Below are positions 1 through 64,000 of a stretch of 64,000 bases of DNA, one piece after another (positions within the stretch are counted from its first letter, which is position 1; each line of letters opens with the position of its first letter). Position numbers and translations under genes: made by a program. Source of the DNA: an uncultured Gemmatimonadaceae bacterium (GTDB lineage Bacteria; Gemmatimonadota; Gemmatimonadetes; Gemmatimonadales; Gemmatimonadaceae); NCBI GenBank assembly GCA_963829055.1, contig CAWHHI010000017.1, forward strand, positions 196,959 to 260,958, read 5' to 3'. Under the pieces are notes generated by a model. The model saw only the letters and a program-made list of their open reading frames with translations, had not been told where the DNA came from and did not search any database.

Positions 1-110
1 TGCACTATGAGGTTCCACCGCCGACGCAGCGTATCGCGCCACGTACCTGACGCAAGCAGCGTCGGCCAGCGAGCCGCGGATGGGCCCGCGGATGAGCGCA
101 CGGACGTGCG

Positions 111-1094
111 TTAGGCACCACCGAGGACGGTCGACAGCGTCGACGCGCTCACGTTCCCGCCACACAGCACCACCGCGCTTTCCTGGTTCGCCAGTTGCGG
201 CCGCCCGGCCGTGAACTTGCGCCACGCGGCTACGGCGACGCCGGCTGACCCCTCGATCACGAGGTGGTCCGCGAGCATGACGTCGCGCATTGCCGCCGCG
301 ATCTCCGCTTCGCTCACGAGCACCAGCTCGTCGATGAGATCGCGACACAGTGGAAACGTGACGGCGCCGGGCTCGATGTTCCCGGCAGTGCCATCCGACA
401 GCGTCGGCTCGTCGGGCACCTCGATGATCCGGCCCGCGCGCACCGATTCGTACATCGCCGCCGCCTGCTCAGGCCAGCATCCAATGACCGAGATGTCGGG
501 GCGCACCGCGTCCAGATAGGACGCGATACCCGAGATGAGTCCACCGCCGCCGACGGCGACAAACACCGCGGCGACCTCGGGTCGCTGCGCGATCATCTCG
601 ACGGCGACGGTGCCCTGCCCCGCGAGCACGTCCACGTCGTTGTAGGGCGAGATGTAGACCCGCGCACGACGCTCGGCGAGCGCACGGGCCTCGAGCTCCG
701 CGGCCATCGGGTCCCCGTCGGACACGATCACCTCGAGGCCGGCTTTCGTTAGGCGATCGACTTTGTACCGGGAGGCAGCCGACGAGACGACGACCGTCCC
801 GCGCCCGCCGGTCAGCCGCAACGCCTCGGCCACCGCGAGCCCGTGGTTTCCGGTGGACGACGTGACCACGCCTGTCTCGCGCTGCTCCGGTGACAGAAGA
901 AGAACCTTGTTGAGCGCGCCACGGATCTTGAACGACCCGGTGCGCTGCAGGTTCTCGCACTTGAAGTACACGTGAGGCGCGAGCATCGGCGCGGGCCGCA
1001 GCGGCGTCTCGAGCGCGAATGGCGCGAGCCGCACACTCGCCGCGACGACCGCCGCGGCCTCGGAGGCGTAGAAGCATTCTGGGGAAGTCGTCAT
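111..1094 (-). CDS. PLP-dependent threonine/serine dehydratase
   Basis: FKCENLQRTGSFKIRGA (PLP lysine motif), SSTGNHG, VGGGGLISG; 327 aa with no regulatory domain. Confidence 0.9.
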   Translation of the reverse strand: MTTSPECFYASEAAAVVAASVRLAPFALETPLRPAPMLAPHVYFKCENLQRTGSFKIRGALNKVLLLSPEQRETGVVTSSTGNHGLAVAEALRLTGGRGTVVVSSAASRYKVDRLTKAGLEVIVSDGDPMAAELEARALAERRARVYISPYNDVDVLAGQGTVAVEMIAQRPEVAAVFVAVGGGGLISGIASYLDAVRPDISVIGCWPEQAAAMYESVRAGRIIEVPDEPTLSDGTAGNIEPGAVTFPLCRDLIDELVLVSEAEIAAAMRDVMLADHLVIEGSAGVAVAAWRKFTAGRPQLANQESAVVLCGGNVSASTLSTVLGGA

Positions 1095-1225
1095 GGGGGA
1101 AGAATACTGCCGCGACCATCAGCCGACACGGCGTACGCTCGCGCCGGCTTCGACGGGACGACGCCATGTCGTATCATTCGACGAGAGCGTCCGAGCAACG
1201 AGACACCTCAGTCCAACCGACCACG

Positions 1226-2167
1226 ATGCCCAGCTGGCAGGCGCGCGTCTTCAACACCGGCGTGACCGCGCTCATCCGGCGACGCGATTGGGGCGACGTG
1301 CCCACCGTCGCGAGACGGGCGCGGCTCGCACTCGGGGCGCCGGGGCCATACGGGTGGATCGCGCGTCAAGGGCTGGAGTGGCGGCCGGTCGAAACGAGCG
1401 GGGTTCGTGGTGAATGGCTGCTGCCCGGCAAACGGGAAGCGCCGCGAGGCGGGACGATCCTCTACATCCACGGCGGCGGCTTCGTTGCCTGCTCGGCCGC
1501 CAGCCATCGTCCGATCACGAGCTCGCTCGTTAGGCGCACGTCATCGACCCTGTTCAGCGCCAACTATCGACTGGCACCCGAGTCGCCGTTCCCCGCGGCG
1601 CTCGACGACGTGATCGCCACCTACGAATGGCTGGTGGAGACCGCCCCTGGATCACCGATCGCGATCGCGGGCGACTCGGCGGGCGGCGGACTGGTGCTAT
1701 CACTCGCGATTCACGCGCGCGACGCCGGGTTGCCGGCACCGGCGTGCCTCGTGGGATTCTCGCCGTGGACGGATCTCGCCGGCACGGGCGCGTCGCTCCA
1801 CGCGAACGACGGCCGAGATCCCATGTTCCGTCCCGAGAACATCCCGCAGTTCGCGTCCGTCTACCTCAATGGGACGAGGGCGGATGATCCGCGCGCGTCT
1901 CCGGTGTACGCGCCGCTGCACGGTCTGCCGCCGATGCTGCTGCAGGCTGGGTCGACGGAGTTGCTGCTCGACGACGCACGCCGAGTTCACGACCGCGTGC
2001 GTGCCACCGGCGGCTCAAGTCAGCTGTCGATCTACGACGCCGTCCATCACGGCTGGCAGATGACCACGCCCTGGGTCCCGGAGGCACGCGCGGCGTTAGG
2101 CGAGGCGGCTCGCTTCATCCGAATGCATCTCGATAGGAACGCGGCCGAGGTCAACACCGGTCGGTGA
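1226..2167 (+). CDS. HSL-family alpha/beta hydrolase (esterase/lipase)
   Basis: HGGG oxyanion motif, YRLAPE, GDSAGG nucleophile, C-terminal HGW; start set at ATG 1226 (1166 also possible). Confidence 0.88.
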   Translation: MPSWQARVFNTGVTALIRRRDWGDVPTVARRARLALGAPGPYGWIARQGLEWRPVETSGVRGEWLLPGKREAPRGGTILYIHGGGFVACSAASHRPITSSLVRRTSSTLFSANYRLAPESPFPAALDDVIATYEWLVETAPGSPIAIAGDSAGGGLVLSLAIHARDAGLPAPACLVGFSPWTDLAGTGASLHANDGRDPMFRPENIPQFASVYLNGTRADDPRASPVYAPLHGLPPMLLQAGSTELLLDDARRVHDRVRATGGSSQLSIYDAVHHGWQMTTPWVPEARAALGEAARFIRMHLDRNAAEVNTGR

Positions 2168-3320
2168 CTGGAAGACTCTCGCCATCGAGTTTCGCCGAGC
2201 GTCCGCTGGCATCGGGCTGAATCCGAAAATACGCGATGAGGCTGTACGACGTGCCCGTGCCGTTCCACTGCGCCTTGACCATCGGTGTGCCGGCATAGAG
2301 GACGATTCCCCACGTACCCCGTCGTGTGACCGTGCTGCCCATGCTGCCGCCGCCATCGGGCGATGACCCCACATCGCTGGCATCGTATTCGATGGTTCCA
2401 TTTCCGCAGAGCGCGAAGCGCAGCCTGCCGCCGACGATCGCGCCGCCGCGTCCGCCCGCCTGGCTCGTGCGCGAATAGACCCGGCCGGTCACGGCGCGCG
2501 CGAGCGCCGCGGCCTCCGCCGACCCTTCTGCGCTCTGCGTGAGCGAACGACCGGGTCGCGCGTAGCCGGTCTCGCTCTCACCGATGCGCAGGATGAAGTA
2601 CTCGCCGCGGAGTTGGCCGGTGGCGGCTTTCGCGTCGTCCGGCGACCCTTCCGCGTTCCAGAATCGCAGCTGCAAGGCGCCGTTGGCGAGCGAGCCGCGC
2701 ACGATGAGACGCGCCTTCACCGTCGTACGGCGGGAGAAGTAGCCGTGCTGGAGTGCCGTGATCTCACCATTCACGTCGGTGCCCCGCACCGCGAGCTGCA
2801 CGACTTCTTCGCTCGTGCTGTCGGGCGACGAGAATTGCCATTCTCCAGCGAAATCACTCGCGGCGCCGGCGCGGAAGCCACCATTGGGCGGTGACGTCGG
2901 GCCGGTGCTGGGAGCCACGGTCGGCAATGCGGTGGTCGGGTCGCCACGACGCACCATCGGCAGCGTCACAGGCGACTGGCCCGGCTGCGTCATGGTGAAC
3001 ATCAGGATCTTCCCCTGCAGCCGAGCGGTCATCGCGCCGTTGTCGGCGGACGCACGAACGTCGCCGAGTCGCTGAATCACGAGCGCGCCGGACGCAATGA
3101 CGCCCTCGAACGGTGACGACTGGCCGAACAAGGACAGGTTGCCCGTGACGCGACTATTCGCGCGATCGTGGCGAACCTCGAGCTCGATGGTCTGTCCACT
3201 CTCCTCGTAGACCCACCGGCCGCTGAGATCCTGCGCGATTGCGGTGCTCCCGGCGAGCAGCATCGACGCGCTGACCACGACAATCCATCCTGCAACAGGC
3301 ATCGGAAAGACCGAGCGCAT
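2151..3320 (-). CDS. Secreted hypothetical protein with repeated beta-rich modules
   Basis: GGAGG RBS before ATG 3320; signal peptide ending AIA-Q; repeated DLSGRW / DFAGEW modules separated by a Pro-rich linker. Confidence 0.7.
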   Translation of the reverse strand: MRSVFPMPVAGWIVVVSASMLLAGSTAIAQDLSGRWVYEESGQTIELEVRHDRANSRVTGNLSLFGQSSPFEGVIASGALVIQRLGDVRASADNGAMTARLQGKILMFTMTQPGQSPVTLPMVRRGDPTTALPTVAPSTGPTSPPNGGFRAGAASDFAGEWQFSSPDSTSEEVVQLAVRGTDVNGEITALQHGYFSRRTTVKARLIVRGSLANGALQLRFWNAEGSPDDAKAATGQLRGEYFILRIGESETGYARPGRSLTQSAEGSAEAAALARAVTGRVYSRTSQAGGRGGAIVGGRLRFALCGNGTIEYDASDVGSSPDGGGSMGSTVTRRGTWGIVLYAGTPMVKAQWNGTGTSYSLIAYFRIQPDASGRSAKLDGESLPVTDRC

Positions 3321-3360
3321 TGGCGCCTCCTGGAGGGCCGAGCCCTCGTTCTGGACGAAC

Positions 3361-3492
3361 GCGATTCCTCGACGGAGCCCGCCACGAGCTAGCGAACGGC
3401 TCGGAATGACAACGCCCTCTACCCCGCAGGAACTCGATTCCTCACACGCCCAATGTCGTGGGCACCCGGCTATCGCTCGTTCGGAATGACAC
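3361..3492. repeat. Two right-arm copies of the GTCATTCCGAGC...GCTCGGAATGAC REP-like family
   Basis: gattcctc...tcggaatgaca occurs twice; matches arms at 6090-6231 and 33004-33180. Confidence 0.75.
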
Positions 3493-4095
3493 AACGCTGG
3501 CCAGCTGCCTGTCCTGCACCCTCGCGAGCGTGAGCTGCGCCGTGAGCGCGCCGATGAGCGCCATGAACATGTCCCACTGCGTGTCCCACACATCGCCCTG
3601 GGTGCCGAGGAATGCGTCGGCCGACGAGCCGCCAGCGAGCGCCGCGCCCCACTCCACGAACTCATAGCACGCACTGATCGCGAGACAGAGTCCGGTGACG
3701 ATCACGAACAGCCACTTCCCACGCGTGAGCGGTGAGCGGCGCAGCAGGATCTCTCGCGCGACCAGCGCCGGCACGAAGCCCTGCGCGAAGTGGCCAATGC
3801 GGTCGTAGTGATTGCGGGTGAAGCCGAACACGTCCTGCATCCAGAAGCCGAGCGGCACCTGCGCGTAGGTGTAATGGCCGCCGAGCATCAGGATCATCGC
3901 GTGCACGAGCACGAGCCAGTACACGAGACGCGTGAACGGGAAGGTCCGGCTCGTCGCGAGCAGCACGGGCACCGCGATGAAGATCGGGAAGACCTCGAGC
4001 CACCAGGTCGTTCGGTCCGCCGGGCCAATGCCGGAGACGATCAGCGCGAGCGCGCCGACGATGAGAAGAACGATGGCTTCGGTCCGAGTGAGCAC
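3442..4095 (-). CDS. DUF2238 (YjdF-like) inner membrane protein
   Basis: TWWLE, GGHYTYAQVPLG, RNHYDRIGHFAQG, FLGTQGDVWDTQWDM motifs; 3' end runs into the repeat. Confidence 0.88.
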   Translation of the reverse strand: MLTRTEAIVLLIVGALALIVSGIGPADRTTWWLEVFPIFIAVPVLLATSRTFPFTRLVYWLVLVHAMILMLGGHYTYAQVPLGFWMQDVFGFTRNHYDRIGHFAQGFVPALVAREILLRRSPLTRGKWLFVIVTGLCLAISACYEFVEWGAALAGGSSADAFLGTQGDVWDTQWDMFMALIGALTAQLTLARVQDRQLASVVSFRTSDSRVPTTLGV

Positions 4096-4181
4096 GGCGG
4101 AGAGCTAGCTGGTTGCTGGGTGGCCAGGAACGAACTGGACAGGGTGACTAACATCATACGATTCACCTGCCACCTCTCGCC

Positions 4182-5621
4182 ATGACGACTGGCTCGCCGT
4201 CCCCGCTCGATCTCGATCACGCCACCATGCAGCGGCTCGGTCGCCAGGTCGCCGATACCGTTGCTGAGCATCTCGCGTCATTTCGCGAGCAACGAGTGCT
4301 CACCAATGGACTGCCTCCAAAAACGCGGCAGCGCCTCAGTGTCGCGCCGTCGGAGGACCCCGCCTCCTTCGACGACCTGCTCCGCGAGCTACGTGACGAC
4401 ATCTTTCCGTACTCCGCGCGCGAGCCTCACCCGGGCTTCATGGCGTACGTACCGGGCTGCCCGACCTTCCCCGCGGTCCTCGGCGACTGGCTCGCGACCG
4501 GGTACAACTTCTTCGCCGGCGTGTGGCCTGTGGCCGAGGGGCCTAACGCGGTGGAGCTTGCCGTGTTGGAGTGGTTCCGGCAGTGGACGGGAATGCCGGC
4601 GGGGACCGGCGGTCTGCTGACGAATGGCGGGTCGGGCGCGACGCTCACCGCTATCATCGCCGCGCGCCACGCCGCGGTCGGCGACGATGCGAGTCGTCTC
4701 CCACGCCTCGCACTCTACGCGTCCGACCAGGCGCACTCGGCCGCCCTGCGAGCGGCGTGGATCGCGGGCGTCCCGCGATCGCAGGTCCGGGTGCTGGAGA
4801 CCGGCTCGGACTATCGAGTGCGTCCCGACGACGTTCGGCGCGCGATAGCCGCCGATCGCGCAGCGGGCCTGATTCCGCTCGCCGTCGTCGTGAGTGCGGG
4901 CACCACGAACACGGGCGCCGTCGATCCGCTCGACGAGATCGCCGACCTGTGCGCGGCGGAGAACACGTGGCTCCACGCCGATGCAGCGTACGGCGGCTTC
5001 GCGGTGCTCACGGAACGCGGGGCGCGCATGCTCGCGGGGCTCGGTCGGTGCGACTCGGTCGCGCTGGACCCACACAAGTGGTTGTTCGTGCCGTTCGAGT
5101 GTGGCTCGCTGCTCGTTCGCGAGCCGGAGCGACTGCGCGCGGCGTTTCAGGTGCTGCCGGATTACCTCCGCGACGTCGCGGCTGGCCAGGACGGTGTGAA
5201 CTTCGCCGACTACGGCGAGCAGCTCACGCGCCAGTCGCGCGCTCTCAAGGTGTGGATCGGCGTCAGGTACTTCGGCCTCGCGGCGATCCGCGGCGAGATC
5301 GATCGCGCGATGGACCTCGCCGTCTACGCCGAGGAGCTCGTGCGGGCGGAGCCTTTGCTCGAGGTACGGTCGTCGGCGCAGCTGGGCGTTCTCTGCTTCC
5401 GCGTGCATCCGGACGGTGTCGATGACGAAGCGGCGCTCGACGCGCTCAACGAGCGCGTGAACGCCGCGATCGGCGCAGACGGGCGGTACCTCATCTCCTC
5501 CACCCGTCTGCACGGCTCCTTCACGCTGCGGATGTGCATCCTCGGTTTTCGGACTACAAAGGCGGACGTCGAGGGGCTGATGCGGACGGTCGTCGAATGC
5601 GCCGCACGCGTCCGCGCCTAA
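4182..5621 (+). CDS. Group II PLP-dependent decarboxylase (aromatic amino acid decarboxylase-like)
   Basis: SDQAHS, AGTTNTGAVDPL, WLHADAAYGG, DSVALDPHKWL. Confidence 0.9.
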   Translation: MTTGSPSPLDLDHATMQRLGRQVADTVAEHLASFREQRVLTNGLPPKTRQRLSVAPSEDPASFDDLLRELRDDIFPYSAREPHPGFMAYVPGCPTFPAVLGDWLATGYNFFAGVWPVAEGPNAVELAVLEWFRQWTGMPAGTGGLLTNGGSGATLTAIIAARHAAVGDDASRLPRLALYASDQAHSAALRAAWIAGVPRSQVRVLETGSDYRVRPDDVRRAIAADRAAGLIPLAVVVSAGTTNTGAVDPLDEIADLCAAENTWLHADAAYGGFAVLTERGARMLAGLGRCDSVALDPHKWLFVPFECGSLLVREPERLRAAFQVLPDYLRDVAAGQDGVNFADYGEQLTRQSRALKVWIGVRYFGLAAIRGEIDRAMDLAVYAEELVRAEPLLEVRSSAQLGVLCFRVHPDGVDDEAALDALNERVNAAIGADGRYLISSTRLHGSFTLRMCILGFRTTKADVEGLMRTVVECAARVRA

Positions 5622-5639
5622 CGCCTCAGCGCCAACAGC

Positions 5640-5921
5640 TCACGGCGTGAACACCTCGCCGCACCGATTGCACATGAACGACCGTTCCCAGCGTTGATAC
5701 AGCTCGGGGAATTTCAGCGCGTTGTAGGCCTTCGCCTGCAGCGCAAAGCGGACGGACATCGCCGTGATGCCGATGGTGATCACTGTGCCGAAGCCCGGAT
5801 GGGCCAACCCCGCCAGCGAGAAGAACCCGAACATCGCCGCCGAGATCGACCACAGGATGGTGTGCTTTTTGGCCGGCGGCGATGCCTGCGTCGACAGTGC
5901 GGAGACCTGGCCATCGACCAT
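5640..5921 (-). CDS. Small membrane protein with C-terminal CxxC
   Basis: Two hydrophobic segments followed by W.RSFMCNRCGEVF; fills the intergenic gap. Confidence 0.5.
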   Translation of the reverse strand: MVDGQVSALSTQASPPAKKHTILWSISAAMFGFFSLAGLAHPGFGTVITIGITAMSVRFALQAKAYNALKFPELYQRWERSFMCNRCGEVFTP

Positions 5922-6089
5922 GATTCGTTAGGCAGGACGGCGGATGCAGCGAGGGTGAGAGCGGATAGCGCCGCGATGATAGGGGATGCAAGCCCGGGTG
6001 TGTCTGGCATCTCGACGTACACCCTCGGTCAGCAGTACCGAGGGGTCAGTCGTCGGTCATCAGTTTTCAGTCGGAGTCTGTCAGTCGGT

Positions 6090-6231
6090 GTCATTCCGAG
6101 CGAGCGGTAGCCGGATGCCCGCACAGGCGGGCGCAGTCGAGGAATCGCGCTCTCTCGGTCGAGAGCCCCTCTACCGCGTATGATCGCGGATTCCTCGACT
6201 CCGGCCCTGTCGGGCCTCCGCTCGGAATGAC
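6090..6231. repeat. Complete REP-like palindromic element
   Basis: gtcattccgagcg...agtcgaggaatc...gattcctcgact...cgctcggaatgac; flanked by short cagt/ctga-rich repeats. Confidence 0.85.
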
Positions 6232-6340
6232 CCAAGCCGGCGGATACGGGGCCTGATGCCTGACACCTGCTGCTGAGCAGTCGCTGACGCACTTGGTACT
6301 GGCCAGGCCGCCGCCGAATGGCGTAGCGGTTCCAGACCGC

Positions 6341-7744
6341 CTAACGCCGGCCGTGCTCGACACGAACCGTCAACCACGTCACGACCGCGCCCAGAGCACA
6401 GAGGGCCGCACAGATCCACATGGCTCGCGCGAACCCCTGCGTCAGTCGGAGCCCGGACAGGCGCTCGAGCCCACCCATCCCCGCCGCCGCCGGCAACGCC
6501 GCCGCGGACAGCAGCCCCGCCAACCGCGACGCGGCGTTGTTCACGCCTGACGCGACGCCCGCATCGCCCTCCGGCGCCGCGGCGAGTACCGCCGCCGTGA
6601 GCGGCGCCACGAGCGCCGAGAGGCCAAGGCCGAACACGATGGCCGCTGGCAGCACGCCGCTCACGTAGCTCACGCCCGGGGCCACGCGAGAGAACAGCAG
6701 CATCCCCGCACCAGCGACCAGCGCGCCCGCCGCCATCGGCACGCGCGCGCCGGTCCGATGCGCCACGCGCCCCGCCAGCGGCGATAGCGTCAGCATGAGC
6801 ACGTTCACCGGCAGTAACGACGCCCCACTCTGGAGCGCCGAGTAGCCGAGGTTTCCCTGCAGTTGCAGCACGAGCAGCAGGATCACACCGCTCAGCGCCG
6901 CGTAGATGAGCACCGTCGCGATGTTGGCGCCGCTGAACGCTCGCGAATGGAACAGCGACGGTGGCAAGAGCGGCGACACCGTGCGATGCTCGACGATCGC
7001 GAACACGACGAGCAGCACCGTCCCCGCCGCGAGCAGTCCGAGAATGATCGGCTGCGTGAATCCGACGCGCGGGCCGTCAATGAGCCCGGCGGTCAGCGCG
7101 CCGAGTCCGGTGATGATCAGCGCCGCGCCGGCGTAGTCGATCGACTGCTCTTTCCCGCGCGCGTCGCCGCGACTCGTGTCCACGCCGCCTAACGCCAACC
7201 AGGCCGCCACGAGCGCCACCGGCGCGATGCACGCGAACACCCATCGCCACGACGCCGCATCCACCAGCGACCCGCCAATCAACGGCCCGAGTGCCGTCGA
7301 TACGGCCGACCAGCCAGCCCATCGACCGATCGCGGTGCTGCGCTCCTCCTCACTGAACGACGCTTCGAGCATGGCGAGGCTGTTAGGCACCAGCATCGCG
7401 CCGGCCGATCCCTGCACGAAGCGCAGCGCCAGCAACGACAGCGAGCTTGGCGCGAGCGAGCACCCTACGGTCGCAACGGCAAACGCCACTGCTCCAACGA
7501 CGAACAGCTTCCGACGCCCGTACCGGTCACCGAGCGCACCGCCGAGCAGGGTGAGGGCGCCAAGCGCGAGGAGATACGCGTTGATCACCCACTGGACGCC
7601 CTCGAGTCCGAGGCCGAGGTCGCGCGCGATGGCCGGCAACGCGACGTTGACCACTGTCCCTTCGAGAAATACCGCTCCGGACCCGACGATCGACGCAGCG
7701 AGTGTGCGCCGACCGCCCGAAGACCCGAGCGCGAGCGCACTCAC
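6341..7744 (-). CDS. MFS transporter, DHA2-like (14 TM)
   Basis: TVVNVALPAI, GGALGDRYGRRK (motif A), LGPLIGG, WRWVF. Confidence 0.9.
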   Translation of the reverse strand: MSALALGSSGGRRTLAASIVGSGAVFLEGTVVNVALPAIARDLGLGLEGVQWVINAYLLALGALTLLGGALGDRYGRRKLFVVGAVAFAVATVGCSLAPSSLSLLALRFVQGSAGAMLVPNSLAMLEASFSEEERSTAIGRWAGWSAVSTALGPLIGGSLVDAASWRWVFACIAPVALVAAWLALGGVDTSRGDARGKEQSIDYAGAALIITGLGALTAGLIDGPRVGFTQPIILGLLAAGTVLLVVFAIVEHRTVSPLLPPSLFHSRAFSGANIATVLIYAALSGVILLLVLQLQGNLGYSALQSGASLLPVNVLMLTLSPLAGRVAHRTGARVPMAAGALVAGAGMLLFSRVAPGVSYVSGVLPAAIVFGLGLSALVAPLTAAVLAAAPEGDAGVASGVNNAASRLAGLLSAAALPAAAGMGGLERLSGLRLTQGFARAMWICAALCALGAVVTWLTVRVEHGRR

Positions 7745-7762
7745 AGCGCACTCACAGTGCGC

Positions 7763-8074
7763 TCACGCTCGCTTTCGCTGCTCCAGCCCCTTCACGTAAG
7801 GCGGATCGACGAGCTCCAGCAGCTCCGGGTGCAGGCCAAGCCACTTGCGCACGAACGGACACGTCGGAACCACCCGAAATCCACGCTCTCGCGCGTAGTC
7901 GAACGCCGCTTTCGCCAGCGCCTCGGCCACACCGTGGCCGCGCTCGTCCGGCGGGACATACGTGTGCTGAACGTCGATGAGCTTGGGGCCGACTCGCAGA
8001 TACGTCAGCTCCGCTTCCTCACCGTCCACTGAAACGCTGAAGCGGCCAGCCTTCTCGTCGTGTTCGACTTTCAT
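7763..8074 (-). CDS. Small GNAT-like protein (YjdJ / Acetyltransf_CG family)
   Basis: HTYVP..RGHGVA and VVPTCPFV motifs. Confidence 0.88.
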   Translation of the reverse strand: MKVEHDEKAGRFSVSVDGEEAELTYLRVGPKLIDVQHTYVPPDERGHGVAEALAKAAFDYARERGFRVVPTCPFVRKWLGLHPELLELVDPPYVKGLEQRKRA

Positions 8075-9126
8075 TCATCTCTCCGGGGCATCGGGCAATC
8101 GACGACATACATCGGGGACTCGCGTCCCTCGGCTGTCATTAACAATGCCGCGCCGCGACCAAACCACGTGATACCCTCACCGCCCCATTCTCCGGTGGTC
8201 ATCGTGTTGCACACCGCGGGAGGAATGCCGTTGATGACGCGACCGGTGAGCGGATCCGTGACGAACACAAACACCTGCGCGTACGTGCGGACCGCGAGGT
8301 AGCGAGCGTCGGGTGAGAGCGCCGCATCGGTGATTATGCGGAGTGGAGCCGAGCCGGGAACGATCGGCAGGCTGTCCACGATCTGCGCGATCGCCGGCAC
8401 GCCGGGGCGCCATGCCTCCGCCGGGAGGCGGAACACCAGCGCCGGCCGCATCCGGCCGGCCGCGTCCGTCAATCGGCGCTTGGTGATGAGATAGATGTCG
8501 GCGTTAGGCGCGACGTACATCGCCTCGACGTCGTGCGGCCCATCGGCGTATGAATAGATGAGCGACTGCGCGGTCACGTCGCCGGTGAACCCGGCCTGTG
8601 CTGCCTTCGGCTCGGCGACGCGGTAGATGACCCGCGACGGTCGCTTCGCGTCGTTGTCGCCGGTGTCGCCGATGAAGACACATTCGCCCGAAGCAGGGCG
8701 GCTCGTGTCTGCAACCGCTGCCGCTGTCGGTGGCGCGCATGGACCCACGGACGCCGACTCCCAGTCCACGTTGGACGCGCCGCCGACGCGCCACACGCCG
8801 CGGTCCCTGCCGGTCGTGTCCAATGCGAACAACCACGGATCGTTGCCGGAGTCGTTGATCGTGAACCACACGCCCGGCTGGGTGTGGCTCAGTGCGGCAG
8901 CGGAATTCTCCACCAACTCCGGCCGGGCCTCGAGCGGAACAGCGGCGAAGCTGGCCGGCGGGACGCCCATCGAATCGGTCTTGATGTAAGGGGCGCGCGC
9001 CGCTCGACGCGTGACCGGCCCATCAGGCCCGCTACACGCCGATGCAATGAACACCACAGCGGCGGCGAGAGCCACCACAGCGGTGGCCCGACGCCCGGCT
9101 CGGACGACGACGTGCGACCGGCTCAC
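8071..9126 (-). CDS. Conserved hypothetical lipoprotein (possible beta-propeller)
   Basis: Lipobox ASAC; NDSG, DWE, IGDTGDN, HDVEA, GEGITW motifs; 4-bp overlaps with both neighbours. Confidence 0.7.
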   Translation of the reverse strand: MSRSHVVVRAGRRATAVVALAAAVVFIASACSGPDGPVTRRAARAPYIKTDSMGVPPASFAAVPLEARPELVENSAAALSHTQPGVWFTINDSGNDPWLFALDTTGRDRGVWRVGGASNVDWESASVGPCAPPTAAAVADTSRPASGECVFIGDTGDNDAKRPSRVIYRVAEPKAAQAGFTGDVTAQSLIYSYADGPHDVEAMYVAPNADIYLITKRRLTDAAGRMRPALVFRLPAEAWRPGVPAIAQIVDSLPIVPGSAPLRIITDAALSPDARYLAVRTYAQVFVFVTDPLTGRVINGIPPAVCNTMTTGEWGGEGITWFGRGAALLMTAEGRESPMYVVDCPMPRRDE

Positions 9127-9428
9127 TCCGGCCCGAGCCGGCGACGATCCTCGTTAGGCTCGGACGCTGTGATGGCGGACTGGTCGGGAAAGACCTCGAG
9201 CTTGGGGTCGAGCCCGCTCATGGACGCTGGCCCGCGAAGGGGGGCAGGACGCTGGCCGCGAACGGCGCGATACGCGAGGATCCCGGCCCCGAGCACGCCG
9301 CCAGCGACGGCCAGGCTCGCGAGCAAAGCGAGGCCTACCAGCAGCAGCGCCGCCCCCGCCCCAAGGACGACGAGCGTGGCGAGCAGTGCCACCAGCCGGT
9401 TCTTTGTGCTGAACGTGTAGACTGCCAT
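9123..9428 (-). CDS. Small membrane protein
   Basis: Two TM helices; stop overlaps the start of the next gene. Confidence 0.65.
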   Translation of the reverse strand: MAVYTFSTKNRLVALLATLVVLGAGAALLLVGLALLASLAVAGGVLGAGILAYRAVRGQRPAPLRGPASMSGLDPKLEVFPDQSAITASEPNEDRRRLGPE

Positions 9429-9458
9429 GCCGCGAAAACTACTCGGCGTCCGTCCCTT

Positions 9459-10241
9459 TCATCTGGATCGAGAGCCCGCCACGGCTGCCACGGTAACCGA
9501 CGCCGCCGCGTCCTGTAGCGTCCGCGCAAGCGCCGGCGGGATCCGGATTACGACCCCGGAGTGCGTACGCAACGCTGCCGGCAGACCCACGGGCGTGCGG
9601 TCGAAGATGCGCGCGTACATCACGAGCGCGGCGAGGTAGGAGCCGGCGACCGACGCGTGCAGGCCATCGGAGTACAGCTGGATCGACGGGTCGAGCTTCC
9701 ACGCCGCGAGCCACGCTCGAGCCACCGGAAACACCACGCCGCTCACGTCCGCGGCGGCGAGCTCGTACGACTCGATCGATCCCGCGAAGTCATTCGGGCG
9801 ATCGACCGGCGGCCACGTCTGATACAGCGCCGGCTTGGCGCCGATCTTCGCGATCCCGACGCCGAAGTTCCGCGTCGCCAGGCGGAGCGTATCGCGGTAG
9901 ATCCCGGCCGGCGTCCACCCCTGCTGCATCACGACCCACGCCCAGCCGCCCTGCGCGATGGTGTTCTGCGCGACGCCCTCGGTCCAATGATCGATCAGCG
10001 CGTAGTTGGGCAGTGCTCGGCTCGCGACGGCGAGCTTGTCGCCGCCGGCCGAATCGGCGAGCGCCTGCAGGATCCCGGGCACGTCGTTCACGTACGTGAG
10101 GCTGTTTCCGATGAACAGCACGCGCGTGCCCTCGCCCAGCGACTGCGGACCCGCGGGCGAGCCGCCGAGGCACGCCGACAGCAGTGCTACGACGATGACG
10201 CCGCCAACTAGCCGGAATCGCGCGGACCTGTTTGCCCTCAC
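9459..10241 (-). CDS. SGNH/GDSL-like hydrolase lipoprotein
   Basis: VLFIGNSLT block I, DGLH block V, lipobox LSAC; GTG 10241 follows GAGGAG. Confidence 0.75.
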   Translation of the reverse strand: MRANRSARFRLVGGVIVVALLSACLGGSPAGPQSLGEGTRVLFIGNSLTYVNDVPGILQALADSAGGDKLAVASRALPNYALIDHWTEGVAQNTIAQGGWAWVVMQQGWTPAGIYRDTLRLATRNFGVGIAKIGAKPALYQTWPPVDRPNDFAGSIESYELAAADVSGVVFPVARAWLAAWKLDPSIQLYSDGLHASVAGSYLAALVMYARIFDRTPVGLPAALRTHSGVVIRIPPALARTLQDAAASVTVAAVAGSRSR

Positions 10242-10402
10242 GTGCCCCTCCTCTCGCACAGTGGACCGCGACAGGGTGGATCCCAGTGGCGGGAGCGACA
10301 ACGCGGGGGTGACAAGGCGTTCCGGACGCGGGCAGGCCGATGCGTGCCGGTGGACCACTACGCGGGTCGATCGTATACTGCCGACGTCTTTTGCTGCATG
10401 GA

Positions 10403-12527
10403 GTGCATCTGCGGCTGTTGTCGGTGCGGGATCGCAAGCTTGCCATCGGGCTTGTAGCCGCGCTCGTTCTCATCGCCTTGGTCAGCCTTCGCGGCGCTGA
10501 CCTGTGGCGGCGCCGGGGGCAGATCCTTCGCGCCGGCGATCATCGCGCCGAGAATCTCGCACTGATCCTCGCGGGCTACCTGCGAGAGACGTTCGGGGCT
10601 GCTGACGCGGCGCTGCGCCAGGTGGCGTTGCAGAGCCGACGTGTCGGAGGCCCGGGTTCGGCGGACGCGGAATTGCTTGCCGTGCTCCAGGCCGCACGCG
10701 TAGGGCTCACCGGAGTCGGCTCGATCTCGCTCGTCGATGCGGGTGGCATCATCCGGCATGCGACGCAACCAGCGATCGTCGGTCAGTCCCGGCGCGATCA
10801 GTTCGTCTTCACGCAGCTCTCGTCAGATACGGTCGACCGTCTGGTCGTGGACCTGCCGTTCAAGATCGTCGTCCCCAACCGAGCGACGATCATCCCGCTT
10901 GGCCGACGCCTGACGACGCGGACGGGCGCATTCGATGGCATCGTCATCGCGTCGATGTTTCCCGACTCGCTCCGCGCGTTTTTCCGCAACGTCGATGTCG
11001 GGCGCGAAGGCAGCGTCTCGGTGCTCCACGATGGCGGCTCGGTGCTCATTCGCGAACCGTCTGATCGGGAATCCCATTGGCGAGCAGGCCACCGGAAGTC
11101 CGCTGTTCGAGACCGCCAAACGCATTGGCGGAAACGGTCTCTATCGTGGGCGCATGGAGGCTGATGCGCCGATTCTTCGAACCGCATTCCGCGCGCTGGC
11201 CGACCAGCATCTGATTGTCGCGGTCTCACTGAGCGAGCACGAGCTGCTGGCCGAATGGACTCGAGATGCGGTGACATTGGTGTCCGTTGGGTTATTCGTC
11301 ACGTTCGCGGTGGCGGCGTTTCTGCTTCTGCTCTACCGGCAGATGGACATCCGCGACTCGGCCGAGCAGGCGCTGATTCGCGCGCAGCGGCTGGAGTCAC
11401 TCGGCCAACTCACGGGCGGTGTCGCGCACGACTTCAACAACCTGCTCACCGTCGTGCTGGGCAATGTTTCGCTGCTCAAGGCGTTGGCTGGTCAGGACAT
11501 GACGGCGCAGGACGAATCGCTCGCGGAGATCGAGCGTGCTGGCCGGCGCGCCGCCGATCTCACCAAGCAACTGCTGGCGTTTGCGCGCCGGCAGCCGCTC
11601 ATGCCGCGGGTGGTGGACCTGGCAGTGTCGGTCGCGGGCGCCGAACCGATGCTTCGACGCGTGCTCGGCGATCGCGTGGCGCTGAAGGTCGTGCCTGCCG
11701 CGACCCAGTGCCTCGCCAACGCTGATCCGGTGCAGATCGAGACCGCGCTGCTCAACCTGTGTGTCAACGCGCGCGACGCGATGCCAGGCGGTGGGACCGT
11801 GATCATCGAGGTGGGCAAGGCGACGCTGGACGAGAACTATGCGCGGAGCGTCGGCGACGCTGCACCCGGGCGGTACTCGCTCATTGCGGTCAACGATTCG
11901 GGCAGCGGCATTGCGCCCGAGCACCTCCCGCGCGTGTTCGAGCCCTTCTTCACGACGAAGCGGCCCGGCCAGGGAACCGGCCTCGGTCTGAGCATGGTGT
12001 ACGGCTTCGTGAAGCAGTCTGGCGGACACCTGAAGGTGTACAGCGAGCCCGGTCGGGGGACGTCGGTCAAGATGTATTTCCCGGAGGCCACGGGTACCCC
12101 GGCTGTCGCGACGCCCCAGCCTGACGAGGAGCCGCGTGGCTACGGGGAGGTCGTGCTGCTCGTGGAGGACGAGCCGGGGGTGCGCTCGCTCGCCGTGCGT
12201 ATCCTCCGGCGGCTCGGCTACACGGTGCTCGAGGCAGCGGATGGGGCGTCGGCCCTCGCGCTGGCGCAGACGAATACGCGGATCGATCTGTTGCTGACGG
12301 ACGTCATGCTTCCGGGCGAGCTGACGGGCCCGCGCATCGCGGAGACGCTCCTGAAGCAGCGGCCGGACTTGCCGGTCGTGTTCGCGTCGGGGTACTCTCG
12401 GGAGATGATCGACCTGGGGGCGCGCACCGGGACGGCGTTGCGCTTTCTGCCGAAGCCGTACGATCGGCGGTCGCTGGCCGTGGCCGTGCGGGATGCGCTG
12501 CAGAATCGGCCGGCGCGTTCTCGTTAG
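10403..12527 (+). CDS. Hybrid sensor histidine kinase (TM-Cache-TM-HisKA-HATPase-REC), frameshifted near 11065
   Basis: Frame 1 gives TM plus Cache-like region; frame 2 gives AHDFNNLL, NARDAM, GTGLGL and REC (LLVEDE, DLLLTD, KP); TATACT at 10374-10379. Confidence 0.85.
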
Positions 12528-12721
12528 GCGCGAGAGGTGGAATGATGCGGCCCGCTTGCGCCCTGGTGGTATGTGAAAGGCTTGTACCCCGTGCTATCTA
12601 TCTACCGGACTATCTGCGTAGCGACCGGAGCGGGCACCGTCACCGCCATGGTCGAAACAGATCACATCACTCGTCGCGGCCGCCCTGCGGCGACGATCAC
12701 CGGACTGACGGAGGACATCGC

Positions 12722-13462
12722 ATGAACGCAGGATTTGTCAGCTCTGCACACGCATCTGCACACTCATCGGCACACCGGTCGAACCGGGTGCCTGCTCGTT
12801 TCGCTCGCGTGGCGCTCATTGCCGCGGTCACGATCGCGGCCGCCTGCGGCGGGGACGATGGAAGTACCGACCCATCGACCCCGCTCGCGATCAGTCGGGT
12901 CACTCCCGACAGCCAGTCGACGCCCGCGGGCGTGAAGATGGCGCAGCCGCTCGTCGTGCTGGTGACCGGTGGCGGGAGCGCGCCGCTCGCGAATACGCCG
13001 GTGGAATGGACGATCGGGGCAGGCGGCGGTACCCTGTCCGCGACGGTGGGGCAGACGGACGCGCAGGGGCACGCGCAGACGACCTACACGCCTGGCTCGG
13101 CGCTCGGGGTCGCGCGCGTCACGGCTCAAGCGGGCTCGCTGCCCGGCCTGACGTTCACCATCACGCTCACGGCTGGTGCCCCGAAGGCGGTACAGAAGTT
13201 CGGGTCCGACAGCCCGGCTGCGATCGCGGGCTCGAAGCTGTCGTTCAGCGTGAAGGTCGTCGACGAATTCGGGAACGCGATCACGGGCAGCGTCGTGAAC
13301 TGGAGCGCGCCGACGGGAACGGTGGGTGCGGCAACGAGCACGACGGACGCGGGCGGCGTGGCGACGGTGCAGTACACGCTGGGCGCGGATCGCGGGACGT
13401 ACACGCTGACGGCCACGGTTGCCGGGCTGCCACCACTGACATTCTCGATTATTGCCATCTAG
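12722..13462 (+). CDS. Lipoprotein with two bacterial Ig-like (Big_1) domains
   Basis: GGAGGA RBS, lipobox AAAC-GG, two TD..G.A...YT repeats. Confidence 0.8.
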   Translation: MNAGFVSSAHASAHSSAHRSNRVPARFARVALIAAVTIAAACGGDDGSTDPSTPLAISRVTPDSQSTPAGVKMAQPLVVLVTGGGSAPLANTPVEWTIGAGGGTLSATVGQTDAQGHAQTTYTPGSALGVARVTAQAGSLPGLTFTITLTAGAPKAVQKFGSDSPAAIAGSKLSFSVKVVDEFGNAITGSVVNWSAPTGTVGAATSTTDAGGVATVQYTLGADRGTYTLTATVAGLPPLTFSIIAI

Positions 13463-13653
13463 CGTCGTGCTGCGTGCTGCGTGCATGGCGCACGGTGCTG
13501 CTTGTACGTCGCATTGGCCACTCGCTTTGTGCTGCTAACAGCGGCGGCATGCTGCGTGGAGCCGCATGCCGCATGCAGCCGCTGGTCGCAGCACGCGGCG
13601 AGCCGCCCGAGCGACGATACAAGCAGCAAGCTGCAGTGGACGCAGCCCGTAGC

Positions 13654-14192
13654 ATGGAGCAGAGCGACGCCGTAAGGCTGATCGGTGCGGCGGTACCCGC
13701 AGGTGCGGCGACGTGGGCTGACCTCGGCGCCGGATCCGGAACGTTCACGCTGGCGCTCGCGTCGTTGCTCGGGCCAGGCGGTATCGTGTACGCGGTGGAC
13801 CGAGACACGGATGCTCTGCGCAAGCTCGTGCGGCCCGGGCATCGAACGCAGCGATCGAGCGCAGATCCAGCACCGTAGTCGCCGACTTCCGGGAGCCGCT
13901 CCAACTCCCGACGCTCGACGGCGTGCTGATCGCGAACGCCCTTCACTACGTGCCGTACGCCGACCAGGCCCGCGTCCTCCGGCAGATCGCGGCGCTGGTC
14001 ACGCCAGCGGGCCCGCTCGTGGTCGTGGAGTACGAGCGGCGCAACGCGAATCCGTGGGTCCCCTACCCTATCCCAATCGCCACGCTGGCGGAGGTTGCGC
14101 GCGACGCCGGACTCGGGGCACCAACGCCGCTCGCCAGCCGGCCGTCCCGTTACAGCGGAGCCATCTACTCCGCCGTCGTCAGGCGCGACTGA
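13654..14192 (+). CDS. Class I SAM-dependent methyltransferase (one or two indels at about 13830-13875)
   Basis: WADLGAGSGTFT motif I and VYAVD; continues in another frame as VVADF...LDGVLIANALHY...LVVVEY. Confidence 0.8.
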
Positions 14193-14208
14193 GCTTGCCG
14201 CCGGGGCT

Positions 14209-16768
14209 TCAGTGCAGCGTCAGCAGCCGCCGGAACTCGGCGTCGTTCCGGAGCGACGCGAACTCCGCGTACTCGCGAATCGCCGGGACCATGAAACGAC
14301 CGCCTTCGTCCAACGCCGCAGTCAGGAGCGTCAGCGCCTGAGCACGTCGGCCTAACGACGCAGCAATCCGCGCGCGGTACAGTGTGCGCGTGAACGTGTA
14401 CGGCGTGCGCGACGTGGCGAGCCAGTGATCGGCGACGTCCACGTCCGTGCTGTCGTCGCACGTTGCCGCGACCAGGCCAGCGTAGCCGCGCAGGTCCACG
14501 TTTGCGCTGTCACTCACCGCGAGATCCGCGAAGGCAGCCTGCGCGTCACCGTGACGACCGAGCTCGTAGAGAACCTGCGCGCGCTCCAACGGCAATGAGC
14601 GGTCTCCCGCCCGCCCCGCCATCGCGTCGAGAGCTCCGAGCGCCCGCGTTAGGGTTCGACGACCAGCCGCTGTGTCGCCGCGAGCGATGAGCGCGGCGGA
14701 CACACGACGGAGGCCGCTCGCGACCGTGGACGAAGGCGCGAGCGGGCGCACGAGCATCGTGTCGACGAGATGCTCCGCCTGTTCTGGATGACCATCGCGC
14801 GCGAGGAGCGTCGCCTCGAGCACCCACGCGCGCGCGTAGCTCGGGGAGCGCGCTCGCGACCATCGCGCGACGTCGATGCCGTGCGATGCGTCGCCAGTCG
14901 CCGAGAGGACCTGCGCGTACACGAGCGCGAAGTTCGGCCCGACCTCCGCCACGCCCTGCTCCAGCCGATGGCGGCCGAGGAGCTCCTTCGCCTCCATGAA
15001 GCGCCCGAGCTGCATGGCCTGAAGCGCGAGCGAGTACTCGAGAAACGCGGAACGCGGACGCAGGTCCGCGACGGCGCGGGCCTCGTCGTATGCGCGTTGC
15101 CAATCGCCGCGACACTGCGCGACCTGACCGTCGAGCACGTGGTGTTCGTATGGCGCGAGTCTCGTTACGCACGGCATCGAGCTCGGCGGCGATGGCCTCC
15201 GTGCGTTGGCATTCTCCGACCAGACGATGCAGGATGGCCGCCTCGACGCGGGCGGCGTAGAACGTCGAATCAAGCGCGGTCGCGCGGAGAAAGTGCCGTA
15301 ACGCCCCGCGTCGATCGCTGCCCCAGATGCTTTGCCCCGTCACGAACTCACGATACGCCTCGTAGCTCGGCGGCTTGGACGCGACGCGAACCCACGAGCT
15401 GAGTCGCGGGTCCACCAGCGATGCGAGACCACCTACCGTGCGCTGTCGCACCGCTTCGAGCGGCTGTGACGCGTCGCTCACGGTGCCTCCTTCGGCGTCG
15501 AAGGCGTCGAGGACTTCACCGCGCGCGACGTCGCTGATCTTGACGTGAAATCGCAGGTGATCGCCGACGTTGTAGTACGCACCCGTGACGAGTGTGCCAG
15601 CGCCAAGATTCGCGGCGCGACGAGCATCGGCGTTCGCATCCGACGACGCCTCTGGTGCACGAGGCGCGGGCTCCACGGCCTCGGCGCGACGTGCCGAGGC
15701 GACCGCGACGACGCCAGTGCGCTCGAGCCCCTCGGCGACCCAGTCGCTCGCCATCCCACCGACCTGATCGAGCGCGCGATCGCCGGTGCGGTTCTCGAAC
15801 CACGCGACGTACACGCGCTTCGTGTCCAGCGGCTCGTCGTGTCGACGAGAGATTTCCACGCCTGCGAGGATGGCAGCCAGCGATGCGGCCGCCGCGGTCC
15901 CCCACGCGAATCTCCGCGCCCTCCGCCCGCGCGCATGGGGCGCTGCCACGTTAGGCGCCGTGATCGGCGTGGCGGTTGGCACCGTGATCGGCACGTCTGG
16001 CAGCGCCGGTGCCGGCGCGGGCACGGCTATCGTAGCCGAGCTGCGCGGCGCTTCATCGCGCGGGGCTGCAACGCGCAGCGCTTCGACGAACGCGATGAAC
16101 GCCCGGTCGGGCTCTGCCTCGAGGTGCTCGCGAACGAGAGCCTCGTGAACGCGCGCCGCCTGTAGCGCACCAACGCTGTCTCCATCCGCGACAAGCGCCT
16201 GCACGAGCTCCAGCGCGACACGCGAGCTGAACGGGTCGCTCGACGCGAGGCGGCGCCACCACTGCGCGGCCTCGTGTGCGCTCCCCTGACGCGCCGCATC
16301 ACGGGCCAGCGACTCGACCGCGTCCGCATGGAGAATTCCAAGGCGCACGCGCTCGGCGTCGATAGTCTGCTGCAAGTCCGGCGAGCCGCGAAGGTGGATG
16401 CCGTCGAGATACGGGCCATCGTAGAGCGCGGCGACGGTCGAGAGCTCACCGCGACGATGCGCGGCCTCGAGCTCCCAGGCATCACACAGCACCACGTCCG
16501 CGTTCAGCCGCAGCACCGTCGTTCCCGTCACGACGCTGGCCGAGTCCGCGTCGCGGCGCAGCGCGTAGAGCGACTGACCGAGCGAGTGGCGGGCCTTTTC
16601 TTCGGGACTGTCGGGCCAGAGCAACGCGGCGGCTCGGTCCCGCGAGACGCCGCGCGGCCCCGCCGTCACGAGCAGCGCCAGCAGCGCCACGCGCTGCGAT
16701 GGGATCTCGCGCGGGACGCCGTCGGACCGAACGGCGCACCAGCCGCCTAACGTCTTGAGTCGCAACAT
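14209..16768 (-). CDS. SARP-type wHTH-BTAD regulator with TM, TolB-like and TPR regions (frameshift near 15160)
   Basis: LRLKTLGG, SRDRAAALLWPDS, LYDGPYLDG, DPFS; FENRTGD; TPR-like C-terminus in ORF 14209-15273. Confidence 0.82.
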
Positions 16769-16785
16769 GATGCCCGGATGGAACG

Positions 16786-16818
16786 CGCGCCGATGACGCG
16801 CCGATGATCGATCGATGA
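16786..16818. promoter_or_regulatory. Three direct repeats with 11-bp period (putative SARP operator)
   Basis: cgcgcCGATGA cgcgcCGATGA tcgatCGATGA between the divergent BTAD and RCC1 genes. Confidence 0.55.
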
Positions 16819-16896
16819 CCCCCGGAGGCGACCGTCGCGTGGTCCGTTCGGTCCGTCGTGGACCGCGAACCACTCACTCGACACTCTGGGGGACGC

Positions 16897-17774
16897 ATGG
16901 TGCGCCCGACGATGATCGCGCTCTGGTCAGTATTGCTCCTTGCCGTTCGCGAGGGGAACGATCCAGGGACGAACCGCGCTGGGGAGGCCTCCGGACGGCA
17001 GGCGCCTCCCCTGCCGACGGTTTCGCTGGGGACGGAACACGGGTGCGGGCTCGCCGCCGGCGGCCAGGCGTACTGCTGGGGCTCGAACCGGCTCGGCCAG
17101 CTCGGCGATGATCGCGTCACGTCCGTGGCCGCGACCGTGGCGAGCGCCGTCCCCGTGGCGACGTCGCAGTCGTTCACGACGATCAGCGCCGGCGCGAACC
17201 ACACGTGCGCGATCACCGCGGTGGGCGAGGCGTACTGCTGGGGACTGAACCTCACCGGCGAGCTCGCCCAGCGCGCTGGTCGCGAACGAATGCGACGGAT
17301 TTCCGTGCAGTCGGCGTCCGGTGCGAGTGGAGACGAGCGCGCGATTCGATACGGTCTCCGCGGGTTTTGGCCATACGTGCGCGCTGAGCCTGGGTCGCGC
17401 GCTCTGCTGGGGGCGAAACGATCGTGGACAACTGGGAACGGCGCACGCGGACGACAGGTGCGACGGCATTGCCTGCAACGTGACACCGAGCGCGGGTGTC
17501 TACCGCGGACGGGCTCGCGTCCATGACGTTCACGTCGATCTCCGCGGGCGGCGATCACACCTGCGGGATTGCCGGCGGCGTCGCGTACTGCTGGGGATCG
17601 AACCAGTACGGCCAGCTCGGCCTGCCGATGTCGGTGCAGCGCAGCAGTCGTCCGATCGCCGTCCCATCAGTCGAGCGGCTGATCTCGATCCAGGCGAAGG
17701 GGATTCGAACATGCGGGCGGACAACTACCGGCAGGGAGACGTGCTGGGGAGCTGTCGGTGCGACAATGCCGTAG
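16897..17774 (+). CDS. RCC1-repeat protein (frameshifts near 17280 and 17500)
   Basis: Repeated ISAG..HTC...G.AYCWG.N..GQLG units spread over three frames. Confidence 0.82.
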
Positions 17775-17848
17775 CCGTTAGGCAGCGGAGTCCGGTGGCC
17801 GAGCCGGCCGCCGCTTTGCGGCGGCCGCGGCAGCACGTACAATGCAGT

Positions 17849-18820
17849 ATGACCAAGCATCAGGTCCCGCAGGTGGATCGAACCGCCCGCGCGGCCGCGA
17901 GCACGCATCTCATCATCCCGACGGGAACGCAGGTCGTCTCACGCGTCGAGGTGCGTGCCGCGTCCGGCGCGGTGGTGTGCCCGCTGGGCGCCGCGGGTGT
18001 CGTGGTGCGCGCCCCCGACGACGCGACGCACGCGTACCGCGTTAGGCTGCCGGACGGCACCGAGGTCTCGCTCCGGCGGCAGGAGATCTCCATCCGCAAG
18101 CACGTGCAGCAGGAAGATCTCGACGCCGTCGGCGAGGTGCTCGCCGATCACGATCTCTACGAGTTCGTCATCTACCGCTGCGTCCTCGGCTCGCACGCAT
18201 ACGGGCTCGCGCACGAGCAGTCCGATACCGACCGGCGTGGCATCTACCTCCCGCCGGCAGAGCTCCACTGGTCATTGTACGGCGTGCCCGAGCAGCTCGA
18301 AGACAAGAAGACGGACGAGGTGTACTGGGAGATCCGGAAATTCGTGTCGCTGGCGCTCAAGTCCAATCCGAACATCCTCGAGTGCCTGTACACGCCGATC
18401 GTCGAGATCGCGACGCCGCTCGCGCAGGAGCTGCTCGAGATGCGCACGATGTTCCTCTCGAAGCTGATCTATCAGACGTACAACGGCTACGTGCTCAGCC
18501 AGTTCAAGCGGCTCGAGCAGGATCTGCGCACGACCGGGACGCTCAAGTGGAAGCACGCGATGCACCTCATCCGCCTGCTGATCGCGGGCGTGACGGCGTT
18601 GCGCGAAGGCTACGTGCCGGTGCGCGTCGACGCCCATCGCGATCGACTACTGGCGATCAAGCGCGGCGAGGTCGAGTGGCCCGAGGTGGACGCATGGCGG
18701 CTCGCGCTGCACAAGGAGTTCGATCACGCGCTCGAGACCACTGCGCTCCCCGACAGGCCTGACTACGAGCGTGCGAATGCATTTCTCATCAGAGCTCGTC
18801 GCGCGATGGTCAATCCATGA
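17849..18820 (+). CDS. RlaP / Nuc-transf family Pol-beta nucleotidyltransferase with N-terminal extension
   Basis: GSHAYGL...SDTDRRG, LALKSNPNILE, WKHAMHLIRLL, LPDRPD; TACAAT 5 nt before the ATG. Confidence 0.85.
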   Translation: MTKHQVPQVDRTARAAASTHLIIPTGTQVVSRVEVRAASGAVVCPLGAAGVVVRAPDDATHAYRVRLPDGTEVSLRRQEISIRKHVQQEDLDAVGEVLADHDLYEFVIYRCVLGSHAYGLAHEQSDTDRRGIYLPPAELHWSLYGVPEQLEDKKTDEVYWEIRKFVSLALKSNPNILECLYTPIVEIATPLAQELLEMRTMFLSKLIYQTYNGYVLSQFKRLEQDLRTTGTLKWKHAMHLIRLLIAGVTALREGYVPVRVDAHRDRLLAIKRGEVEWPEVDAWRLALHKEFDHALETTALPDRPDYERANAFLIRARRAMVNP

Positions 18821-19626
18821 ACGCTCGGATGGCGGACGGCGCACAGCGGATGGCGAACGATTCTCGGCTTCTCGCGGAGGTCGCGCAGCATCCGCATCGG
18901 CTGCTGTTCGCGACGGTGAGCGGTGCGCACCTGTACGGATTTCCGTCTCCGGATTCCGACTTCGACCTGCGCGGAACACACGTGACGCCGGTGGAGCTAC
19001 TCACGGGTCTCGACCGCGTGAATGAAACCGTCAAGCTGTCGCACGATCGCGACGGGGCGGAGATCGATCTCGTTACGCACGAGGTGCGGAAGTTCTTCTC
19101 GCTCCTGTTGCGCGACAACGGCTACGTGCTCGAGCAGTTGTACTCGCCACTCATCGTGCACACGAGCCCTGCGCACGACGAGTTGAAGGACGTCGCACGC
19201 GGATGCATCACGCGCCGCTGCGTACGCCACTACCTCGGCTTCGCGGTCAATCAATGGGGGCTGTTCGAGAAAGAGGAGCCGAGGCGGGTGAAGCCGCTGC
19301 TGTACGTCGTGCGCGTGCTGCTGTCGGGGATACACATGATGCGCACAGGCACGGTGAACGCGAATCTCCAGGAGTGCAACGATGCGCTCGGTGTGCATCG
19401 ACTGGACTGGGTCGACGAACTGATCGCGCGGAAGATGGCTGGCCCGGAGCGCGAGACGATCGGCGCGGAGGACTTCGCGTTCCACCATCGTGAGTATCTC
19501 CGGCTGCGTGAGTGGCTGGCACGTGAGGCGGAACAGAGCACGCTACCTGATCATGCGACCGCGGAGCCGGCGTTGCGGGATTTGTTACACCGTATCCGCT
19601 TCGGGGAAACCGAGCAGGCTGCGTGA
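18817..19626 (+). CDS. Second RlaP / Nuc-transf family nucleotidyltransferase
   Basis: SGAHLYGFPSPDSDFDLRG, NGYVLEQLYSPL, KPLLYVVRVLLSGIH; ATGA overlap with the upstream gene. Confidence 0.87.
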   Translation: MNARMADGAQRMANDSRLLAEVAQHPHRLLFATVSGAHLYGFPSPDSDFDLRGTHVTPVELLTGLDRVNETVKLSHDRDGAEIDLVTHEVRKFFSLLLRDNGYVLEQLYSPLIVHTSPAHDELKDVARGCITRRCVRHYLGFAVNQWGLFEKEEPRRVKPLLYVVRVLLSGIHMMRTGTVNANLQECNDALGVHRLDWVDELIARKMAGPERETIGAEDFAFHHREYLRLREWLAREAEQSTLPDHATAEPALRDLLHRIRFGETEQAA

Positions 19627-19635
19627 ACCGCAAAT

Positions 19636-19669
19636 GACAGGATTGACAGGATTGACAGGATTCGCAGGA
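19636..19669. repeat. GACAGGATT 9-bp tandem repeat (half of a REP-like family)
   Basis: gacaggatt x3; related arms at about 20876-20968. Confidence 0.7.
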
Positions 19670-19776
19670 AGACGACCCACACTCCACGCGTCGATTCGGT
19701 GTCCGCAACGCCGTTGTACTTTTCGTTCTGCACGTGCCCTGTTCGCGATCACCGTTCACGTCGCTCGCCAACGCAG

Positions 19777-20601
19777 ATGCCCACGCTGACCGTCGCCGGC
19801 GGAGCCGGACCGATTCACGTTGTCGATCTTCACGAAGAGAGCCCGACGCCTTCGGGCGAGTTGCCGATCGTGTTCGTCCACGGCATGGTGGGCCACACCG
19901 GCTTCTGGAAAGCAGCGCTGGCGGCCTGTGCTGACCGGCGCCGCGCCATAGCGATCGACCTGCGAGGCCACGGGAATTCGAAGCCCCCGAGTGACGGCGA
20001 CTACTCCGTGGAAGGGTGTGCGACGGACGTCCTCGCCGTCTTCGACGCGCTCGGCCTCGAGTCGGTGGTGCTCGTCGGTCACAGCTACGGCGCGCACGTG
20101 GTGATCGAAGCAGCCGCGCGGCAGCCATCCCGCGTTAGGCGTCTGATCCTCGTGGACCCGCCCGGCGACTTCACCACGTGGTCCGCTCAGATGCGCGAAG
20201 AGCAGATCGTTCCCTACCTCGCCTCCATGGACGGGGACAATTGGCGCGCCGTGGTCGAATCCGACTTCGACGACGCGCTCGTGGGCGGCACAAGCGCGAC
20301 GGCCGCTGCGATACACGCGAGACTGGCCACGATGCCACACGACGCGATGCGGTCGATGGCGCGCGGCATGATGAACTTCGGCGCGAAGGCGGCGCTGGAG
20401 CGCTACCTGGCCCATCCGGGCAGCTCGGTGCACGCGATCCTCGCGCCGCCTAACGCCTGGCCGTTCAGCCTCCACCTCCTCGTGCCGGCGATCACGACAA
20501 CGGTCGTCCCCGACGTCGGCCACTGGATCATGCTCGACGCGCCCGAGCGATTCATACAGGCGTTGGAGGAGGCTATTCAGGTCGGAGGAAGGAGGCCGTA
20601 G
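19777..20601 (+). CDS. Alpha/beta fold hydrolase
   Basis: VFVHG, DLRGHG, VGHSYG nucleophile, GHW. Confidence 0.88.
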   Translation: MPTLTVAGGAGPIHVVDLHEESPTPSGELPIVFVHGMVGHTGFWKAALAACADRRRAIAIDLRGHGNSKPPSDGDYSVEGCATDVLAVFDALGLESVVLVGHSYGAHVVIEAAARQPSRVRRLILVDPPGDFTTWSAQMREEQIVPYLASMDGDNWRAVVESDFDDALVGGTSATAAAIHARLATMPHDAMRSMARGMMNFGAKAALERYLAHPGSSVHAILAPPNAWPFSLHLLVPAITTTVVPDVGHWIMLDAPERFIQALEEAIQVGGRRP

Positions 20602-21125
20602 GAAGGAGGCGGTGTCATCCCGAGCGAAGCGAGGGACCTTCCGTGAAGTACTCGTGGCCGGCTGGCGTTCTGCGACTCGGAACGGCGGAACGCAGAGCGC
20701 TCTGAACGCGCAGACCTCGCAGAAAACTGCACCAGCAACGCGGGTTCTTTTCTGCGTCTTCTGGGCGGTCAGAGCGCTCTGCGTTGCGTAGTGCGGGCCA
20801 GCCTCGAGGCACTACCGGCTACGATGACCCTCGAGAAAGTCCCTCGCTGGCGCTCGGGATGACAACGAACAGCAGACAGGATTGCAGGATTGGGAGGATT
20901 CCGGGCGGGCGGATCGCGAGCGTCCCTCGAGACGTCTCTCCAATCCTGCCAATCCTGGCAATCCTGTCTCCGTTGTTGTTTGCTTTTTCTTCTTGCCGCA
21001 GCGGCTCGGGGTGGGTCAGGGGACCTTCTGTGATGTCATGGTAGCCGGTCCGGCCGCGAGTACTTCACGAAGGTCCCTCGCTGCCGCTCGGGATGACAGC
21101 CTCCTTCCTATGGCCTCCGTCCTCC
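20584..21125. repeat. Composite nested palindromic element with about 75-bp terminal inverted repeats (MITE/BIME-like)
   Basis: 20584-20661 is an imperfect reverse complement of 21050-21125; internal AACGCAGAG..CTCTGCGTT and CAGGATT..AATCCTG hairpins. Confidence 0.85.
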
Positions 21126-24100
21126 TTCCTCCGGTGGCGCCATATACACGAGCGACGGATCAAACGCCCACAACGCCACGCCCACCGTCGGCAGCATCGA
21201 CTCGAACGTCATGTCGACCGCGCGATTCTTTCCCATCCCGCTGTGACTCTCGCGCAGATCCGTCACGAGATCACTCAACGAGTGGCCGCGCGCGAACGAC
21301 TCGGCGATCATTCGCGTGATGCGCGCATGCTGGTCCGGCTCACCGAGACCCACGCCTACCACCGCCACCGCCGTTCCCTGACGGAACAGATCGGCCGCGA
21401 AGCCGTTGCGCAGCAGCATCTGCAGCATCGCCTGCGTACGGCCGTGGCCGCGCGACGGGTCGAGCACCACGATCGGGCGATCCGGCCAGCGCGTCTGGCC
21501 CAGCGCCCGTGTCACGCCGCTTGGCGTCAGTGCGTCGCCGCGCACAGACGCGTTGTCACTCGAACCGGCAGCGCGCGCGTCCAGCACGATTCCGCCGAGC
21601 GACGCCGACTCGCGCAGCGGGGCGCGCACGTGAATGACCTCGGGGTGAAAGCTCCCGCACAGCTCGCGCAGCTCCGCCACCGCTACGCCCTCGCGCACCA
21701 TCGTGTCGAACCCTGCCTCCTCGTAGGCGCGCGCGACGCGGTCCGCGGCTGCTTCATCCTCGCCGCCAATCGAGCGCGCGAGCTCCGGCGCCGGCGCGAT
21801 CACGAGCGCGCGAAGCCGCTGGTCGCCGCGGTGCAACCGCCGCAGCCGATCGAACAGGAGGGCCGACGTCGGACCATCCGCGATCCCGCTTGGCGTTAGG
21901 CCCACGGACTTCTGGAATGCGGACACCGCCCCGCGGGTCTGCGGCCCCTCGATCCCGTCGGCAAAGATGCGCGTGCCGCCGATCGTCGAGAGCGCCCGCT
22001 GCACCCACGTCACGTGCGTACGGCGCGCGTCGGTCACGCGGACGCTCCGATAGAGCGTGCCGACACGCGGATCCAACGCCAGGAACCCGGGCTCCTCACC
22101 ACGATCCGGAAAGCATTCCAAAGGCAGCGTATCGAGCAGCGGCGAGTCGACCTCGAGGCGCACGTCCACCGGTGGCGCTGACGTATTGCCGCCCAGCGTC
22201 GTCTCCCATAACTCGCGCGTGCCCAGCAACGTGCCGAGGTCGCGGATCGCTCCGAACCACTCATCGGCGAGCAAGCGCGACACCTGGTACGGCACCGCCT
22301 GCGACCTCGCCGCTTCGAGATCGCTGCGCAGGTGATCGAGCGCCGGGTTGTGCGCGGTGCTCGTATCGAATGCGACCGTGCCGTGTTCGTCGTCGCCAGC
22401 CGGAACCTCGCAGCGCACGTTCGTGCCGTCCGCCATGAGCCGTACCGAGATCGGCGGCCGTTCGTCGCGAACGGTCAGCTCGACCGTCGACGGGCCACGC
22501 TGTTCACGCAGACGTTCGGCGGCATGCTGCTGACCTAACGCGTCGTACCGGGAGATCGCCTCGGCGAGGAAGTGCTGGCGATCGTCAGCGGTGGCGGCGA
22601 ACTGCGCGCGAAGATCATCGCACTGCGCCGACCAGAAGCTCGGCAGCTCGCCACGCGGAGACAGAAGGGGCGCCGCCGCCTCGGCCATCATGCGGGATTC
22701 CTCGCGCTTCCCTTCGCGAGCCAGATGTGCTGCCTCGCGAGACGCGACGATTCCGGCGAGCGTGCGGTACTCGCCGGGATTCGCGATGAGCGCACTCACC
22801 GCCGCGCGTGATTGTCGCTGCGTCTCCGGCACGCCCATCTCACACTCGAGCGAGTGCGCCAACGCGACAAGGGGTGCCGACGCACTCATCAGCGCGGCCG
22901 CCGACACGCTCGCCAGCCACTGCAGCGCGTCCGCTTCGAGGCCGAGCGCGAACGCGACGCGCGCCCGATCGAGCCGGGACCACGGTGACAGCGACCTGGC
23001 TGGCCCCAATACGGCATCGAACGTCACGCCGATGCGTTCCGCGACACTGCGGCCGACCTCGCCGATAGACGAGAGCGGAGCGAAGTCCGGAATCGCGCGC
23101 GAGATGCACAGCCGCGCCGCACCCGGCGGGGAGATACGCTCGACCGCGTTCGTCAGCAGCGTCGCGTAGCCCGCGGCATCCCTGGCCGCGGTGCCAGCCG
23201 AAGCAGCGTTAGGCTCGCTGCCGCTTCGGTCTTCCGATAGCGCCGCGATCGCGACGCCCACGTCGACGCGGGGAGTCCGCGCGGCGCCGGGCGGACAGGA
23301 CGTTCGCAGCCGGTTCGCGGCATCGACCGGTCGGCCGCGGGCGTCGTCGAGCCGCACCGCGGCCACTCGCAGCGCCGTCCAGGCATCGCCGCGCGGAGGA
23401 AGCGTTATGCGCTCAGCCTCGTTCAGGTGCTGTTCGGCCATCTTGAGATCGCCAACGCGATAGATCAACAGCAACACTTTGCGGTGAAGGTCGGCCGCGC
23501 TCTGCTCGACGCGCTTGATGCGTTGCGCCCAGATCTGCCGCGACGTTTCCAGCTCGTCGAGCGCTGCGCCGTGGCGTCCCATCGTCGCCAGCACGGCTCC
23601 CCGCGCGCTCCGCGCCGTGCCCTCGGCCACGATCGCCAGCATCTCGAATCCGGGGCGCGCCAGCTGCAGTGTGCCCAGCTGAGTCGCCGTCGCGAGCGCC
23701 GCGTCCACCATTCCGAGCGCCTCGGCCACTTCCCCGCGCGCCAGCATCGCGCGCGCTTCCAGCACCTCGATCTCGGCACGTGCGCCGAGCCATCCAGCGC
23801 GTTCCTCGGCGGGCGCAGTGGCGGGTAGCGCTGCCAGCGCCGCCTGACATTCGCCGCGCGCATTCCTCACGGCGCCAAGTGCCTGACGCGGCTCGTCGCT
23901 GCCGAGCCAGGCTTCCGCGAGCCGCGCCGTCGCGTAACAGCGTTCCATGGAGCCGCGCGGCATGCGCCCACGCACGAGCAGCAGCTGTTCGGCAGCCAGG
24001 TCGTACCGGTCGTGCAGCATGCAATGCGCGGCCAGTAACTGCCGCAATTCCAGCAGCTGTCGCGGCGCAACATCCGTGTCCACCTCGGCGAGCTTCACCG

Positions 24101-26720
24101 CTTCGGTGAGGTGGTCGATCGCCGCTGGCTCCTCGCGCGTCGCGAAGACGCCCCCGAGCGCGATCGCCAGCTGCAGGCGGTCCGCCGGTGACGTCATCGA
24201 GGGACGGATGCGCTCGAGTCGCCGGAGCGCGTCGTCGGCCCTGCCGTATCGCGCGTCGATCTGCGCGCGCAGTACGTCGAGCGTGCCGCGATTCACGTGC
24301 GCGCCCTCACCGCGGCGGACGAGTGCCTCGAGATCCTCGAGCGCGCGCTCGCCCTCCGCCCACCAGTCGACGTCACCGCTGCCGCCACTCGACGCGCCGA
24401 GCTGGATCGCGGCGCGCGCCTTCGCGATCAGCGCGTCGCACAGCAGCGCCGGCGCAATGATCGGCGTGCCATCGTCCCGGAGAATTGGACGGCGATCGTC
24501 GTCGAGGTACTCGGGCTGCGTGGGCTCGGTAGCCACCTCGAACGCGAGGCGCACATCGGTCTTCGTCATGGCGCGACGGAGCGAGCGGCGCCACGCACGC
24601 TCCGCTTCCGGACCGCCGAGCTGGAAGCGGTGGAACAGCATCGCGCGCGTGGCGCGTACCCAGCGCTCGTTGTCGACTCGTTCGACGGCCCGTGCGACAC
24701 TCGCGTAGTACGTCGCCGCGCGCTGTTGCAGGCGGCGGAACACCGGCTGGCGCTGCAGCTCGCGACGCATCGGGCGCACCGCGTCTTCGTGGAAGACGAC
24801 GGTATCGCGGTCGGCGTCCGCGCGTACGAACGACAGGGTGCTCGCGTAGCCCTCGAGGCGAGACCAGAGGTCATCCACTTCCAGCGCGACGGCGCCCGCA
24901 CTCGCCTCGCCAGGCGCGACGTAGTAGGGATGCAATCCAGTGGCGTCGAGACGTGGATCGTCTCGCTGCGACGTGCCACCTAACGCCGCGTGGAGCTCCG
25001 GCAGCAGCACATCGCGCAGGAAGCTCTTCGTCAGCTGACGCGGCACCACGCCGTAGCGCAGGAGCCAGCATAACGCCTGGTCCGATGCTTCGATCCGGCG
25101 CAGTACGCGATTGACGAGATACTCGAGCTCCGGATTCGGCGATGCCCGCACCTGCTCGGCCGTCATCTCGCCCCCGATCTGCCATTCGTCGGCATACAGG
25201 GAGAGCGCGAACGGCAGCCCGCGCGAGCACTCCGCCATGGCGCGCACCGCGTCGCCGTCGGGGAGGCCACGAATGTCCACGAGATAGCGCACGCTCTCGT
25301 CGGGCTCGAAGCGCTGGATCCGGACGGACCGCGTGACATCGCCGAACTCGGTGCCGAATCCCTTCAGCTTCGTATCGTCCCGCAGATCGAATCGGCCGGC
25401 GAGGACCAACCGCAGATTCGGGTACGCGTCGTGGACGCTCGACAGACACGCGATGACCGACATCAGGTTCGTGGTGCGCCGGCGGATGACATCCTCGAGC
25501 GTGTCGAGCACGACGACGACTGCACCGCCGACGGTATCCCGCAGCGTATCCGCGAAGTCTTCGGTGACCTGTCGCGCCAGGCGCTGCTCGCCGGTGACGT
25601 CGAGAATCTCTCCCGTGTGCTGCGCGCGTCCCTCGACGACCAGGTCTCGCGCGATGGACACGTACTCATCGTACCGCTCGATGAACCCGGAGAGCGGACG
25701 GCCGGCGATCTGCGCGTTGAGCTGCTCGGCGAGGCGGACCAACAGCAGCCATGGCGCTTCGGGGAGTACCGTCGGATCCGTGAAGTCGAAGTCGATGCGC
25801 GCGTACGGCACGCGATTCGGTACGCACTTCCGCGCGGCAAGCCACTGCAGGAAGATCGTCTTCCCCATCCCGCCCTGCGCGGTGAGGTCGATGATCCACT
25901 CGCGGTCCACGGTGTTCACCGACGCGGCCGACGTCGTGTTGATCCCTTGAATGCGGGCCCATTCGTCGCGCATGAACTGCCGTTCGAGCGCATGCGCGCT
26001 CTTCGCCAGATCGCCCGCGAACGCACAGCGCGCCTCGTAGTACTGCTGCAACGAGTCGTGCATCTCGACCAGCCGCGTGATGGCCAGGCGACGGTCCGCC
26101 GCCTGGCCGCGCTGATCACGATGGCGCAACAGCAGCGCGCGCTGCCCGCCGATGATCTGCAGCACGCGGTAGCAGCGCGCCACGTTGAACTCGGCGTCCG
26201 CCTCGCGATACAGCTCGTTCAGCCGCTCGGCGGCTGCCGCCGGATCAGCCAGGGCGAGCTGGTAGAGGTGCTCGATGCGCCAACCGACGCGAACCGCCTT
26301 CCCCGGCGGCGCGAGGTAGTCTACGATCGCGCGACTCAGGGCGACGCCGTCGAGGACGTCCGAATACGCAGGTGCTTTGTCGTTAGGCGCGAACCATCGC
26401 TCCAACCGGGCCGCGCGCGCATCGGCGCGCATGCGGTACACGGGCTCGCTGCCACCAACGCGCTCGATATCGTTGTGCGCAGTGAGCCACGCGATGTCGG
26501 CGTCCGCGTCGGGCGTCGCGTCGCCAGCCGACGGCAGCTGGGCCAGCAGGACCGTGCGGGCCATCCCCTCATCGAAGATCACCGGAATCGCCGCGCGTCG
26601 CAGCAGCATGTGGCGCCGCTCCGGCACGAGCGTCTCGGCCACCTCGCGCAGGCTGCCGAGATGATCGGCTTTCGCGAGGAGCGCGCGGAGCGCGGTGAGC
26701 GATTCCTGGCTGGTCGCCAC
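21108..26720 (-). CDS. 1870-aa STAND-like NTPase with TPR-like helical repeats and a degenerate CHAT domain carrying a peptidoglycan-binding insert
   Basis: Walker A AQGGMGKT, Walker B VVVLDTLE, LVLAGR, GLPFAL; PG_binding_1-like WVQRAL...ADGIEGPQTRGAVSAFQKSVGLTPSGIADG; CHAT-like VRLEVD..L..LPLE and PEVIHV. Confidence 0.78.
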   Translation of the reverse strand: MATSQESLTALRALLAKADHLGSLREVAETLVPERRHMLLRRAAIPVIFDEGMARTVLLAQLPSAGDATPDADADIAWLTAHNDIERVGGSEPVYRMRADARAARLERWFAPNDKAPAYSDVLDGVALSRAIVDYLAPPGKAVRVGWRIEHLYQLALADPAAAAERLNELYREADAEFNVARCYRVLQIIGGQRALLLRHRDQRGQAADRRLAITRLVEMHDSLQQYYEARCAFAGDLAKSAHALERQFMRDEWARIQGINTTSAASVNTVDREWIIDLTAQGGMGKTIFLQWLAARKCVPNRVPYARIDFDFTDPTVLPEAPWLLLVRLAEQLNAQIAGRPLSGFIERYDEYVSIARDLVVEGRAQHTGEILDVTGEQRLARQVTEDFADTLRDTVGGAVVVVLDTLEDVIRRRTTNLMSVIACLSSVHDAYPNLRLVLAGRFDLRDDTKLKGFGTEFGDVTRSVRIQRFEPDESVRYLVDIRGLPDGDAVRAMAECSRGLPFALSLYADEWQIGGEMTAEQVRASPNPELEYLVNRVLRRIEASDQALCWLLRYGVVPRQLTKSFLRDVLLPELHAALGGTSQRDDPRLDATGLHPYYVAPGEASAGAVALEVDDLWSRLEGYASTLSFVRADADRDTVVFHEDAVRPMRRELQRQPVFRRLQQRAATYYASVARAVERVDNERWVRATRAMLFHRFQLGGPEAERAWRRSLRRAMTKTDVRLAFEVATEPTQPEYLDDDRRPILRDDGTPIIAPALLCDALIAKARAAIQLGASSGGSGDVDWWAEGERALEDLEALVRRGEGAHVNRGTLDVLRAQIDARYGRADDALRRLERIRPSMTSPADRLQLAIALGGVFATREEPAAIDHLTEAVKLAEVDTDVAPRQLLELRQLLAAHCMLHDRYDLAAEQLLLVRGRMPRGSMERCYATARLAEAWLGSDEPRQALGAVRNARGECQAALAALPATAPAEERAGWLGARAEIEVLEARAMLARGEVAEALGMVDAALATATQLGTLQLARPGFEMLAIVAEGTARSARGAVLATMGRHGAALDELETSRQIWAQRIKRVEQSAADLHRKVLLLIYRVGDLKMAEQHLNEAERITLPPRGDAWTALRVAAVRLDDARGRPVDAANRLRTSCPPGAARTPRVDVGVAIAALSEDRSGSEPNAASAGTAARDAAGYATLLTNAVERISPPGAARLCISRAIPDFAPLSSIGEVGRSVAERIGVTFDAVLGPARSLSPWSRLDRARVAFALGLEADALQWLASVSAAALMSASAPLVALAHSLECEMGVPETQRQSRAAVSALIANPGEYRTLAGIVASREAAHLAREGKREESRMMAEAAAPLLSPRGELPSFWSAQCDDLRAQFAATADDRQHFLAEAISRYDALGQQHAAERLREQRGPSTVELTVRDERPPISVRLMADGTNVRCEVPAGDDEHGTVAFDTSTAHNPALDHLRSDLEAARSQAVPYQVSRLLADEWFGAIRDLGTLLGTRELWETTLGGNTSAPPVDVRLEVDSPLLDTLPLECFPDRGEEPGFLALDPRVGTLYRSVRVTDARRTHVTWVQRALSTIGGTRIFADGIEGPQTRGAVSAFQKSVGLTPSGIADGPTSALLFDRLRRLHRGDQRLRALVIAPAPELARSIGGEDEAAADRVARAYEEAGFDTMVREGVAVAELRELCGSFHPEVIHVRAPLRESASLGGIVLDARAAGSSDNASVRGDALTPSGVTRALGQTRWPDRPIVVLDPSRGHGRTQAMLQMLLRNGFAADLFRQGTAVAVVGVGLGEPDQHARITRMIAESFARGHSLSDLVTDLRESHSGMGKNRAVDMTFESMLPTVGVALWAFDPSLVYMAPPEEGGRRP

Positions 26721-26723
26721 GAC

Positions 26724-28901
26724 CTATTTCACCTGCCCCATGAACGTGACCATGGCGTCCAGCTCGTCGCGACCCCAGCGCGCATCGGGCGACGCGTTGC
26801 GCAGCTTCTGGCTCTTCCACTCGATGAGCGGCTCGGCCAGCGCGCGGTCGAGTCCGCGGTCCACCGTGAACTCGCGGGCCAGGAGCTCCCAGTCGGCCGG
26901 CACGAACCACTGCAGCTCGCAGTCGGTGCCTAACGCCGCAAGGTCCGACAGGCCGAGCGCCTTGAGCTGCGACGCGCCGGCAGTGAGAATGAGCCGGACG
27001 TTCTTGATGTCGCCGTTCGCGATCGGGTCGATCAGCTCGCGACGCAGATCGCCGCCGGGCCGCAGCTCTTCCGGCACGATGCCCACGCCCGACAGGTCGG
27101 CGATGTGATCGAGTACGATGACGACGAGCCGATTGGCCGCGAGCTTTCGGAGGCATTGGCGAAAAAGCTCGCCGGCCTGCTTGAGCGTATCCTGATGCGC
27201 GACGCCGAGCTTGAAGTCGATGCCGTCGTCGCGCTCGGGACCGGGCGTGAGTGGCACGACCTTCCCGCGCAACAGGTGATAGAGCGCGGCGTTGAACGGG
27301 TCGAACTGCTGGTAGAGGTTCGGACGCAGCACGCCCGCGGGCTCGTTCTCCGTACCGCGAATGAGGCGGAAGACGTCGATCGCGTTGAAGCTCCGGCGCT
27401 GATCCTTGAAGCTGATGTTCACGACGAGATGACCGCGCAGCAGGCACCCCTCGAGGCACCGCCACACGAGCCACGTCTTCCCCACCTGTGACTCACCGAG
27501 CACCATGAGCAGCTTGCTGGTTTGCGGTACCGTCGCGCGGGCTTCGGCGCCCTGACGGAGTCGGCGGCGCTCGTCGCGACGACCCACGAACCCCTCGACG
27601 ATCTTGAGCGATGGGTCCGACACGATCTGGCGTTTGATGGCGAGCGGCGAATCTTCCTCCATGGGCAGTACGCGCTCGGGAAGTGTGCGCAGCACGACGG
27701 TGGGCAGCGCCCAGTCGCGCTCGTCGTCGGGCGCGGCCGTGAGCATTCGCCGTCGCCCTTCGACGACTGCCGAGTCGATGGTCATGCCGCGCGTGAGCGC
27801 CGCGTACAACCCGGCGGCGAAGCGCGCCGCTGCGTCACCACGCACGTCGCCCTGCATGCCGATGACCCCCGCGACCTCGGCGTCGACGAGCGCGTCGGCG
27901 ACTGCCCAGGTGCCTTCGAGGTCGGAGAGATTCGCCGTGCGACAGGCGTTGATGATCGCGAGCCGAGGCGGCGCGGGCGCGAGCCAGCCGTAGAGCTCTT
28001 TCGTCGTCAGCAGCTCGTTCTCGAGCACCGTCGGACGCGCGTCGAACAGCTTGAGCGCGGCTTTCTGCGTTGCGTCACCAGGCACGCCGTGCCCGAGGAA
28101 GTGCAGGACGTGCGGCTGGAACTCGGTGAGCCGCTGCTCGAGTGCTTCCTTCGGGCCGACGTCGCGGTCCTTGATGCGCTTCGGGAGCCGGCACTCGAAG
28201 AACTCGACATCGATCTTGTGCCACAGGAGATCGATCGTGTCGCCGCCCACACCCGGCTCGCGCCGGAGCTGACTCACCGACTCGAGGAGCGCCCACAGCT
28301 CCTCACGCCAGTCGATCGCCTTGTCGTCCTCGCTGCATCCGATCACGACGAGCACCCGGAACGGCCACTGCAGCGGCGCCGCTTCGGCCAGCGGCTGCTG
28401 GCTGGCCTGCCACCTAACGAGCGGCCACCACGCTTGCTGCGCGAGCGAGTTCTTGCCCGTGCGGATCAGTTCCCATGGTAGCAGGCGCAGTTCCGGAGCC
28501 CGGACGTCGAGCAGCATTCGCAGTGCGGGACGCTTCTCCTGCTCCGACTGCACGCGACCGGCCCACGCCGTGTCGCGCTCCTGCTTCCAGAGCGGCGCCA
28601 CGCCTGGGCGGTTGAGGACATTGAACAACAACGTCCCAACGCGCTCGAGGAGATCGGTGCCCGCCGTTGGACCGAGCAGGTAGTCGCGGGCAAGAAGCGC
28701 CTGGAGCGGCTCGTTCGTGGCTGGATGCAGCGGCGCGTTGGCGACTGCGAGGTCGGACGGAATGATGTCCGACGCCGTCGGCGCGGAGCCGTCCGTCAAC
28801 TGTCGAACGACTTCCGCGTCATCGCCGACGAAGAGCGAGAGCGGGTATCCATCGACACCACCCTCGCCCTTCGTCCCGATGCGGAACGCAATGCTTCTCA
28901 T
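26724..28901 (-). CDS. CHAT protease fused to a P-loop (STAND/AAA_16-like) NTPase
   Basis: LLPWEL, HVLHFLGHG, IINAC (His-Cys dyad), VIGMQ, DWALP; then FVGRRDE, GESQVGKT, VIVLD; ATG 28901 follows GGTGAGG. Confidence 0.85.
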   Translation of the reverse strand: MRSIAFRIGTKGEGGVDGYPLSLFVGDDAEVVRQLTDGSAPTASDIIPSDLAVANAPLHPATNEPLQALLARDYLLGPTAGTDLLERVGTLLFNVLNRPGVAPLWKQERDTAWAGRVQSEQEKRPALRMLLDVRAPELRLLPWELIRTGKNSLAQQAWWPLVRWQASQQPLAEAAPLQWPFRVLVVIGCSEDDKAIDWREELWALLESVSQLRREPGVGGDTIDLLWHKIDVEFFECRLPKRIKDRDVGPKEALEQRLTEFQPHVLHFLGHGVPGDATQKAALKLFDARPTVLENELLTTKELYGWLAPAPPRLAIINACRTANLSDLEGTWAVADALVDAEVAGVIGMQGDVRGDAAARFAAGLYAALTRGMTIDSAVVEGRRRMLTAAPDDERDWALPTVVLRTLPERVLPMEEDSPLAIKRQIVSDPSLKIVEGFVGRRDERRRLRQGAEARATVPQTSKLLMVLGESQVGKTWLVWRCLEGCLLRGHLVVNISFKDQRRSFNAIDVFRLIRGTENEPAGVLRPNLYQQFDPFNAALYHLLRGKVVPLTPGPERDDGIDFKLGVAHQDTLKQAGELFRQCLRKLAANRLVVIVLDHIADLSGVGIVPEELRPGGDLRRELIDPIANGDIKNVRLILTAGASQLKALGLSDLAALGTDCELQWFVPADWELLAREFTVDRGLDRALAEPLIEWKSQKLRNASPDARWGRDELDAMVTFMGQVK

Positions 28902-28959
28902 CCCCTCACCATTCTCTTCTGCTTCGAACGTCCGACCTGCGTCCTGCGTGTGCCGCCTG

Positions 28960-30543
28960 TCATGCAACTCCGTGCGCAACTCCGGCGGCAGCCGGCGAGC
29001 CCATCGCCACGACCGCCGCGTCGTTCGACAGCCACTCCTTCATCTTCCGGCGCGCGTCGGGGCTCGCGAAATACGTCGTGTGCACCACGCCGGCCGACGC
29101 GGGAATCTCCAGCCGGGATACCGCCTCGATCGGGAACGACGGGCTGCCGTTAGGCGCGAACACGCCCTCGGTCGGGACGACGAGATCGTTCGCCGCCTTC
29201 TCGAAGATCCTGTCCATCAGCGCGTCCTTGATGAGCGTCGTCAGCGGCGCCGTGGTCTCCTGCGCCGACGCGTCGAAGTTCGCCGTGATGGCGTAGTACG
29301 TCGCGCCGGCCTTCTGCCCACCGGCCAGTCCTTTCAGGTACTTGCCGTCGGGGCACATGGACGCGAGGCCGTCGAGCGACGTGAGCCCACCGTGGCCGAT
29401 GACTTTCACCACGACGATGAGCGAGTCGAGCAGCTCCGAGACGATGCCGGTCGGAATGAGATTCGATATCGTCGTCAGGCGGTCGATCATGTCCATCATG
29501 TGCTCCGGCTGCGCGAGAATCGTCCCCGCGTTCGCCGCGCCCACGAACACCACTCGGCCGACGTTGAGACGGTCGGGCGTCAGGCCATACAGCGCGCCTC
29601 GCTCCGCGATCTCCCGCGCGACGAGCCCACCGCGACTGTGGCAGATGATGTCGACGTCGAGCTTCACGCCCTGTGGAATGAGCGCCGAGAGCTCCTTCGC
29701 GTTGCGCGCCGGATCATGCGCGAGCGAGAAGTGGTTGAACGCGAACACGCGCCCGCCGTACGCCGCGTTCAGGTCCTCGACGTCCTTGCGGTCGAGACCC
29801 GAGAATGCGCCGTGCGCCGTACTGAACGTGCCGTGCACGAGGAGAAGGGCACGCCCGGATGCGAGGCGCTTCCAGTCATCCGCCGTGAGGCCCGGCGCGC
29901 CAGGCGTCGCATAGTTGTCCGGCGTCATGAGACGCAGCCCGTACGGGTGCTTCTTCGCTTCCCACTTGGCCGCGAACGTGTCGACCGCCTTCCCGATCAG
30001 GATATCGGTCACGGGATAGACGAGCACTTTGAGCAGCTTCTTTCCGACCATGCCCACGAGCCCGCGTGTCGTGGCCTGCTCGCCCGTCGGAGTCGGCGCG
30101 ACGGCGCGCGGGATACGGAAGCGCTTCACGTCGCCCGTACCGCGAGTCGTGGGCGTCGCGATCTTGTTGTCATCGGTGAGCGGCAGGTGCCAGCGCATAA
30201 TGCCGCCCTCACCAATCTCGAGCACGATGTGGTCCCACTCCGGACCAGTGTCCGGCACCTCGAGCATGAGCGCGTCGTCACCGCCGGGCGCACGAAGATC
30301 CGCCGCTGGTCCAGCCGTGGGCGTCTCGACGGCATCGATCTCGACGCTTATCGCTTCCGACATGTCGTTCGCGGCCAGCGCATCATCGAGCGCCGCCGTC
30401 TCCTGGCCCGGCGTGCCAGCGCGCATTCCCGGCTGACGCGCTTCGTGCGTGCGGCCCTGGCCGACGAGCCCGGGCGCAATGAGCCGGAAGCCGAGCCCGA
30501 GGTCGATCGGGGCGGCGCTACCATCAAGTGGAAAATCTCCCAT
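28960..30543 (-). CDS. Lipase-like alpha/beta hydrolase with an extra N-terminal domain
   Basis: LLVHGTFS, CHSRGG nucleophile elbow, NDLVVP, VHTTYF; GGAGG RBS; no signal peptide. Confidence 0.82.
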   Translation of the reverse strand: MGDFPLDGSAAPIDLGLGFRLIAPGLVGQGRTHEARQPGMRAGTPGQETAALDDALAANDMSEAISVEIDAVETPTAGPAADLRAPGGDDALMLEVPDTGPEWDHIVLEIGEGGIMRWHLPLTDDNKIATPTTRGTGDVKRFRIPRAVAPTPTGEQATTRGLVGMVGKKLLKVLVYPVTDILIGKAVDTFAAKWEAKKHPYGLRLMTPDNYATPGAPGLTADDWKRLASGRALLLVHGTFSTAHGAFSGLDRKDVEDLNAAYGGRVFAFNHFSLAHDPARNAKELSALIPQGVKLDVDIICHSRGGLVAREIAERGALYGLTPDRLNVGRVVFVGAANAGTILAQPEHMMDMIDRLTTISNLIPTGIVSELLDSLIVVVKVIGHGGLTSLDGLASMCPDGKYLKGLAGGQKAGATYYAITANFDASAQETTAPLTTLIKDALMDRIFEKAANDLVVPTEGVFAPNGSPSFPIEAVSRLEIPASAGVVHTTYFASPDARRKMKEWLSNDAAVVAMGSPAAAGVAHGVA

Positions 30544-30627
30544 CGGTGCCTCCAGCGCGGCGGTTGCCGCTTGCGTCGTTAGGTCCTGTCAGGTCCTGCC
30601 GGGTGCTGCATCGTCAGGTCACGCGGG

Positions 30628-32859
30628 TCATGCGCGGGTCATCATCAGATTCGGATGGCCGTAGAATACGTACGCGAGGTATGTGGAATGCCGAGCCGTA
30701 ACCGGATCGGCCGCATAACGCGCGCGGATACCAGTCAACACCTCGGCGACCGGCTTGGCGTCGCCACCCGCCGGGAGCGTCGCGTTGTAGAACTCCTCGG
30801 CGATGCCGTGCGCGATGCCGTCCTCCACCGACCAGAGCGGTGCGAGCACGCCGCTGAAGCCCGCCCGCAGACAATCGCCGGCGAATCCCGCGTAGTCGCC
30901 GAGCTGCGTGATCGCCGCGCCGACCTTGCACGCGTTGAGGAACAGGAACGGCTGCGAGGCCCGACCGAGGTCCGAGTCGAGGAACAGCGTCGACGAGAAC
31001 GTCTTGCCGTCGCTGAGGTAGAGAACAGCAGCGGGCGGGTTCGTTCCCGTGACGTCACCATGACACGCGAAGTGCACGATCTCGGCGCCACACGTCCCGC
31101 CGCCCGCGACGGGAATCTGTCCCGCCATGAGTTGCGTCAGCTCGAGGTTGCTCGCCGTGAGCGCGAGCGTGTCGTCCTTGTACGTCGTCTCGAGGAACGC
31201 CTTCTCGTCCTGCGCGAACTTGAGGTCCTTGAGGCGACCGAACTTACCGTACTCACCGATCACCACGGCAATGTGGTCGACGTGATGCGAGAGCGTCGGA
31301 GCCGGTGCCACGTTAGGTGAGAGGATCCAGCGCGCCATCGCGAACTGCGCCGCGAGGAACGGCGGGCGGGTCTTGTCGGGGACAGGTTCCGGAAATCGGG
31401 CGAGCTCCCACGGCACACTCGACTCGCCGCTCATGAGCAGCAATGTCGGCACGCGGCCGGTCTTGTCGTGCACGACTTTCCACGCATCGCGTAGCGCCTG
31501 CCACACGTTCGCCGGAATCTTGTCGGCGACGTGTACGCCCTGGCCGCGCAGCGTGCCGTCGAGCGACGGCTGCCCTTCGTTCAACGTGACTTCATTGATG
31601 AAGCCACGCGCGAAAGACGCGGCGTCGGCGCCGAGCGTGATGGCAACCGGCTCGGACGGGAACGTGAGGTCGGGCGAGGGATCGAACGTCAGGAGGTAGC
31701 GGCCGGAATCCGTGTCATCGCGCGGCGCGATGCGCATGACGATGTCGGGCCGATTCGCGACGGCCGTGGCGTCCACGACGACGGGTGCGGCGACAGCGAC
31801 CGGATCAGCGGCGACGGGCGTCGCGCGTGAGCCGGTCCTCCGCTGCACGGCGACGCGTCTCGTTGCCACGCCGCACGGGACGCCCTTGTACGAGAAGTGC
31901 ACCATGAGCAGCGACACGGACGGATCGTCTTCCTCAGCCGGAAGACGCAGCGCCGTCAGCTTCACCGTGCAGCGCGCGCTGTACGGATCGGCGATTTCGA
32001 CGTCGAGCGTGCGACGCCAGCCATCCGGTGCAGAGAATCCGCTCGCCGCTACCTGCACGTCGAGCGTGAGCGTCTTCGTTCCCGCCTCGTAGTCGATGGC
32101 CATTGCGCCGCCTTCGACACCCTCCGCCGGCTTCGCGACGAGCCCGATGGTGACGTCCATCGAGTCTTCTTCGCGAACAGCGGCTGGCGCGTCCACGAGC
32201 GCGTGCGCCGTTAGGCGCTCGATGCGAGACGGCGCAGCGGCGGTGGTTGCCTGCGGCGGCTCCGCTCCGCTCGGTTCCGGCAGCGGCGGTGGAGGTGCAG
32301 CCCCGCGTGATGGAGCCGTGCCCGGCGTGTGCGGTCTCGTCGCCCGCGCCGGCGCTGGCGGCGGGGCATACGATGGCGGCGGTTCCGTCACGGCGACCGG
32401 CGCCGGACGTTCGGCGGCAATCGGCGCCGAGGGGATGCCCGCGTCTCTCCCGCCAATCGGCTGCGACGCGCCTCCGGGCGCAGGCCCGCGATGCGCTGAA
32501 CCACCACGCTGGCCGACCGGCGCAGCACGTCCCGGCTCACCGACCACGGCGTACACCTGATAGCCGTCGAGCACGACACCGTTGAACGTGCTCAGGTCCG
32601 CTCGTTTGAGCTTGCCGAGCTGCATCGTCGCTGCCGCCTGTCCGCCGTACAGCGAGTCCGCGATCCGATCGGTTTTCGGCAGCTTTTTCAGCCGCTCCGC
32701 GAGCGCTTCGACCGTGGTCGTGTGGTACGCTCGTGCGACACCGGTGCGCGTGATGATGACCACCGGCGTACCCGGCGGGTGGTCAGCGATCTGTGTTGCG
32801 GCCACGGCGTTTCGCGTCGCTGCATCAAGCACGAGGGGCGTGCGAAGCAGCAACGTCAT
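30628..32859 (-). CDS. CHAT-domain (caspase-like) protease with Pro-rich linker and central beta domain
   Basis: VPWEL, IVHFACHG, FLNAC (His-Cys dyad), PLWSV.D, YVFYGHP. Confidence 0.87.
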   Translation of the reverse strand: MTLLLRTPLVLDAATRNAVAATQIADHPPGTPVVIITRTGVARAYHTTTVEALAERLKKLPKTDRIADSLYGGQAAATMQLGKLKRADLSTFNGVVLDGYQVYAVVGEPGRAAPVGQRGGSAHRGPAPGGASQPIGGRDAGIPSAPIAAERPAPVAVTEPPPSYAPPPAPARATRPHTPGTAPSRGAAPPPPLPEPSGAEPPQATTAAAPSRIERLTAHALVDAPAAVREEDSMDVTIGLVAKPAEGVEGGAMAIDYEAGTKTLTLDVQVAASGFSAPDGWRRTLDVEIADPYSARCTVKLTALRLPAEEDDPSVSLLMVHFSYKGVPCGVATRRVAVQRRTGSRATPVAADPVAVAAPVVVDATAVANRPDIVMRIAPRDDTDSGRYLLTFDPSPDLTFPSEPVAITLGADAASFARGFINEVTLNEGQPSLDGTLRGQGVHVADKIPANVWQALRDAWKVVHDKTGRVPTLLLMSGESSVPWELARFPEPVPDKTRPPFLAAQFAMARWILSPNVAPAPTLSHHVDHIAVVIGEYGKFGRLKDLKFAQDEKAFLETTYKDDTLALTASNLELTQLMAGQIPVAGGGTCGAEIVHFACHGDVTGTNPPAAVLYLSDGKTFSSTLFLDSDLGRASQPFLFLNACKVGAAITQLGDYAGFAGDCLRAGFSGVLAPLWSVEDGIAHGIAEEFYNATLPAGGDAKPVAEVLTGIRARYAADPVTARHSTYLAYVFYGHPNLMMTRA

Positions 32860-33003
32860 CGTCGAACCTTCGATTGTCCCGCCACCTCGATCCTCCTGAA
32901 GCAACGTCGTGCAGATAGTCGTTCCAATTTGGCGCGGGCGGAAGTCGTATGCAGCAGCATGTGAGCACTCGTCAACGACTCGTCAGGCAGGCTCATCCAC
33001 AGC

Positions 33004-33180
33004 TGTCATTCCGAGCGGAGCGCCGAAGGCGCGCGGGTGCCCTCTGGGCGCATGAGGAATCGCGACTGTGCTGGCAGAAGGATCCCTCTATCGGGACGAT
33101 CGGGATTCCTCGACTCCGGCCTGCGGCCTGCGCTCGGAATGACATAGCTCCTCGACTCGCTTCGCTCGCTCGGAATGACA
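33004..33180. repeat. REP-like element with a duplicated right arm
   Basis: tgtcattccgagcg...gaggaatc...gattcctcgact...cgctcggaatgaca, followed by a second ctcgact...gctcggaatgaca. Confidence 0.85.
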
Positions 33181-33259
33181 GCCGCCCCTATGGGACTAAC
33201 CGGCTCGGAACGTAAGTTCTGGGCCCGCGAGCCGAGCCTGCCACCTCGCCAGCTTCGAG

Positions 33260-33811
33260 ATGCCCAACTCGTCTACACTCCCCCACTTCCGCTACCACCC
33301 CGATCCCGTCGAGACCGGAAGCGTCACGGCGTCCGACGCGGAGTGTGCCCGGTGTGGCGAACGGCGCGGGTTCATCTACGCCGGCCCGGTATACGCGGTT
33401 GGCGACTTCGAGGACGCCCTCTGCCCGTGGTGCATCGCCGACGGGTCGGCCCACGAGTCGTTAGGCGCCACGTTCGTGGACAGCGAGGCGTTCGCGCCGG
33501 ACACCCCTGACGCCGTCATCGCCGAGATCTGCGAGCGCACGCCGGGATTTGCGGCGTGGCAGGCGGAGGAGTGGCCATCGTGTTGTGGCGATGCCACCGC
33601 CTTCCTCGGCCCCTACGGTATCGCCGAGCTGCGCGCGAAGCACCGCGAGCTCGAGGGCTTCGTGCTCAGCCAGATGATCTATGGACTTGGCATCTCGGGC
33701 GGCGCGGCGACGCGCATGCTCGATTCGCTCCGACGCGACACGTCGCCGACGGCGTACCTCTTCAAGTGCCTGCACTGCGAGCAGCCGCAGGTCCATGTCG
33801 ACCACACGTAG
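33260..33811 (+). CDS. CbrC / UPF0167 family protein
   Basis: LPHFRYHPDP, CxxC, LCPWCIADG, RTPGF..WQ...W..CC, YLFKCLHC. Confidence 0.9.
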   Translation: MPNSSTLPHFRYHPDPVETGSVTASDAECARCGERRGFIYAGPVYAVGDFEDALCPWCIADGSAHESLGATFVDSEAFAPDTPDAVIAEICERTPGFAAWQAEEWPSCCGDATAFLGPYGIAELRAKHRELEGFVLSQMIYGLGISGGAATRMLDSLRRDTSPTAYLFKCLHCEQPQVHVDHT

Positions 33812-33831
33812 TGCGTCATGGCGAGCGCGAC

Positions 33832-34080
33832 TCGCACTGCGCAACGCAGAGCGCGCAGGGCCGCTGACGCGGCCATGCAGACGCCGCAGAAACAGCCGCT
33901 CGGGACAGCGGGGCGCCGAGCCTTGTGAAAGGGGAACACCTCGGGACGCATGCGTCCCGAGGTCAGGCCCCCCTTTCACGGCCCGGGCAGATGGCGACTG
34001 TCCCCAACGTGTGTCGCAGTTTTCTGCGTTCCTCTGCGTCGCGCGGAGCGCGCCTGCGCGTTCTGCGTTCCGTAGTACGA
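33832..34080. repeat. Nested palindrome of about 250 bp
   Basis: Perfect 26-bp core acctcgggacgca/tgcgtcccgaggt (33938-33963) inside gtgaaagggg/cccctttcac, gggacag/ctgtccc and aacgcaga/tctgcgtt arms. Confidence 0.82.
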
Positions 34081-34106
34081 CGACGAGAGCCAACTCTATC
34101 GTTAGG

Positions 34107-34412
34107 CTAGCCGGGATTCACTCCGTCGGCCGGCATCTGCGCCACCGGACGTCCGCGGCGAACCGCTCGCTCGCGCCCCTTCTTCGCCTCGATCTCACGA
34201 TTCCGCGGCGGTGCATGGATCACGAGGGAGTCGATCAGCCGGTGCGCGATGGCGGTCACATCGTCGACCGCCTGGTTGAACGCCGCCTCGTTCGCCTTGG
34301 ACGGCTTGGTCGTGCCACTCAACTTGCGCACGAACTGCAGCGCCGACGCGCGGATCTCATCCGTTGTCGCAGGTGGTTCGAAGTTCGCCAGGACTTTGAT
34401 GTTTCGACACAT
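34107..34412 (-). CDS. DUF2277 family protein
   Basis: MCRNIK.L.NFEPPAT..EI.AS.LQFVRKLSG...PSKANE. Confidence 0.9.
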   Translation of the reverse strand: MCRNIKVLANFEPPATTDEIRASALQFVRKLSGTTKPSKANEAAFNQAVDDVTAIAHRLIDSLVIHAPPRNREIEAKKGRERAVRRGRPVAQMPADGVNPG

Positions 34413-34476
34413 CGGTCACTCTCCACAAACGTAGTGGGATGCGCTGATCGTTAGGCTCGTGAACACGAGCCGGCCG

Positions 34477-35082
34477 TCACGTGTCGGCGGGAGACGGTGC
34501 TGTCGAGTGCTCCATCAGCACGCGCTCGATCCGACTATCAGGGACGAGCCAGATGATGGCCACCGTCACGTAGAGGCCGAGCGAGATCCAACGGTTGACG
34601 AACGCGAGTGGAACCGCCGCGCCATACAAGGCGAGCGATGTCAATCCCTTCCTGTCGCCGCCCACCGCTCGTGCGAGCGTCGATTGCGGTCCATGGCGCC
34701 TGATCAGCGCCCGCACCAGGATCGTGAACGAGATCGCCAACAGGAACAGCACGCCGCCGTAGGCCGCGACCGGCAGCGGCGCGAAGTGGTTGTCGCCCAT
34801 CCAGGCCGTCGCGAACGGCGTGATCGACAGCCAGAACAGCAGATGGATGTTCGCCCACAGGATGCGGCCATCCACGTGACGGGCCGTATGCAGCAGATGA
34901 TGATGGTTGTTCCAGTAGATCGCGATGAACACGAACGTCAGCACGTAGCTCAGCGCCGTCGGGATGAGCGGCCGCAACGCCGCGAGATCGGCGCCATGCG
35001 GCGGCCGCAGCTCGAGCACGAGAATGGTGATGATGATGGCGATCACGCCGTCCGTGAACGCCTCGAGGCGGCCTTTGGTCAT
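34477..35082 (-). CDS. TMEM175 (DUF1211) family channel
   Basis: RLEAFTDGVIAIIITILVLE, YWNNHH, PFATAW. Confidence 0.92.
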   Translation of the reverse strand: MTKGRLEAFTDGVIAIIITILVLELRPPHGADLAALRPLIPTALSYVLTFVFIAIYWNNHHHLLHTARHVDGRILWANIHLLFWLSITPFATAWMGDNHFAPLPVAAYGGVLFLLAISFTILVRALIRRHGPQSTLARAVGGDRKGLTSLALYGAAVPLAFVNRWISLGLYVTVAIIWLVPDSRIERVLMEHSTAPSPADT

Positions 35083-35305
35083 TCAGAGTCTCCCGATCGC
35101 GGACGGCTGCACGTTCCACGGGCTCTCGTGCCCAGTCTGCCGCGTGATCCAATGAAGATGTGACGCGGCCCGGCGACCCGGCAACTCGCCCGCGTTGCGT
35201 AGGCCGGTCGGGCGATGCGGCGCCGCCCGTTGGTCCTCGCCCGCGCCTCACGTTCGCGCTAGAGTTCGTAGTAGAGTTCGCGAACGCCATCCGACGGACA
35301 TTCGT

Positions 35306-36394
35306 ATGCGCATCCTCCTGATCGGCGGTACGGGCTTCATCGGCTCGTTCCTCGCCCCCGAACTCCAACGCCTCGGCGTCGACGTCGCGGTGCTGACCCG
35401 CGGCAGTGCGGACCGACCGTTCGCTGACGGCCTAACGCGAATGGTCGGTGATCGCAAGCGGCTCCGCGACTCCGCACGAGCCATTCGCGCGTTCAGCCCC
35501 AACGTCGTCGTCGACCTCGTGCTCGCGTCAGGCACGCAAGCGCAGGAGCTCATGTCCGTCGTGCGAGGGATCGCGACGCGAGTCGTCGCCCTCAGCAGCA
35601 TGGACGTGTACCGGGCCTGCGGCGTACTCCATGGCCTCGAGGAGGGCCCGCTCGAACCACTGCCCCTCACGGAAAACTCGGCCCTCCGCACGAAGCTCTC
35701 GACGTATCCGCCCGCCCAGATCGCGTTTCTGCAGAGCGTGTTCGGCTGGCTCGATGATGATTACGACAAGATCCCCGTAGAACGCGCCATCCTCGGCGAC
35801 CCCGATCTACCTGGGACCGTGCTGCGCTTGCCCATGGTGTACGGGCCGGGCGATCCGCTGCACCGCCTCTGGCCGCTCGTGAAGCGGATGGACGATCGCC
35901 GTCCCGCGATCATCATGAGTGCGCCGCTCGCCGCGTGGCGATCACCGCGCGGCTACGTCGAGAACGTCGCTGCCGGCATCGCCCTCGCAGCCATGTCGGA
36001 TGCCGCCGCGGGGCGCATCTACAACATCGGCGAGCAAAGGTCCTACTCGGAGCTCGAATGGGCGCAGCGTGTCGCCACGGCGGCAGGCTGGAACGGCGAG
36101 ATCACGATACTCCCGCCGGAACAGATGCCCGCGCACCTCCGCGTCCCAGGGAACTTCGAACAGCACTGGACGGTCGACACGACGCGCATCCGCGCGGAGC
36201 TCGGCTACACGGAACGCGTGCCCGTTGACGTGGCCATTCGGCACACGATCGCGTGGGAGCGCGCGAATCCTCCGACCGTGCCGCTCGCCGCGATCGACTA
36301 CGACGCCGAAAACGCGGCCCTCGCCGCCGGCGGTGACGTGCCATCGCGAGCGAGGCGTGATGTCATTTCCGAGGAGCGGCAGAGCCTGCCCTGA
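35306..36394 (+). CDS. NAD-dependent epimerase/dehydratase family protein
   Basis: GGTGFIG, LSSMDVY, Y.K..VE, LRLPMVYGPGD; C-terminus extends into a repeat. Confidence 0.88.
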   Translation: MRILLIGGTGFIGSFLAPELQRLGVDVAVLTRGSADRPFADGLTRMVGDRKRLRDSARAIRAFSPNVVVDLVLASGTQAQELMSVVRGIATRVVALSSMDVYRACGVLHGLEEGPLEPLPLTENSALRTKLSTYPPAQIAFLQSVFGWLDDDYDKIPVERAILGDPDLPGTVLRLPMVYGPGDPLHRLWPLVKRMDDRRPAIIMSAPLAAWRSPRGYVENVAAGIALAAMSDAAAGRIYNIGEQRSYSELEWAQRVATAAGWNGEITILPPEQMPAHLRVPGNFEQHWTVDTTRIRAELGYTERVPVDVAIRHTIAWERANPPTVPLAAIDYDAENAALAAGGDVPSRARRDVISEERQSLP

Positions 36395-36470
36395 GGAGCG
36401 CAGCGACGACGTTTGTCATCCCGAGCGGCAGCTAGCATCAGCGAGGGATCTTCTGTGAAGTACTCGTGGC
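36361..36470. repeat. REP-like left arms
   Basis: tgtcatcccgagcg...gcgagggatcttctgtgaagtactcgtggc closely matches 20613-20658. Confidence 0.75.
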
Positions 36471-36553
36471 ATCGCCAGCCACGATGACGTTCGAGAACGT
36501 CCCTCATCTGCCCGCTGCGCGGGCGCCCGCGCTCCGCGCGACAGAGCGCGGAA

Positions 36554-37324
36554 TCAGGCCCCGGCAATCACCGACGCCGGAGGATCCTCCCCGACGCGCG
36601 CGAAGAACTCCGCGATGCGCGCCTTCGACCCAGGGTTCGTGTAGACGTCCTCGTGGCGGGTCTTCATTACCCACGCGAACACGCGACCCACTTCGTCCAC
36701 CTCTTGCGCGTTAGGCAGGCTTCGCGAGTCCGGGCCACCGTGCACCGCGTTCGCGCCGAAGTCCGTCGCGACCACGCCCGGCGACACCAGAGACACCGCG
36801 ATCCCCGGGAACGACTCGCGTAGCTCCTCGCGCAGGTTCGCCGTGATGGCGTTGAGGTAGTGTTTCGCCCCGTTGTACGCCGACCGGAACACCGCGAATG
36901 GAATCCGGCCGAGCATCGAGGAGACGTTGATGATGTGGCCGCTCTTACGCTCCTTGAAGTGCGGCAGAATCTCCTGCACGCCGTACAGCACCGACTTGAT
37001 GTTCACACGCATCATGTCGTCGATGTCCTCGTCCGTGAGTGCGGACGGCGGGCGTGTGATACCTCGTCCGACGTTGTTCATCCAGACGTCCACGTGGCCG
37101 AAACGCAGGATCGCCTCACGCGCCACTCGACGCACGTCGGCCCGGACGGTCGCATCAGCAACGACGGGGAACGCATTCGCGCCGCAACGCGCGGCCACGG
37201 CATGCAATTCGGTCTCGCGCCGAGCGACGAGAACAACCGATGCGCCCTCCGCGGCGATGGTGGTAGCGGTGGCGGCCCCAATGCCGCCACTGGCCCCGGT
37301 GATCACGACGACCTTGCCGTTCAT
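36554..37324 (-). CDS. Short-chain dehydrogenase/reductase
   Basis: TGASGGIG, NNVG, NVSS, YNGAK (YxxxK), SPG. Confidence 0.92.
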   Translation of the reverse strand: MNGKVVVITGASGGIGAATATTIAAEGASVVLVARRETELHAVAARCGANAFPVVADATVRADVRRVAREAILRFGHVDVWMNNVGRGITRPPSALTDEDIDDMMRVNIKSVLYGVQEILPHFKERKSGHIINVSSMLGRIPFAVFRSAYNGAKHYLNAITANLREELRESFPGIAVSLVSPGVVATDFGANAVHGGPDSRSLPNAQEVDEVGRVFAWVMKTRHEDVYTNPGSKARIAEFFARVGEDPPASVIAGA

Positions 37325-37392
37325 TGGCACTCCTGCATTGCGTGGTATTCGACTGACGATGGTAGATTGCCGCTCCAAACCTCTAACGAGAA

Positions 37393-37890
37393 ATGATAGC
37401 TCGCGTCGCTACCCTCGCCGATGTGAACGATCTGGTCCGCCTCATCAACCTCGCGTATGTCGTCGAGGCCGAGATGTTCCGGAGCGATCGCACGAGCGAC
37501 GCCGACTTGCGCGACCGTATCGCGAGGCCTAACGCGGTCATCCTCACGTTCGATGACACCGGCGCGGCTGGAGCACTGGCCGGCTCGGTTTACGTGGAGC
37601 TGCACGGCGACCGCGCATACTTCGGCATGCTCTCGGTCGATCCGAGCCAACAGGGTCGCGGGCTTGGCCGCGCACTCGTCCGTGCCGCCGAGGAGTACGC
37701 GGGTGCGCGGGGGTGCACAGCCATGGATCTGGACGTCGTCGACCTGCGGAGCGAGCTCACGTCCTTCTACGGCTCGCTCGGCTACACCGCTGTTGGCGAG
37801 GCGCCGTACCCACACCCCGAGGACACGAAGGTCCCGGTCCAGCTCATCCGCATGACGAAATCGATTGGGTCGCCGGCGATGGCAAAATGA
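37393..37890 (+). CDS. GNAT N-acetyltransferase
   Basis: LSVDPSQQGRGLG motif A; FYGSLGY. Confidence 0.88.
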   Translation: MIARVATLADVNDLVRLINLAYVVEAEMFRSDRTSDADLRDRIARPNAVILTFDDTGAAGALAGSVYVELHGDRAYFGMLSVDPSQQGRGLGRALVRAAEEYAGARGCTAMDLDVVDLRSELTSFYGSLGYTAVGEAPYPHPEDTKVPVQLIRMTKSIGSPAMAK

Positions 37891-38018
37891 GAAATCACCA
37901 ACATCCTATGTAACCCACCCATACGTGGTGTAACATCGCACAGCGGACTGAAGCATGTAGACGCGACTAACTCGTCTCAGTCGAGCTCAGCAGCGTGCAT
38001 CGCGGTGCAGCTGGCGCC

Positions 38019-40461
38019 CTACTCGGCGGACCGCAGCGCCACCACTGGATCGATCCCCGCCGCACGCCGCGCTGGTATCCAGCACGCCACCGTGGCAACC
38101 AGCATCAGGACGGCAGGGACGCCGAGGAATACCGGCAAACTGATCACGCCACCCCGCATGTGCATCGCGATCAGGAGCGAGATGGCCCAGCCGACGAACG
38201 CGCCGGTGCCGATTACGCGCAGGCTCTCGCGGACGATCTGGCGAATGACGCGCGTCGCCGTCGCGCCCAGCGCCAACCGGACGCCTATCTCCGCGGTGCG
38301 CTGCGATACCGCGTACGCCACCACGCCGTAGATCCCGATCGCCGCCAGCGCGAGCAGCAGCGGGCCGAGTACCACGAACATCCGCGCCGGGATCCGCCGG
38401 AGAAACAGATTCTTGTCGACGTGCTCGACCAGGGTTCGCACGTCGTAGACGGGGATCGCTGGATCTACCTCGCGAACCGCCCGCTGCACGGCCGGGCTGA
38501 GCACCGATTCGAGACCGACCTTGGTGCGCAGATGAATTTCCCCGCGGCCGGACGGTCGATCCCGGTACGAGTAGTACACGATCGGCTTCGGTCGCTCACC
38601 GAATGCATCGTACGTCGAATTGCGCACGACGCCGACGATCGTGTAGACGTTGCTCCTCCCCCGAATCCTTCGGCCGAGCGGCTCCGCGTTCGTCGAGATA
38701 GAGCCGGACGAATTCCTCGTTCACGATGACCTGCGGCGGCACGTCCGTGTCATCGAGATTCGCGAAGTCACCGCCGCTCCGAAACGGAATCCCCATCACG
38801 CCGAAGTAGCCCGGCGTGACGGTGTTCGCGAGCGCGCGATCCGGCGCGTCGTCGGCGCGGGCACGTCCCTCGAGCGTGAAATTCGCGTTAGGCATGCCGT
38901 GAATGTCGAGCGGCACCGATGACGCGATCGCCACGGCCTCCACGGATGGCAGTGCGCGAAGCCGTGTCAGCAGGCGACCGGCGAACAGCTTGGCGGTCGT
39001 GGCGTCATCGGGCTGCCCACTCCGGTCGTACGCCGCCAGCAGCACGCCCTCCCGCCGGAATCCGGGATCCATGTCGCGCGTCTCGCTGAAGCTCCGGTAG
39101 AAGAGCGCCGCCGCCACGAGCACCACGACGGCGAGCGCCACCTGCACGCCCATCAACACGCTGCGCACGCTACCCCTCGGCGCCGAACGCACGCCCGAAC
39201 GCAGCGCGCGAAGCACGTCGATGCGGAGAAGCTGCAGCGTCGGCGCGACGCCGAACACGACTCCGCACGCGATGCCGAGGATGATCGCGAAGGCGAGTCC
39301 CGAGCCGTCGAGGCTCGTCTGAAAGCGGATCGGGAACGCGCCGATCATCGGGACGGCGCGCAGTGCGTTCGTACCCCAGACCGCGACAAGCGAGCCTAGC
39401 GCGGCTCCGACGAGCGCCAGCAGCACGCTTTCCGTCATGAGCAGGCTCGCGACGCGCCAGCGGCTGGCGCCGAGCGCCTGGCGGATGCCGACCTCGCGCT
39501 GTCGCGACGAGGCGCGGGCGAGAATGAGGTTCGCCGTATTGGCGCACACCGCGAGCAGGAGCAGCAGCATGATGCCCTGCAGCACGGCGAGTGCCCCGAC
39601 GAGCATCTGCTGCGGACCACGTGGCGCCTGCCAGAATCGGAAGACGTCGAGGCGCATGGCGGCGTTCGTCTCCGGAAACGTCCGCGCGAGCGACTGCATC
39701 GCCGCGTCGGCATCACGCTGCGCCTGTGCCCGCGTAGCGTTAGGCCTGAGTCGCCCCATCACGGCGTACCCACGGAGGCTCCGATCCTCGAGCTCGCGCG
39801 ACCCGACGAACAGCTCCGGCGCCATCGTCGCCGGGACCCACAGGTCGAAGTCCATTCCGGTGACCGTCCCCTGAAAGCGCGGCGGTGCCACGCCGATGAC
39901 GGTCAGCTCGCGATCGTTGACCCGGATCGTGCGTCCGACGGGATTCGCGACGCCGGCGAACCGCGTATGCCAGAACCCGTCGGAAATCACGGCCACCGCG
40001 GCGCTGCCGGCCTGCGTCGCCTCGTCAGGCGTGAAGAACCGACCTAACGCGGGATCGAGCCCGAGCACCCTGAAGTAGTTACCAGAGACGAGGAGTCCGA
40101 ACGTCCGCTCGGTGCGCCCGGTCTCGCCAATGTTGAGCGGCGTCATCTTGAACGCGAGCAGATCGCGAAACGAGGGCAACTGCTCGCGGAGATCCTTGTA
40201 CTCGAGCCACGATGCCCCGGGATGCGAACCGATCTCGGTCCGCGGCTCGAGCAACTGGAAGCTCGCCGCGTCCTGCACCCCCGGCAGCGGCTTGAGCACG
40301 AGCGCCTGGATCCACGAGAAGATCGCGGTGTTGACGCCAATGCCAATGGCGAGCGACACGATCACGACGGACGCGAGCCCGGGCATGCGGGCGATCATCC
40401 GCCATGCATGCCGCACGTCGCGGCGGGTATGGTCGAGCCAGCGTATCGACATGGTTGTCAT
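38019..40461 (-). CDS. ADOP-type duplicated ABC permease (MacB_PCD/FtsX x2), frameshift near 38650-38690
   Basis: [59 protein letters not shown]. Confidence 0.88.
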
Positions 40462-40621
40462 TCCGAGCCGAGCGCCGAAGGCGCGCGGCCGAGGAGTTGA
40501 ATTGGTACGATTGGGGTCAGACTCGAGTCTGACCCCGAGCCGAGAGTTCGATTGATACGATTGGGGTCAGACTCGAGTCTGACCCCAATCAGGTAAATAC
40601 GTAGCCCGGCTCGGGATGACA
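40456..40621. repeat. REP-like element enclosing two perfect 24-bp palindromes
   Basis: Outer tgtcattccgagccg / cggctcgggatgaca; inner ggggtcagactcgagtctgacccc x2 within a direct repeat of 50-bp period. Confidence 0.88.
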
Positions 40622-40687
40622 CCCAATCTCGCCACGAACGGCCAGTCGATTGTCAGAGGCCGATAAGAAATGGCCCGCCGCCAGTAG

Positions 40688-41098
40688 CTACCGAGGCGTG
40701 TTGCCGTCTGTAGCCGCGCGGTCGATCTGCGCGATCGATTCACGGAGCTTCGCCGCGATCGCGGAATTGCGCGTAGCCGTCCTCGAGTCGCCATGCATTT
40801 CGAGGTACTGCGCGAGCAGCGCCCGATGACGCCGCGAGATCGTGCCCGGCGATCGCACCAGCGCCTCGCCCTCCGAACGCGCGATGCCCAGCGACGCCGA
40901 GAGACTGCCGGCATCGAACCCGAGCGCGTGGATCGCCATCTGCACGAGGTCGTCGGCCGTCGCCGACGCCGGCGACGGAAACGTCGCCTCGATCGCCTCG
41001 AGCCCGCGAATCCGTTCCGCTTCCCGATGCTGCGCAGGCGAACGGTTCAGCCGAGACGAGGTGTCTGGCGCTTTTGGTCGGTCGTCGTAGCTACTCAT
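40688..41098 (-). CDS. Hypothetical protein, possibly HTH-like
   Basis: 136-aa ORF with GGGGA upstream of the ATG; LSASLGIARSE segment resembles an HTH. Confidence 0.5.
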   Translation of the reverse strand: MSSYDDRPKAPDTSSRLNRSPAQHREAERIRGLEAIEATFPSPASATADDLVQMAIHALGFDAGSLSASLGIARSEGEALVRSPGTISRRHRALLAQYLEMHGDSRTATRNSAIAAKLRESIAQIDRAATDGNTPR

Positions 41099-41316
41099 GC
41101 ATCCCCCAATCTGCCGCGCCTGCTGTTACCCATGCCCTAGTCGTAACTGCACAGCGTTCGCTTCGCCAGTCACGACGCGACTTCACGCATCACGACGCTG
41201 AAAGGTTGCCGTCTGCCAGACCACGCGGGTAGGGTTTCACGAGATTCGCGTGTTCCCTACGGACGGACCTCCTCCCCGGTGCGCAACCAGTCCGCGCAGC
41301 AGCACAGGGACGTATC

Positions 41317-41450
41317 ATGTTGCACCGTGTTTCCTTCAGTCCGCGCCCGACGACGACGGCGCGTTCCACCCTCGGTTCTGCTCTCGCTGTCGCATCCATA
41401 GCAGCGGCATGCTCCGACAGCACCGCGCCGGACGACTCCGACGTTGGAAT
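41317..41450 (+). pseudogene. Possible 5' remnant of a lipoprotein gene
   Basis: Signal peptide plus lipobox SIAAAC-SDSTAP, then the ORF runs antisense into the DUF2156 gene. Confidence 0.4.
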
Positions 41451-42527
41451 TCACCAATCGCGTCGGATCGGCGCCAGGACTCTGAGCAACTCCTTCGCCG
41501 CCGCGGACATCACCGCGCGCGTGACGAACCGTTCGGGGGAACCACCACTGAACGCGCCGGCGAGCGATCGGAGTAGCATCGGGGTGAACCGCCTCCCGGG
41601 CGCGATCGCGAAGATGGGCTCCCACGCCATCGGCTGCGCGCTGGCCTTGAATGCCTCCAAGCCGCGGAAATTGTAGAAGCGGCGACCGTGCGCCCGAATC
41701 CACGTCAGCACCAGGCGTAACCACACGGGCTGACCGTCGCCGACCGCTCCCGCGTGATCCGAGAGCGGCGACAGACCGAGCGTCGCGTATCGACAGCCGG
41801 CGGCGGCGAACGCGCGCATCGCCGCGTCGATGAGCAGGTGGGTTGTCCCGTTAGGCGCCGAGCGTACGCGAGGCCACTGCTCGACGAGCCAGCCGTTGCG
41901 TGCGGGAATCGCCGTCGCGACGAGAAACCCCACGACGTTCTCGCCGCGCTCGGCCACGAAGATCCGACGGTCCTGAAGCGTGTCGAACAGATCTGGCGTC
42001 ACGAGGAAATGCATCGGCGGCAAACCGCGCGTGTCGAGCCACTCGCGGAGCACCCCCCGCAATGCGCTCGAGTGGGCCGCCCGCTCGGCGGGCCACTCCT
42101 CGACACGCACGCCCTTGTTTCGCGCCCGGTTGAGCTGGGCCCGCAGCGACGCCTTCTCTCGAACGATCGTCGGCCAGGCGTTAGGCTCCCACGTCGGTTG
42201 CGCACCAATGCGCACCAGGGCGTGGTCGACGCGTGCCGCGTACACGCGTTCGAGTCGTTCTCCCGCGCCGAAGAACACCACCCGTTCGCCGTGTGCGTTC
42301 GCATCGGCTTCGAGCTCGACGGCGGCATCGAGCAGTCGGTCGGGAGGACGAAACCGGCGCGCCGGCGACGATCCGCACGTGTCCGAAGCGCGCATAGCCG
42401 GCGACTGCATCGCCGCTGCTCGAGAACCAGAGGCGCATACCCGGTTGAGGATCTGGTATGCGACCGCGTTCCAGCCATGGCGCATGACGAGATCCCGCGC
42501 GGCGAGCCATGCGGCATCCCTTGGCAT
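41451..42527 (-). CDS. Stand-alone MprF C-terminal-like domain protein (DUF2156), with compensating indels near 42440 and 42350
   Basis: LRAQLNRARNKG, APNGTT, ATLGLSPL, FYNFRGLEAFK...P.WEP; the segment LWF...VAGAPV lies in an alternative frame. Confidence 0.82.
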   Translation of the reverse strand: MPRDAAWLAARDLVMRHGWNAVAYQILNRVCASGSRAAAMQSPAMRASDTCGSSPARRFRPPDRLLDAAVELEADANAHGERVVFFGAGERLERVYAARVDHALVRIGAQPTWEPNAWPTIVREKASLRAQLNRARNKGVRVEEWPAERAAHSSALRGVLREWLDTRGLPPMHFLVTPDLFDTLQDRRIFVAERGENVVGFLVATAIPARNGWLVEQWPRVRSAPNGTTHLLIDAAMRAFAAAGCRYATLGLSPLSDHAGAVGDGQPVWLRLVLTWIRAHGRRFYNFRGLEAFKASAQPMAWEPIFAIAPGRRFTPMLLRSLAGAFSGGSPERFVTRAVMSAAAKELLRVLAPIRRDW

Positions 42528-42529
42528 CG

Positions 42530-43028
42530 TCAGCGGTAGCCGGCCGCCTGCAGCTCGAACAGCTCCGCGTATCGACCACGCTCGGCGAGCAGTTCCTCAT
42601 GGGTGCCCGCTGCTTCGACGGTGCCGTCGGCGAGGACGAGGATGCGGTCGGCCATGCGGACGCTCGAGAAGCGGTGTGAGATGAGAACGGCCGTCTTGCC
42701 CGCGCTCAGCTCCTTGAACCGCTGGAACACCTCGAACTCCGATCGCGCGTCGAGGCTGCCGTTCGGCTCGTCGAGGATGAGCACCTGCGTCGCGCGTGTA
42801 TGCCACACGATGCGCGCAACCTTCTGCCATTCGCCGCCCGACAGGTCGACGCCGGTCTTGAACCGCCGGGGCTCGCGATCATAGCCCCTAGACGAGCTTG
42901 AGGAATGGCGGCAGGTTGCGGAGCGCGCCGAACCGCTCACGGAGCGAACGCGCGCCTGGTGGGGGCGAGCCGCCTATGGACGGCGCTCCCGGCGTCGCAC
43001 GTCCGCCCATCGAGTATTGGCGAGGCAT
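42530..43028 (-). pseudogene. ABC transporter ATP-binding/permease gene with a large internal deletion
   Basis: N-terminal SLRERFGALRNLPPFLKLV* abuts C-terminal LSGGEWQK...LILDEP...ISHRFSSVRMAD; TM domain and Walker A are absent. Confidence 0.75.
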
Positions 43029-43210
43029 CGAATGACTTGCTGTGCTGCTGCTGGTGATCGATAGGCCCGCGGAGTGCCTCGAGCCGTGAGACTCCCAGTC
43101 AAGCAGCAATCGTGCGAGGTCAGGTGTGGCCCCGTAGAATTCCCCGCGGAACGGACCTCACAGCGGGACCTCGCCGCATCTCACGCTCAACGACCGTGGA
43201 GGTCGTCGAA

Positions 43211-44856
43211 ATGCGCAGCCGCACTGTCATCATCGCTGCCGGAACGCTCTCCTTGCTCGCGGCCGTCGCGCCTAACGCCAGAGGCCAGCGGCACGAAGAC
43301 CTCGTGAGCGCTGTTCACCGCCTGGCGCACGTTCCAGCAGCCGAAGCTCGTCGAACGGCGTGCCCGACTACTCGGCGCGCGCGATGGCGGCGCAGCATCG
43401 CGAGCTCGCCACGTACCAGCGGCGCCTCGCTGCGATCGATACGACCGGCTGGCCGACGCCCGCACAGGTCGACTACCACATCGTGCGCGCCGAGATGAAC
43501 GGGCTCGACTTCGATCATCGCGTGCTGCAGGCCGTGGGCGAACAACCCGGCGTTCTACGTCACCGTCTTCGCCGAGCAGAGCGATCAGCCGGCGCGCGAG
43601 GGTCCGCATGCGCGCGCGGCGCGGTCGAGCTGTGGAGCTACACGTTCCCGCTGTCGGCGAGCGACGCGGCGCGCGTGGATCGCCGGAGTCCGCACGATCC
43701 CCGCGCTCCTCGAGCAGGCGCGAGTCGAACCTCGACGGGCAACGGACGGACCTGTGGACGTTCGGCGCCGGCGAGCGTCCGCGATCAGAGCGCGACGCTC
43801 GCCGATCTCGAGACGAAGGTCGCGGAGCGCGCGCGCCCACGTTGCTCGCCGACGTGCGGCGCGCGAAGGCGGCCACCGACAGCTTCGTCGACGTGGCTCG
43901 CGGCGAAGATTCCGTCGAAGACCGGGCTCGTCGGGCATCGGCGTCGAGAACTACGACTGGTACCTGAAGAACGTCCAGCTCGTGCCGTACACGTGGCAGG
44001 ACGAGGTGCGACTGATGGAACGCGAGCTCGCGCGCGCGCGTGCATTCGCTCGCGCTCGAGGAGCAGCGCAATCGCGACGCTGCCGCCGCTGACGCCGGTT
44101 GCGAGCGCGGACGAACACACGCGGCGATTCTCCGCCGCGGTCACGAGTACATGGCGTTCCTGACGCGATCACGACATTCTCACGGTGAAGCCGTGGATGG
44201 ACCTGCGCTGCTGCGAACGCGTCGGCCGATTCTCGCCGGGCCGCGCGAGTTCTTCACGGAGGTCGACTACCGCGACCCCGAGGTGATGCGGACGCACGGC
44301 TATCACTGGTTCGACCTCGCGCGCATGACGAACGAGCCGCACGCGAGCCCGATCCGTCGCGGGCCGCTGCTCTACAACATCTTCAACACGCGCACGGAAG
44401 GACACGCGACCGGGTGGGAAGAGATGATGCTGCACGCCGGGATGTTCGACGCGCGTCCGCGAACGCGTGAGCTCATCTACATCCTGCTCGCGCAGCGCGC
44501 CGCGCGCGCGTTCGGCGACCTCCGGATGCACAGCAACGAGATGACGCTCGAGCAGGCGGCGACGTTCGCGTCCGCGAACACGCCGCGCGGCTGGCTCCGC
44601 CTCGATGCGGCAACTCGTTCGCGGCGAGCAGCATCTCTACCTGCAGCAGCCCGCCTACGGGACGAGCTACGTGATCGGCAAGATCGAAGTGGAGCGTCTC
44701 ATGAGCGACCGCGCCCATGCACAGGGCGACAAATTCTCGATGCGCGAGTTCATGGACGCGTTCGACGCGGTGGGTCTGATCCCGATGTCGCTCGTCCGGT
44801 GGGAGATCACGGGTCGGCCCGAGTCGCGTCGATCGACAACTTCAGGGCCTCGGTGA
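43211..44856 (+). pseudogene. DUF885-like secreted protein with many frameshifts
   Basis: Signal peptide; coherent segments in alternating frames (PDYS..AM, GIGVENYDWYLK, TEGHATGWEEM, QQPAYGTSYVIGK, FMDAF...GLIP). Confidence 0.7.
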
Positions 44857-45016
44857 GCTCCGCATCGCCGGAGATGATCGAGGCCCACGAGAGCTCGCGC
44901 CCCTTCCGCTTCCCCTTCTCGACGACGCGTACACCGTCGGGAGAGACGGTGACGGTGTAGAGCACGCCATCGTGCTCGAGCTCGCGCTTGATTGCCTTCT
45001 CCAGCTTGGTCGCCAT
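44807..45016 (-). CDS. Small conserved hypothetical protein
   Basis: MATKLEK.IKREL...YTVT.SPDG....KGKRKG..LSW..I.SG; protein-like composition. Confidence 0.7.
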   Translation of the reverse strand: MATKLEKAIKRELEHDGVLYTVTVSPDGVRVVEKGKRKGRELSWASIISGDAELTEALKLSIDATRADP

Positions 45017-45097
45017 GAGCGGGACGCGGCCTCGGGACTGGTGTGTGGTACGGCGACCGTTAGGCAGTCATGCGCCGGACTATCGTATGTTATCGCA

Positions 45098-45655
45098 TCA
45101 CACCGGCTGCGCCACCGCTGACGGATCGCCTACCCTCCGCCGTCGGCGACTGAGAACGCCCGCGGACACGAGCGCCACGGCGAGCCCCACCGGTAGCGGC
45201 TCCACCAGCGTCATCCCGGCGTTGATCACGGGATTCTGGTACATCTCCGCGAACTGCTTTCCCTCGGCCGCCTGTTTATCGAGCTCCGCCTGCGTCGCCC
45301 CCTTTGCGCGCGCCGCCGCGAGCTGGTGCTCCTGATACTTCGCGATGAAGTCCGAGCCGACGCCGAGTCCGAAGTACATCACCTCCCAGGTCGCCGTGTA
45401 ACACAGGCTCGACACGAGGGCGATCAGCGCACCCACGGTGAACGCGCGGCCGAACCGTACGGTCCCACCCGCAACGTTGTCGCGGTACGACCGAACCCCG
45501 AAGTAGACGAGCAGGAACGCCGCGACCATGGTCGCGTAGCCGACCACCAGCCCGCGATCGAAGCCGATCTGGTCGTGGAACGGAATCGTCAGCGCCATCA
45601 ACACCGACACCACGAGGCCTGACAACAGACCGAACGTGAGCACCGTCTTCTTCAT
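45098..45655 (-). CDS. DUF4199-like membrane protein
   Basis: MKKTVLTFGL.SG, GYATMV..F..VYFGVRSYR, FGRAF..G; GGGAGG RBS. Confidence 0.82.
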   Translation of the reverse strand: MKKTVLTFGLLSGLVVSVLMALTIPFHDQIGFDRGLVVGYATMVAAFLLVYFGVRSYRDNVAGGTVRFGRAFTVGALIALVSSLCYTATWEVMYFGLGVGSDFIAKYQEHQLAAARAKGATQAELDKQAAEGKQFAEMYQNPVINAGMTLVEPLPVGLAVALVSAGVLSRRRRRVGDPSAVAQPV

Positions 45656-45725
45656 ACGACTGCCCTCCCGGTTGGAATTGCGTTGCTGGTCGGGCGGCAT
45701 TCTATCGGTGCCCAGCCGCGTTTCC

Positions 45726-45780
45726 ATCACACGAACGGGTGATTCTCGAGAATTCTGGGAAAAATCACCCGTTCCGGTGA
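45726..45780. promoter_or_regulatory. Paired imperfect palindromic boxes (putative LuxR/NarL-type operator)
   Basis: atcacacgaacgggtgatt (45726-45744) and aatcacccgttccggtga (45763-45780) are near reverse complements. Confidence 0.55.
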
Positions 45781-45793
45781 GGTGATCCCAGGC

Positions 45794-46247
45794 TCATGGA
45801 AGGAGACCCGCCTCCTTCGCGATCTGAACCGCCTGCGTCCGGCGTCGTGCGTCCAGCTTGGAGAAGAGCCGGCTCGAATGCGTCTTCACCGTGTTCTCGC
45901 TCACGTTGAGCCGCTCGGCGATCTCGCGATTGCTGAGACCCGCCGCGATGAGCTGCAGGATTTCCAGTTCGCGTGGAGTGACGCCGAGGCGTTCGACGCT
46001 CGCGGCGTTGAGCACGAACGCCGTGGGCGGCGGAGCGGGAACAGACACCTCGCGGACGACGACACGCTCGGTCGGCCGCGTGAGTCTGATCCCGAGCCAG
46101 AATGCCGAGGGACGCGAAGAGCAGCGCGACGAGACCGCCGTAGATCTCCAGCGAGTGCTCGACGACCAGGAACCGGTACTGGACCAGCTGGAGCGCGGTA
46201 ATGACCGCGCCGCCGATCAGACCGTAGAGGAGGATGGTGCGTCGCAC
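45794..46247 (-). CDS. Membrane-anchored LuxR-type HTH regulator (frameshift near 46050-46110)
   Basis: Two N-terminal TMs; C-terminal TPRELEIL..IA.GLSNREIA..L.VSENTVKTH. Confidence 0.85.
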
Positions 46248-46254
46248 TGCGCGA

Positions 46255-46380
46255 TTACTTCGTCCAGATCACGAGCACGGCGCACGCGTTTTTCGTCCGG
46301 TTGTACTTCTGCGGCACCTCTGAGCCACCGGCGTACCATTCCATCGCGGCGATCTCGGAGGGCTGAATAGTACCGATCCA
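46255..46380 (-). pseudogene. 3' remnant of a TonB-plug-like protein gene
   Basis: PSEIAAMEWYAGGSEVP.KY.....CAVLVIWTK resembles the plug-like C-terminal motif IEVY.G...P....CG.IVIWT; no credible 5' part. Confidence 0.5.
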
Positions 46381-46498
46381 GGTTGTGGCGTGATTGCGTT
46401 CGCTCATTGCTCTCAGCAATGAAACGATAGGTGCGGTGACGAGCAACCCGCCCACCCGCGATCAATGTAGCGAGTGCTCATCCTCGAACCGCGGGCCC

Positions 46499-47131
46499 TC
46501 AGACGTAGCCGAGGATGTTGAGGATTGCTCGCTTCGGCGCAAGGGGAAACTCGGGATACCGGCTGACTTCGCATCGGGCGCACTGCTCGCCGACGTCCCG
46601 CGAATAGGTCGTGACAGCAAGACGCGCGGTCTCCACCGGTGGCACGTGGCGTCCGCAGACGTCCGCTAGCGTTCTGGCATCCGCATAGTGCTTCGGATCC
46701 GCCGGATTCGTTTCGGACGCTCTGGAGAGCGTCGCGAGCTTGTGGTCGAGAATGTCGTCCGGCCGCAGCAGAAGGAGAGAGACGCCTGCGACGTCGACAG
46801 CCGAGGCGCGCGGGCGTGCCTCCAGCGTATCAGGGAAAATATCCACACGCAGGCGTGTCACCGGGTCGACTAGCTGAACGAGGAATTTCGGGTAGCCAGG
46901 CTGCGGCAGATGGAAATGAGATACGAGGAAGTCGCTCGTCACAGACTGGCGCACCGCGTCCGGGTCGTCGGCGACGAAATCAATGTCCTCTGCCGACAAT
47001 CCACGAGTTGGATCGCCGCGAATGGCCGCGAGATGCAGCCCGATCGCGACTCCGCCGGTGACCGCGATCCTCGACGTCTGTACGTGGGGGGCCAGCCGGC
47101 GCAGGCAGTCTTCGAGAAGCGCTGGATTCAT
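46499..47131 (-). CDS. Putative Pol-beta superfamily nucleotidyltransferase-like protein (AbiEii-type motif)
   Basis: AVTGGVA...H...EDIDFV, VDIF, K...K...D; C-terminal CxxC. Confidence 0.6.
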   Translation of the reverse strand: MNPALLEDCLRRLAPHVQTSRIAVTGGVAIGLHLAAIRGDPTRGLSAEDIDFVADDPDAVRQSVTSDFLVSHFHLPQPGYPKFLVQLVDPVTRLRVDIFPDTLEARPRASAVDVAGVSLLLLRPDDILDHKLATLSRASETNPADPKHYADARTLADVCGRHVPPVETARLAVTTYSRDVGEQCARCEVSRYPEFPLAPKRAILNILGYV

Positions 47132-47245
47132 CGCCCACCCTGTCGGCAGCGAAACGGCCGGAGCGAGCGCCACTGCCACGTACGCTGGTCAGTGGCGCTC
47201 ACATCTCGAGGTCACGTCCTGGGCGAGAAAGGTGTGCGGTGAGGA

Positions 47246-47842
47246 CTACGCCTTGCGAACCGGGTAGCGCAGGTGAGTAACGCCGACGCCCGCGGTCACC
47301 GTCGGGTTGCCAAGGACGGCTGGCGTGCCGGCGAGGTGGTCGAAGAGTCGAACGCCGGAGCCAAGGAGAACGGCCGCGATGTCGACAGAGATTTCGTCGA
47401 GGAGGCCGGCATTCAGGAGTTGCTGGATGGTGTCGGCGCCGTGGACCGCAACCGACTTCCCGGCGGCGGCGGCTTTGGCTTGGTTCACGGCGCTTTCGAT
47501 ACCGTCGGTCACGAAGTGGACAGTCGAGTTGGGCCGCGGCCATCCGGCGGGGATGTGGTGGGTAAGTACGAACGCTGGTCCCCAAGCGTGATTTCCGCCC
47601 CAGCCATCGGCGACGTCGAAAGTGCGTCGACCGGTGAGCACGGCACCAAGTTCGGACCAGAGACCGCGAAGGTGCTCGGCGCTCGCCTCGGACACCTTGA
47701 ACGTCATGGGGTCCGACCCTCCGGTGTGGAATTCGACGTCCCCCGAGGTGGAGTACCAGTCGAATACTTCGGCGACGCCATCGTTGAGGTCGGCGACGTA
47801 GCCGTCGAGTGACATGGACATGAGTGCGACGACCTTCGACAT
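47246..47842 (-). CDS. Dihydrofolate reductase / RibD C-terminal family protein
   Basis: MSLDGYVA, GRRTF, HGADTIQQ, LLDEI, LLGSGVRLF, VTHLRY. Confidence 0.9.
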   Translation of the reverse strand: MSKVVALMSMSLDGYVADLNDGVAEVFDWYSTSGDVEFHTGGSDPMTFKVSEASAEHLRGLWSELGAVLTGRRTFDVADGWGGNHAWGPAFVLTHHIPAGWPRPNSTVHFVTDGIESAVNQAKAAAAGKSVAVHGADTIQQLLNAGLLDEISVDIAAVLLGSGVRLFDHLAGTPAVLGNPTVTAGVGVTHLRYPVRKA

Positions 47843-47850
47843 TGCGATGT

Positions 47851-47977
47851 TCCTAACGCTGAACGTTGAGCTACGGAGTGCCTACCGACGGGCGCACCAG
47901 GTCTCGAATGTGGTACGACGCTGTGCAGGCGCACAACCCGATGCCGGTCGCTCCGATAGCCGCAGCGCACGTTAGGC
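47851..47977 (-). mobile_element. attC-like recombination site
   Basis: Minus strand: GCCTAAC-gtg-cgctgCggctaTcggagcg ... cactccgtagctcaacg-ttcagc-GTTAGGA; 127 bp with unpaired bases; ATG of the DHFR-like gene 8 nt downstream. Confidence 0.65.
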
Positions 47978-47991
47978 GGCGGGTCGCACCC

Positions 47992-50675
47992 TCAGTCAGC
48001 CTGAAGCGCAGTCTTGGGATCGACCCCGGCCGCGCGCAGCGCCGGCACCCAGCTCGCCACGATCGCCACGCAGACGAGCACCGCGGTCACCGTGCCGAAC
48101 ACCACCACATCACGTGGGGACTGGTCGAACAGCAGCGGACCGATCCACTTCCCCGCCGCCAGCGCAACGCCACTTCCGATCGCGACGCCCGCCAATGCGA
48201 AGCGCACGCTCTCCATCACGACGAGTCGCACGACGCCGAACCGCTCGGCACCGAGTGCGAGGCGTACTCCCAACTCATGCTTTCGTTGCGTGACGTTGTA
48301 GGCGATCACGCTGTAGAGGCCCACCGCCGCGAGCACGAGCGCCAGCACACCGAAGGCCGTGAAGAGCGTTGCTCCAACGATCCAGGAACGCATCTTCGCA
48401 CCGACAATGTTCCCCATCGGGTCGACCGTCACGAACGCCGTTCCCGGCATCTCGCGCTGAAGCGCGCGACGAAGCGGTTCCTGGACTACACTCGGGTCGA
48501 CACGCGTGCGCACGAAGAGACCACCGTCCTGTGGTTTCCACTGCAGCGCCGGCAGGTAGTAGAAGAAGAGCTTCGACTCCGGCTCGATCGACTGGGAGCG
48601 AATGTCCTCGGCCACACCGACCACGTATCGGCATGGCGGCATGGAGTCGAGGCCGACTCTGACGCACCGACCGATCGGGTCCTGGCCAGGCCAGAGCACG
48701 TTCGCCATCGACTTGCCGACGACCATGACGAGACGCGTCCCTCCCCGGTCCGTGCTCTCGAAGCCCCGGCCTCGCAATATCCGGGTCCCCATCACGGCGA
48801 AGTACTCGGGCGACACCGAATTGAAGTCGAACTCGCCGAGCGATCTCACGGAGTCGATGCCCTCCACGCGCAACGGATAGGACGACATCCCGGCGAACGG
48901 GATCGACTCGCGAAGTGAGGCGTGCGACACGCCCGGGACACTTTTCGCTGTCCCGAGGAGACGGAGTCGAAGCGCGACCATTGCCGCGCTGTCGAGTCGC
49001 ACGTCGCGCAGCTCGAGCTCGACGACGAGCACCGAGTCCGCGTCGAATCCCAGCCGCACATTCTCGCACGTTCCGCAGGCTTTGCACGAACAGCCCTGCG
49101 CCAACGAGCAGGATCACGCTGAGCGCGCTCTGCAGAAGAAGCAGGGACGTGCGAAGGCCGGACCGTCCGTGAGTCCCCTCACGCGGGCCCGACTTGAGAT
49201 CGGTGACGAGGCTCGTGCGCGCGAGCTGTGCCATCGGCGCCATCCCCGTGACCAGCCCGACGCCTAACGCGACGAGGCCGGAGAACACGAGCGTACGCGC
49301 GTCGGTGATGATCGAGACCGGTTCCGTGCCGGGGAGAAACGTGGCGCTGAGCACTCGTCCACCCCAGACCGCGAGCGCCACACCGGCTGCGCCGCCCGCG
49401 AGCGCGAGGATCACTCCTTCGGTGAGCAGCTGGCCGAACAGGCGGCGTCGGCTCACACCGAGCGCGAGCCGAACCGCGATCTCTCGCCGGCGGCGAATCG
49501 CGCGCGCCAGCAGCAGGTTCGCGACGTTGGCCGCGGCGATCAGGAGAACGATGACGGTGACGCCAGCGAGCCACCTCGCGGGGCGCAACGCGCTCGACGG
49601 CTCGGGCCCTCGCTCCTCCAACACCGATGCCGCGACGGCGCGCGGACGAAGCTCATCCAACGGCGCGCCGCCCGGCCTTCCCTCGTACTGGGCCTGGTAG
49701 CTTCGCCGAAGCGCGTTCGTCAGATCGGCCGAGGCCTGCGCGATCGTCACGTTAGGCTTGCGGCGGACGATCGGGTCGATGCCGAACGAGTGGCCGTACG
49801 TCGTGGCCCAGTCCGGGGGACCCTCGCTGCGGCCGTACGTCGCCAGAGGCACGAACGCGACCGGCGGGCGATACGGCCACAGCCCGACGAACCCTTCGGG
49901 CGCCACGCCAATGATCGTGTACTCGACGGCATCGATGCGCAGCGTAGTCCCCAACACGTCACGACGCGCGCCGAACTGCGTCGTCCAGAGTGCGTGGCTC
50001 AGCACCGCGACCGGTGCCGGATCCGGCGGCGCGTCTTCGCTCGCCGTGAAGTACCGGCCGAGCACTGGTGGCGCATCGAAGAAGCCGAAGAACCCGGCGC
50101 TCACGATCGCCACCCTCTGGACGCGCGTCCCCTCTCCCACACCGATGGCGAGGCCCTTGAGGCTGACGCCTGCGAACTGCGAGAAGGCGGTGGAGTAACG
50201 GGCCATGTCCGCATAACGAGCGTACTGGCCGCCCGTTCCGCTCTCCTTTCCCTCGAGACGTCCGGTACATGTACACCTGGTGCACCGTCGACGCGTCGAC
50301 CATGAACGCCGGGGGTCGGAACAGCAGGCGATCGATCAGCGAGAACATCGCGGCGTTCGCCCCGATCCCGAGCGCGAGCGTCAGCGTGACGCCGATCGTG
50401 AACGTCGGGTTGCGGCGCAGGTCGCGGAGCGTATACGTCGCATCCTGCCAGAGCGCCTCCAGCGACGGCCGGAGCCAGACCGCTCGCGCTTCCTCGCGCA
50501 TTACCGTGTCATTGCCCATGGTGCGCCGTGCCTGGATCCGCGCGGCGGCCGGCGACATGCCACGCCTCACGAGATCCTGTTCCACCATCTCACGGTGAAA
50601 CTCGACTTCGTTCACCAGATCGGCGTGGTGCGACGACAGTCGCAGCCAGTACGCGAGGCGGCGTAGGATGCGCAT
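47992..50675 (-). CDS. ADOP-type duplicated ABC permease, frameshifts near 50240 and 49060
   Basis: [59 protein letters not shown]. Confidence 0.88.
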
Positions 50676-50688
50676 GGTGGTCGTGCCC

Positions 50689-51024
50689 TCAGGCAAGCTC
50701 CAGGACGAGTCGAATCGCGCCGACGATGCGCTCGAACTCGCGTTCTTCCGCGGCGAGCTGCTTTCGGCCCGCGGGCGTCAACGTGTAATACCGCGCGCGG
50801 CGATTGTTGTCCGACACACCCCACTCGGGCTTGACGTAGCCATTGAGCGTTAGGCGCTGCAGCGCGGGATACAGCGAGCTCTCGCCGACCTGAAAGACGT
50901 CGCGGGAGAGCTCCTTCACTCGCTGCGCGATGCCGTAGCCGTGGTTCGAGCCGCGAACGAGCGTGCGCAGGATGAGCAGATCGAGCGTGCCGGGGAGCAG
51001 CTCGGCGGGTCGCACAGATGGCAC
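50689..51024 (-). CDS. PadR-family regulator (ADOP-associated type)
   Basis: [47 protein letters not shown]. Confidence 0.92.
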
Positions 51025-51030
51025 GGGCGT

Positions 51031-51104
51031 GCTTCCGTCGATAGACGATGGGAAGCTCTGCCCGCGCGCCCGTCTTGTCAAGCCCCGTCGATAGCCGATG
51101 GGAG
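51031..51104 (-). promoter_or_regulatory. padR promoter with two operator-like repeats flanking TTGACA
   Basis: ccgtcgatagacgatggga and ccgtcgatagccgatggga on either side of minus-strand TTGACA (51076-51081). Confidence 0.7.
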
Positions 51105-51687
51105 CGGGTCGCGTGACGCATGGCCGCGGCTCCAGCGTCGAGTCGGCCAGCGGCCGAGGATTGGGCTCGCTCGCGCGGGGGCCGCATTGCGCCGCAATCT
51201 CGCGTGGGTGCCGAGATGGGTTCGGTGTGCCCAGCCGTCGGGGTGAGCAGCCGCAGGCCAGGTCAAGACTTAGGAGGCGGGAATCTCACGTGCGTGCGGA
51301 ACGCTTGGTCGACCGCTGCGGGCGCCGTGCAGTCCGAGCACCATGCGGAACATGGCATCCTTCGACTTGCTCAGGTTGTGATCGGTGCACGCGGGTACTG
51401 TGATTAGGCTCGCGCGATGGCTGGCGCGATCAGTCACGTCTTTCAGGCTCCGGGGAACACGCAAAGTGGAGGCACGTGCTCGCGGCTTGTCGAGGAAGCG
51501 CTGCACAGATACCACTCAGGTACTCGCACGTTTTCCTCTAAGTACCGGCGCATCGATGGCGGGCCTCGCAGAACCCGAATCTTTCCGGAGGCCTGCTCGG
51601 CGACAGAGCTTGTGCCCACCTAACGCCATTTACGCGACTTGAGCAAATCCGCAACGCGGCTTCACCCAACTAATCCCGCGCGTCCTC

Positions 51688-51791
51688 GCCGCCTAACCGG
51701 TTGAAATGCGGCGGAGCGATGAGGCACAAGGTAACCGCTACCGAGTCAATCTACTCCGCGACCGCGATCGATACCCGCCGTGTTAGGCGGC
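51688..51791. mobile_element. Degenerate attC-like hairpin
   Basis: Perfect 10-bp terminal inverted repeat GCCGCCTAAC / GTTAGGCGGC; inner gcggag/ctccgc pairing; 104 bp. Confidence 0.5.
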
Positions 51792-51920
51792 GACACGCGC
51801 CGTCTAATCCCACCGGCAGCCGAGCGCCGTTGGAATGACCATCGGGGCACCGGGCATCACCGCCCTATCGGTACGCAACCCACGCCCACGCCCCAGCCAG
51901 ATCCCACCCGCAGTCACTCC

Positions 51921-51974
51921 TTCTGTTGACAGCTAGAGGAACACCGGTCACATTCTCCTAGACAGCTACAGAAG
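51921..51974 (+). promoter_or_regulatory. Sigma70-like promoter overlapped by two repeat boxes
   Basis: TTGACA (51926) - 17 bp - CACATT (51949); repeats ttctgttgacagctagagg and ttctcctagacagctacaga. Confidence 0.6.
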
Positions 51975-52022
51975 CCCGCGACAGCGCAACCCGCCCGTCG
52001 CGACCACCAGCCGGATCGCGCC

Positions 52023-54755
52023 ATGAGTTGGATCCACGCAGCACACACGCGGCTGCGACTCCTGTTCGCCCGCCGCGCCGCCGAAGCGCGGATGGACGAC
52101 GAATTCCGTTTCCACATCGACATGGAAACGGAGCGACTCGTGCGCGAGCGCGGGCTCGATCCGACGGAAGCGCGCCGCCAGACGCTCGCCGCCTTTGGCG
52201 GCGTCGAGAACCACAAGGAAGCGCTCCGAAGCGACCGCGGGCTCGCCTGGCTCACCGGCATGTCGCTCGACCTCAAGCTCGGCGCGCGGATGCTCGCGAA
52301 ATCTCCCGGGCTCACGCTCGTCGGCGTGGTCGGCATGGCAGTCGCCATCGCCATCGGCGCTGTGTCCTTCGCCATCATCTACACGTTCATCGGCACCACC
52401 GTCCCGCTGGACGACGGCGACCGCGTCGTCGTGATCCAGAACGTCGACACGCGCCGCAATGGCGACGGAGCCGAGACGCATCTGCACGACCTCGCGACGT
52501 GGCGCGAGTCGCTGCGGTCGGTCAGCGAGATCGGCGCCTACCGGTTGGTGGACCGCAACATCATCTCGGCCGGCGCACGCCCTGACCCGATGCGCATCGC
52601 CGAGATGACTGCGTCCGGATTCCGCATCGCGCGCGTGTCCCCGATCCTCGGGCGCTACTTCCACGATGACGACGAGCGGCCGGGCGCGGCGCCCGTCGTC
52701 GTGATCGGGTATGACGTGTGGCAGAATCGTTTCGGCGGCGAGCCCGGCATCGTCGGCCGAACCGTGCAGCTCGGCGCGACCACGCACACCGTGGTCGGCG
52801 TCATGCCCAGGGACTTCGCCTTCCCGGTCAACAACCGTGTCTGGACTCCGCTGCGGCTCAATCCATCGGACTTCGAACGTGGCAAGGCCCCACCGATCGA
52901 GGTGTTCGGCCGCCTGGCGCCGGGCATCACGACGGACCAGGCGCAGACGCAGCTGGTGGCGATCGGCAAGCGGCTCGCAGCCGAGTATCCAAAGTCGCAC
53001 CAGCAGATCCGGCCGCGCGTCCTCCCGTACGCGCTCTCGTTCTTCGACAGCCCGGAGCTCGTATGGGCACTGCACCTCGTCCAGCTCCTCATCACCATGA
53101 TCCTGGTGGTGATCGGAACGAACGTCGCGACGCTCGTCTACGCGCGCACGGCGAGCCGCATGCGCGAGATCGCCGTGCGGACCGCGCTCGGTGCGAGTCG
53201 CCGACGCATCGTCGCGCAGCTGTTCACAGAGGCGCTGGTACTCTCCGCGATCGCCGCCGCGGTTGGACTCGGCGGCGCATCGGTCGCACTGCGGTACATC
53301 AGGGAGTACGCGAACAGGATGGCCGGAGAGCAGACTCCGTACTGGATGGACTTCGGATTCTCGCCCGGGCTGCTGCTGTACGTGGCCGGGCTCGCGGTCA
53401 TCGGCGCAGTGATCGTCGGTGTGCTTCCCGCTTTGAAAGCGACGGGACGACGCGTGCAGGTGAATCTGCAGCAGCTCGGCGCCACCGGATCCGGTATGCG
53501 GCTGGGCAAGACGTGGACGGTGCTGATCGTCGCGCAGGTTGCCGTCGCGGTCGCGCTGCTCCCGGTGGTGCTGTACTCCCTCTTCGTGCAACAAGGCCCG
53601 CCCGCCACGACGGGACCAGAGTTCGCGACGAGCGAATGGGTCACCGCCACGGTGCATCTCGACCGCGACGGCATCTCCACCCTGTCCGACAAGGATGACG
53701 CGCCGTTCGCAGCGCGACATGCGATGCTCGAGGGTGAGCTCGTGCGGCGCCTTCGCACCGAACCCGGAATGACCAACGTCCTGCTCGCGTCCGCGGTGCC
53801 CGGCAGCGAGCCAATGATCCGAGTCGAGGTCGAGAACGGACGAGCGGCAGCGATGCCGGATACCGCACGAGCCGCGGAATCCACAGGTCGCCCAACCAGA
53901 ATTTCTCGCGTCGACCTCGAGATGTTCCGCGCATTCCAGGTCCCGATCCTGGCGGGCCGAGGCTTTCAGACCGGAGACGTCTCGGCCACCGCCACGGCTG
54001 TGATCGTGAATCGGTCGTTCGTGCAGCAGATCCTTGGAGGAGGAGAGCCACTCGGCCGCCGGATCCGTCCCGCTGCAACCCAGCCCGACGGGCCCGTCGA
54101 GAGTCTGCCCTCGGGTCCATGGTACGAGATCGTCGGGGTCGTTCCAGACTTCCCGACCCCGGCCAGCGCGTCCGATGTCACGCCCAAGCTCTATCGGCCG
54201 ATCGTACCGGGAGCCACGAACCCGGTAACCCTCGCGATTCGCGTGAAGGGCGCACCGCCATCGAGCGTCACCGGGCGCTTGCGCGAGGTGGCCGTCGCGG
54301 TTGATCCGATGCTTCGCCTCGAGGATATCCGCCCACTCGACGAGACGTTGAGCGTCGAGCGGATGGCGAGCCGGGTCATCTTCGTGGCGGTCACGCTCGT
54401 GTCGCTGAGCGTGGTCCTCCTCTCCGCTGCCGGGATCTATGCCCTGATGTCATTTACCATCGCCCGGCGCCGACGCGAGATCGGGATTCGCACCGCGTTA
54501 GGGGCGGGACCCCGGCGCGTGATCACGGGCGTCCTCTCGAAAGCGGCCCGTCAGATCGCGATCGGAATCATCATCGGCATCGCCCTCGCAGGCGTACTCG
54601 TCCAGGCGATGGAGGGTGGTATGGGCGACGTCCGCGGCGTCGTTGTCCTCGGAGGGGTCGCCGCACTCATGGCGACGATCGGCCTGCTGGCTGCATGGGG
54701 CCCCGCGCGACGCGCCCTCCGAATCCAGCCCACGGAGGCGCTGAAGGCAGAGTAG
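52023..54755 (+). CDS. ADOP-type duplicated ABC permease (910 aa, intact)
   Basis: MDDEFRFHIDME, NVATLVYART..R.REIAVRTALGASR, REIGIRTALGA, PARRALRIQP.EAL. Confidence 0.92.
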   Translation: MSWIHAAHTRLRLLFARRAAEARMDDEFRFHIDMETERLVRERGLDPTEARRQTLAAFGGVENHKEALRSDRGLAWLTGMSLDLKLGARMLAKSPGLTLVGVVGMAVAIAIGAVSFAIIYTFIGTTVPLDDGDRVVVIQNVDTRRNGDGAETHLHDLATWRESLRSVSEIGAYRLVDRNIISAGARPDPMRIAEMTASGFRIARVSPILGRYFHDDDERPGAAPVVVIGYDVWQNRFGGEPGIVGRTVQLGATTHTVVGVMPRDFAFPVNNRVWTPLRLNPSDFERGKAPPIEVFGRLAPGITTDQAQTQLVAIGKRLAAEYPKSHQQIRPRVLPYALSFFDSPELVWALHLVQLLITMILVVIGTNVATLVYARTASRMREIAVRTALGASRRRIVAQLFTEALVLSAIAAAVGLGGASVALRYIREYANRMAGEQTPYWMDFGFSPGLLLYVAGLAVIGAVIVGVLPALKATGRRVQVNLQQLGATGSGMRLGKTWTVLIVAQVAVAVALLPVVLYSLFVQQGPPATTGPEFATSEWVTATVHLDRDGISTLSDKDDAPFAARHAMLEGELVRRLRTEPGMTNVLLASAVPGSEPMIRVEVENGRAAAMPDTARAAESTGRPTRISRVDLEMFRAFQVPILAGRGFQTGDVSATATAVIVNRSFVQQILGGGEPLGRRIRPAATQPDGPVESLPSGPWYEIVGVVPDFPTPASASDVTPKLYRPIVPGATNPVTLAIRVKGAPPSSVTGRLREVAVAVDPMLRLEDIRPLDETLSVERMASRVIFVAVTLVSLSVVLLSAAGIYALMSFTIARRRREIGIRTALGAGPRRVITGVLSKAARQIAIGIIIGIALAGVLVQAMEGGMGDVRGVVVLGGVAALMATIGLLAAWGPARRALRIQPTEALKAE

Positions 54756-54794
54756 CCGGACGGAAAAGCGCCTCGGCGCTATCTTTCCGGGGCC

Positions 54795-55490
54795 ATGACT
54801 GACCGACGATTCAATGACGATGAAGTCGCCGCGATCTTCGCAAAGGCGACTGACGTGCAGCAAACCGGCCAACGGCAGCTCTCGTCGGGCGAGGGCCTGA
54901 CGCTCACCGAGCTCCAGGAGATCGGCCGTGAAGTGGGGATCGCCCCCGAGCTCATCGCGCAGGCGGCGACGTCGATCGACAAGGTCGGCACCCCGACTGC
55001 CCGAAAATTCCTCGGCCTCCCCATCGGTGTCGGCCGCACGGTCGAACTCGACCGAAAGCTGTCCGACGTCGAGTGGGAGCAGCTCGTGGTGGATCTGCGC
55101 GAGACGTTCGACGCGCGTGGAGTCGTTAGGCAGGAAGGGTCGTTCCGGCAGTGGACGAACGGCAACCTGCAGGCGCTCGTCGAGCCGACCGCGACCGGGC
55201 ATCGGATCCGTCTGCGCACCATGAACGCCGGCCTGCGCGCCTTCATGCTCGGCGGGCTCGGGATGATCGGAATGGCCGGGGCGACGTCGATAGCCGTGGC
55301 GGTAGGCGGAACGAGCAGCCTGGGGTCGATCGTGGAGCTCGGCGTCATTGGCGCCGGAATGTTCTCGTACGGCGCGCTTCGACTTCCGGGGTGGGCCCGG
55401 CTCCGTCGTCAGCAGATGGAGCAGCTCGCCGCGCGGCTCACCGGCAAACCGGCGTTGCCGCCCGCGCCGATTCCAGACGACGAGCGTTAG
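54795..55490 (+). CDS. Hypothetical membrane protein
   Basis: RRF.DDEV..IF..A...GLTL.EL.EIGREVGI N-terminus; two C-terminal TMs. Confidence 0.75.
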   Translation: MTDRRFNDDEVAAIFAKATDVQQTGQRQLSSGEGLTLTELQEIGREVGIAPELIAQAATSIDKVGTPTARKFLGLPIGVGRTVELDRKLSDVEWEQLVVDLRETFDARGVVRQEGSFRQWTNGNLQALVEPTATGHRIRLRTMNAGLRAFMLGGLGMIGMAGATSIAVAVGGTSSLGSIVELGVIGAGMFSYGALRLPGWARLRRQQMEQLAARLTGKPALPPAPIPDDER

Positions 55491-55533
55491 GCATCGTCCG
55501 CGCAGCAAGCCGCGGCGCACGCCGGGCGTGCGA

Positions 55534-56130
55534 TCAGTCTGGCAACGCGGCCAGACGCGTGAGATCGCGCCAGCCGTAGTTCCCGGTTCCAGGATCGCTG
55601 TCCGTCTTGTCTGCGCCGAGTGATATCCAGGCGCGACGCGATGGGTTGCGAGCGTCTCCAGAGAGCCACATCGAGGTGATCCCCAGGCTCAGGAATCGTC
55701 TGGCGACACGGCCGATCAGTCGTTTGCCCAGTCCGAGTCGTTGGTACTCTGGCAACAGGTAGATCTTGCGCAGCTCGCCGCCGAATTCGGGGTTGTCGCT
55801 TCGGTTTGCCTGCGCGAAGCCGACGAGCTCACCGTCGGAGCGTTCGACGACGAAGCAGAACCAGCAGGCGTCCGCGGCGGCAAACGAGTCTCGCCATTGC
55901 CGCTCACGCGTCTCATGGCTCGGCCCTTTCATGAGCAGCGGTGCATACGTCGCGTTCCACGTCGTCACGTGAAGTCGCGTGAGCGATGGGACGTCCGCGG
56001 CTGTGGCGTCGCGAATGGTGAGCGACGCCGCCGACTCGCCACGAGCGTGGAGTCGGCGCTCGTTCGCCCATTTCGATGGCCGTCCGAGCGAGGCGAACGT
56101 TCGCCACAAGCCGAAGAGAATTCGCTTCAC
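55534..56130 (-). CDS. GNAT N-acetyltransferase
   Basis: IRDAT.AD, LVGFA, IYLLPEYQRLGLG; GTG start overlaps the upstream TGA. Confidence 0.82.
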   Translation of the reverse strand: MKRILFGLWRTFASLGRPSKWANERRLHARGESAASLTIRDATAADVPSLTRLHVTTWNATYAPLLMKGPSHETRERQWRDSFAAADACWFCFVVERSDGELVGFAQANRSDNPEFGGELRKIYLLPEYQRLGLGKRLIGRVARRFLSLGITSMWLSGDARNPSRRAWISLGADKTDSDPGTGNYGWRDLTRLAALPD

Positions 56131-56582
56131 GCAGTCGTTAGGCGGCTGGCACGTCTTACGTGAATGAGGGCGACCAGCGCCGCGACGGCGAAGAGATTGA
56201 TACCCGCGCCGATACCCGCGCCGGGGTCGGGCAACCCGATGCGGAAGGCCGCGGTCGCACCAACGATGGCATCCGGCCCACGCCCTGTCGTATAGCTGCC
56301 GACGAGCGCGATCCCGCTCGTCATGCGATACGCGGCACCAGGCATCCAGATCCACAGCACCTGTGCGGCCTGTACCGCGATCGATAGGCCCAGAGCACCG
56401 GTCAACCGACGCAACAATCGCCATCCCGCGACCGCGCTCACCGCGCAGAATAGCACCGCAAACGCGGTGTGCCACACGGGACGAGCGGAGTCGAGCGCCT
56501 GCGCGATGAACACGACCGCGCCGACCGCACCGCCGATGATCTCCGAGGCCGAGAGCAGCAGGCGCCAACCGCCTGGACTCAT
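56127..56582 (-). CDS. Hypothetical membrane protein
   Basis: Several hydrophobic helices; coupled to the GNAT start (GTGA). Confidence 0.6.
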   Translation of the reverse strand: MSPGGWRLLLSASEIIGGAVGAVVFIAQALDSARPVWHTAFAVLFCAVSAVAGWRLLRRLTGALGLSIAVQAAQVLWIWMPGAAYRMTSGIALVGSYTTGRGPDAIVGATAAFRIGLPDPGAGIGAGINLFAVAALVALIHVRRASRLTTA

Positions 56583-56751
56583 CACTCGGCGACGCCAGAC
56601 GCTCACAGGGACGGGGCCACGAGAGTGCGACGCCTGTTGCGGTCGGCTGGAAAGTCCCCCAGTCTCTTTCACCTGTGATTGTAGCCGAAGCTCCTCTCAG
56701 GGGACGAGCTCATTCCCGTCTCCGATCATCCAAACAAGGGCAGGGTACCCC

Positions 56752-57234
56752 ATGATGCTCACACCACACACGCGCGCACTCTCCAGGGCTCTCGCCCTGT
56801 CCCTCGCGCTCACCCTCACGGCCTGCGGGCCCAAGGATGCCGACATCAAGACCGGCGTCGATCAGGCCATCGCCGGAGCGCAGGGCGTAACGGCAGAGGT
56901 GTCAAAGGGCGTCGTCACAATCTCCGGGCAATTCGCCGACGAGGCAACGAAGGCATCGACCGAAGCGGCGGTGAAGGCGGTGAAGGGCGTCAAGTCCGTG
57001 GTCGACAACGCTACCGTCACGCCCCCGGCGCCCGTCGTCATCTCGCCCGATGATTCGCTCAGGACCAACGTCACCGCTGCGCTGAAGGACTTCCCCACCC
57101 TCTCGGCCGACGTGAAGGACGGCGTTGTCACGCTCACCGGCGAGATCAAGAAATCCGAGCTCCCGAAGGCGATGCAGGCGGTCTCCGCGCTCAAGCCGAA
57201 GAAGATCGTGAACAAAGCCACGGTGAAGAAGTAA
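56752..57234 (+). CDS. Dual BON-domain lipoprotein
   Basis: Lipobox LTAC; V.KGVVTISG...VKGVKSVVDN and VKDGVVTLTG. Confidence 0.88.
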   Translation: MMLTPHTRALSRALALSLALTLTACGPKDADIKTGVDQAIAGAQGVTAEVSKGVVTISGQFADEATKASTEAAVKAVKGVKSVVDNATVTPPAPVVISPDDSLRTNVTAALKDFPTLSADVKDGVVTLTGEIKKSELPKAMQAVSALKPKKIVNKATVKK

Positions 57235-57267
57235 TCCGCCCTCTATCTCAACGACGGTCAAATCTCC

Positions 57268-57690
57268 ATGCCGACCCTTCAGGACAAGTACGCGGATCTC
57301 ATCAGCGCCGCGAAAGCTTCGGGTGCTTCGAACCTCGCCGTGCGCGCACAGGACAACGTGCTCTACATCGACGGCGTCGTGCCGACGGGCGAAGCGAAAG
57401 ACAAGCTGTGGAACATCTACGACAAGATCGACCCTGACTTTCGGAGCGGGGATCTCGTTCTCAACCTCGACGTCTCACCGGCCGCGCCGTCCACTCGACT
57501 CAAGGTCACGACGCAGAGCTCGAACCTGAACATCAGGAAGGGCCCGGGCACAGACCAGCCGATCATCGGCAAGGCCGCCCACAATTCGGAAGTGACGCTC
57601 CTCAGCAAGTACAACGACGAGTGGGCGCTGGTCCGCTCCGCGAACAATGAGGAAGGCTACTGCTCGTTGAAGTACCTCACGGCGATCTGA
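57268..57690 (+). CDS. Protein with BON-like N-terminus and C-terminal SH3b domain
   Basis: LQDKY..LI...QDNVLYIDG...KLW..Y..IDP; LNIRKGPGT...IIG...W..V.....EGY. Confidence 0.82.
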   Translation: MPTLQDKYADLISAAKASGASNLAVRAQDNVLYIDGVVPTGEAKDKLWNIYDKIDPDFRSGDLVLNLDVSPAAPSTRLKVTTQSSNLNIRKGPGTDQPIIGKAAHNSEVTLLSKYNDEWALVRSANNEEGYCSLKYLTAI

Positions 57691-57691
57691 G

Positions 57692-57782
57692 CCTAACGAC
57701 TGCGAGGCGCTTGTTGCTGGGTGTGGGTGCTTGTGGCTGGGTGCACTCAGCAACACCCAGCCACCAGCGCCTCGCAGTTAGG
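57692..57782. terminator. Long hairpin between convergent genes, bounded by CCTAAC / GTTAGG
   Basis: cctaacgactgcgaggcgct...gctgggtgt / acacccagc...agcgcctcgcagttagg. Confidence 0.55.
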
Positions 57783-60123
57783 GCACAATTTGCGGCTTGC
57801 CGATTTGATATTCCTTCGGCGGCTCCGCCCCCTGGAGGTTCTTCACGAAATAATCCCAGCGCCGGCGCATGACGTAGTTGTTGTCCACGCCGTATCCGTG
57901 ACGCGCGTGCGGCAGCATGATCAGATCGAAATCCTTCCCCGCCTTTACGAGCGCGTCGACCACCATCTGGGTGTTCTCCACCGGCACGTTGTCATCCATC
58001 TGACCGTGCACCAGCATGAGCTTCCCCTTCAGATTCTTCGCGTACGTCTCGTTCGCCTCGGCCGCATAGTTGTCGGTCGCGCCGTTCTTCGCGAGGAGAC
58101 CCTGATAGCGCTCGCCCCAGTCGTCCTCGTAGTTGCGGTTGTCGTGATTGCCCGACTCCGCGATGCCGACGTCGAAGAAGTCCGTGAACTTGAACATCGC
58201 CGACGCCGTCGCGAAGCCACCGCCCGAGTGCCCCCAGATCCCGACCTTCTCGCCATCGATGAACGCATAACGCTTGGCGAGCTCCTTGATCCCCGCGACC
58301 TGATCGGGAATCGTGTTGTCGCCCATGTGGCCGTAGTACGTGTCCGAGAACGTCTTCGACCGGCCCGGCGTTCCCATGCCGTCGATCGCGACGACGACGA
58401 AGCCGAGCTCCGCCAGCGCCTGGTGATCGCCGCGCGCCGGTGAGAAGCTGCGACTGCCGACGCTGCCACTCTGCGGACCGGGATAGATGTCGTCGATGAT
58501 CGGGTACTTCTTGGACGAGTCCATCTTCGACGGCGTGAACATGAGACCGTAAATGTCGGTCTTCCCATCGCGCCCCTTCATCTTGACCGACGTCGGCGGC
58601 CGCCAGCCCGTCGCGACGAGGCGCGAGATGTCCGCCTTCTCGAGCTGCTGGATGACCTTTCCGCTCGCGTCGCGCAGCACGGTGATTGGCGGCGTATCGG
58701 GCGTGGAGTATGAATCCACGAAGTACTTCCCGTCCGGCGACATCGAGACGTTGTGATTCGCATTCTCCGGCGTCACTAACGTCTGTCCTTTGCCGTCGAA
58801 TCCGATCTTGTACAAATGCTGGTAGTAGGGGTCGCGGCCCGCCTCCTTGCCCTGCCCCATGAAGTAGATGACGCGCGCCTTCTCGTCCACGCGGACGACG
58901 TCTTCGACGTTGCCCTCACCGGTCGTGATGCGATTCTTGAGCTTCCCTGTCGTCAGGTCGTACAGGTAGAGGTGAATCCAGTCGTCACGCTCGGACCACC
59001 AGATCAACTCGTTCGACGCCGGCAACACGCGCCACAGATTCTCGGGCAACGACGCATCACCCACCTGCGTGGCGGCGTGTTCCTCGAACAGCGTCTTCAC
59101 TTCACCCGTCTTCGCATCGGCAACGCGGAACCACGCCGTCTTGTGGTCGCGCGAGCTCGAGATGAACGCCAGGTGAGACCCATCCGGGTACCACTGCGCG
59201 TCGCAGATCTCGCCGCCGCAGTTGACGTGATCCGACACGGTGGACCGATGGGCGTCCGGCGGCATGTCGAGCCGGAGCACGTGTGCACCGCCGTTAGGCA
59301 GCAGATGAATGATGACGCGGCTGATGCGGAAGATCACGCTGTCGCCGGGCATCGGATACTTCCACGCGTCCAGCTTCGGGCCGCCGACGTTGGTCGAGAC
59401 GAGATACATCTCGCGCACGCCGCGTCCGTCGTGCTGGAACGTCGCGATCTGCTTCGAGTCCGGTGACCACGTGAGTACCGGACGGTCGCTATGCGTCCAG
59501 CCGGCGTTGTCGGTCGCGTAGCCGAAATCCTTGATGCCGTCCGTCGTCAGCTGGGTCTCGCGCCCGCTCGCCAGCTCGCGCGCCCACAGATTGTTGTCCT
59601 TGATGTAGGCCGCCAGCTTCCCGTCCGGCGACACGGTCGAGTTCTCCGGCGCGCGTCCGCTTGCCGCGGTCGAGTCACCACCGGCACACGTGTACTGCTG
59701 GAGATCGCAGGTCCAGCGACGATTCTGCAGGTTGACCGTGATCGACCTGCTGTCCTTGGAGAGGTCGAAGGACTGAAACGGCAGGCGATTACCCTCGACA
59801 CGCCCTCCGGACGCCGACGCCAGCGCGGCCGCTAGCCGAGTGCGGTCGAACACCTCGGTGCGCGTGCGCCGAACGGGGTCGACGAGGAAGAACGCGCCGC
59901 CGTTCGCGATCGTCGTGCGGTACCAGAACCGGCCGTCGTCGAGCCAGCGCGGAGGCCCGCTGAGTCCGCTCACCAACGACACCGTCGAGGCGCCAAGGAA
60001 CCGCTCGGCCCGTCCATAGTCTTCGGCGGTGAGTTGACGCGGCGGTTGCACAGCGGCCTGCCCCGACAACGACGAGGCAAAGGGCGCCGCGACGATCAAC
60101 AGGGCGGCAGAGGAAAGGCGCAT
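57778..60123 (-). CDS. S9B (DPP-IV-like) dipeptidyl peptidase, secreted
   Basis: Signal peptide; beta-propeller SPDGK repeats; YPGPQ, WGHSGGG (Ser), DDNV (Asp), HGY (His). Confidence 0.92.
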   Translation of the reverse strand: MRLSSAALLIVAAPFASSLSGQAAVQPPRQLTAEDYGRAERFLGASTVSLVSGLSGPPRWLDDGRFWYRTTIANGGAFFLVDPVRRTRTEVFDRTRLAAALASASGGRVEGNRLPFQSFDLSKDSRSITVNLQNRRWTCDLQQYTCAGGDSTAASGRAPENSTVSPDGKLAAYIKDNNLWARELASGRETQLTTDGIKDFGYATDNAGWTHSDRPVLTWSPDSKQIATFQHDGRGVREMYLVSTNVGGPKLDAWKYPMPGDSVIFRISRVIIHLLPNGGAHVLRLDMPPDAHRSTVSDHVNCGGEICDAQWYPDGSHLAFISSSRDHKTAWFRVADAKTGEVKTLFEEHAATQVGDASLPENLWRVLPASNELIWWSERDDWIHLYLYDLTTGKLKNRITTGEGNVEDVVRVDEKARVIYFMGQGKEAGRDPYYQHLYKIGFDGKGQTLVTPENANHNVSMSPDGKYFVDSYSTPDTPPITVLRDASGKVIQQLEKADISRLVATGWRPPTSVKMKGRDGKTDIYGLMFTPSKMDSSKKYPIIDDIYPGPQSGSVGSRSFSPARGDHQALAELGFVVVAIDGMGTPGRSKTFSDTYYGHMGDNTIPDQVAGIKELAKRYAFIDGEKVGIWGHSGGGFATASAMFKFTDFFDVGIAESGNHDNRNYEDDWGERYQGLLAKNGATDNYAAEANETYAKNLKGKLMLVHGQMDDNVPVENTQMVVDALVKAGKDFDLIMLPHARHGYGVDNNYVMRRRWDYFVKNLQGAEPPKEYQIGKPQIVP

Positions 60124-60348
60124 GGGAGTGACGGTGAGCCGGTAGTGGGATCGAGCGCAGTCCGGAATGCGTACGCCGGATCGCGTCGACAAGCTACGCC
60201 GCGGTCGGAATCGGCGGGAGACGGGTAGCAGGTCCGCTTCCTGTCGCTCGACCGACCGGTTCTGCATACTCCCCGCATCGAGGGGCTCGGTGTTGGACGC
60301 AATGGTGCGTCCCGCGAATCGCGGCCCCCTCGCCGCGACGCACAATGG

Positions 60349-61986
60349 GTGTCGACGATGATAGCAGCAGAAAAGCGATCGAACGACCAGGCGTTTCAGG
60401 AACGCGTCACACGCCTCGAGGAGCGCATCGCCGATGCGCGGTCACATCCGGACGCGCACTCGGCCGCGATGTACGCCGGCATCCGGACGCTCGTCGCGGA
60501 GCTGATCAGACGTCGTCGCCAAGTCGAGCAGACGTGCGAAACGCTCACCCGAGTGCTCGAGGCGACGAGCGATGGCTTCGTCGCCCTCGACGCCGAATGG
60601 CGGTGCACCTACGTGAACGCGCACGCCGGCCGGATGTTGGGCCGCGAGCCGTCATCGCTGATCGGAAAGAACATCTGGGCCGAGTTCCCCGAGAGCGTCG
60701 GCCAACCTTTCCGGCTCGAGTATGAGCGCGCCTTCGCCGAAGGGAAACCGCGTCAGATCGAGGCGTACTCTCCGAACTTCGATCGCTGGTTCGAGAATCG
60801 GATTTTCCCGTACGCGGGCGGGCTCGCGATCTTCATGCAGGACGTCACCGAGCGGCGCACCGCCGAAGATCGGCTGCGCGAGAGCGAACAGCGCTATCGG
60901 TCACTGTTCGATCGCCACCCCGACGCGGTCTATTCGTTCGATGCCGATGGTCGCTTCGTGAGCGCGAATCCGGCGTGCGAGAGGCTGTCCGGCTACACGC
61001 CTGATGAGCTCATCGGAACGTCGTTCCTCCCGTTGATCGTTCCTGAACACCGCACGCGTGCGCTCGAGCAATTCCGTTCAGCGCTCGCCGGACATGCCAC
61101 GAGCTACGACGAGGCGATCCTCCACAAGAGTGGCCACCGCGTAGAGATCTCCATCACGAAGCTTCCTATCGTCGTGGACGGCGCCGTCGTCGGCGTCTTC
61201 GGCATTGCGAAGGATCTGACGGAGCGGCGGGAGCTCGAGGCGCGATTGCATCAGGCCGAAAAGATGGAGGCGGTTGGACGCGTCGCCGCAGGTGTCGCGC
61301 ACGACTTCAACAACCTGCTCACGATCATCCAGAGCTGCGCGGCGTTTCTCGCGCGCGATCTTCCGGCGTCCAACCCGCTGCACGCGGATGTGGAGTCGAT
61401 TCAGAGCGCGTCGCGTCGCGCCGCCGAGCTGACCCAGCAGCTGCTCGCGTTCGGCCGCAAGCAAGTGATGATGCCCCAGCGGATGGACGTCAACGAGTAC
61501 GTGCTCAGCTTCGTAGCGACGTTCCGGCGTCTGGTCGGCGAGACCGTCGCGGTAGAAACGGCGCTCGCGCCAAACTCCTGGTCCGTTTTCGCCGACCCCG
61601 GCCAGATCGAGCGCGTGCTCATGAACCTCGGCCTCAATGCGCGTGATGCCATGCCCAATGGTGGCACGCTGCGGATCCGCACCGAGAACGTCGTGCTGGA
61701 TCAGGAAACGGCGCACGGACTCGTGCCCAGGGCGTACGTCGAGCTCACGATCGAGGACACCGGGACGGGCATCGACCCTCACGTCCTGTCGCGTATCTTC
61801 GAGCCGTTCGTCACGACCAAGCCCGCGGGCGTCGGCACCGGGCTCGGCCTCGCAACGGTGCATGGCATCATCGAGCAGACTGGCGGCGTCATTCGCGTGA
61901 GCACCGCGCCCGGAAAGGGCAGCCGTTTCTCGGTGTTCCTGCCGCGGGCGGATGGCGATGATCTGACGGAGGCCGCGGTCGCCTAA
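60349..61986 (+). CDS. Cytoplasmic PAS-PAS histidine kinase
   Basis: Two PAS domains (YVN..A..MLG; ANPACERLSGY), AHDFNNLL, NARDAM, GTGLGL; no REC domain. Confidence 0.9.
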   Translation: MSTMIAAEKRSNDQAFQERVTRLEERIADARSHPDAHSAAMYAGIRTLVAELIRRRRQVEQTCETLTRVLEATSDGFVALDAEWRCTYVNAHAGRMLGREPSSLIGKNIWAEFPESVGQPFRLEYERAFAEGKPRQIEAYSPNFDRWFENRIFPYAGGLAIFMQDVTERRTAEDRLRESEQRYRSLFDRHPDAVYSFDADGRFVSANPACERLSGYTPDELIGTSFLPLIVPEHRTRALEQFRSALAGHATSYDEAILHKSGHRVEISITKLPIVVDGAVVGVFGIAKDLTERRELEARLHQAEKMEAVGRVAAGVAHDFNNLLTIIQSCAAFLARDLPASNPLHADVESIQSASRRAAELTQQLLAFGRKQVMMPQRMDVNEYVLSFVATFRRLVGETVAVETALAPNSWSVFADPGQIERVLMNLGLNARDAMPNGGTLRIRTENVVLDQETAHGLVPRAYVELTIEDTGTGIDPHVLSRIFEPFVTTKPAGVGTGLGLATVHGIIEQTGGVIRVSTAPGKGSRFSVFLPRADGDDLTEAAVA

Positions 61987-62009
61987 CGCTGCAACCGATG
62001 AACGCGCCG

Positions 62010-62972
62010 TCAGCGCTTCGCGACGGCGCTATCCCGCGGGACCGCGGATCGCAGGAATCCGATGAGTAGCGGGTTCACGACGTCGGTCCGTTCCATGTGT
62101 GGCAGATGCGCCGCCCGGTCAATGGGATGGTACTGCGCCTGCGGGATCGCCTTCCTGACGCCACTCGCGTGGTCGATCGTCACCGTGCTGTCCTGCATGC
62201 CCCACACGAGCAGCGTCGGCGTGCCTAACGCCCCGACACGTGCGTAGACCGAATCCAGGCTCCGGCCATTGTTCTCGCGGAGCGTGGACAGGAGCGCGCG
62301 GCCGAACCCTCGATACTGCATCTGCACGCGGTAGCGCGCTGGCCAGTCCGGCCACTTCGCCGGCTCCACGAAGTCCGACAGCTGACCGTCGGCCATCCCG
62401 GGGACGGCAAATGCCTGCCAGAGCACGGGCCCGAGGAGCGGGACGCGGAACATGGCAGGCGGAACGCTCGCGGTTCCGGCCGCCGGATCCACGAGCGTGA
62501 GCGAGCGCACGCGATCGGGATGCTGTGCGACGAACGTTGCGGACACCGGCCCACCCATCGACAGCCCGACGATGTCCACCCGGTCACGCCAGCCGAGCGA
62601 ATCGAGCAATTGCAGCAGTTGGCGGTCATACACGTCGGACGTGTACGCGATGTCGGGCCGGTCCGAGTAGCCGCGGCCGTACTCGTCGTATCGAGCGACG
62701 CGGAACCCGGCGCCGGCGAGCGCCGTGACGGTCGAGTCCCAAATGTACGACGGTACGGAGAAGCCGTGGACGAGCATCACTCGCTGCCCGCTGTCCGGCC
62801 CCGCGACATCGTAGTGCGTGATACCGTCGCCTAACGTGATGAACCTCCCCGGAACGCCCTGGCGAGCGGCGGCGCCGAGGTCGGCACGCTCGGGGTTGCG
62901 GACGGCGTAGGTTGCCGCGATCGCGGCGGCCGCGAGGGCGATCGGAAGGACGATGAGCTTGCGGAGTCGCAT
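62010..62972 (-). CDS. Alpha/beta fold hydrolase with N-terminal anchor
   Basis: LVHGFS, YGRGYS, GLSMGG, WG..D, AHLPH. Confidence 0.9.
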   Translation of the reverse strand: MRLRKLIVLPIALAAAAIAATYAVRNPERADLGAAARQGVPGRFITLGDGITHYDVAGPDSGQRVMLVHGFSVPSYIWDSTVTALAGAGFRVARYDEYGRGYSDRPDIAYTSDVYDRQLLQLLDSLGWRDRVDIVGLSMGGPVSATFVAQHPDRVRSLTLVDPAAGTASVPPAMFRVPLLGPVLWQAFAVPGMADGQLSDFVEPAKWPDWPARYRVQMQYRGFGRALLSTLRENNGRSLDSVYARVGALGTPTLLVWGMQDSTVTIDHASGVRKAIPQAQYHPIDRAAHLPHMERTDVVNPLLIGFLRSAVPRDSAVAKR

Positions 62973-63092
62973 GCGCTGGAGAGAGAAGATTTTCGGCCGG
63001 GGTTGCTGATGAACTTGCAGTCAGTAGCGGTCCAGCCACCAGCATCCGTTCCCCAGTCCCCGTCCCCAGTCCCGTCCCCGTACTTTGTTCGC

Positions 63093-64000
63093 GTGACTCC
63101 ACTGAACGCTCTCTGGGGCCTCGATCTCGGCGGCACGAAGATCGAAGGCGCCATCGTCGACGCCAGTCAGCCCGACCGGTCAGCGTGGCGTACGCGCTTG
63201 CCGACCGAGAGCGACCGGGGCTACGAGCACATCGTAGCGACGGTCCGCGCTGTCGTCGAGCGGCTCGAGGCGGCATCGGGCCTCGGACGCCCGCCGGTGA
63301 TTGGCGTTGGAACTCCCGGTGCGATCGAGCCGGACACGGGCACGCTCAAGAACTCGAACACGGTCTGCCTCAACGGGAAGTCGCTCGCCGCGGACCTGTC
63401 GCGGGCGTTAGGCGTGGAGGCCCGCCTCGCGAACGACGCCAATTGCTTCGCGCTCGCCGAAGCGACGCTCGGCGCCGCCCGCGGACGGGCGGTTGTGCTC
63501 GGACTGATCATCGGCACGGGCGTCGGCAGCGGCATCGTCGTGGACGGCCGGGTGCTTCACGGCCGCCACGGAATCGCCGGTGAGTGGGGCCACAATCCGA
63601 TCCGCGGCGAGACGGTACCGTGCTACTGCGGACGTCTGGGCTGCGTCGAGACGGTGATCTCGGGCCCGGCACTCGAGCGATTCTACGAGGCGCGGACTGA
63701 CCAGCGCGTGGCGCTGCCGGACATCGTGCACCGCGCTGGCACTGGCGATGGGGACGCAGCTGCCACGTTAGGCCGCCTGCGCGCAAAATTCGGCGAGGCG
63801 ATCGCCGCGGTGATCAACATCCTCGACCCGGACGCGATCGTGATCGGTGGCGGTGTCGGCAACATCACGGACCTGTACGACGACCGCACGCGCGAGGAAA
63901 TCCGCCGCCACCTGTTCAACCCGACGCTGCGCACCGAGCTTCTGCGCCCGACGCTCGGCGACAGCGCGGGCGTGTTCGGTGCAGCGCTGCTCGCTCGCTG
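63093..64000 (+). CDS. ROK-family sugar kinase (stop codon cut by the window edge; absent from the ORF track)
   Basis: Translated by hand from GTG 63093: GLDLGGTK, ANDANCFALAE, GTGVGSG, GEWGH, CYCG..GCVE, GDSAGVFGAA. Confidence 0.9.
   Translation, partial: MTPLNALWGLDLGGTKIEGAIVDASQPDRSAWRTRLPTESDRGYEHIVATVRAVVERLEAASGLGRPPVIGVGTPGAIEPDTGTLKNSNTVCLNGKSLAADLSRALGVEARLANDANCFALAEATLGAARGRAVVLGLIIGTGVGSGIVVDGRVLHGRHGIAGEWGHNPIRGETVPCYCGRLGCVETVISGPALERFYEARTDQRVALPDIVHRAGTGDGDAAATLGRLRAKFGEAIAAVINILDPDAIVIGGGVGNITDLYDDRTREEIRRHLFNPTLRTELLRPTLGDSAGVFGAALLAR

Follow-up and report, generated by a model that had tools for sequence, protein, structure and literature searches.

Why does one eight-letter word recur in gene after gene along this stretch of Gemmatimonadaceae DNA? 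The window (the whole stretch analysed, 64,000 nucleotides) belongs to a genome, referred to here as G000, of 7.8 Mb in 20 contigs with 6,141 called proteins. The initial annotation had counted about 51 exact copies of the word, CGTTAGGC, about 35 of them in one orientation and about 16 in the other, and had proposed an uptake, recombination, methylation or nucleoid-binding signal. Of these four options, an uptake signal and an intracellular binding signal remain, and our data do not separate them.

Abundance and placement of the word

Exactly 51 perfect copies were counted, 35 on the forward (+) and 16 on the reverse (-) strand, with every quoted coordinate matching; dinucleotide shuffles gave a mean of 1.10 and a maximum of 5. 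They are distributed over called coding sequences (33), stops (6), a gene edge (1) and DNA outside called genes (11). The five copies said to supply stop codons (at 111, 5619, 12525, 55488 and 61984) all form stops of called genes, and a sixth lies at 6339. Near-variants had been reported as well, and 16 tolerated variants (YGTTAKGB) stand beside the perfect copies:

109..63773, both strands: all 51 perfect copies of CGTTAGGC together with the 16 variants, scattered over genes and spacers
109..116, +: copy giving the TAA stop of gene 111-1034 (-)
747..2101, +: copies at 747, 1528 and 2094, all within called coding sequences
4541..4548, -: copy in a coding sequence, Pro-Asn frame
5616..5623, -: copy giving the TAA stop of gene 4227-5621 (+)
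5926..5933, +: copy outside called genes
6339..6346, -: copy giving the TAG stop of gene 6341-7744 (-)
7187..9159: copies at 7187 (-), 8502 (+) and 9152 (+) in coding sequences; variant TGTTAGGC at 7381 (+)
12522..12529, +: copy giving the TAG stop of a gene (+) that ends at 12527
14350..20455: copies at 14350 (-), 15949 (+), 16745 (-), 17776 (+), 18040 (+), 20133 (+) and 20448 (-); variant CGTTAGGG at 14647 (+)
21894..32216: copies at 21894, 23207, 26381, 29148 and 32209 (+) and 26928 (-), all in coding sequences
Within 21894..32216: variants at 22533, 23403, 24978, 25068, 28412, 30577, 30713 and 31311
33459..43277: copies at 33459, 34100, 34449, 36709, 38886, 39738, 41849 and 42179 (+) and at 35430, 37527 and 43270 (-); variant at 40042
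45058..55131: copies at 45058, 47970, 49750, 50848 and 55124 (+) and 49262 (-); variants at 50211, 51618, 51781 and 54496
55485..55492, +: copy giving the TAG stop of a gene (+) that ends at 55490
56136..59299: copies at 56136 (+), 57691 (-) and 59292 (+); variant at 58265
61981..61988, -: copy giving the TAA stop of a gene (+) that ends at 61986
62223..63773: copies at 62223 (-), 62829 (-), 63406 (+) and 63766 (+), in coding sequences, Leu-Gly frame with TTA

Sequencing runs containing DNA near-identical to window positions 21000-30000 number 20, from 17 studies, and depth from contigs of four runs covers 30 of 30 bins of positions 21000-40999; this stretch of the window is therefore real DNA. 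No RNA dataset was among the listed holders. None of the 40 strain differences listed (of 460) falls inside a perfect copy, a sample too small for a test of selection.

Across the genome there are 5,004 copies (0.64 per kb), 49 times the expectation of an order-2 Markov model, and the 3,005 copies in called genes compare with 60-136 under codon-aware nulls (at least 22-fold); 49% of all TTA codons sit inside the word. The earlier proposal that selection acts on the DNA word itself is supported, as selection or drive, by the codon-aware nulls together with the synonymous origin and the spacing of the copies described below.

Copies stay about 100-300 bp apart, whatever their orientation. Of the synonymous opportunities for the word 33% are occupied, but just 4% once another site is within 100 bp; the exclusion is equal for direct and inverted pairs, and control octamers show no spacing effect; there was no additional avoidance of long gaps. 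Only 4 inverted pairs within 30 bp occur in the genome, which rules out a terminator-pair arrangement. Among 19 three-site clusters, considered as possible autoregulatory sites, no DNA-binding gene was recognisable from N-termini. Density is low in low-GC3 genes (0.31 versus 0.65-0.73 per kb), tuf, recA, groEL, dnaK and ftsZ have zero copies, and the word is sparse both in constrained genes and in foreign-looking chromosomal DNA. Between genes it is densest in convergent spacers (1.09 per kb, as against 0.41 per kb in divergent ones, with flat controls), and no dip was seen at -100 to -25 of 366 confident gene starts. Copies peak directly 3' of stop codons, and an RNA-level role there was rejected on the basis of 318 sense versus 296 antisense copies.

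The two-to-one strand skew noted at first is true only of the window. Genome-wide the strands carry 2547 and 2457 copies, and 1433 of 2724 copies (52.6%, p 0.007) lie on the leading strand, an excess explained by the direction of the genes, with 56.5% for leading and 47.1% for lagging ones. No polarity was found in 18 samples of a closed chromosome. Chi (RecBCD/AddAB) and KOPS (FtsK) are over-represented asymmetric 8-mers read by proteins, and a polar signal of this kind for break repair or segregation would suit a non-palindromic eight-letter word with a slight leading-strand excess. However, since the skew is only local, CGTTAGGC is neither Chi nor KOPS; such a role is contradicted by the lack of polarity and of orientation dependence, and by the same genome having a separate word, GGGNAGGG, which is strongly polar (a dif-like site lies at C16:560818). 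In addition, RecC was found in 0 of 5 genomes, and the closed motif-rich genome G058 has neither RecC nor an AddAB-type match at E 1e-8. We therefore regard the Chi- or KOPS-type form of the proposed recombination role as having hardly any chance of being correct.

Origin, turnover and spread of the copies

The word is abundant in 78 of 246 Gemmatimonadaceae genomes, so that it is not confined to the contig or assembly of the window, and its description as a lineage-specific signal holds within Gemmatimonadota. Density in relatives reaches about 1.3 per kb, and plasmid NZ_CP007129.1 of the cultured Gemmatirosa kalamazoonensis carries 778 copies in 1.1 Mb. The motif state flips at least 11 times on a tree of 60 genomes, sister lineages with similar GC differ about 70-fold or more in density, and the same word recurs in separate families. 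Our searches turned up no printed description of it.

RpoB and RpoC alignments of 61 genomes reveal how copies arise: synonymous changes create them at residues that do not vary and for which motif-poor genomes have CTC or CTG, and only a few residue changes were seen. Copies thus emerge in place through synonymous point substitution, not through insertion. The flanks show codon periodicity only, with no extended consensus found in G000, which together with the synonymous origin rules out a longer repeat or an insertion as the source. Copies come and go between congeners, where 42 of 146 sites were kept as compared to 170 of 952 for control words, a small sample. Variants most often have T in place of C at positions 1 and 8, and lineages have dialects: relative to the consensus, CGTTAKGT stands at about 1-3% in g47, g56, g62 and g77 and at 18-26% in g1, g9 and g55. 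Another word, CGTCAGGC, is 2.9x enriched yet shows no repulsion and was for that reason rejected as part of the signal.

Integron ends, phages and mobile elements

It had been pointed out that the word contains the integron core GTTRRRY, and this core matters more than had been guessed, because the word is an actual attC end in this order. Clustered copies in motif-poor relatives are attC ends. CGTTAGGC is the R' end plus the preceding C in 44 of 56 attC and TGTTAGGC is the usual R'' (38 of 56), although 47 of the 56 came from loci fetched for holding the word, and beside intI genes 3 of 9 match. An integron, its IntI with altered catalytic motifs, is present in G000. A loose genome-wide scan for the attC hairpin (R''-L''-L'-R') gave 78 matches, many of them one site on both strands or inside genes, and under stricter criteria two integron regions yielded 10, against the 5,004 copies of the word.

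The copies might then be products or targets of the integron integrase (cassette scars, secondary sites or IntI-type binding sites), as the attC ends and the resident integron would allow. As a direct cause, however, the integrase is largely refuted, and we consider this explanation very improbable. IntI does not track the word (30 of 40 motif-rich versus 22 of 31 motif-poor family genomes), the rpoB and rpoC copies are substitutions, inverted pairs at attC distance are depleted, CGTTAGAC, common in attC, stands at 0.9x genome-wide, and G000 has only four tyrosine-recombinase ORFs. Unlike attC, the genome-wide copies are solitary, with neither L boxes nor hairpins. As a reader of the word, IntI, XerC/D or another tyrosine recombinase was rejected for want of an association or an extra homologue and because the dif arms differ. 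It is conceivable, though unlikely, that the reader evolved towards recognition of the cassette core, either as an uptake receptor that at first fished cassette DNA from soil or as a domesticated Xer/IntI-type binding domain, and that drive then made the word a genome-wide self tag which resident plasmids and phages have to copy in order to thrive, in lineages mostly without AddAB. If true, a signal for site-specific recombination would have given rise to a self/non-self code that viruses mimic.

Two tailed-phage lineages carry the word at 1.5-2.1 per kb. There are 31 copies in the 17.0 kb of phage contig G383, which has portal, terminase and scaffold genes, and contigs L531 and L512 have 15 in 7.1 kb and 12 in 7.8 kb, in all three cases on both strands and with host-type variants included; in G058, 13 copies lie in a 15-kb integrase element. 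Viral scans for triples of the word gave 3, 1, 0 and 0 matches, and scans for pairs gave at least 121 (80 with DNA examined) and at least 40, most of which held just the matched pair. Compared with the richest host, the phage densities give p values of 0.05, 0.06 and 0.34, for phages found by searches that favour dense contigs. The best phage-host link is a portal with 44% identity to a Gemmatimonadaceae genome versus 40% to the best GenBank phage. In the two phage lineages and the integrase element the density of the word equals or exceeds that of hosts, unlike the case of USS and DUS, an observation that speaks against an uptake tag, as do the scarcity of close inverted pairs, the lack of a flanking consensus and the same word in separate families.

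Possible readers of the word

Our preferred reading, which we hold tentatively, is that CGTTAGGC is a self tag resembling uptake sequences and that molecular drive has spread it. A receptor specific for the sequence, probably part of a type IV pilus or uptake pore, would bind the double-stranded word in either orientation; word-bearing fragments would enter and recombine more often; and drive would spread word-creating point mutations wherever protein coding tolerates them. One bound complex might cover about 100-300 bp, so that a nearby second site would add little and close pairs would be rare. A receptor that loses specificity would cost its lineage the word, and receptor alleles may vary in strictness at positions 1, 7 and 8; such a binder would rank variants (CGTTAGGC, CGTTAGGT, CGTTAGAC) as the genome does, and strictly in g47. 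From the patterns described above we infer a receptor, biased uptake and drive.

G000 carries a competence set (pilM/N/O, PilB/PilT-type ATPases, pilins, dprA, comEC, comFB and radC), and this machinery is equally present in motif-poor relatives. Neither comEC (5 of 5 genomes) nor HHH_3 (62 of 62) discriminates motif-rich from motif-poor genomes, and the sole HHH_3 match in G000 lies in an 81-aa frame. Presence or absence of HU, UvrD-type helicases or RecC likewise fails to separate the groups, and Ku does not separate them either (28 of 32 motif-rich versus 20 of 30 motif-poor). Among the 60 pilin loci listed of 104 matches in 10 genomes, every cluster of more than two members mixes motif-rich and motif-poor genomes, and no larger motif-rich-specific cluster suggesting a ComP-type receptor was found. 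Pfam scans of 138 and 121 of the 6,141 called proteins gave no reader candidate.

The word shares features with USS of Pasteurellaceae and DUS of Neisseriaceae: all are short, non-palindromic, near one per kb and without replichore bias, and all show point-mutation origin inside genes, sparseness in constrained and foreign-looking chromosomal DNA, and lineage dialects. USS are spaced at about 1,000 bp, also evolve through point mutation, and in H. influenzae uptake does not rise further when two USS lie within 100 bp; USS and DUS are sparse in newly acquired DNA (PMC7811141). The word and the phylum differ, however, terminator pairs and a flanking consensus are missing here, the same word changes state repeatedly, and close pairs are depleted here and enriched there, 17% of USS lying within 30 bp of another (PMC7811141). 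HIP1 (GCGATCGC, cyanobacteria) is likewise an octamer with thousands of copies in coding DNA, but it is palindromic, methylated and nearly phylum-wide, whereas CGTTAGGC is asymmetric and patchy and, as far as tested, carries no methylation; HIP1, too, is being reinterpreted as an uptake signal (PMC13756078).

A close alternative, to which we give only slightly less weight, is a self tag read inside the cell: a protein of the cytoplasm, its footprint 100-300 bp, would bind the word in either orientation and protect or organise resident DNA, by shielding it from a host nuclease or defence, by loading repair functions where AddAB/RecBCD is missing, or by structuring the nucleoid. Selection would then act alike on chromosomes, plasmids and phages, which agrees with the dense phage contigs and their host-type variants, the G058 element and the Gemmatirosa plasmid, and the lower density in divergent than in convergent spacers also argues for it. 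The AddAB-type nuclease PF12705 is rarer in motif-rich (3 of 32) than in motif-poor genomes (16 of 30), and in the g56 sister contrast it stands at 0 of 3 versus 2 of 2. However, g55 and g39 show no such contrast, the kin are not independent and the AddAB-like locus adjoins WYL genes; no gene replacing AddAB at a fixed locus was seen in 5 loci. The profile scans of G000 gave no candidate protein, the best phage-host link is the 44% portal identity, the phage densities do not significantly exceed that of the richest host, and neither a dip at gene starts nor additional avoidance of long gaps was seen. A modification-dependent mark, set on the word by a methylase or another modifier and giving the marked allele an advantage in repair or uptake, has been proposed for HIP1, whose abundance and coding placement are similar (PMC5861425), and the C-to-T variants would fit it. 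We nevertheless consider it improbable. The SMRT methylome of motif-rich G. kalamazoonensis lists only RGATCY, ATGCAC and CCAGN7TCA, and not the word (PMC3974934), a C5 methylase was not found in 5 of 5 motif-rich genomes (one closed) with controls detected in 9 of 14, the opposite-strand deamination product CATTAGGC stands at 1.2x only, and the word is not palindromic. Finally, a neutral origin of the word through codon use, mutation bias, repeats or assembly could draw on uneven frame use and on the very low background of TTAG-containing words, which inflates ratios, but it is refuted by the excess over codon-aware nulls, the absence of shared flanks, the control octamers and the contrast between sister lineages of similar GC, and its likelihood is negligible.

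USS, DUS and HIP1 are the few established examples of highly iterated functional words of such size, and CGTTAGGC adds another, in an abundant soil phylum of which a cultured type strain carries it. Because the state has changed repeatedly with the same sequence, sister lineages (g56; g47 and g77 versus g40; g55 versus g39) allow a search for the reader by gene content, and drive becomes testable against intracellular function, an open question for HIP1 and uptake sequences alike. Genetic tools for Gemmatimonadota may need the word, which also marks foreign or misassembled DNA in bins and may assign phages to their hosts.

Abundance, form and spacing of the octamer

The initial annotation had estimated about 51 copies of the octamer in the window, and our count is exactly 51 (35 on the plus strand and 16 on the minus strand), with 1.1 expected. 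The source genome (G000; 7.78 Mb in 20 contigs, 86% complete), placed in the Gemmatimonadaceae by relatives of its SecA, carries 5,004 copies. Restriction to one contig, an outcome that had been named as evidence against the signal, was not found, as every contig carries the octamer at 0.48 to 0.80 copies per kb. It ranks first among the 8-mers of the genome, being enriched 49-fold over an order-2 and 19-fold over an order-3 Markov model. With our own gene caller (6,141 genes, 67% coverage), 3,005 copies fell inside genes, 343 across stop codons, 2 at edges and 1,654 in uncalled DNA. The enrichment survived the codon-aware null that had been called for, eight runs of which gave 60 to 136 genic copies as compared to the 3,005 observed.

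The octamer accounts for 1,236 of the 2,520 TTA codons and 187 of the 776 TAA stops in the genome, and it fills 3,001 of the 12,277 places where it is possible without protein change. At invariant residues of RpoB and RpoC, it occurs where motif-poor genomes have CTC or CTG; one Pro-Leu-Gly site, for example, carries it in 19 genomes, and one Ala-Leu-Gly site carries it in 17. Both the filled synonymous opportunities and this synonymous origin bear out selection or drive on the DNA word itself, the former being the earlier proposal. The suggested comparison of orthologous positions, made among congeners (approximately 78-80% identity), found 42 of 146 octamer sites in common versus 170 of 952 control sites; density is thus maintained while positions turn over.

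As the flanks of the copies carry codon periodicity only, the signal is an eight-base word and no repeat element. Against a motif-masked model of G000, the consensus is enriched 216-fold and four variants are strong (CGTTAGGT, 54-fold; TGTTAGGC, 45-fold; CGTTAGGG, 36-fold; CGTTATGC, 16-fold), with the remaining changes at positions 2 to 7 at 0.7- to 3-fold. Copies in G000 repel one another: at distances under 100 bp, the density of pairs is 0.16 to 0.25 of its plateau, rising to about 0.9 at 300 bp, and it makes no difference whether the pairs are direct or inverted. The four strong variants are likewise repelled from perfect sites, while control octamers are not. Synonymous opportunities are 33% occupied where the neighbour is 600-2,000 bp away and 4% occupied where it lies within 100 bp. 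Such spacing would suit a bound complex that reaches 100-300 bp and is indifferent to orientation. In a 470-kb sample (strict-type genome G058 plus plasmid NZ_CP007129.1), there were 15 pairs at 100-300 bp versus 32 expected, and 13 below 100 bp versus 15 expected, the 13 including tandem and hairpin repeats and one duplicated stretch. Exclusion at the shortest range was demonstrated for G000 alone.

Other repeated elements were also seen. On contig G273:C1, the 59 copies belong to a different element type, being mostly tandem repeats of 7 bp arranged as facing pairs with 40-130 bp between them. Two copies of CGTTATGT in inverted orientation, separated by a single base and resembling an operator palindrome, occur at G377:C3:73297-73313 and G378:C227:2796-2812. 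A REP/MITE-like intergenic element opens with TGTCATTCC or TGTCATCCC (about 600 genome copies per start) and is very deep in metagenome contigs. The window also has a row of large genes.

Window 33004-33036, 40456-40488, 20835-20864, 21069-21098 and 6088-6120: REP/MITE-like intergenic element
Window 21108-32859, minus strand: four consecutive large genes (1870, 725, 527 and 743 aa)

By eye, the 1870-aa product combines a P-loop-like stretch with numerous helical repeats and a C-terminal region that resembles a peptidoglycan-binding one, suggesting that the row may be a conflict or signalling system. Pnkp-Hen1 RNA repair genes are present at L016:1199-5217, on contig C16 of G000.

Strand, gene context and distribution

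The possible 2:1 strand skew proposed from the window does not extend to the genome: in the 4.5 Mb of G000 oriented by GGGNAGGG and GC skew, the leading strand has 1,433 of 2,724 copies, and this excess tracks gene direction. The 35:16 split (p 0.011), equalled by none of 110 tiled windows, is a local extreme. A dif-like site lies at G000:C16:560818, where GC skew and GGGNAGGG polarity switch, with a xerC/D gene some 20 kb away. Octamer density is 1.09 per kb in convergent and 0.41 in divergent spacers, with controls flat; the word is scarce in low-GC3 genes and missing from several highly expressed genes. Three gaps in its distribution, 31-50 kb long, contain ordinary metabolic genes and are probably foreign, misassembled or chimeric DNA.

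G000:C6:5440-55037: octamer-free stretch
G000:C11:1-46789: octamer-free stretch
G000:C6:591808-623330: octamer-free stretch

Among 246 Gemmatimonadaceae genomes (five unpublished genomes were excluded and no claim uses them), 78 genomes in 25 genera carry 421-7,821 copies each, 8 carry 110-269 and 160 fewer than 100. On the 1.1-Mb plasmid NZ_CP007129.1 of Gemmatirosa kalamazoonensis KBS708, the octamer occurs 778 times and the reversed control 20 times. Outside the family, the octamer exceeds its control in genomes G036, G038, G040 and G378, and in other classes it is at background. On a FastTree phylogeny of RpoB, RpoC, four ribosomal proteins and NusG (60 genomes, without G000; 35 motif-rich, 22 motif-poor), at least 11 state changes are needed, gains and losses pooled, as compared to a shuffled mean of 17.8. 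Within one clade of ten genera, every genome is rich, bar one intermediate, and lineage g56 divides into rich and poor sisters. Tolerance of CGTTAKGT varies between lineages of similar GC, suggesting that the word is read by a protein that comes in different alleles.

Candidate roles

The octamer does contain the integron core, as initially noticed, and is in fact identical to the attC core, its commonest shared variant being R''. In motif-poor relatives, clustered octamers (in a sample chosen by octamer) are the attC ends of cassette arrays, and 3 of 9 attC sites beside intI genes end in the octamer. That the copies are integrase products is nonetheless very improbable: IntI is present in 30 of 40 rich versus 22 of 31 poor genomes, and the sequence CGTTAGAC, with which attC sites commonly end, shows no genome-wide enrichment, so that the integrase was rejected as the driver. 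As natural transformation supplies cassettes to chromosomal integrons in Vibrio (PMC12614218), a historical tie between octamer and cassettes is conceivable. G000 itself has an intact integron integrase (L005, C20:208041-208958), narrowly above the TIGR02249 cut-off, with catalytic motifs unlike those of 28 other aligned IntI (with apparent replacement of the HxLR histidine and of the conserved lysine) and with adjoining attC sites at about C20:119-208 kb. A second intI (L006, C4:1362-2860, near the contig start) breaks off behind the N-terminal domain, where it joins DNA of another character.

A modification mark, the methylation signal of the initial annotation, is unlikely, since the SMRT methylome of KBS708 has three m6A motifs and lacks the octamer (PMC3974934), and no C5 methylase was found in five of five rich genomes. 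As to a Chi-type role, RecC was absent from all five genomes searched. AddAB-type nucleases are absent from 29 of 32 rich versus 14 of 30 poor genomes, a shortage that is a lead only, as genomes are incomplete and kin non-independent. In several Gemmatimonadaceae (L502-L505), genes for AddAB-like helicase-nucleases occur close to a pair of WYL-like genes, and at G000:C15:10393-25461 such genes are broken into several frames.

A role as an intracellular tag is possible, if somewhat doubtful, and its chief support comes from octamer-dense tailed-phage contigs. One carries 31 octamers in 17.0 kb; a second lineage is represented by two contigs, related to each other, with 15 octamers in 7.1 kb and 12 in 7.8 kb, and the copies occupy both strands with host-type variants. 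These densities exceed that of G000 but not significantly those of the richest candidate hosts. The portal of the first phage has a best match of 44% among 301 genomes of the order, and all five loci with portal relatives (four in motif-poor genomes, one in an intermediate genome) lack the octamer. A 44%-GC virus contig (L287, IMGVR_UViG_3300023212_000464:1-4100) carries a longer intergenic repeat that includes the octamer, 14 times in one orientation and interleaved with short genes; this is distinct from the dispersed word.

An uptake-type drive, which fits most features and has precedent, is the reading we tentatively adopt, by a narrow margin over the intracellular tag. The octamer resembles USS/DUS in its statistics; however, it departs from that family in two respects, its presence in mobile elements and its lack of terminator pairs and of a flanking consensus, and uptake bias, which defines the class, is here a prediction, so the octamer is not classed as a member. 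Our literature search on the octamer and the lineage found no description, although a motif survey's supplement could still list it, and the word is apparently undescribed so far. The octamer signal is real, family-wide and kept up at the DNA level.

Follow-up and report, generated by a model that had tools for sequence, protein, structure and literature searches.

A four-gene CHAT protease, DUF7379 hydrolase and STAND cassette in an uncultured Gemmatimonadaceae bacterium as a candidate protease-gated conflict system

Analysis of a 64,000-nucleotide stretch of DNA from an uncultured Gemmatimonadaceae bacterium of soil (hereafter the window) suggests that four neighbouring genes, A to D, form an accessory protease-gated conflict system, most likely one of abortive defence, in which a trigger acting on D would be relayed through a C-D pair to an A-B lipase (rough probability 0.55). 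The trigger, the toxicity and all cleavages within this cassette are predicted. The proposal draws on the pairing of A with B, DUF7379-CHAT fusions in other genomes, conserved arginine sites in B, the precedent of LcHydrolase, the STAND fold of D and the paralogy of C and D, and further on a weak C-D complex score, a C-D-E order in three distant genomes, a CHAT gene before C in one of these and a peptidase-hydrolase pair beside another, the patchy distribution and dN/dS. Against it stand a negative search for D in 10 A-B genomes, the absence of B beside C-D in all three distant loci, housekeeping flanks, PADLOC results that are negative for A, B and D and weak for C, the location of the arginine sites of B before the hydrolase core, unlike those of LcHydrolase, an unexplained cytoplasmic peptidoglycan-binding domain and a homology probability of 9% for the N-terminus of D.

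Table 1. Features of the cassette and its flanks in window coordinates.
Feature	Coordinates	Strand	Remarks
Gene A	30628..32859	-	743 aa; diverged, predicted TCAD7-like N-terminus, Pro-rich linker, beta-rich middle domain, active CHAT (H600/C644; LWxVxD Asp680)
Gene B	28960..30543	-	527 aa; N-terminal beta-rich pro-region and DUF7379 alpha/beta-hydrolase (S303-D453-H488)
Predicted cut sites in B	30064..30423	-	four conserved Arg sites (R41, R84, R134-G135, R160-small); 120 homologues
Gene C	26724..28901	-	725 aa from ATG; active CHAT (H271/C320) and STAND-type NTPase ending before the winged-helix domain (WHD)
Gene D	21108..26720	-	1870 aa; N-terminal WHD/helical-like segment, full STAND NTPase, helical repeats, catalytically dead CHAT
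Candidate missing half of the STAND module of C	26016..26633	-	D residues 30-235; hhalign and predicted complex
Peptidoglycan-binding domain within the pseudo-CHAT of D	21858..22019	-	D residues 1568-1621; PG_binding_1, E 1.4e-9
REP-like repeat cluster	20580..21130	.	genome-wide family, not cluster-specific
REP-like repeat cluster	32990..33190	.	genome-wide family, not cluster-specific

ORF reading of the window gave four intact frames on the minus strand between 21108 and 32859, with 84, 58 and 3 bp between A/B, B/C and C/D, bearing out an earlier reading of the letters (the preliminary description) that had noted four co-oriented, closely spaced genes. The start of C is probably the ATG at 28901, which gives it the 725 aa of its homologues. 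Compared with a metagenomic copy of ~77 % identity, the four genes show dN/dS values of 0.18, 0.22, 0.19 and 0.25, and purifying selection acts on all of them. As judged by eye, none of A-D has an evident signal peptide. The GC content of the cluster matches that of the genome, and in a Pfam scan of 49 window ORFs the remaining scanned genes belonged to housekeeping or transport functions, with no defence island seen in the 64 kb. REP-like clusters had been pointed out at both ends and are indeed present there, however they are not specific to the locus: the repeats recur at about 193 and 224 loci of the genome, with the core motif found 1020 times, which rules them out as system boundaries.

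Empty sites that lack all four genes indicate that the cluster is an accessory cassette, acquired or lost as a single unit. In three of five congeners the flanking genes are contiguous and the cluster is absent; the gap between the flanks is ~1.2 kb in two of them (G815 and G812) and ~0.5 kb, over a wider span, in the third (G811), as against 13.6 kb here. D was not detected in 60 relatives, six congeners included, nor was B in five congeners. Metagenomes yielded 10 loci with C at 72-100 % identity, all with gene order and spacing kept; four show all four genes, two of these four are complete, and the same flanking genes occur wherever these are visible. These ten loci are one lineage and not ten independent cases, and the four-gene form was seen in this single Gemmatimonadaceae-like lineage only. 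A search of IMG/VR for phage or prophage carriage confirmed no relative of either C or B.

Gene B had been described as a lipase-type hydrolase with an extra N-terminal domain, and this assignment holds: it matches DUF7379 (Pfam, E 3e-50), its profile matches the putative lipase 7x2p (E 6e-7), and its model (pLDDT 62) resembles hydrolases and lipases. Among the best 120 homologues of the 1010 matches found for the family, to which all conservation counts for B refer, S303 and D453 are present in 120/120 and H488 in 119/120, and this invariance of the triad indicates that catalysis is under selection. Four arginines of the pro-region are similarly conserved, namely R41 (117/120), R84 (119/120), R134 (119/120, Gly following it in 119) and R160 (120/120, followed by S, G or A in 118/120), while the neighbouring residues are variable and those preceding R160 vary freely. 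R41 and R160 sit in segments with pLDDT below 50, and at the position of R160 an R[GS] pair occurs in seven of eight distant DUF7379 proteins, the eighth not being parsed. From this pattern the four arginines are likely the cleavage sites of B. R141 and R204 are likewise conserved, but bulkier residues come next, so that a conserved arginine in B is not always a candidate cut site. An amphipathic membrane helix exposed after R160 was also considered and rejected as weak; its hydrophobic moment of 0.34-0.55 is not among the top windows, and residues 168-176 form a strand in the model.

Gene A is a CHAT protease, as its motifs had suggested, with PF12770 above cut-off (E 2e-13) and the His-Cys dyad kept in 13/13 homologues. 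Pfam TCAD7 was found in all six A homologues scanned, above cut-off in five, but in the genome studied here it gave no match, as was also the case for controls. Residues 1-130 of A nevertheless scored 19.2 bits against a profile of the homologues, where 200 shuffled sequences reached at most 3.1, and the N-terminus is thus predicted to be TCAD7-like by this custom profile only. R[GS] pairs in the linker of A (9/10) lie in low-complexity sequence, have no control and are not counted as evidence. Asp680 in the LWxVxD motif is invariant (13/13), and by resemblance of the motif it may be the equivalent of separase D2151. In the accessible part of a separase study, D2151 is the residue that recognises the P1 Arg (PMC9729208). 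The corresponding position in C is Gly in 83/106 members, and this difference favours A rather than C as the protease of B, as far as sequence can tell. That A cuts B is quite probable and is the firmest inference of the model.

A search with B recovered 21 GTDB loci, of which 13 are close and eight distant. The close loci come from Thiobacillus, Gemmatimonadales, Desulfuromonadales-type, Acidobacteriota, Rhodothermales and Dehalococcoidales genomes, and in 12 of them B is immediately preceded by an A homologue; the contig of the thirteenth begins inside B. Seven distant loci were scanned and six of these encode DUF7379-CHAT fusions, one being cut by a contig end, so that the hydrolase is tied to CHAT in both arrangements. 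A further fusion, on a Ruegeria plasmid, has an HNH-like gene and a SIR2-AAA_21 ATPase as neighbours. Neither C nor D was detected at any of the 21 loci (three close contigs stop within ~0.6 kb of the end of B), and residues 1-800 of D, as a single query, found no match in 10 A-B genomes, all MAGs. A-B therefore does not in general depend on C-D.

The closest precedent for A-B comes from a 2025 preprint by Evans et al. (PMC12642450), whose accessible parts report that a caspase cuts the Lysobacter LcHydrolase at two sites between Arg and Gly and that the fragments kill E. coli; as in A-B, a clan-CD protease adjoins a lipase-like hydrolase with conserved sites of this kind. Modules of this type are described there as coupled to STAND and other sensors, with cleavage leading to cell death. 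B shares with LcHydrolase the adjacent gene for a caspase-like protease (12/13 close loci) and two conserved sites of the Arg-Gly type, R134-G135 and R160 with its small neighbour. However, LcHydrolase has 296 aa and, as judged by eye from Table S1, is cut inside the core, in the stretch that separates the HG motif from the nucleophile, whereas the sites of the 527-aa B lie in its pro-region; B thus falls outside the group of ~300-aa hydrolases cut within the core. B is therefore predicted to work like LcHydrolase, yet we do not place it in that family. The protease-activated, lipase-like output put forward in the preliminary description gains support from the A-B pairing, the arginine sites and this precedent.

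Another reading of the same sites is that B is a cleavable regulator or bait and not a killer, the effector being A as a broad, PCaspase-like protease. Four arginine sites are what a bait might have, and the accessible part of Steens et al. (10.1101/2023.06.23.546230) describes a SAVED-CHAT protein that activates a promiscuous PCaspase. The invariant triad, which shows that catalysis is selected, and the retention of both domains in the DUF7379-CHAT fusions make this role for B very improbable.

Genes C and D are paralogues and may hold a STAND module split between them. C carries a CHAT domain (E 6e-22, PF12770 above cut-off) and an AAA_16 match (E 1e-7), in agreement with its first description as a second CHAT fused to a P-loop NTPase. 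Its dyad is invariant in 106/106 aligned members, of which 103 retain the Walker A Lys and 105 the Walker B Asp, with H/Q next in 89/106. The family is large; a length of 620-740 aa is found for the majority of its 150 best cluster representatives, and its chains end at a median of 122 aa past Walker B (n=106), whereas the WHD of D begins at +145; C thus does not hold the complete NBD-HD1-WHD of a STAND protein in one chain. With hhalign its NTPase is a paralogue of that of D (97.9 %, E 6e-13). Against the PADLOC 2.0 system HMMs (2023 library) C gave weak matches only, the best being SAVED-CHAT, and A, B and D had none. The best PDB match of C is 8tl0 (E 1e-22), which we take to be SAVED-CHAT.

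D has the features of a STAND protein, with Walker A/B, sensor-1 Arg, GxP motif, winged helix and C-terminal repeats, and the motifs GGxGK, DTxE, GR and P503 are invariant in 9/9 proteins. The model of residues 1-800 (pLDDT 78) superposes on MalT (Z 20.1, 389 aligned, rmsd 7.2), NRC2 (Z 20.0, 320 aligned, rmsd 4.6), the STAND-TPR protein 6mfv (Z 17.6) and Apaf-1 (Z 14.2), and the best Foldseek matches are CED-4, NRC3 and Apaf-1. These fold matches support its proposed role as a STAND sensor. The degenerate CHAT noted earlier was also recovered, since the tail of D is a homologue of the CHAT of C (hhalign, 95.6 %, E 1e-8) without the His-Cys dyad, which is gone in eight of nine aligned D proteins, namely those that reach the region. 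The repeats, on the other hand, are only weakly TPR-like (TPR_12, E 0.004), and the peptidoglycan-binding domain within the pseudo-CHAT had been overlooked; it is found again in the D of G094 (E 1e-7) and weakly in that of G661, two of the distant genomes described below, and was not matched in the D of Sinorhizobium. None of the nine proteins of the D family matches a PADLOC model.

Residues 30-235 of D weakly resemble its own WHD-HD2 region (hhalign, E 0.0035, probability 9 %), with a self-likeness score of 26.6 against at most 14.7 in 14 controls, and this likeness suggests that the N-terminus of D completes the STAND of C. Modelling of a C-D complex, one of the checks listed in the preliminary description, gave a score of 0.58 for the N-terminus of D with C 425-725 (best control 0.00), which points weakly the same way, as among the pairs that pass the mark only 18 solved ones, and both mismatches, score 0.60 or less, and split-domain halves can pass by likeness. 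The mark itself is passed by 116/157 solved and 2/215 mismatched pairs. At least 95 % of contacts agreed between runs, with a partner pLDDT of at least 78. From these models, D may supply the part that C lacks.

Outside this lineage, full-length C orthologues are rare, with one (G094) among 400 further genomes of the phylum, one in 401 Acidobacteriota (G661, split across two contigs) and one in 72,556 plasmids (Sinorhizobium terangae). In all three the order is C, D and then E, a 460-490 aa protein with an HExGH (HExxH) motif, 32-36 % mutual identity and no Pfam match; its nearest named Atlas clusters are M48/U49 (0.77, a lead only). E was not found in the genome studied here, which is 86 % complete, and B adjoins C-D in none of the three distant loci. 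In G094 a CHAT gene precedes C with no B beside it, the sole B relative being distant and elsewhere in the genome, and in Sinorhizobium the genes that converge on C-D-E encode a C25 peptidase and a hydrolase with a weak match, WYL and PD-(D/E)XK genes being close by. Searches with E gave one hit in 251 genomes of the phylum of the Dehalococcoidales MAG, two in 301 Pseudomonadota and six in 401 Acidobacteriota. Seven further E loci (five Acidobacteriota, two Pseudomonadota) contain no match to D or B, and E relatives stand before CHAT genes in four of the five from Acidobacteriota and in neither from Pseudomonadota. The cluster therefore consists of two modules, A-B and C-D, each found elsewhere without the other, contrary to the idea of a conserved four-gene unit.

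In the proposed mechanism, a trigger would bind the helical repeats of D, D and its paralogue C would co-assemble with the N-terminus of D completing the truncated STAND, and clustering would activate the CHAT of C, the dead CHAT of D serving as scaffold or brake. C would then license A, A would cut the B zymogen after the conserved arginines of the pro-region, and the freed lipase or esterase would damage the cell, killing or arresting it. A-B may here stand in for E, the HExxH gene that follows C-D elsewhere, and on this ground C probably licenses A; even so, the action of C on A is the weakest step, at or slightly under an even chance, because A-B usually exists alone. A single cascade from C to A to B is somewhat less likely than not. 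Doubtful in its full extent is an inflammasome-like, three-step version, with a split STAND (C and D) bearing active and dead caspase folds, an initiator C acting on an Arg-specific executioner A that strips the four-site pro-region from B, DUF7379 as a second, independently evolved lipase zymogen family, and swappable outputs of C-D (A-B or an HExxH peptidase).

The main rival holds that two independent conflict modules merely adjoin, A-B being self-sufficient through the TCAD7-like or middle domain of A, and C-D acting in trans or on host proteins after the loss of E. It agrees with the 12 loci at which A-B stands alone, 10 of their genomes having given no match to D, and with the company of E in 3/3 distant C-D loci; moreover, the genome has other caspase loci and 12 CHAT matches that are potential partners, and the lack of Asp in C at the position of A D680 means that its specificity may differ. 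On the other side, the ten metagenome loci share one gene order and spacing, the empty sites miss all four genes together, and purifying selection acts on C and D in a genome where E was not found, and we regard independence as rather unlikely.

A role in non-defence proteolytic signalling or envelope stress, in the manner of a HetF-like CHAT protein, was also weighed, with D sensing cell-wall fragments and B remodelling lipids without killing. The peptidoglycan-binding insertion in D, the housekeeping neighbourhood, stable vertical inheritance in one lineage and a weak similarity of C to HetF (E 3e-10, far under the cut-off) are in line with it, whereas the sporadic distribution across phyla and plasmids, the swapping of partners and the occurrence of relatives beside SIR2-AAA_21/HNH, CHAT-SIR2/nSTAND1, WYL and PD-(D/E)XK genes make it improbable.

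Returning to the conflict-system reading, several of its elements are familiar. STAND-repeat sensors are known from Avs proteins and bacterial NLRs, paired NLRs occur, and caspase-8 and cFLIP pair an active with an inactive protease. D is like the Avs and NLR sensors in joining a STAND fold to C-terminal helical repeats, and C-D recall caspase-8/cFLIP as active and dead protease paralogues; the difference from Avs/NLR proteins is that a separate, truncated STAND bears the active protease, while the C-terminus of the sensor is formed by the dead copy. The SAVED-CHAT/PCaspase system, as far as the accessible text describes it, resembles the proposed cascade in that a CHAT activated by oligomerisation cuts a second clan-CD protease, and it is also the best PADLOC match of C; here, however, there is no SAVED domain, cyclase or CRISPR, and the similarity of C is limited to the CHAT domain.

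An obligate pairing of caspases and hydrolases was predicted by Kaur et al. in 2020 (PMC7159879, accessible parts), whose MoxR-vWA ternary systems share with this locus obligate caspase-hydrolase neighbours and inactive caspase copies proposed as regulators. TCAD7, found in A homologues, is itself named for an association with ternary complexes, cf. the MoxR-vWA systems. MoxR, vWA and VMAP/iSTAND had no Pfam match in the 49 window ORFs, which sets the locus apart from those systems; iSTAND, as described in the accessible sources, lacks the Walker A Lys, while C keeps it. No CATRA-type Pfam match was found on A-D.

A sensor-coupled clan-CD protease that frees a hydrolase zymogen, and a CHAT-to-caspase cascade, are hence known already. 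The main text of Evans et al. does not use the word CHAT, and its accessible parts contain no paired STAND or second protease. Literature searches turned up no account of this cluster, of its C-D(-E) core, or of DUF7379 and TCAD7, though supplements may list such neighbourhoods. The paired-STAND core C-D (with E), present in at least three phyla, is apparently undescribed. The architecture had been thought to match no named system, and this stands in so far as A, B and D match nothing in PADLOC, but the caspase and alpha/beta-hydrolase logic was predicted in 2020 and a lethal pair reported in 2025, according to the accessible parts of PMC7159879 and PMC12642450. For DUF7379, a large unannotated family, the model proposes a function open to testing, down to the exact residues at which cuts are predicted. 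If the cascade were true, one operon would offer a bacterial parallel of paired NLRs, of caspase/pseudo-caspase control and of initiator/executioner layering. In an expression check, two soil RNA runs contained 0.06 of the words, in short contigs only, and were uninformative.

Gene E, which lacks annotation, lies downstream of the paired CHAT-NTPase and STAND genes (C-D); elsewhere, its family occurs upstream of CHAT genes, and Atlas comparison placed it with several unnamed clusters at 0.98. It is a candidate for a new effector family, and a possible relationship to M48/U49 peptidases provides a weak lead. Distant relatives (loci L091, L092 and L093) lie within stretches of unannotated genes whose N-termini are very acidic, and no CHAT was seen beside them there.

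Features in the window and in loci from its own (G000) and other genomes
Feature	Location	Strand	Remarks
Gene E	G094:C8 (same phylum); G661:C272 (L070:6349-7731; Acidobacteriota); NZ_CP121661.1 (L072:21641-23029; Sinorhizobium terangae plasmid)		HExGH protein, ~460 aa
DUF7379-CHAT fusion, SIR2-AAA_21 ATPase, HNH-like gene	L073:9704-16508		Ruegeria pomeroyi megaplasmid
CHAT-SIR2 and nSTAND1-HEAT pair	L005:12977-16650		Acidobacteriota MAG
Caspase-DUF7379 fusion (1168 aa), then caspase-TIR-WD40 protein	L040:5607-17354 (G000:C3)
Tandem RlaP-family nucleotidyltransferases (PF10127), two genes	window 17321-19626	+
BTAD-type regulator, two overlapping frames	window 14209-16873	-	ORFs of 775 aa and 354 aa

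Modules of caspase/CHAT/nSTAND1/WD40 type are abundant in the genome itself, which gave 12 CHAT matches. A second locus, encoding the caspase-DUF7379 fusion, lies close to a contig end. In two others (L041 and L042, on G000:C11 and C20), a gene for a caspase-DUF4384 protein and one for a CHAT-linked nSTAND1-WD40 protein converge, and there is also a WD40, CHAT and nSTAND1 trio. In the Acidobacteriota MAG, a protease/hydrolase (A-B) module is convergent with the tabulated pair. The Ruegeria locus adjoins an IS5 and, the strain being culturable, offers a handy test case.

The RlaP-family pair is a second accessory insertion, since it is missing at the syntenic site of three congeners (G811, G812 and G815). 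The BTAD-type regulator appears to be split across its overlapping frames, possibly by a frameshift.
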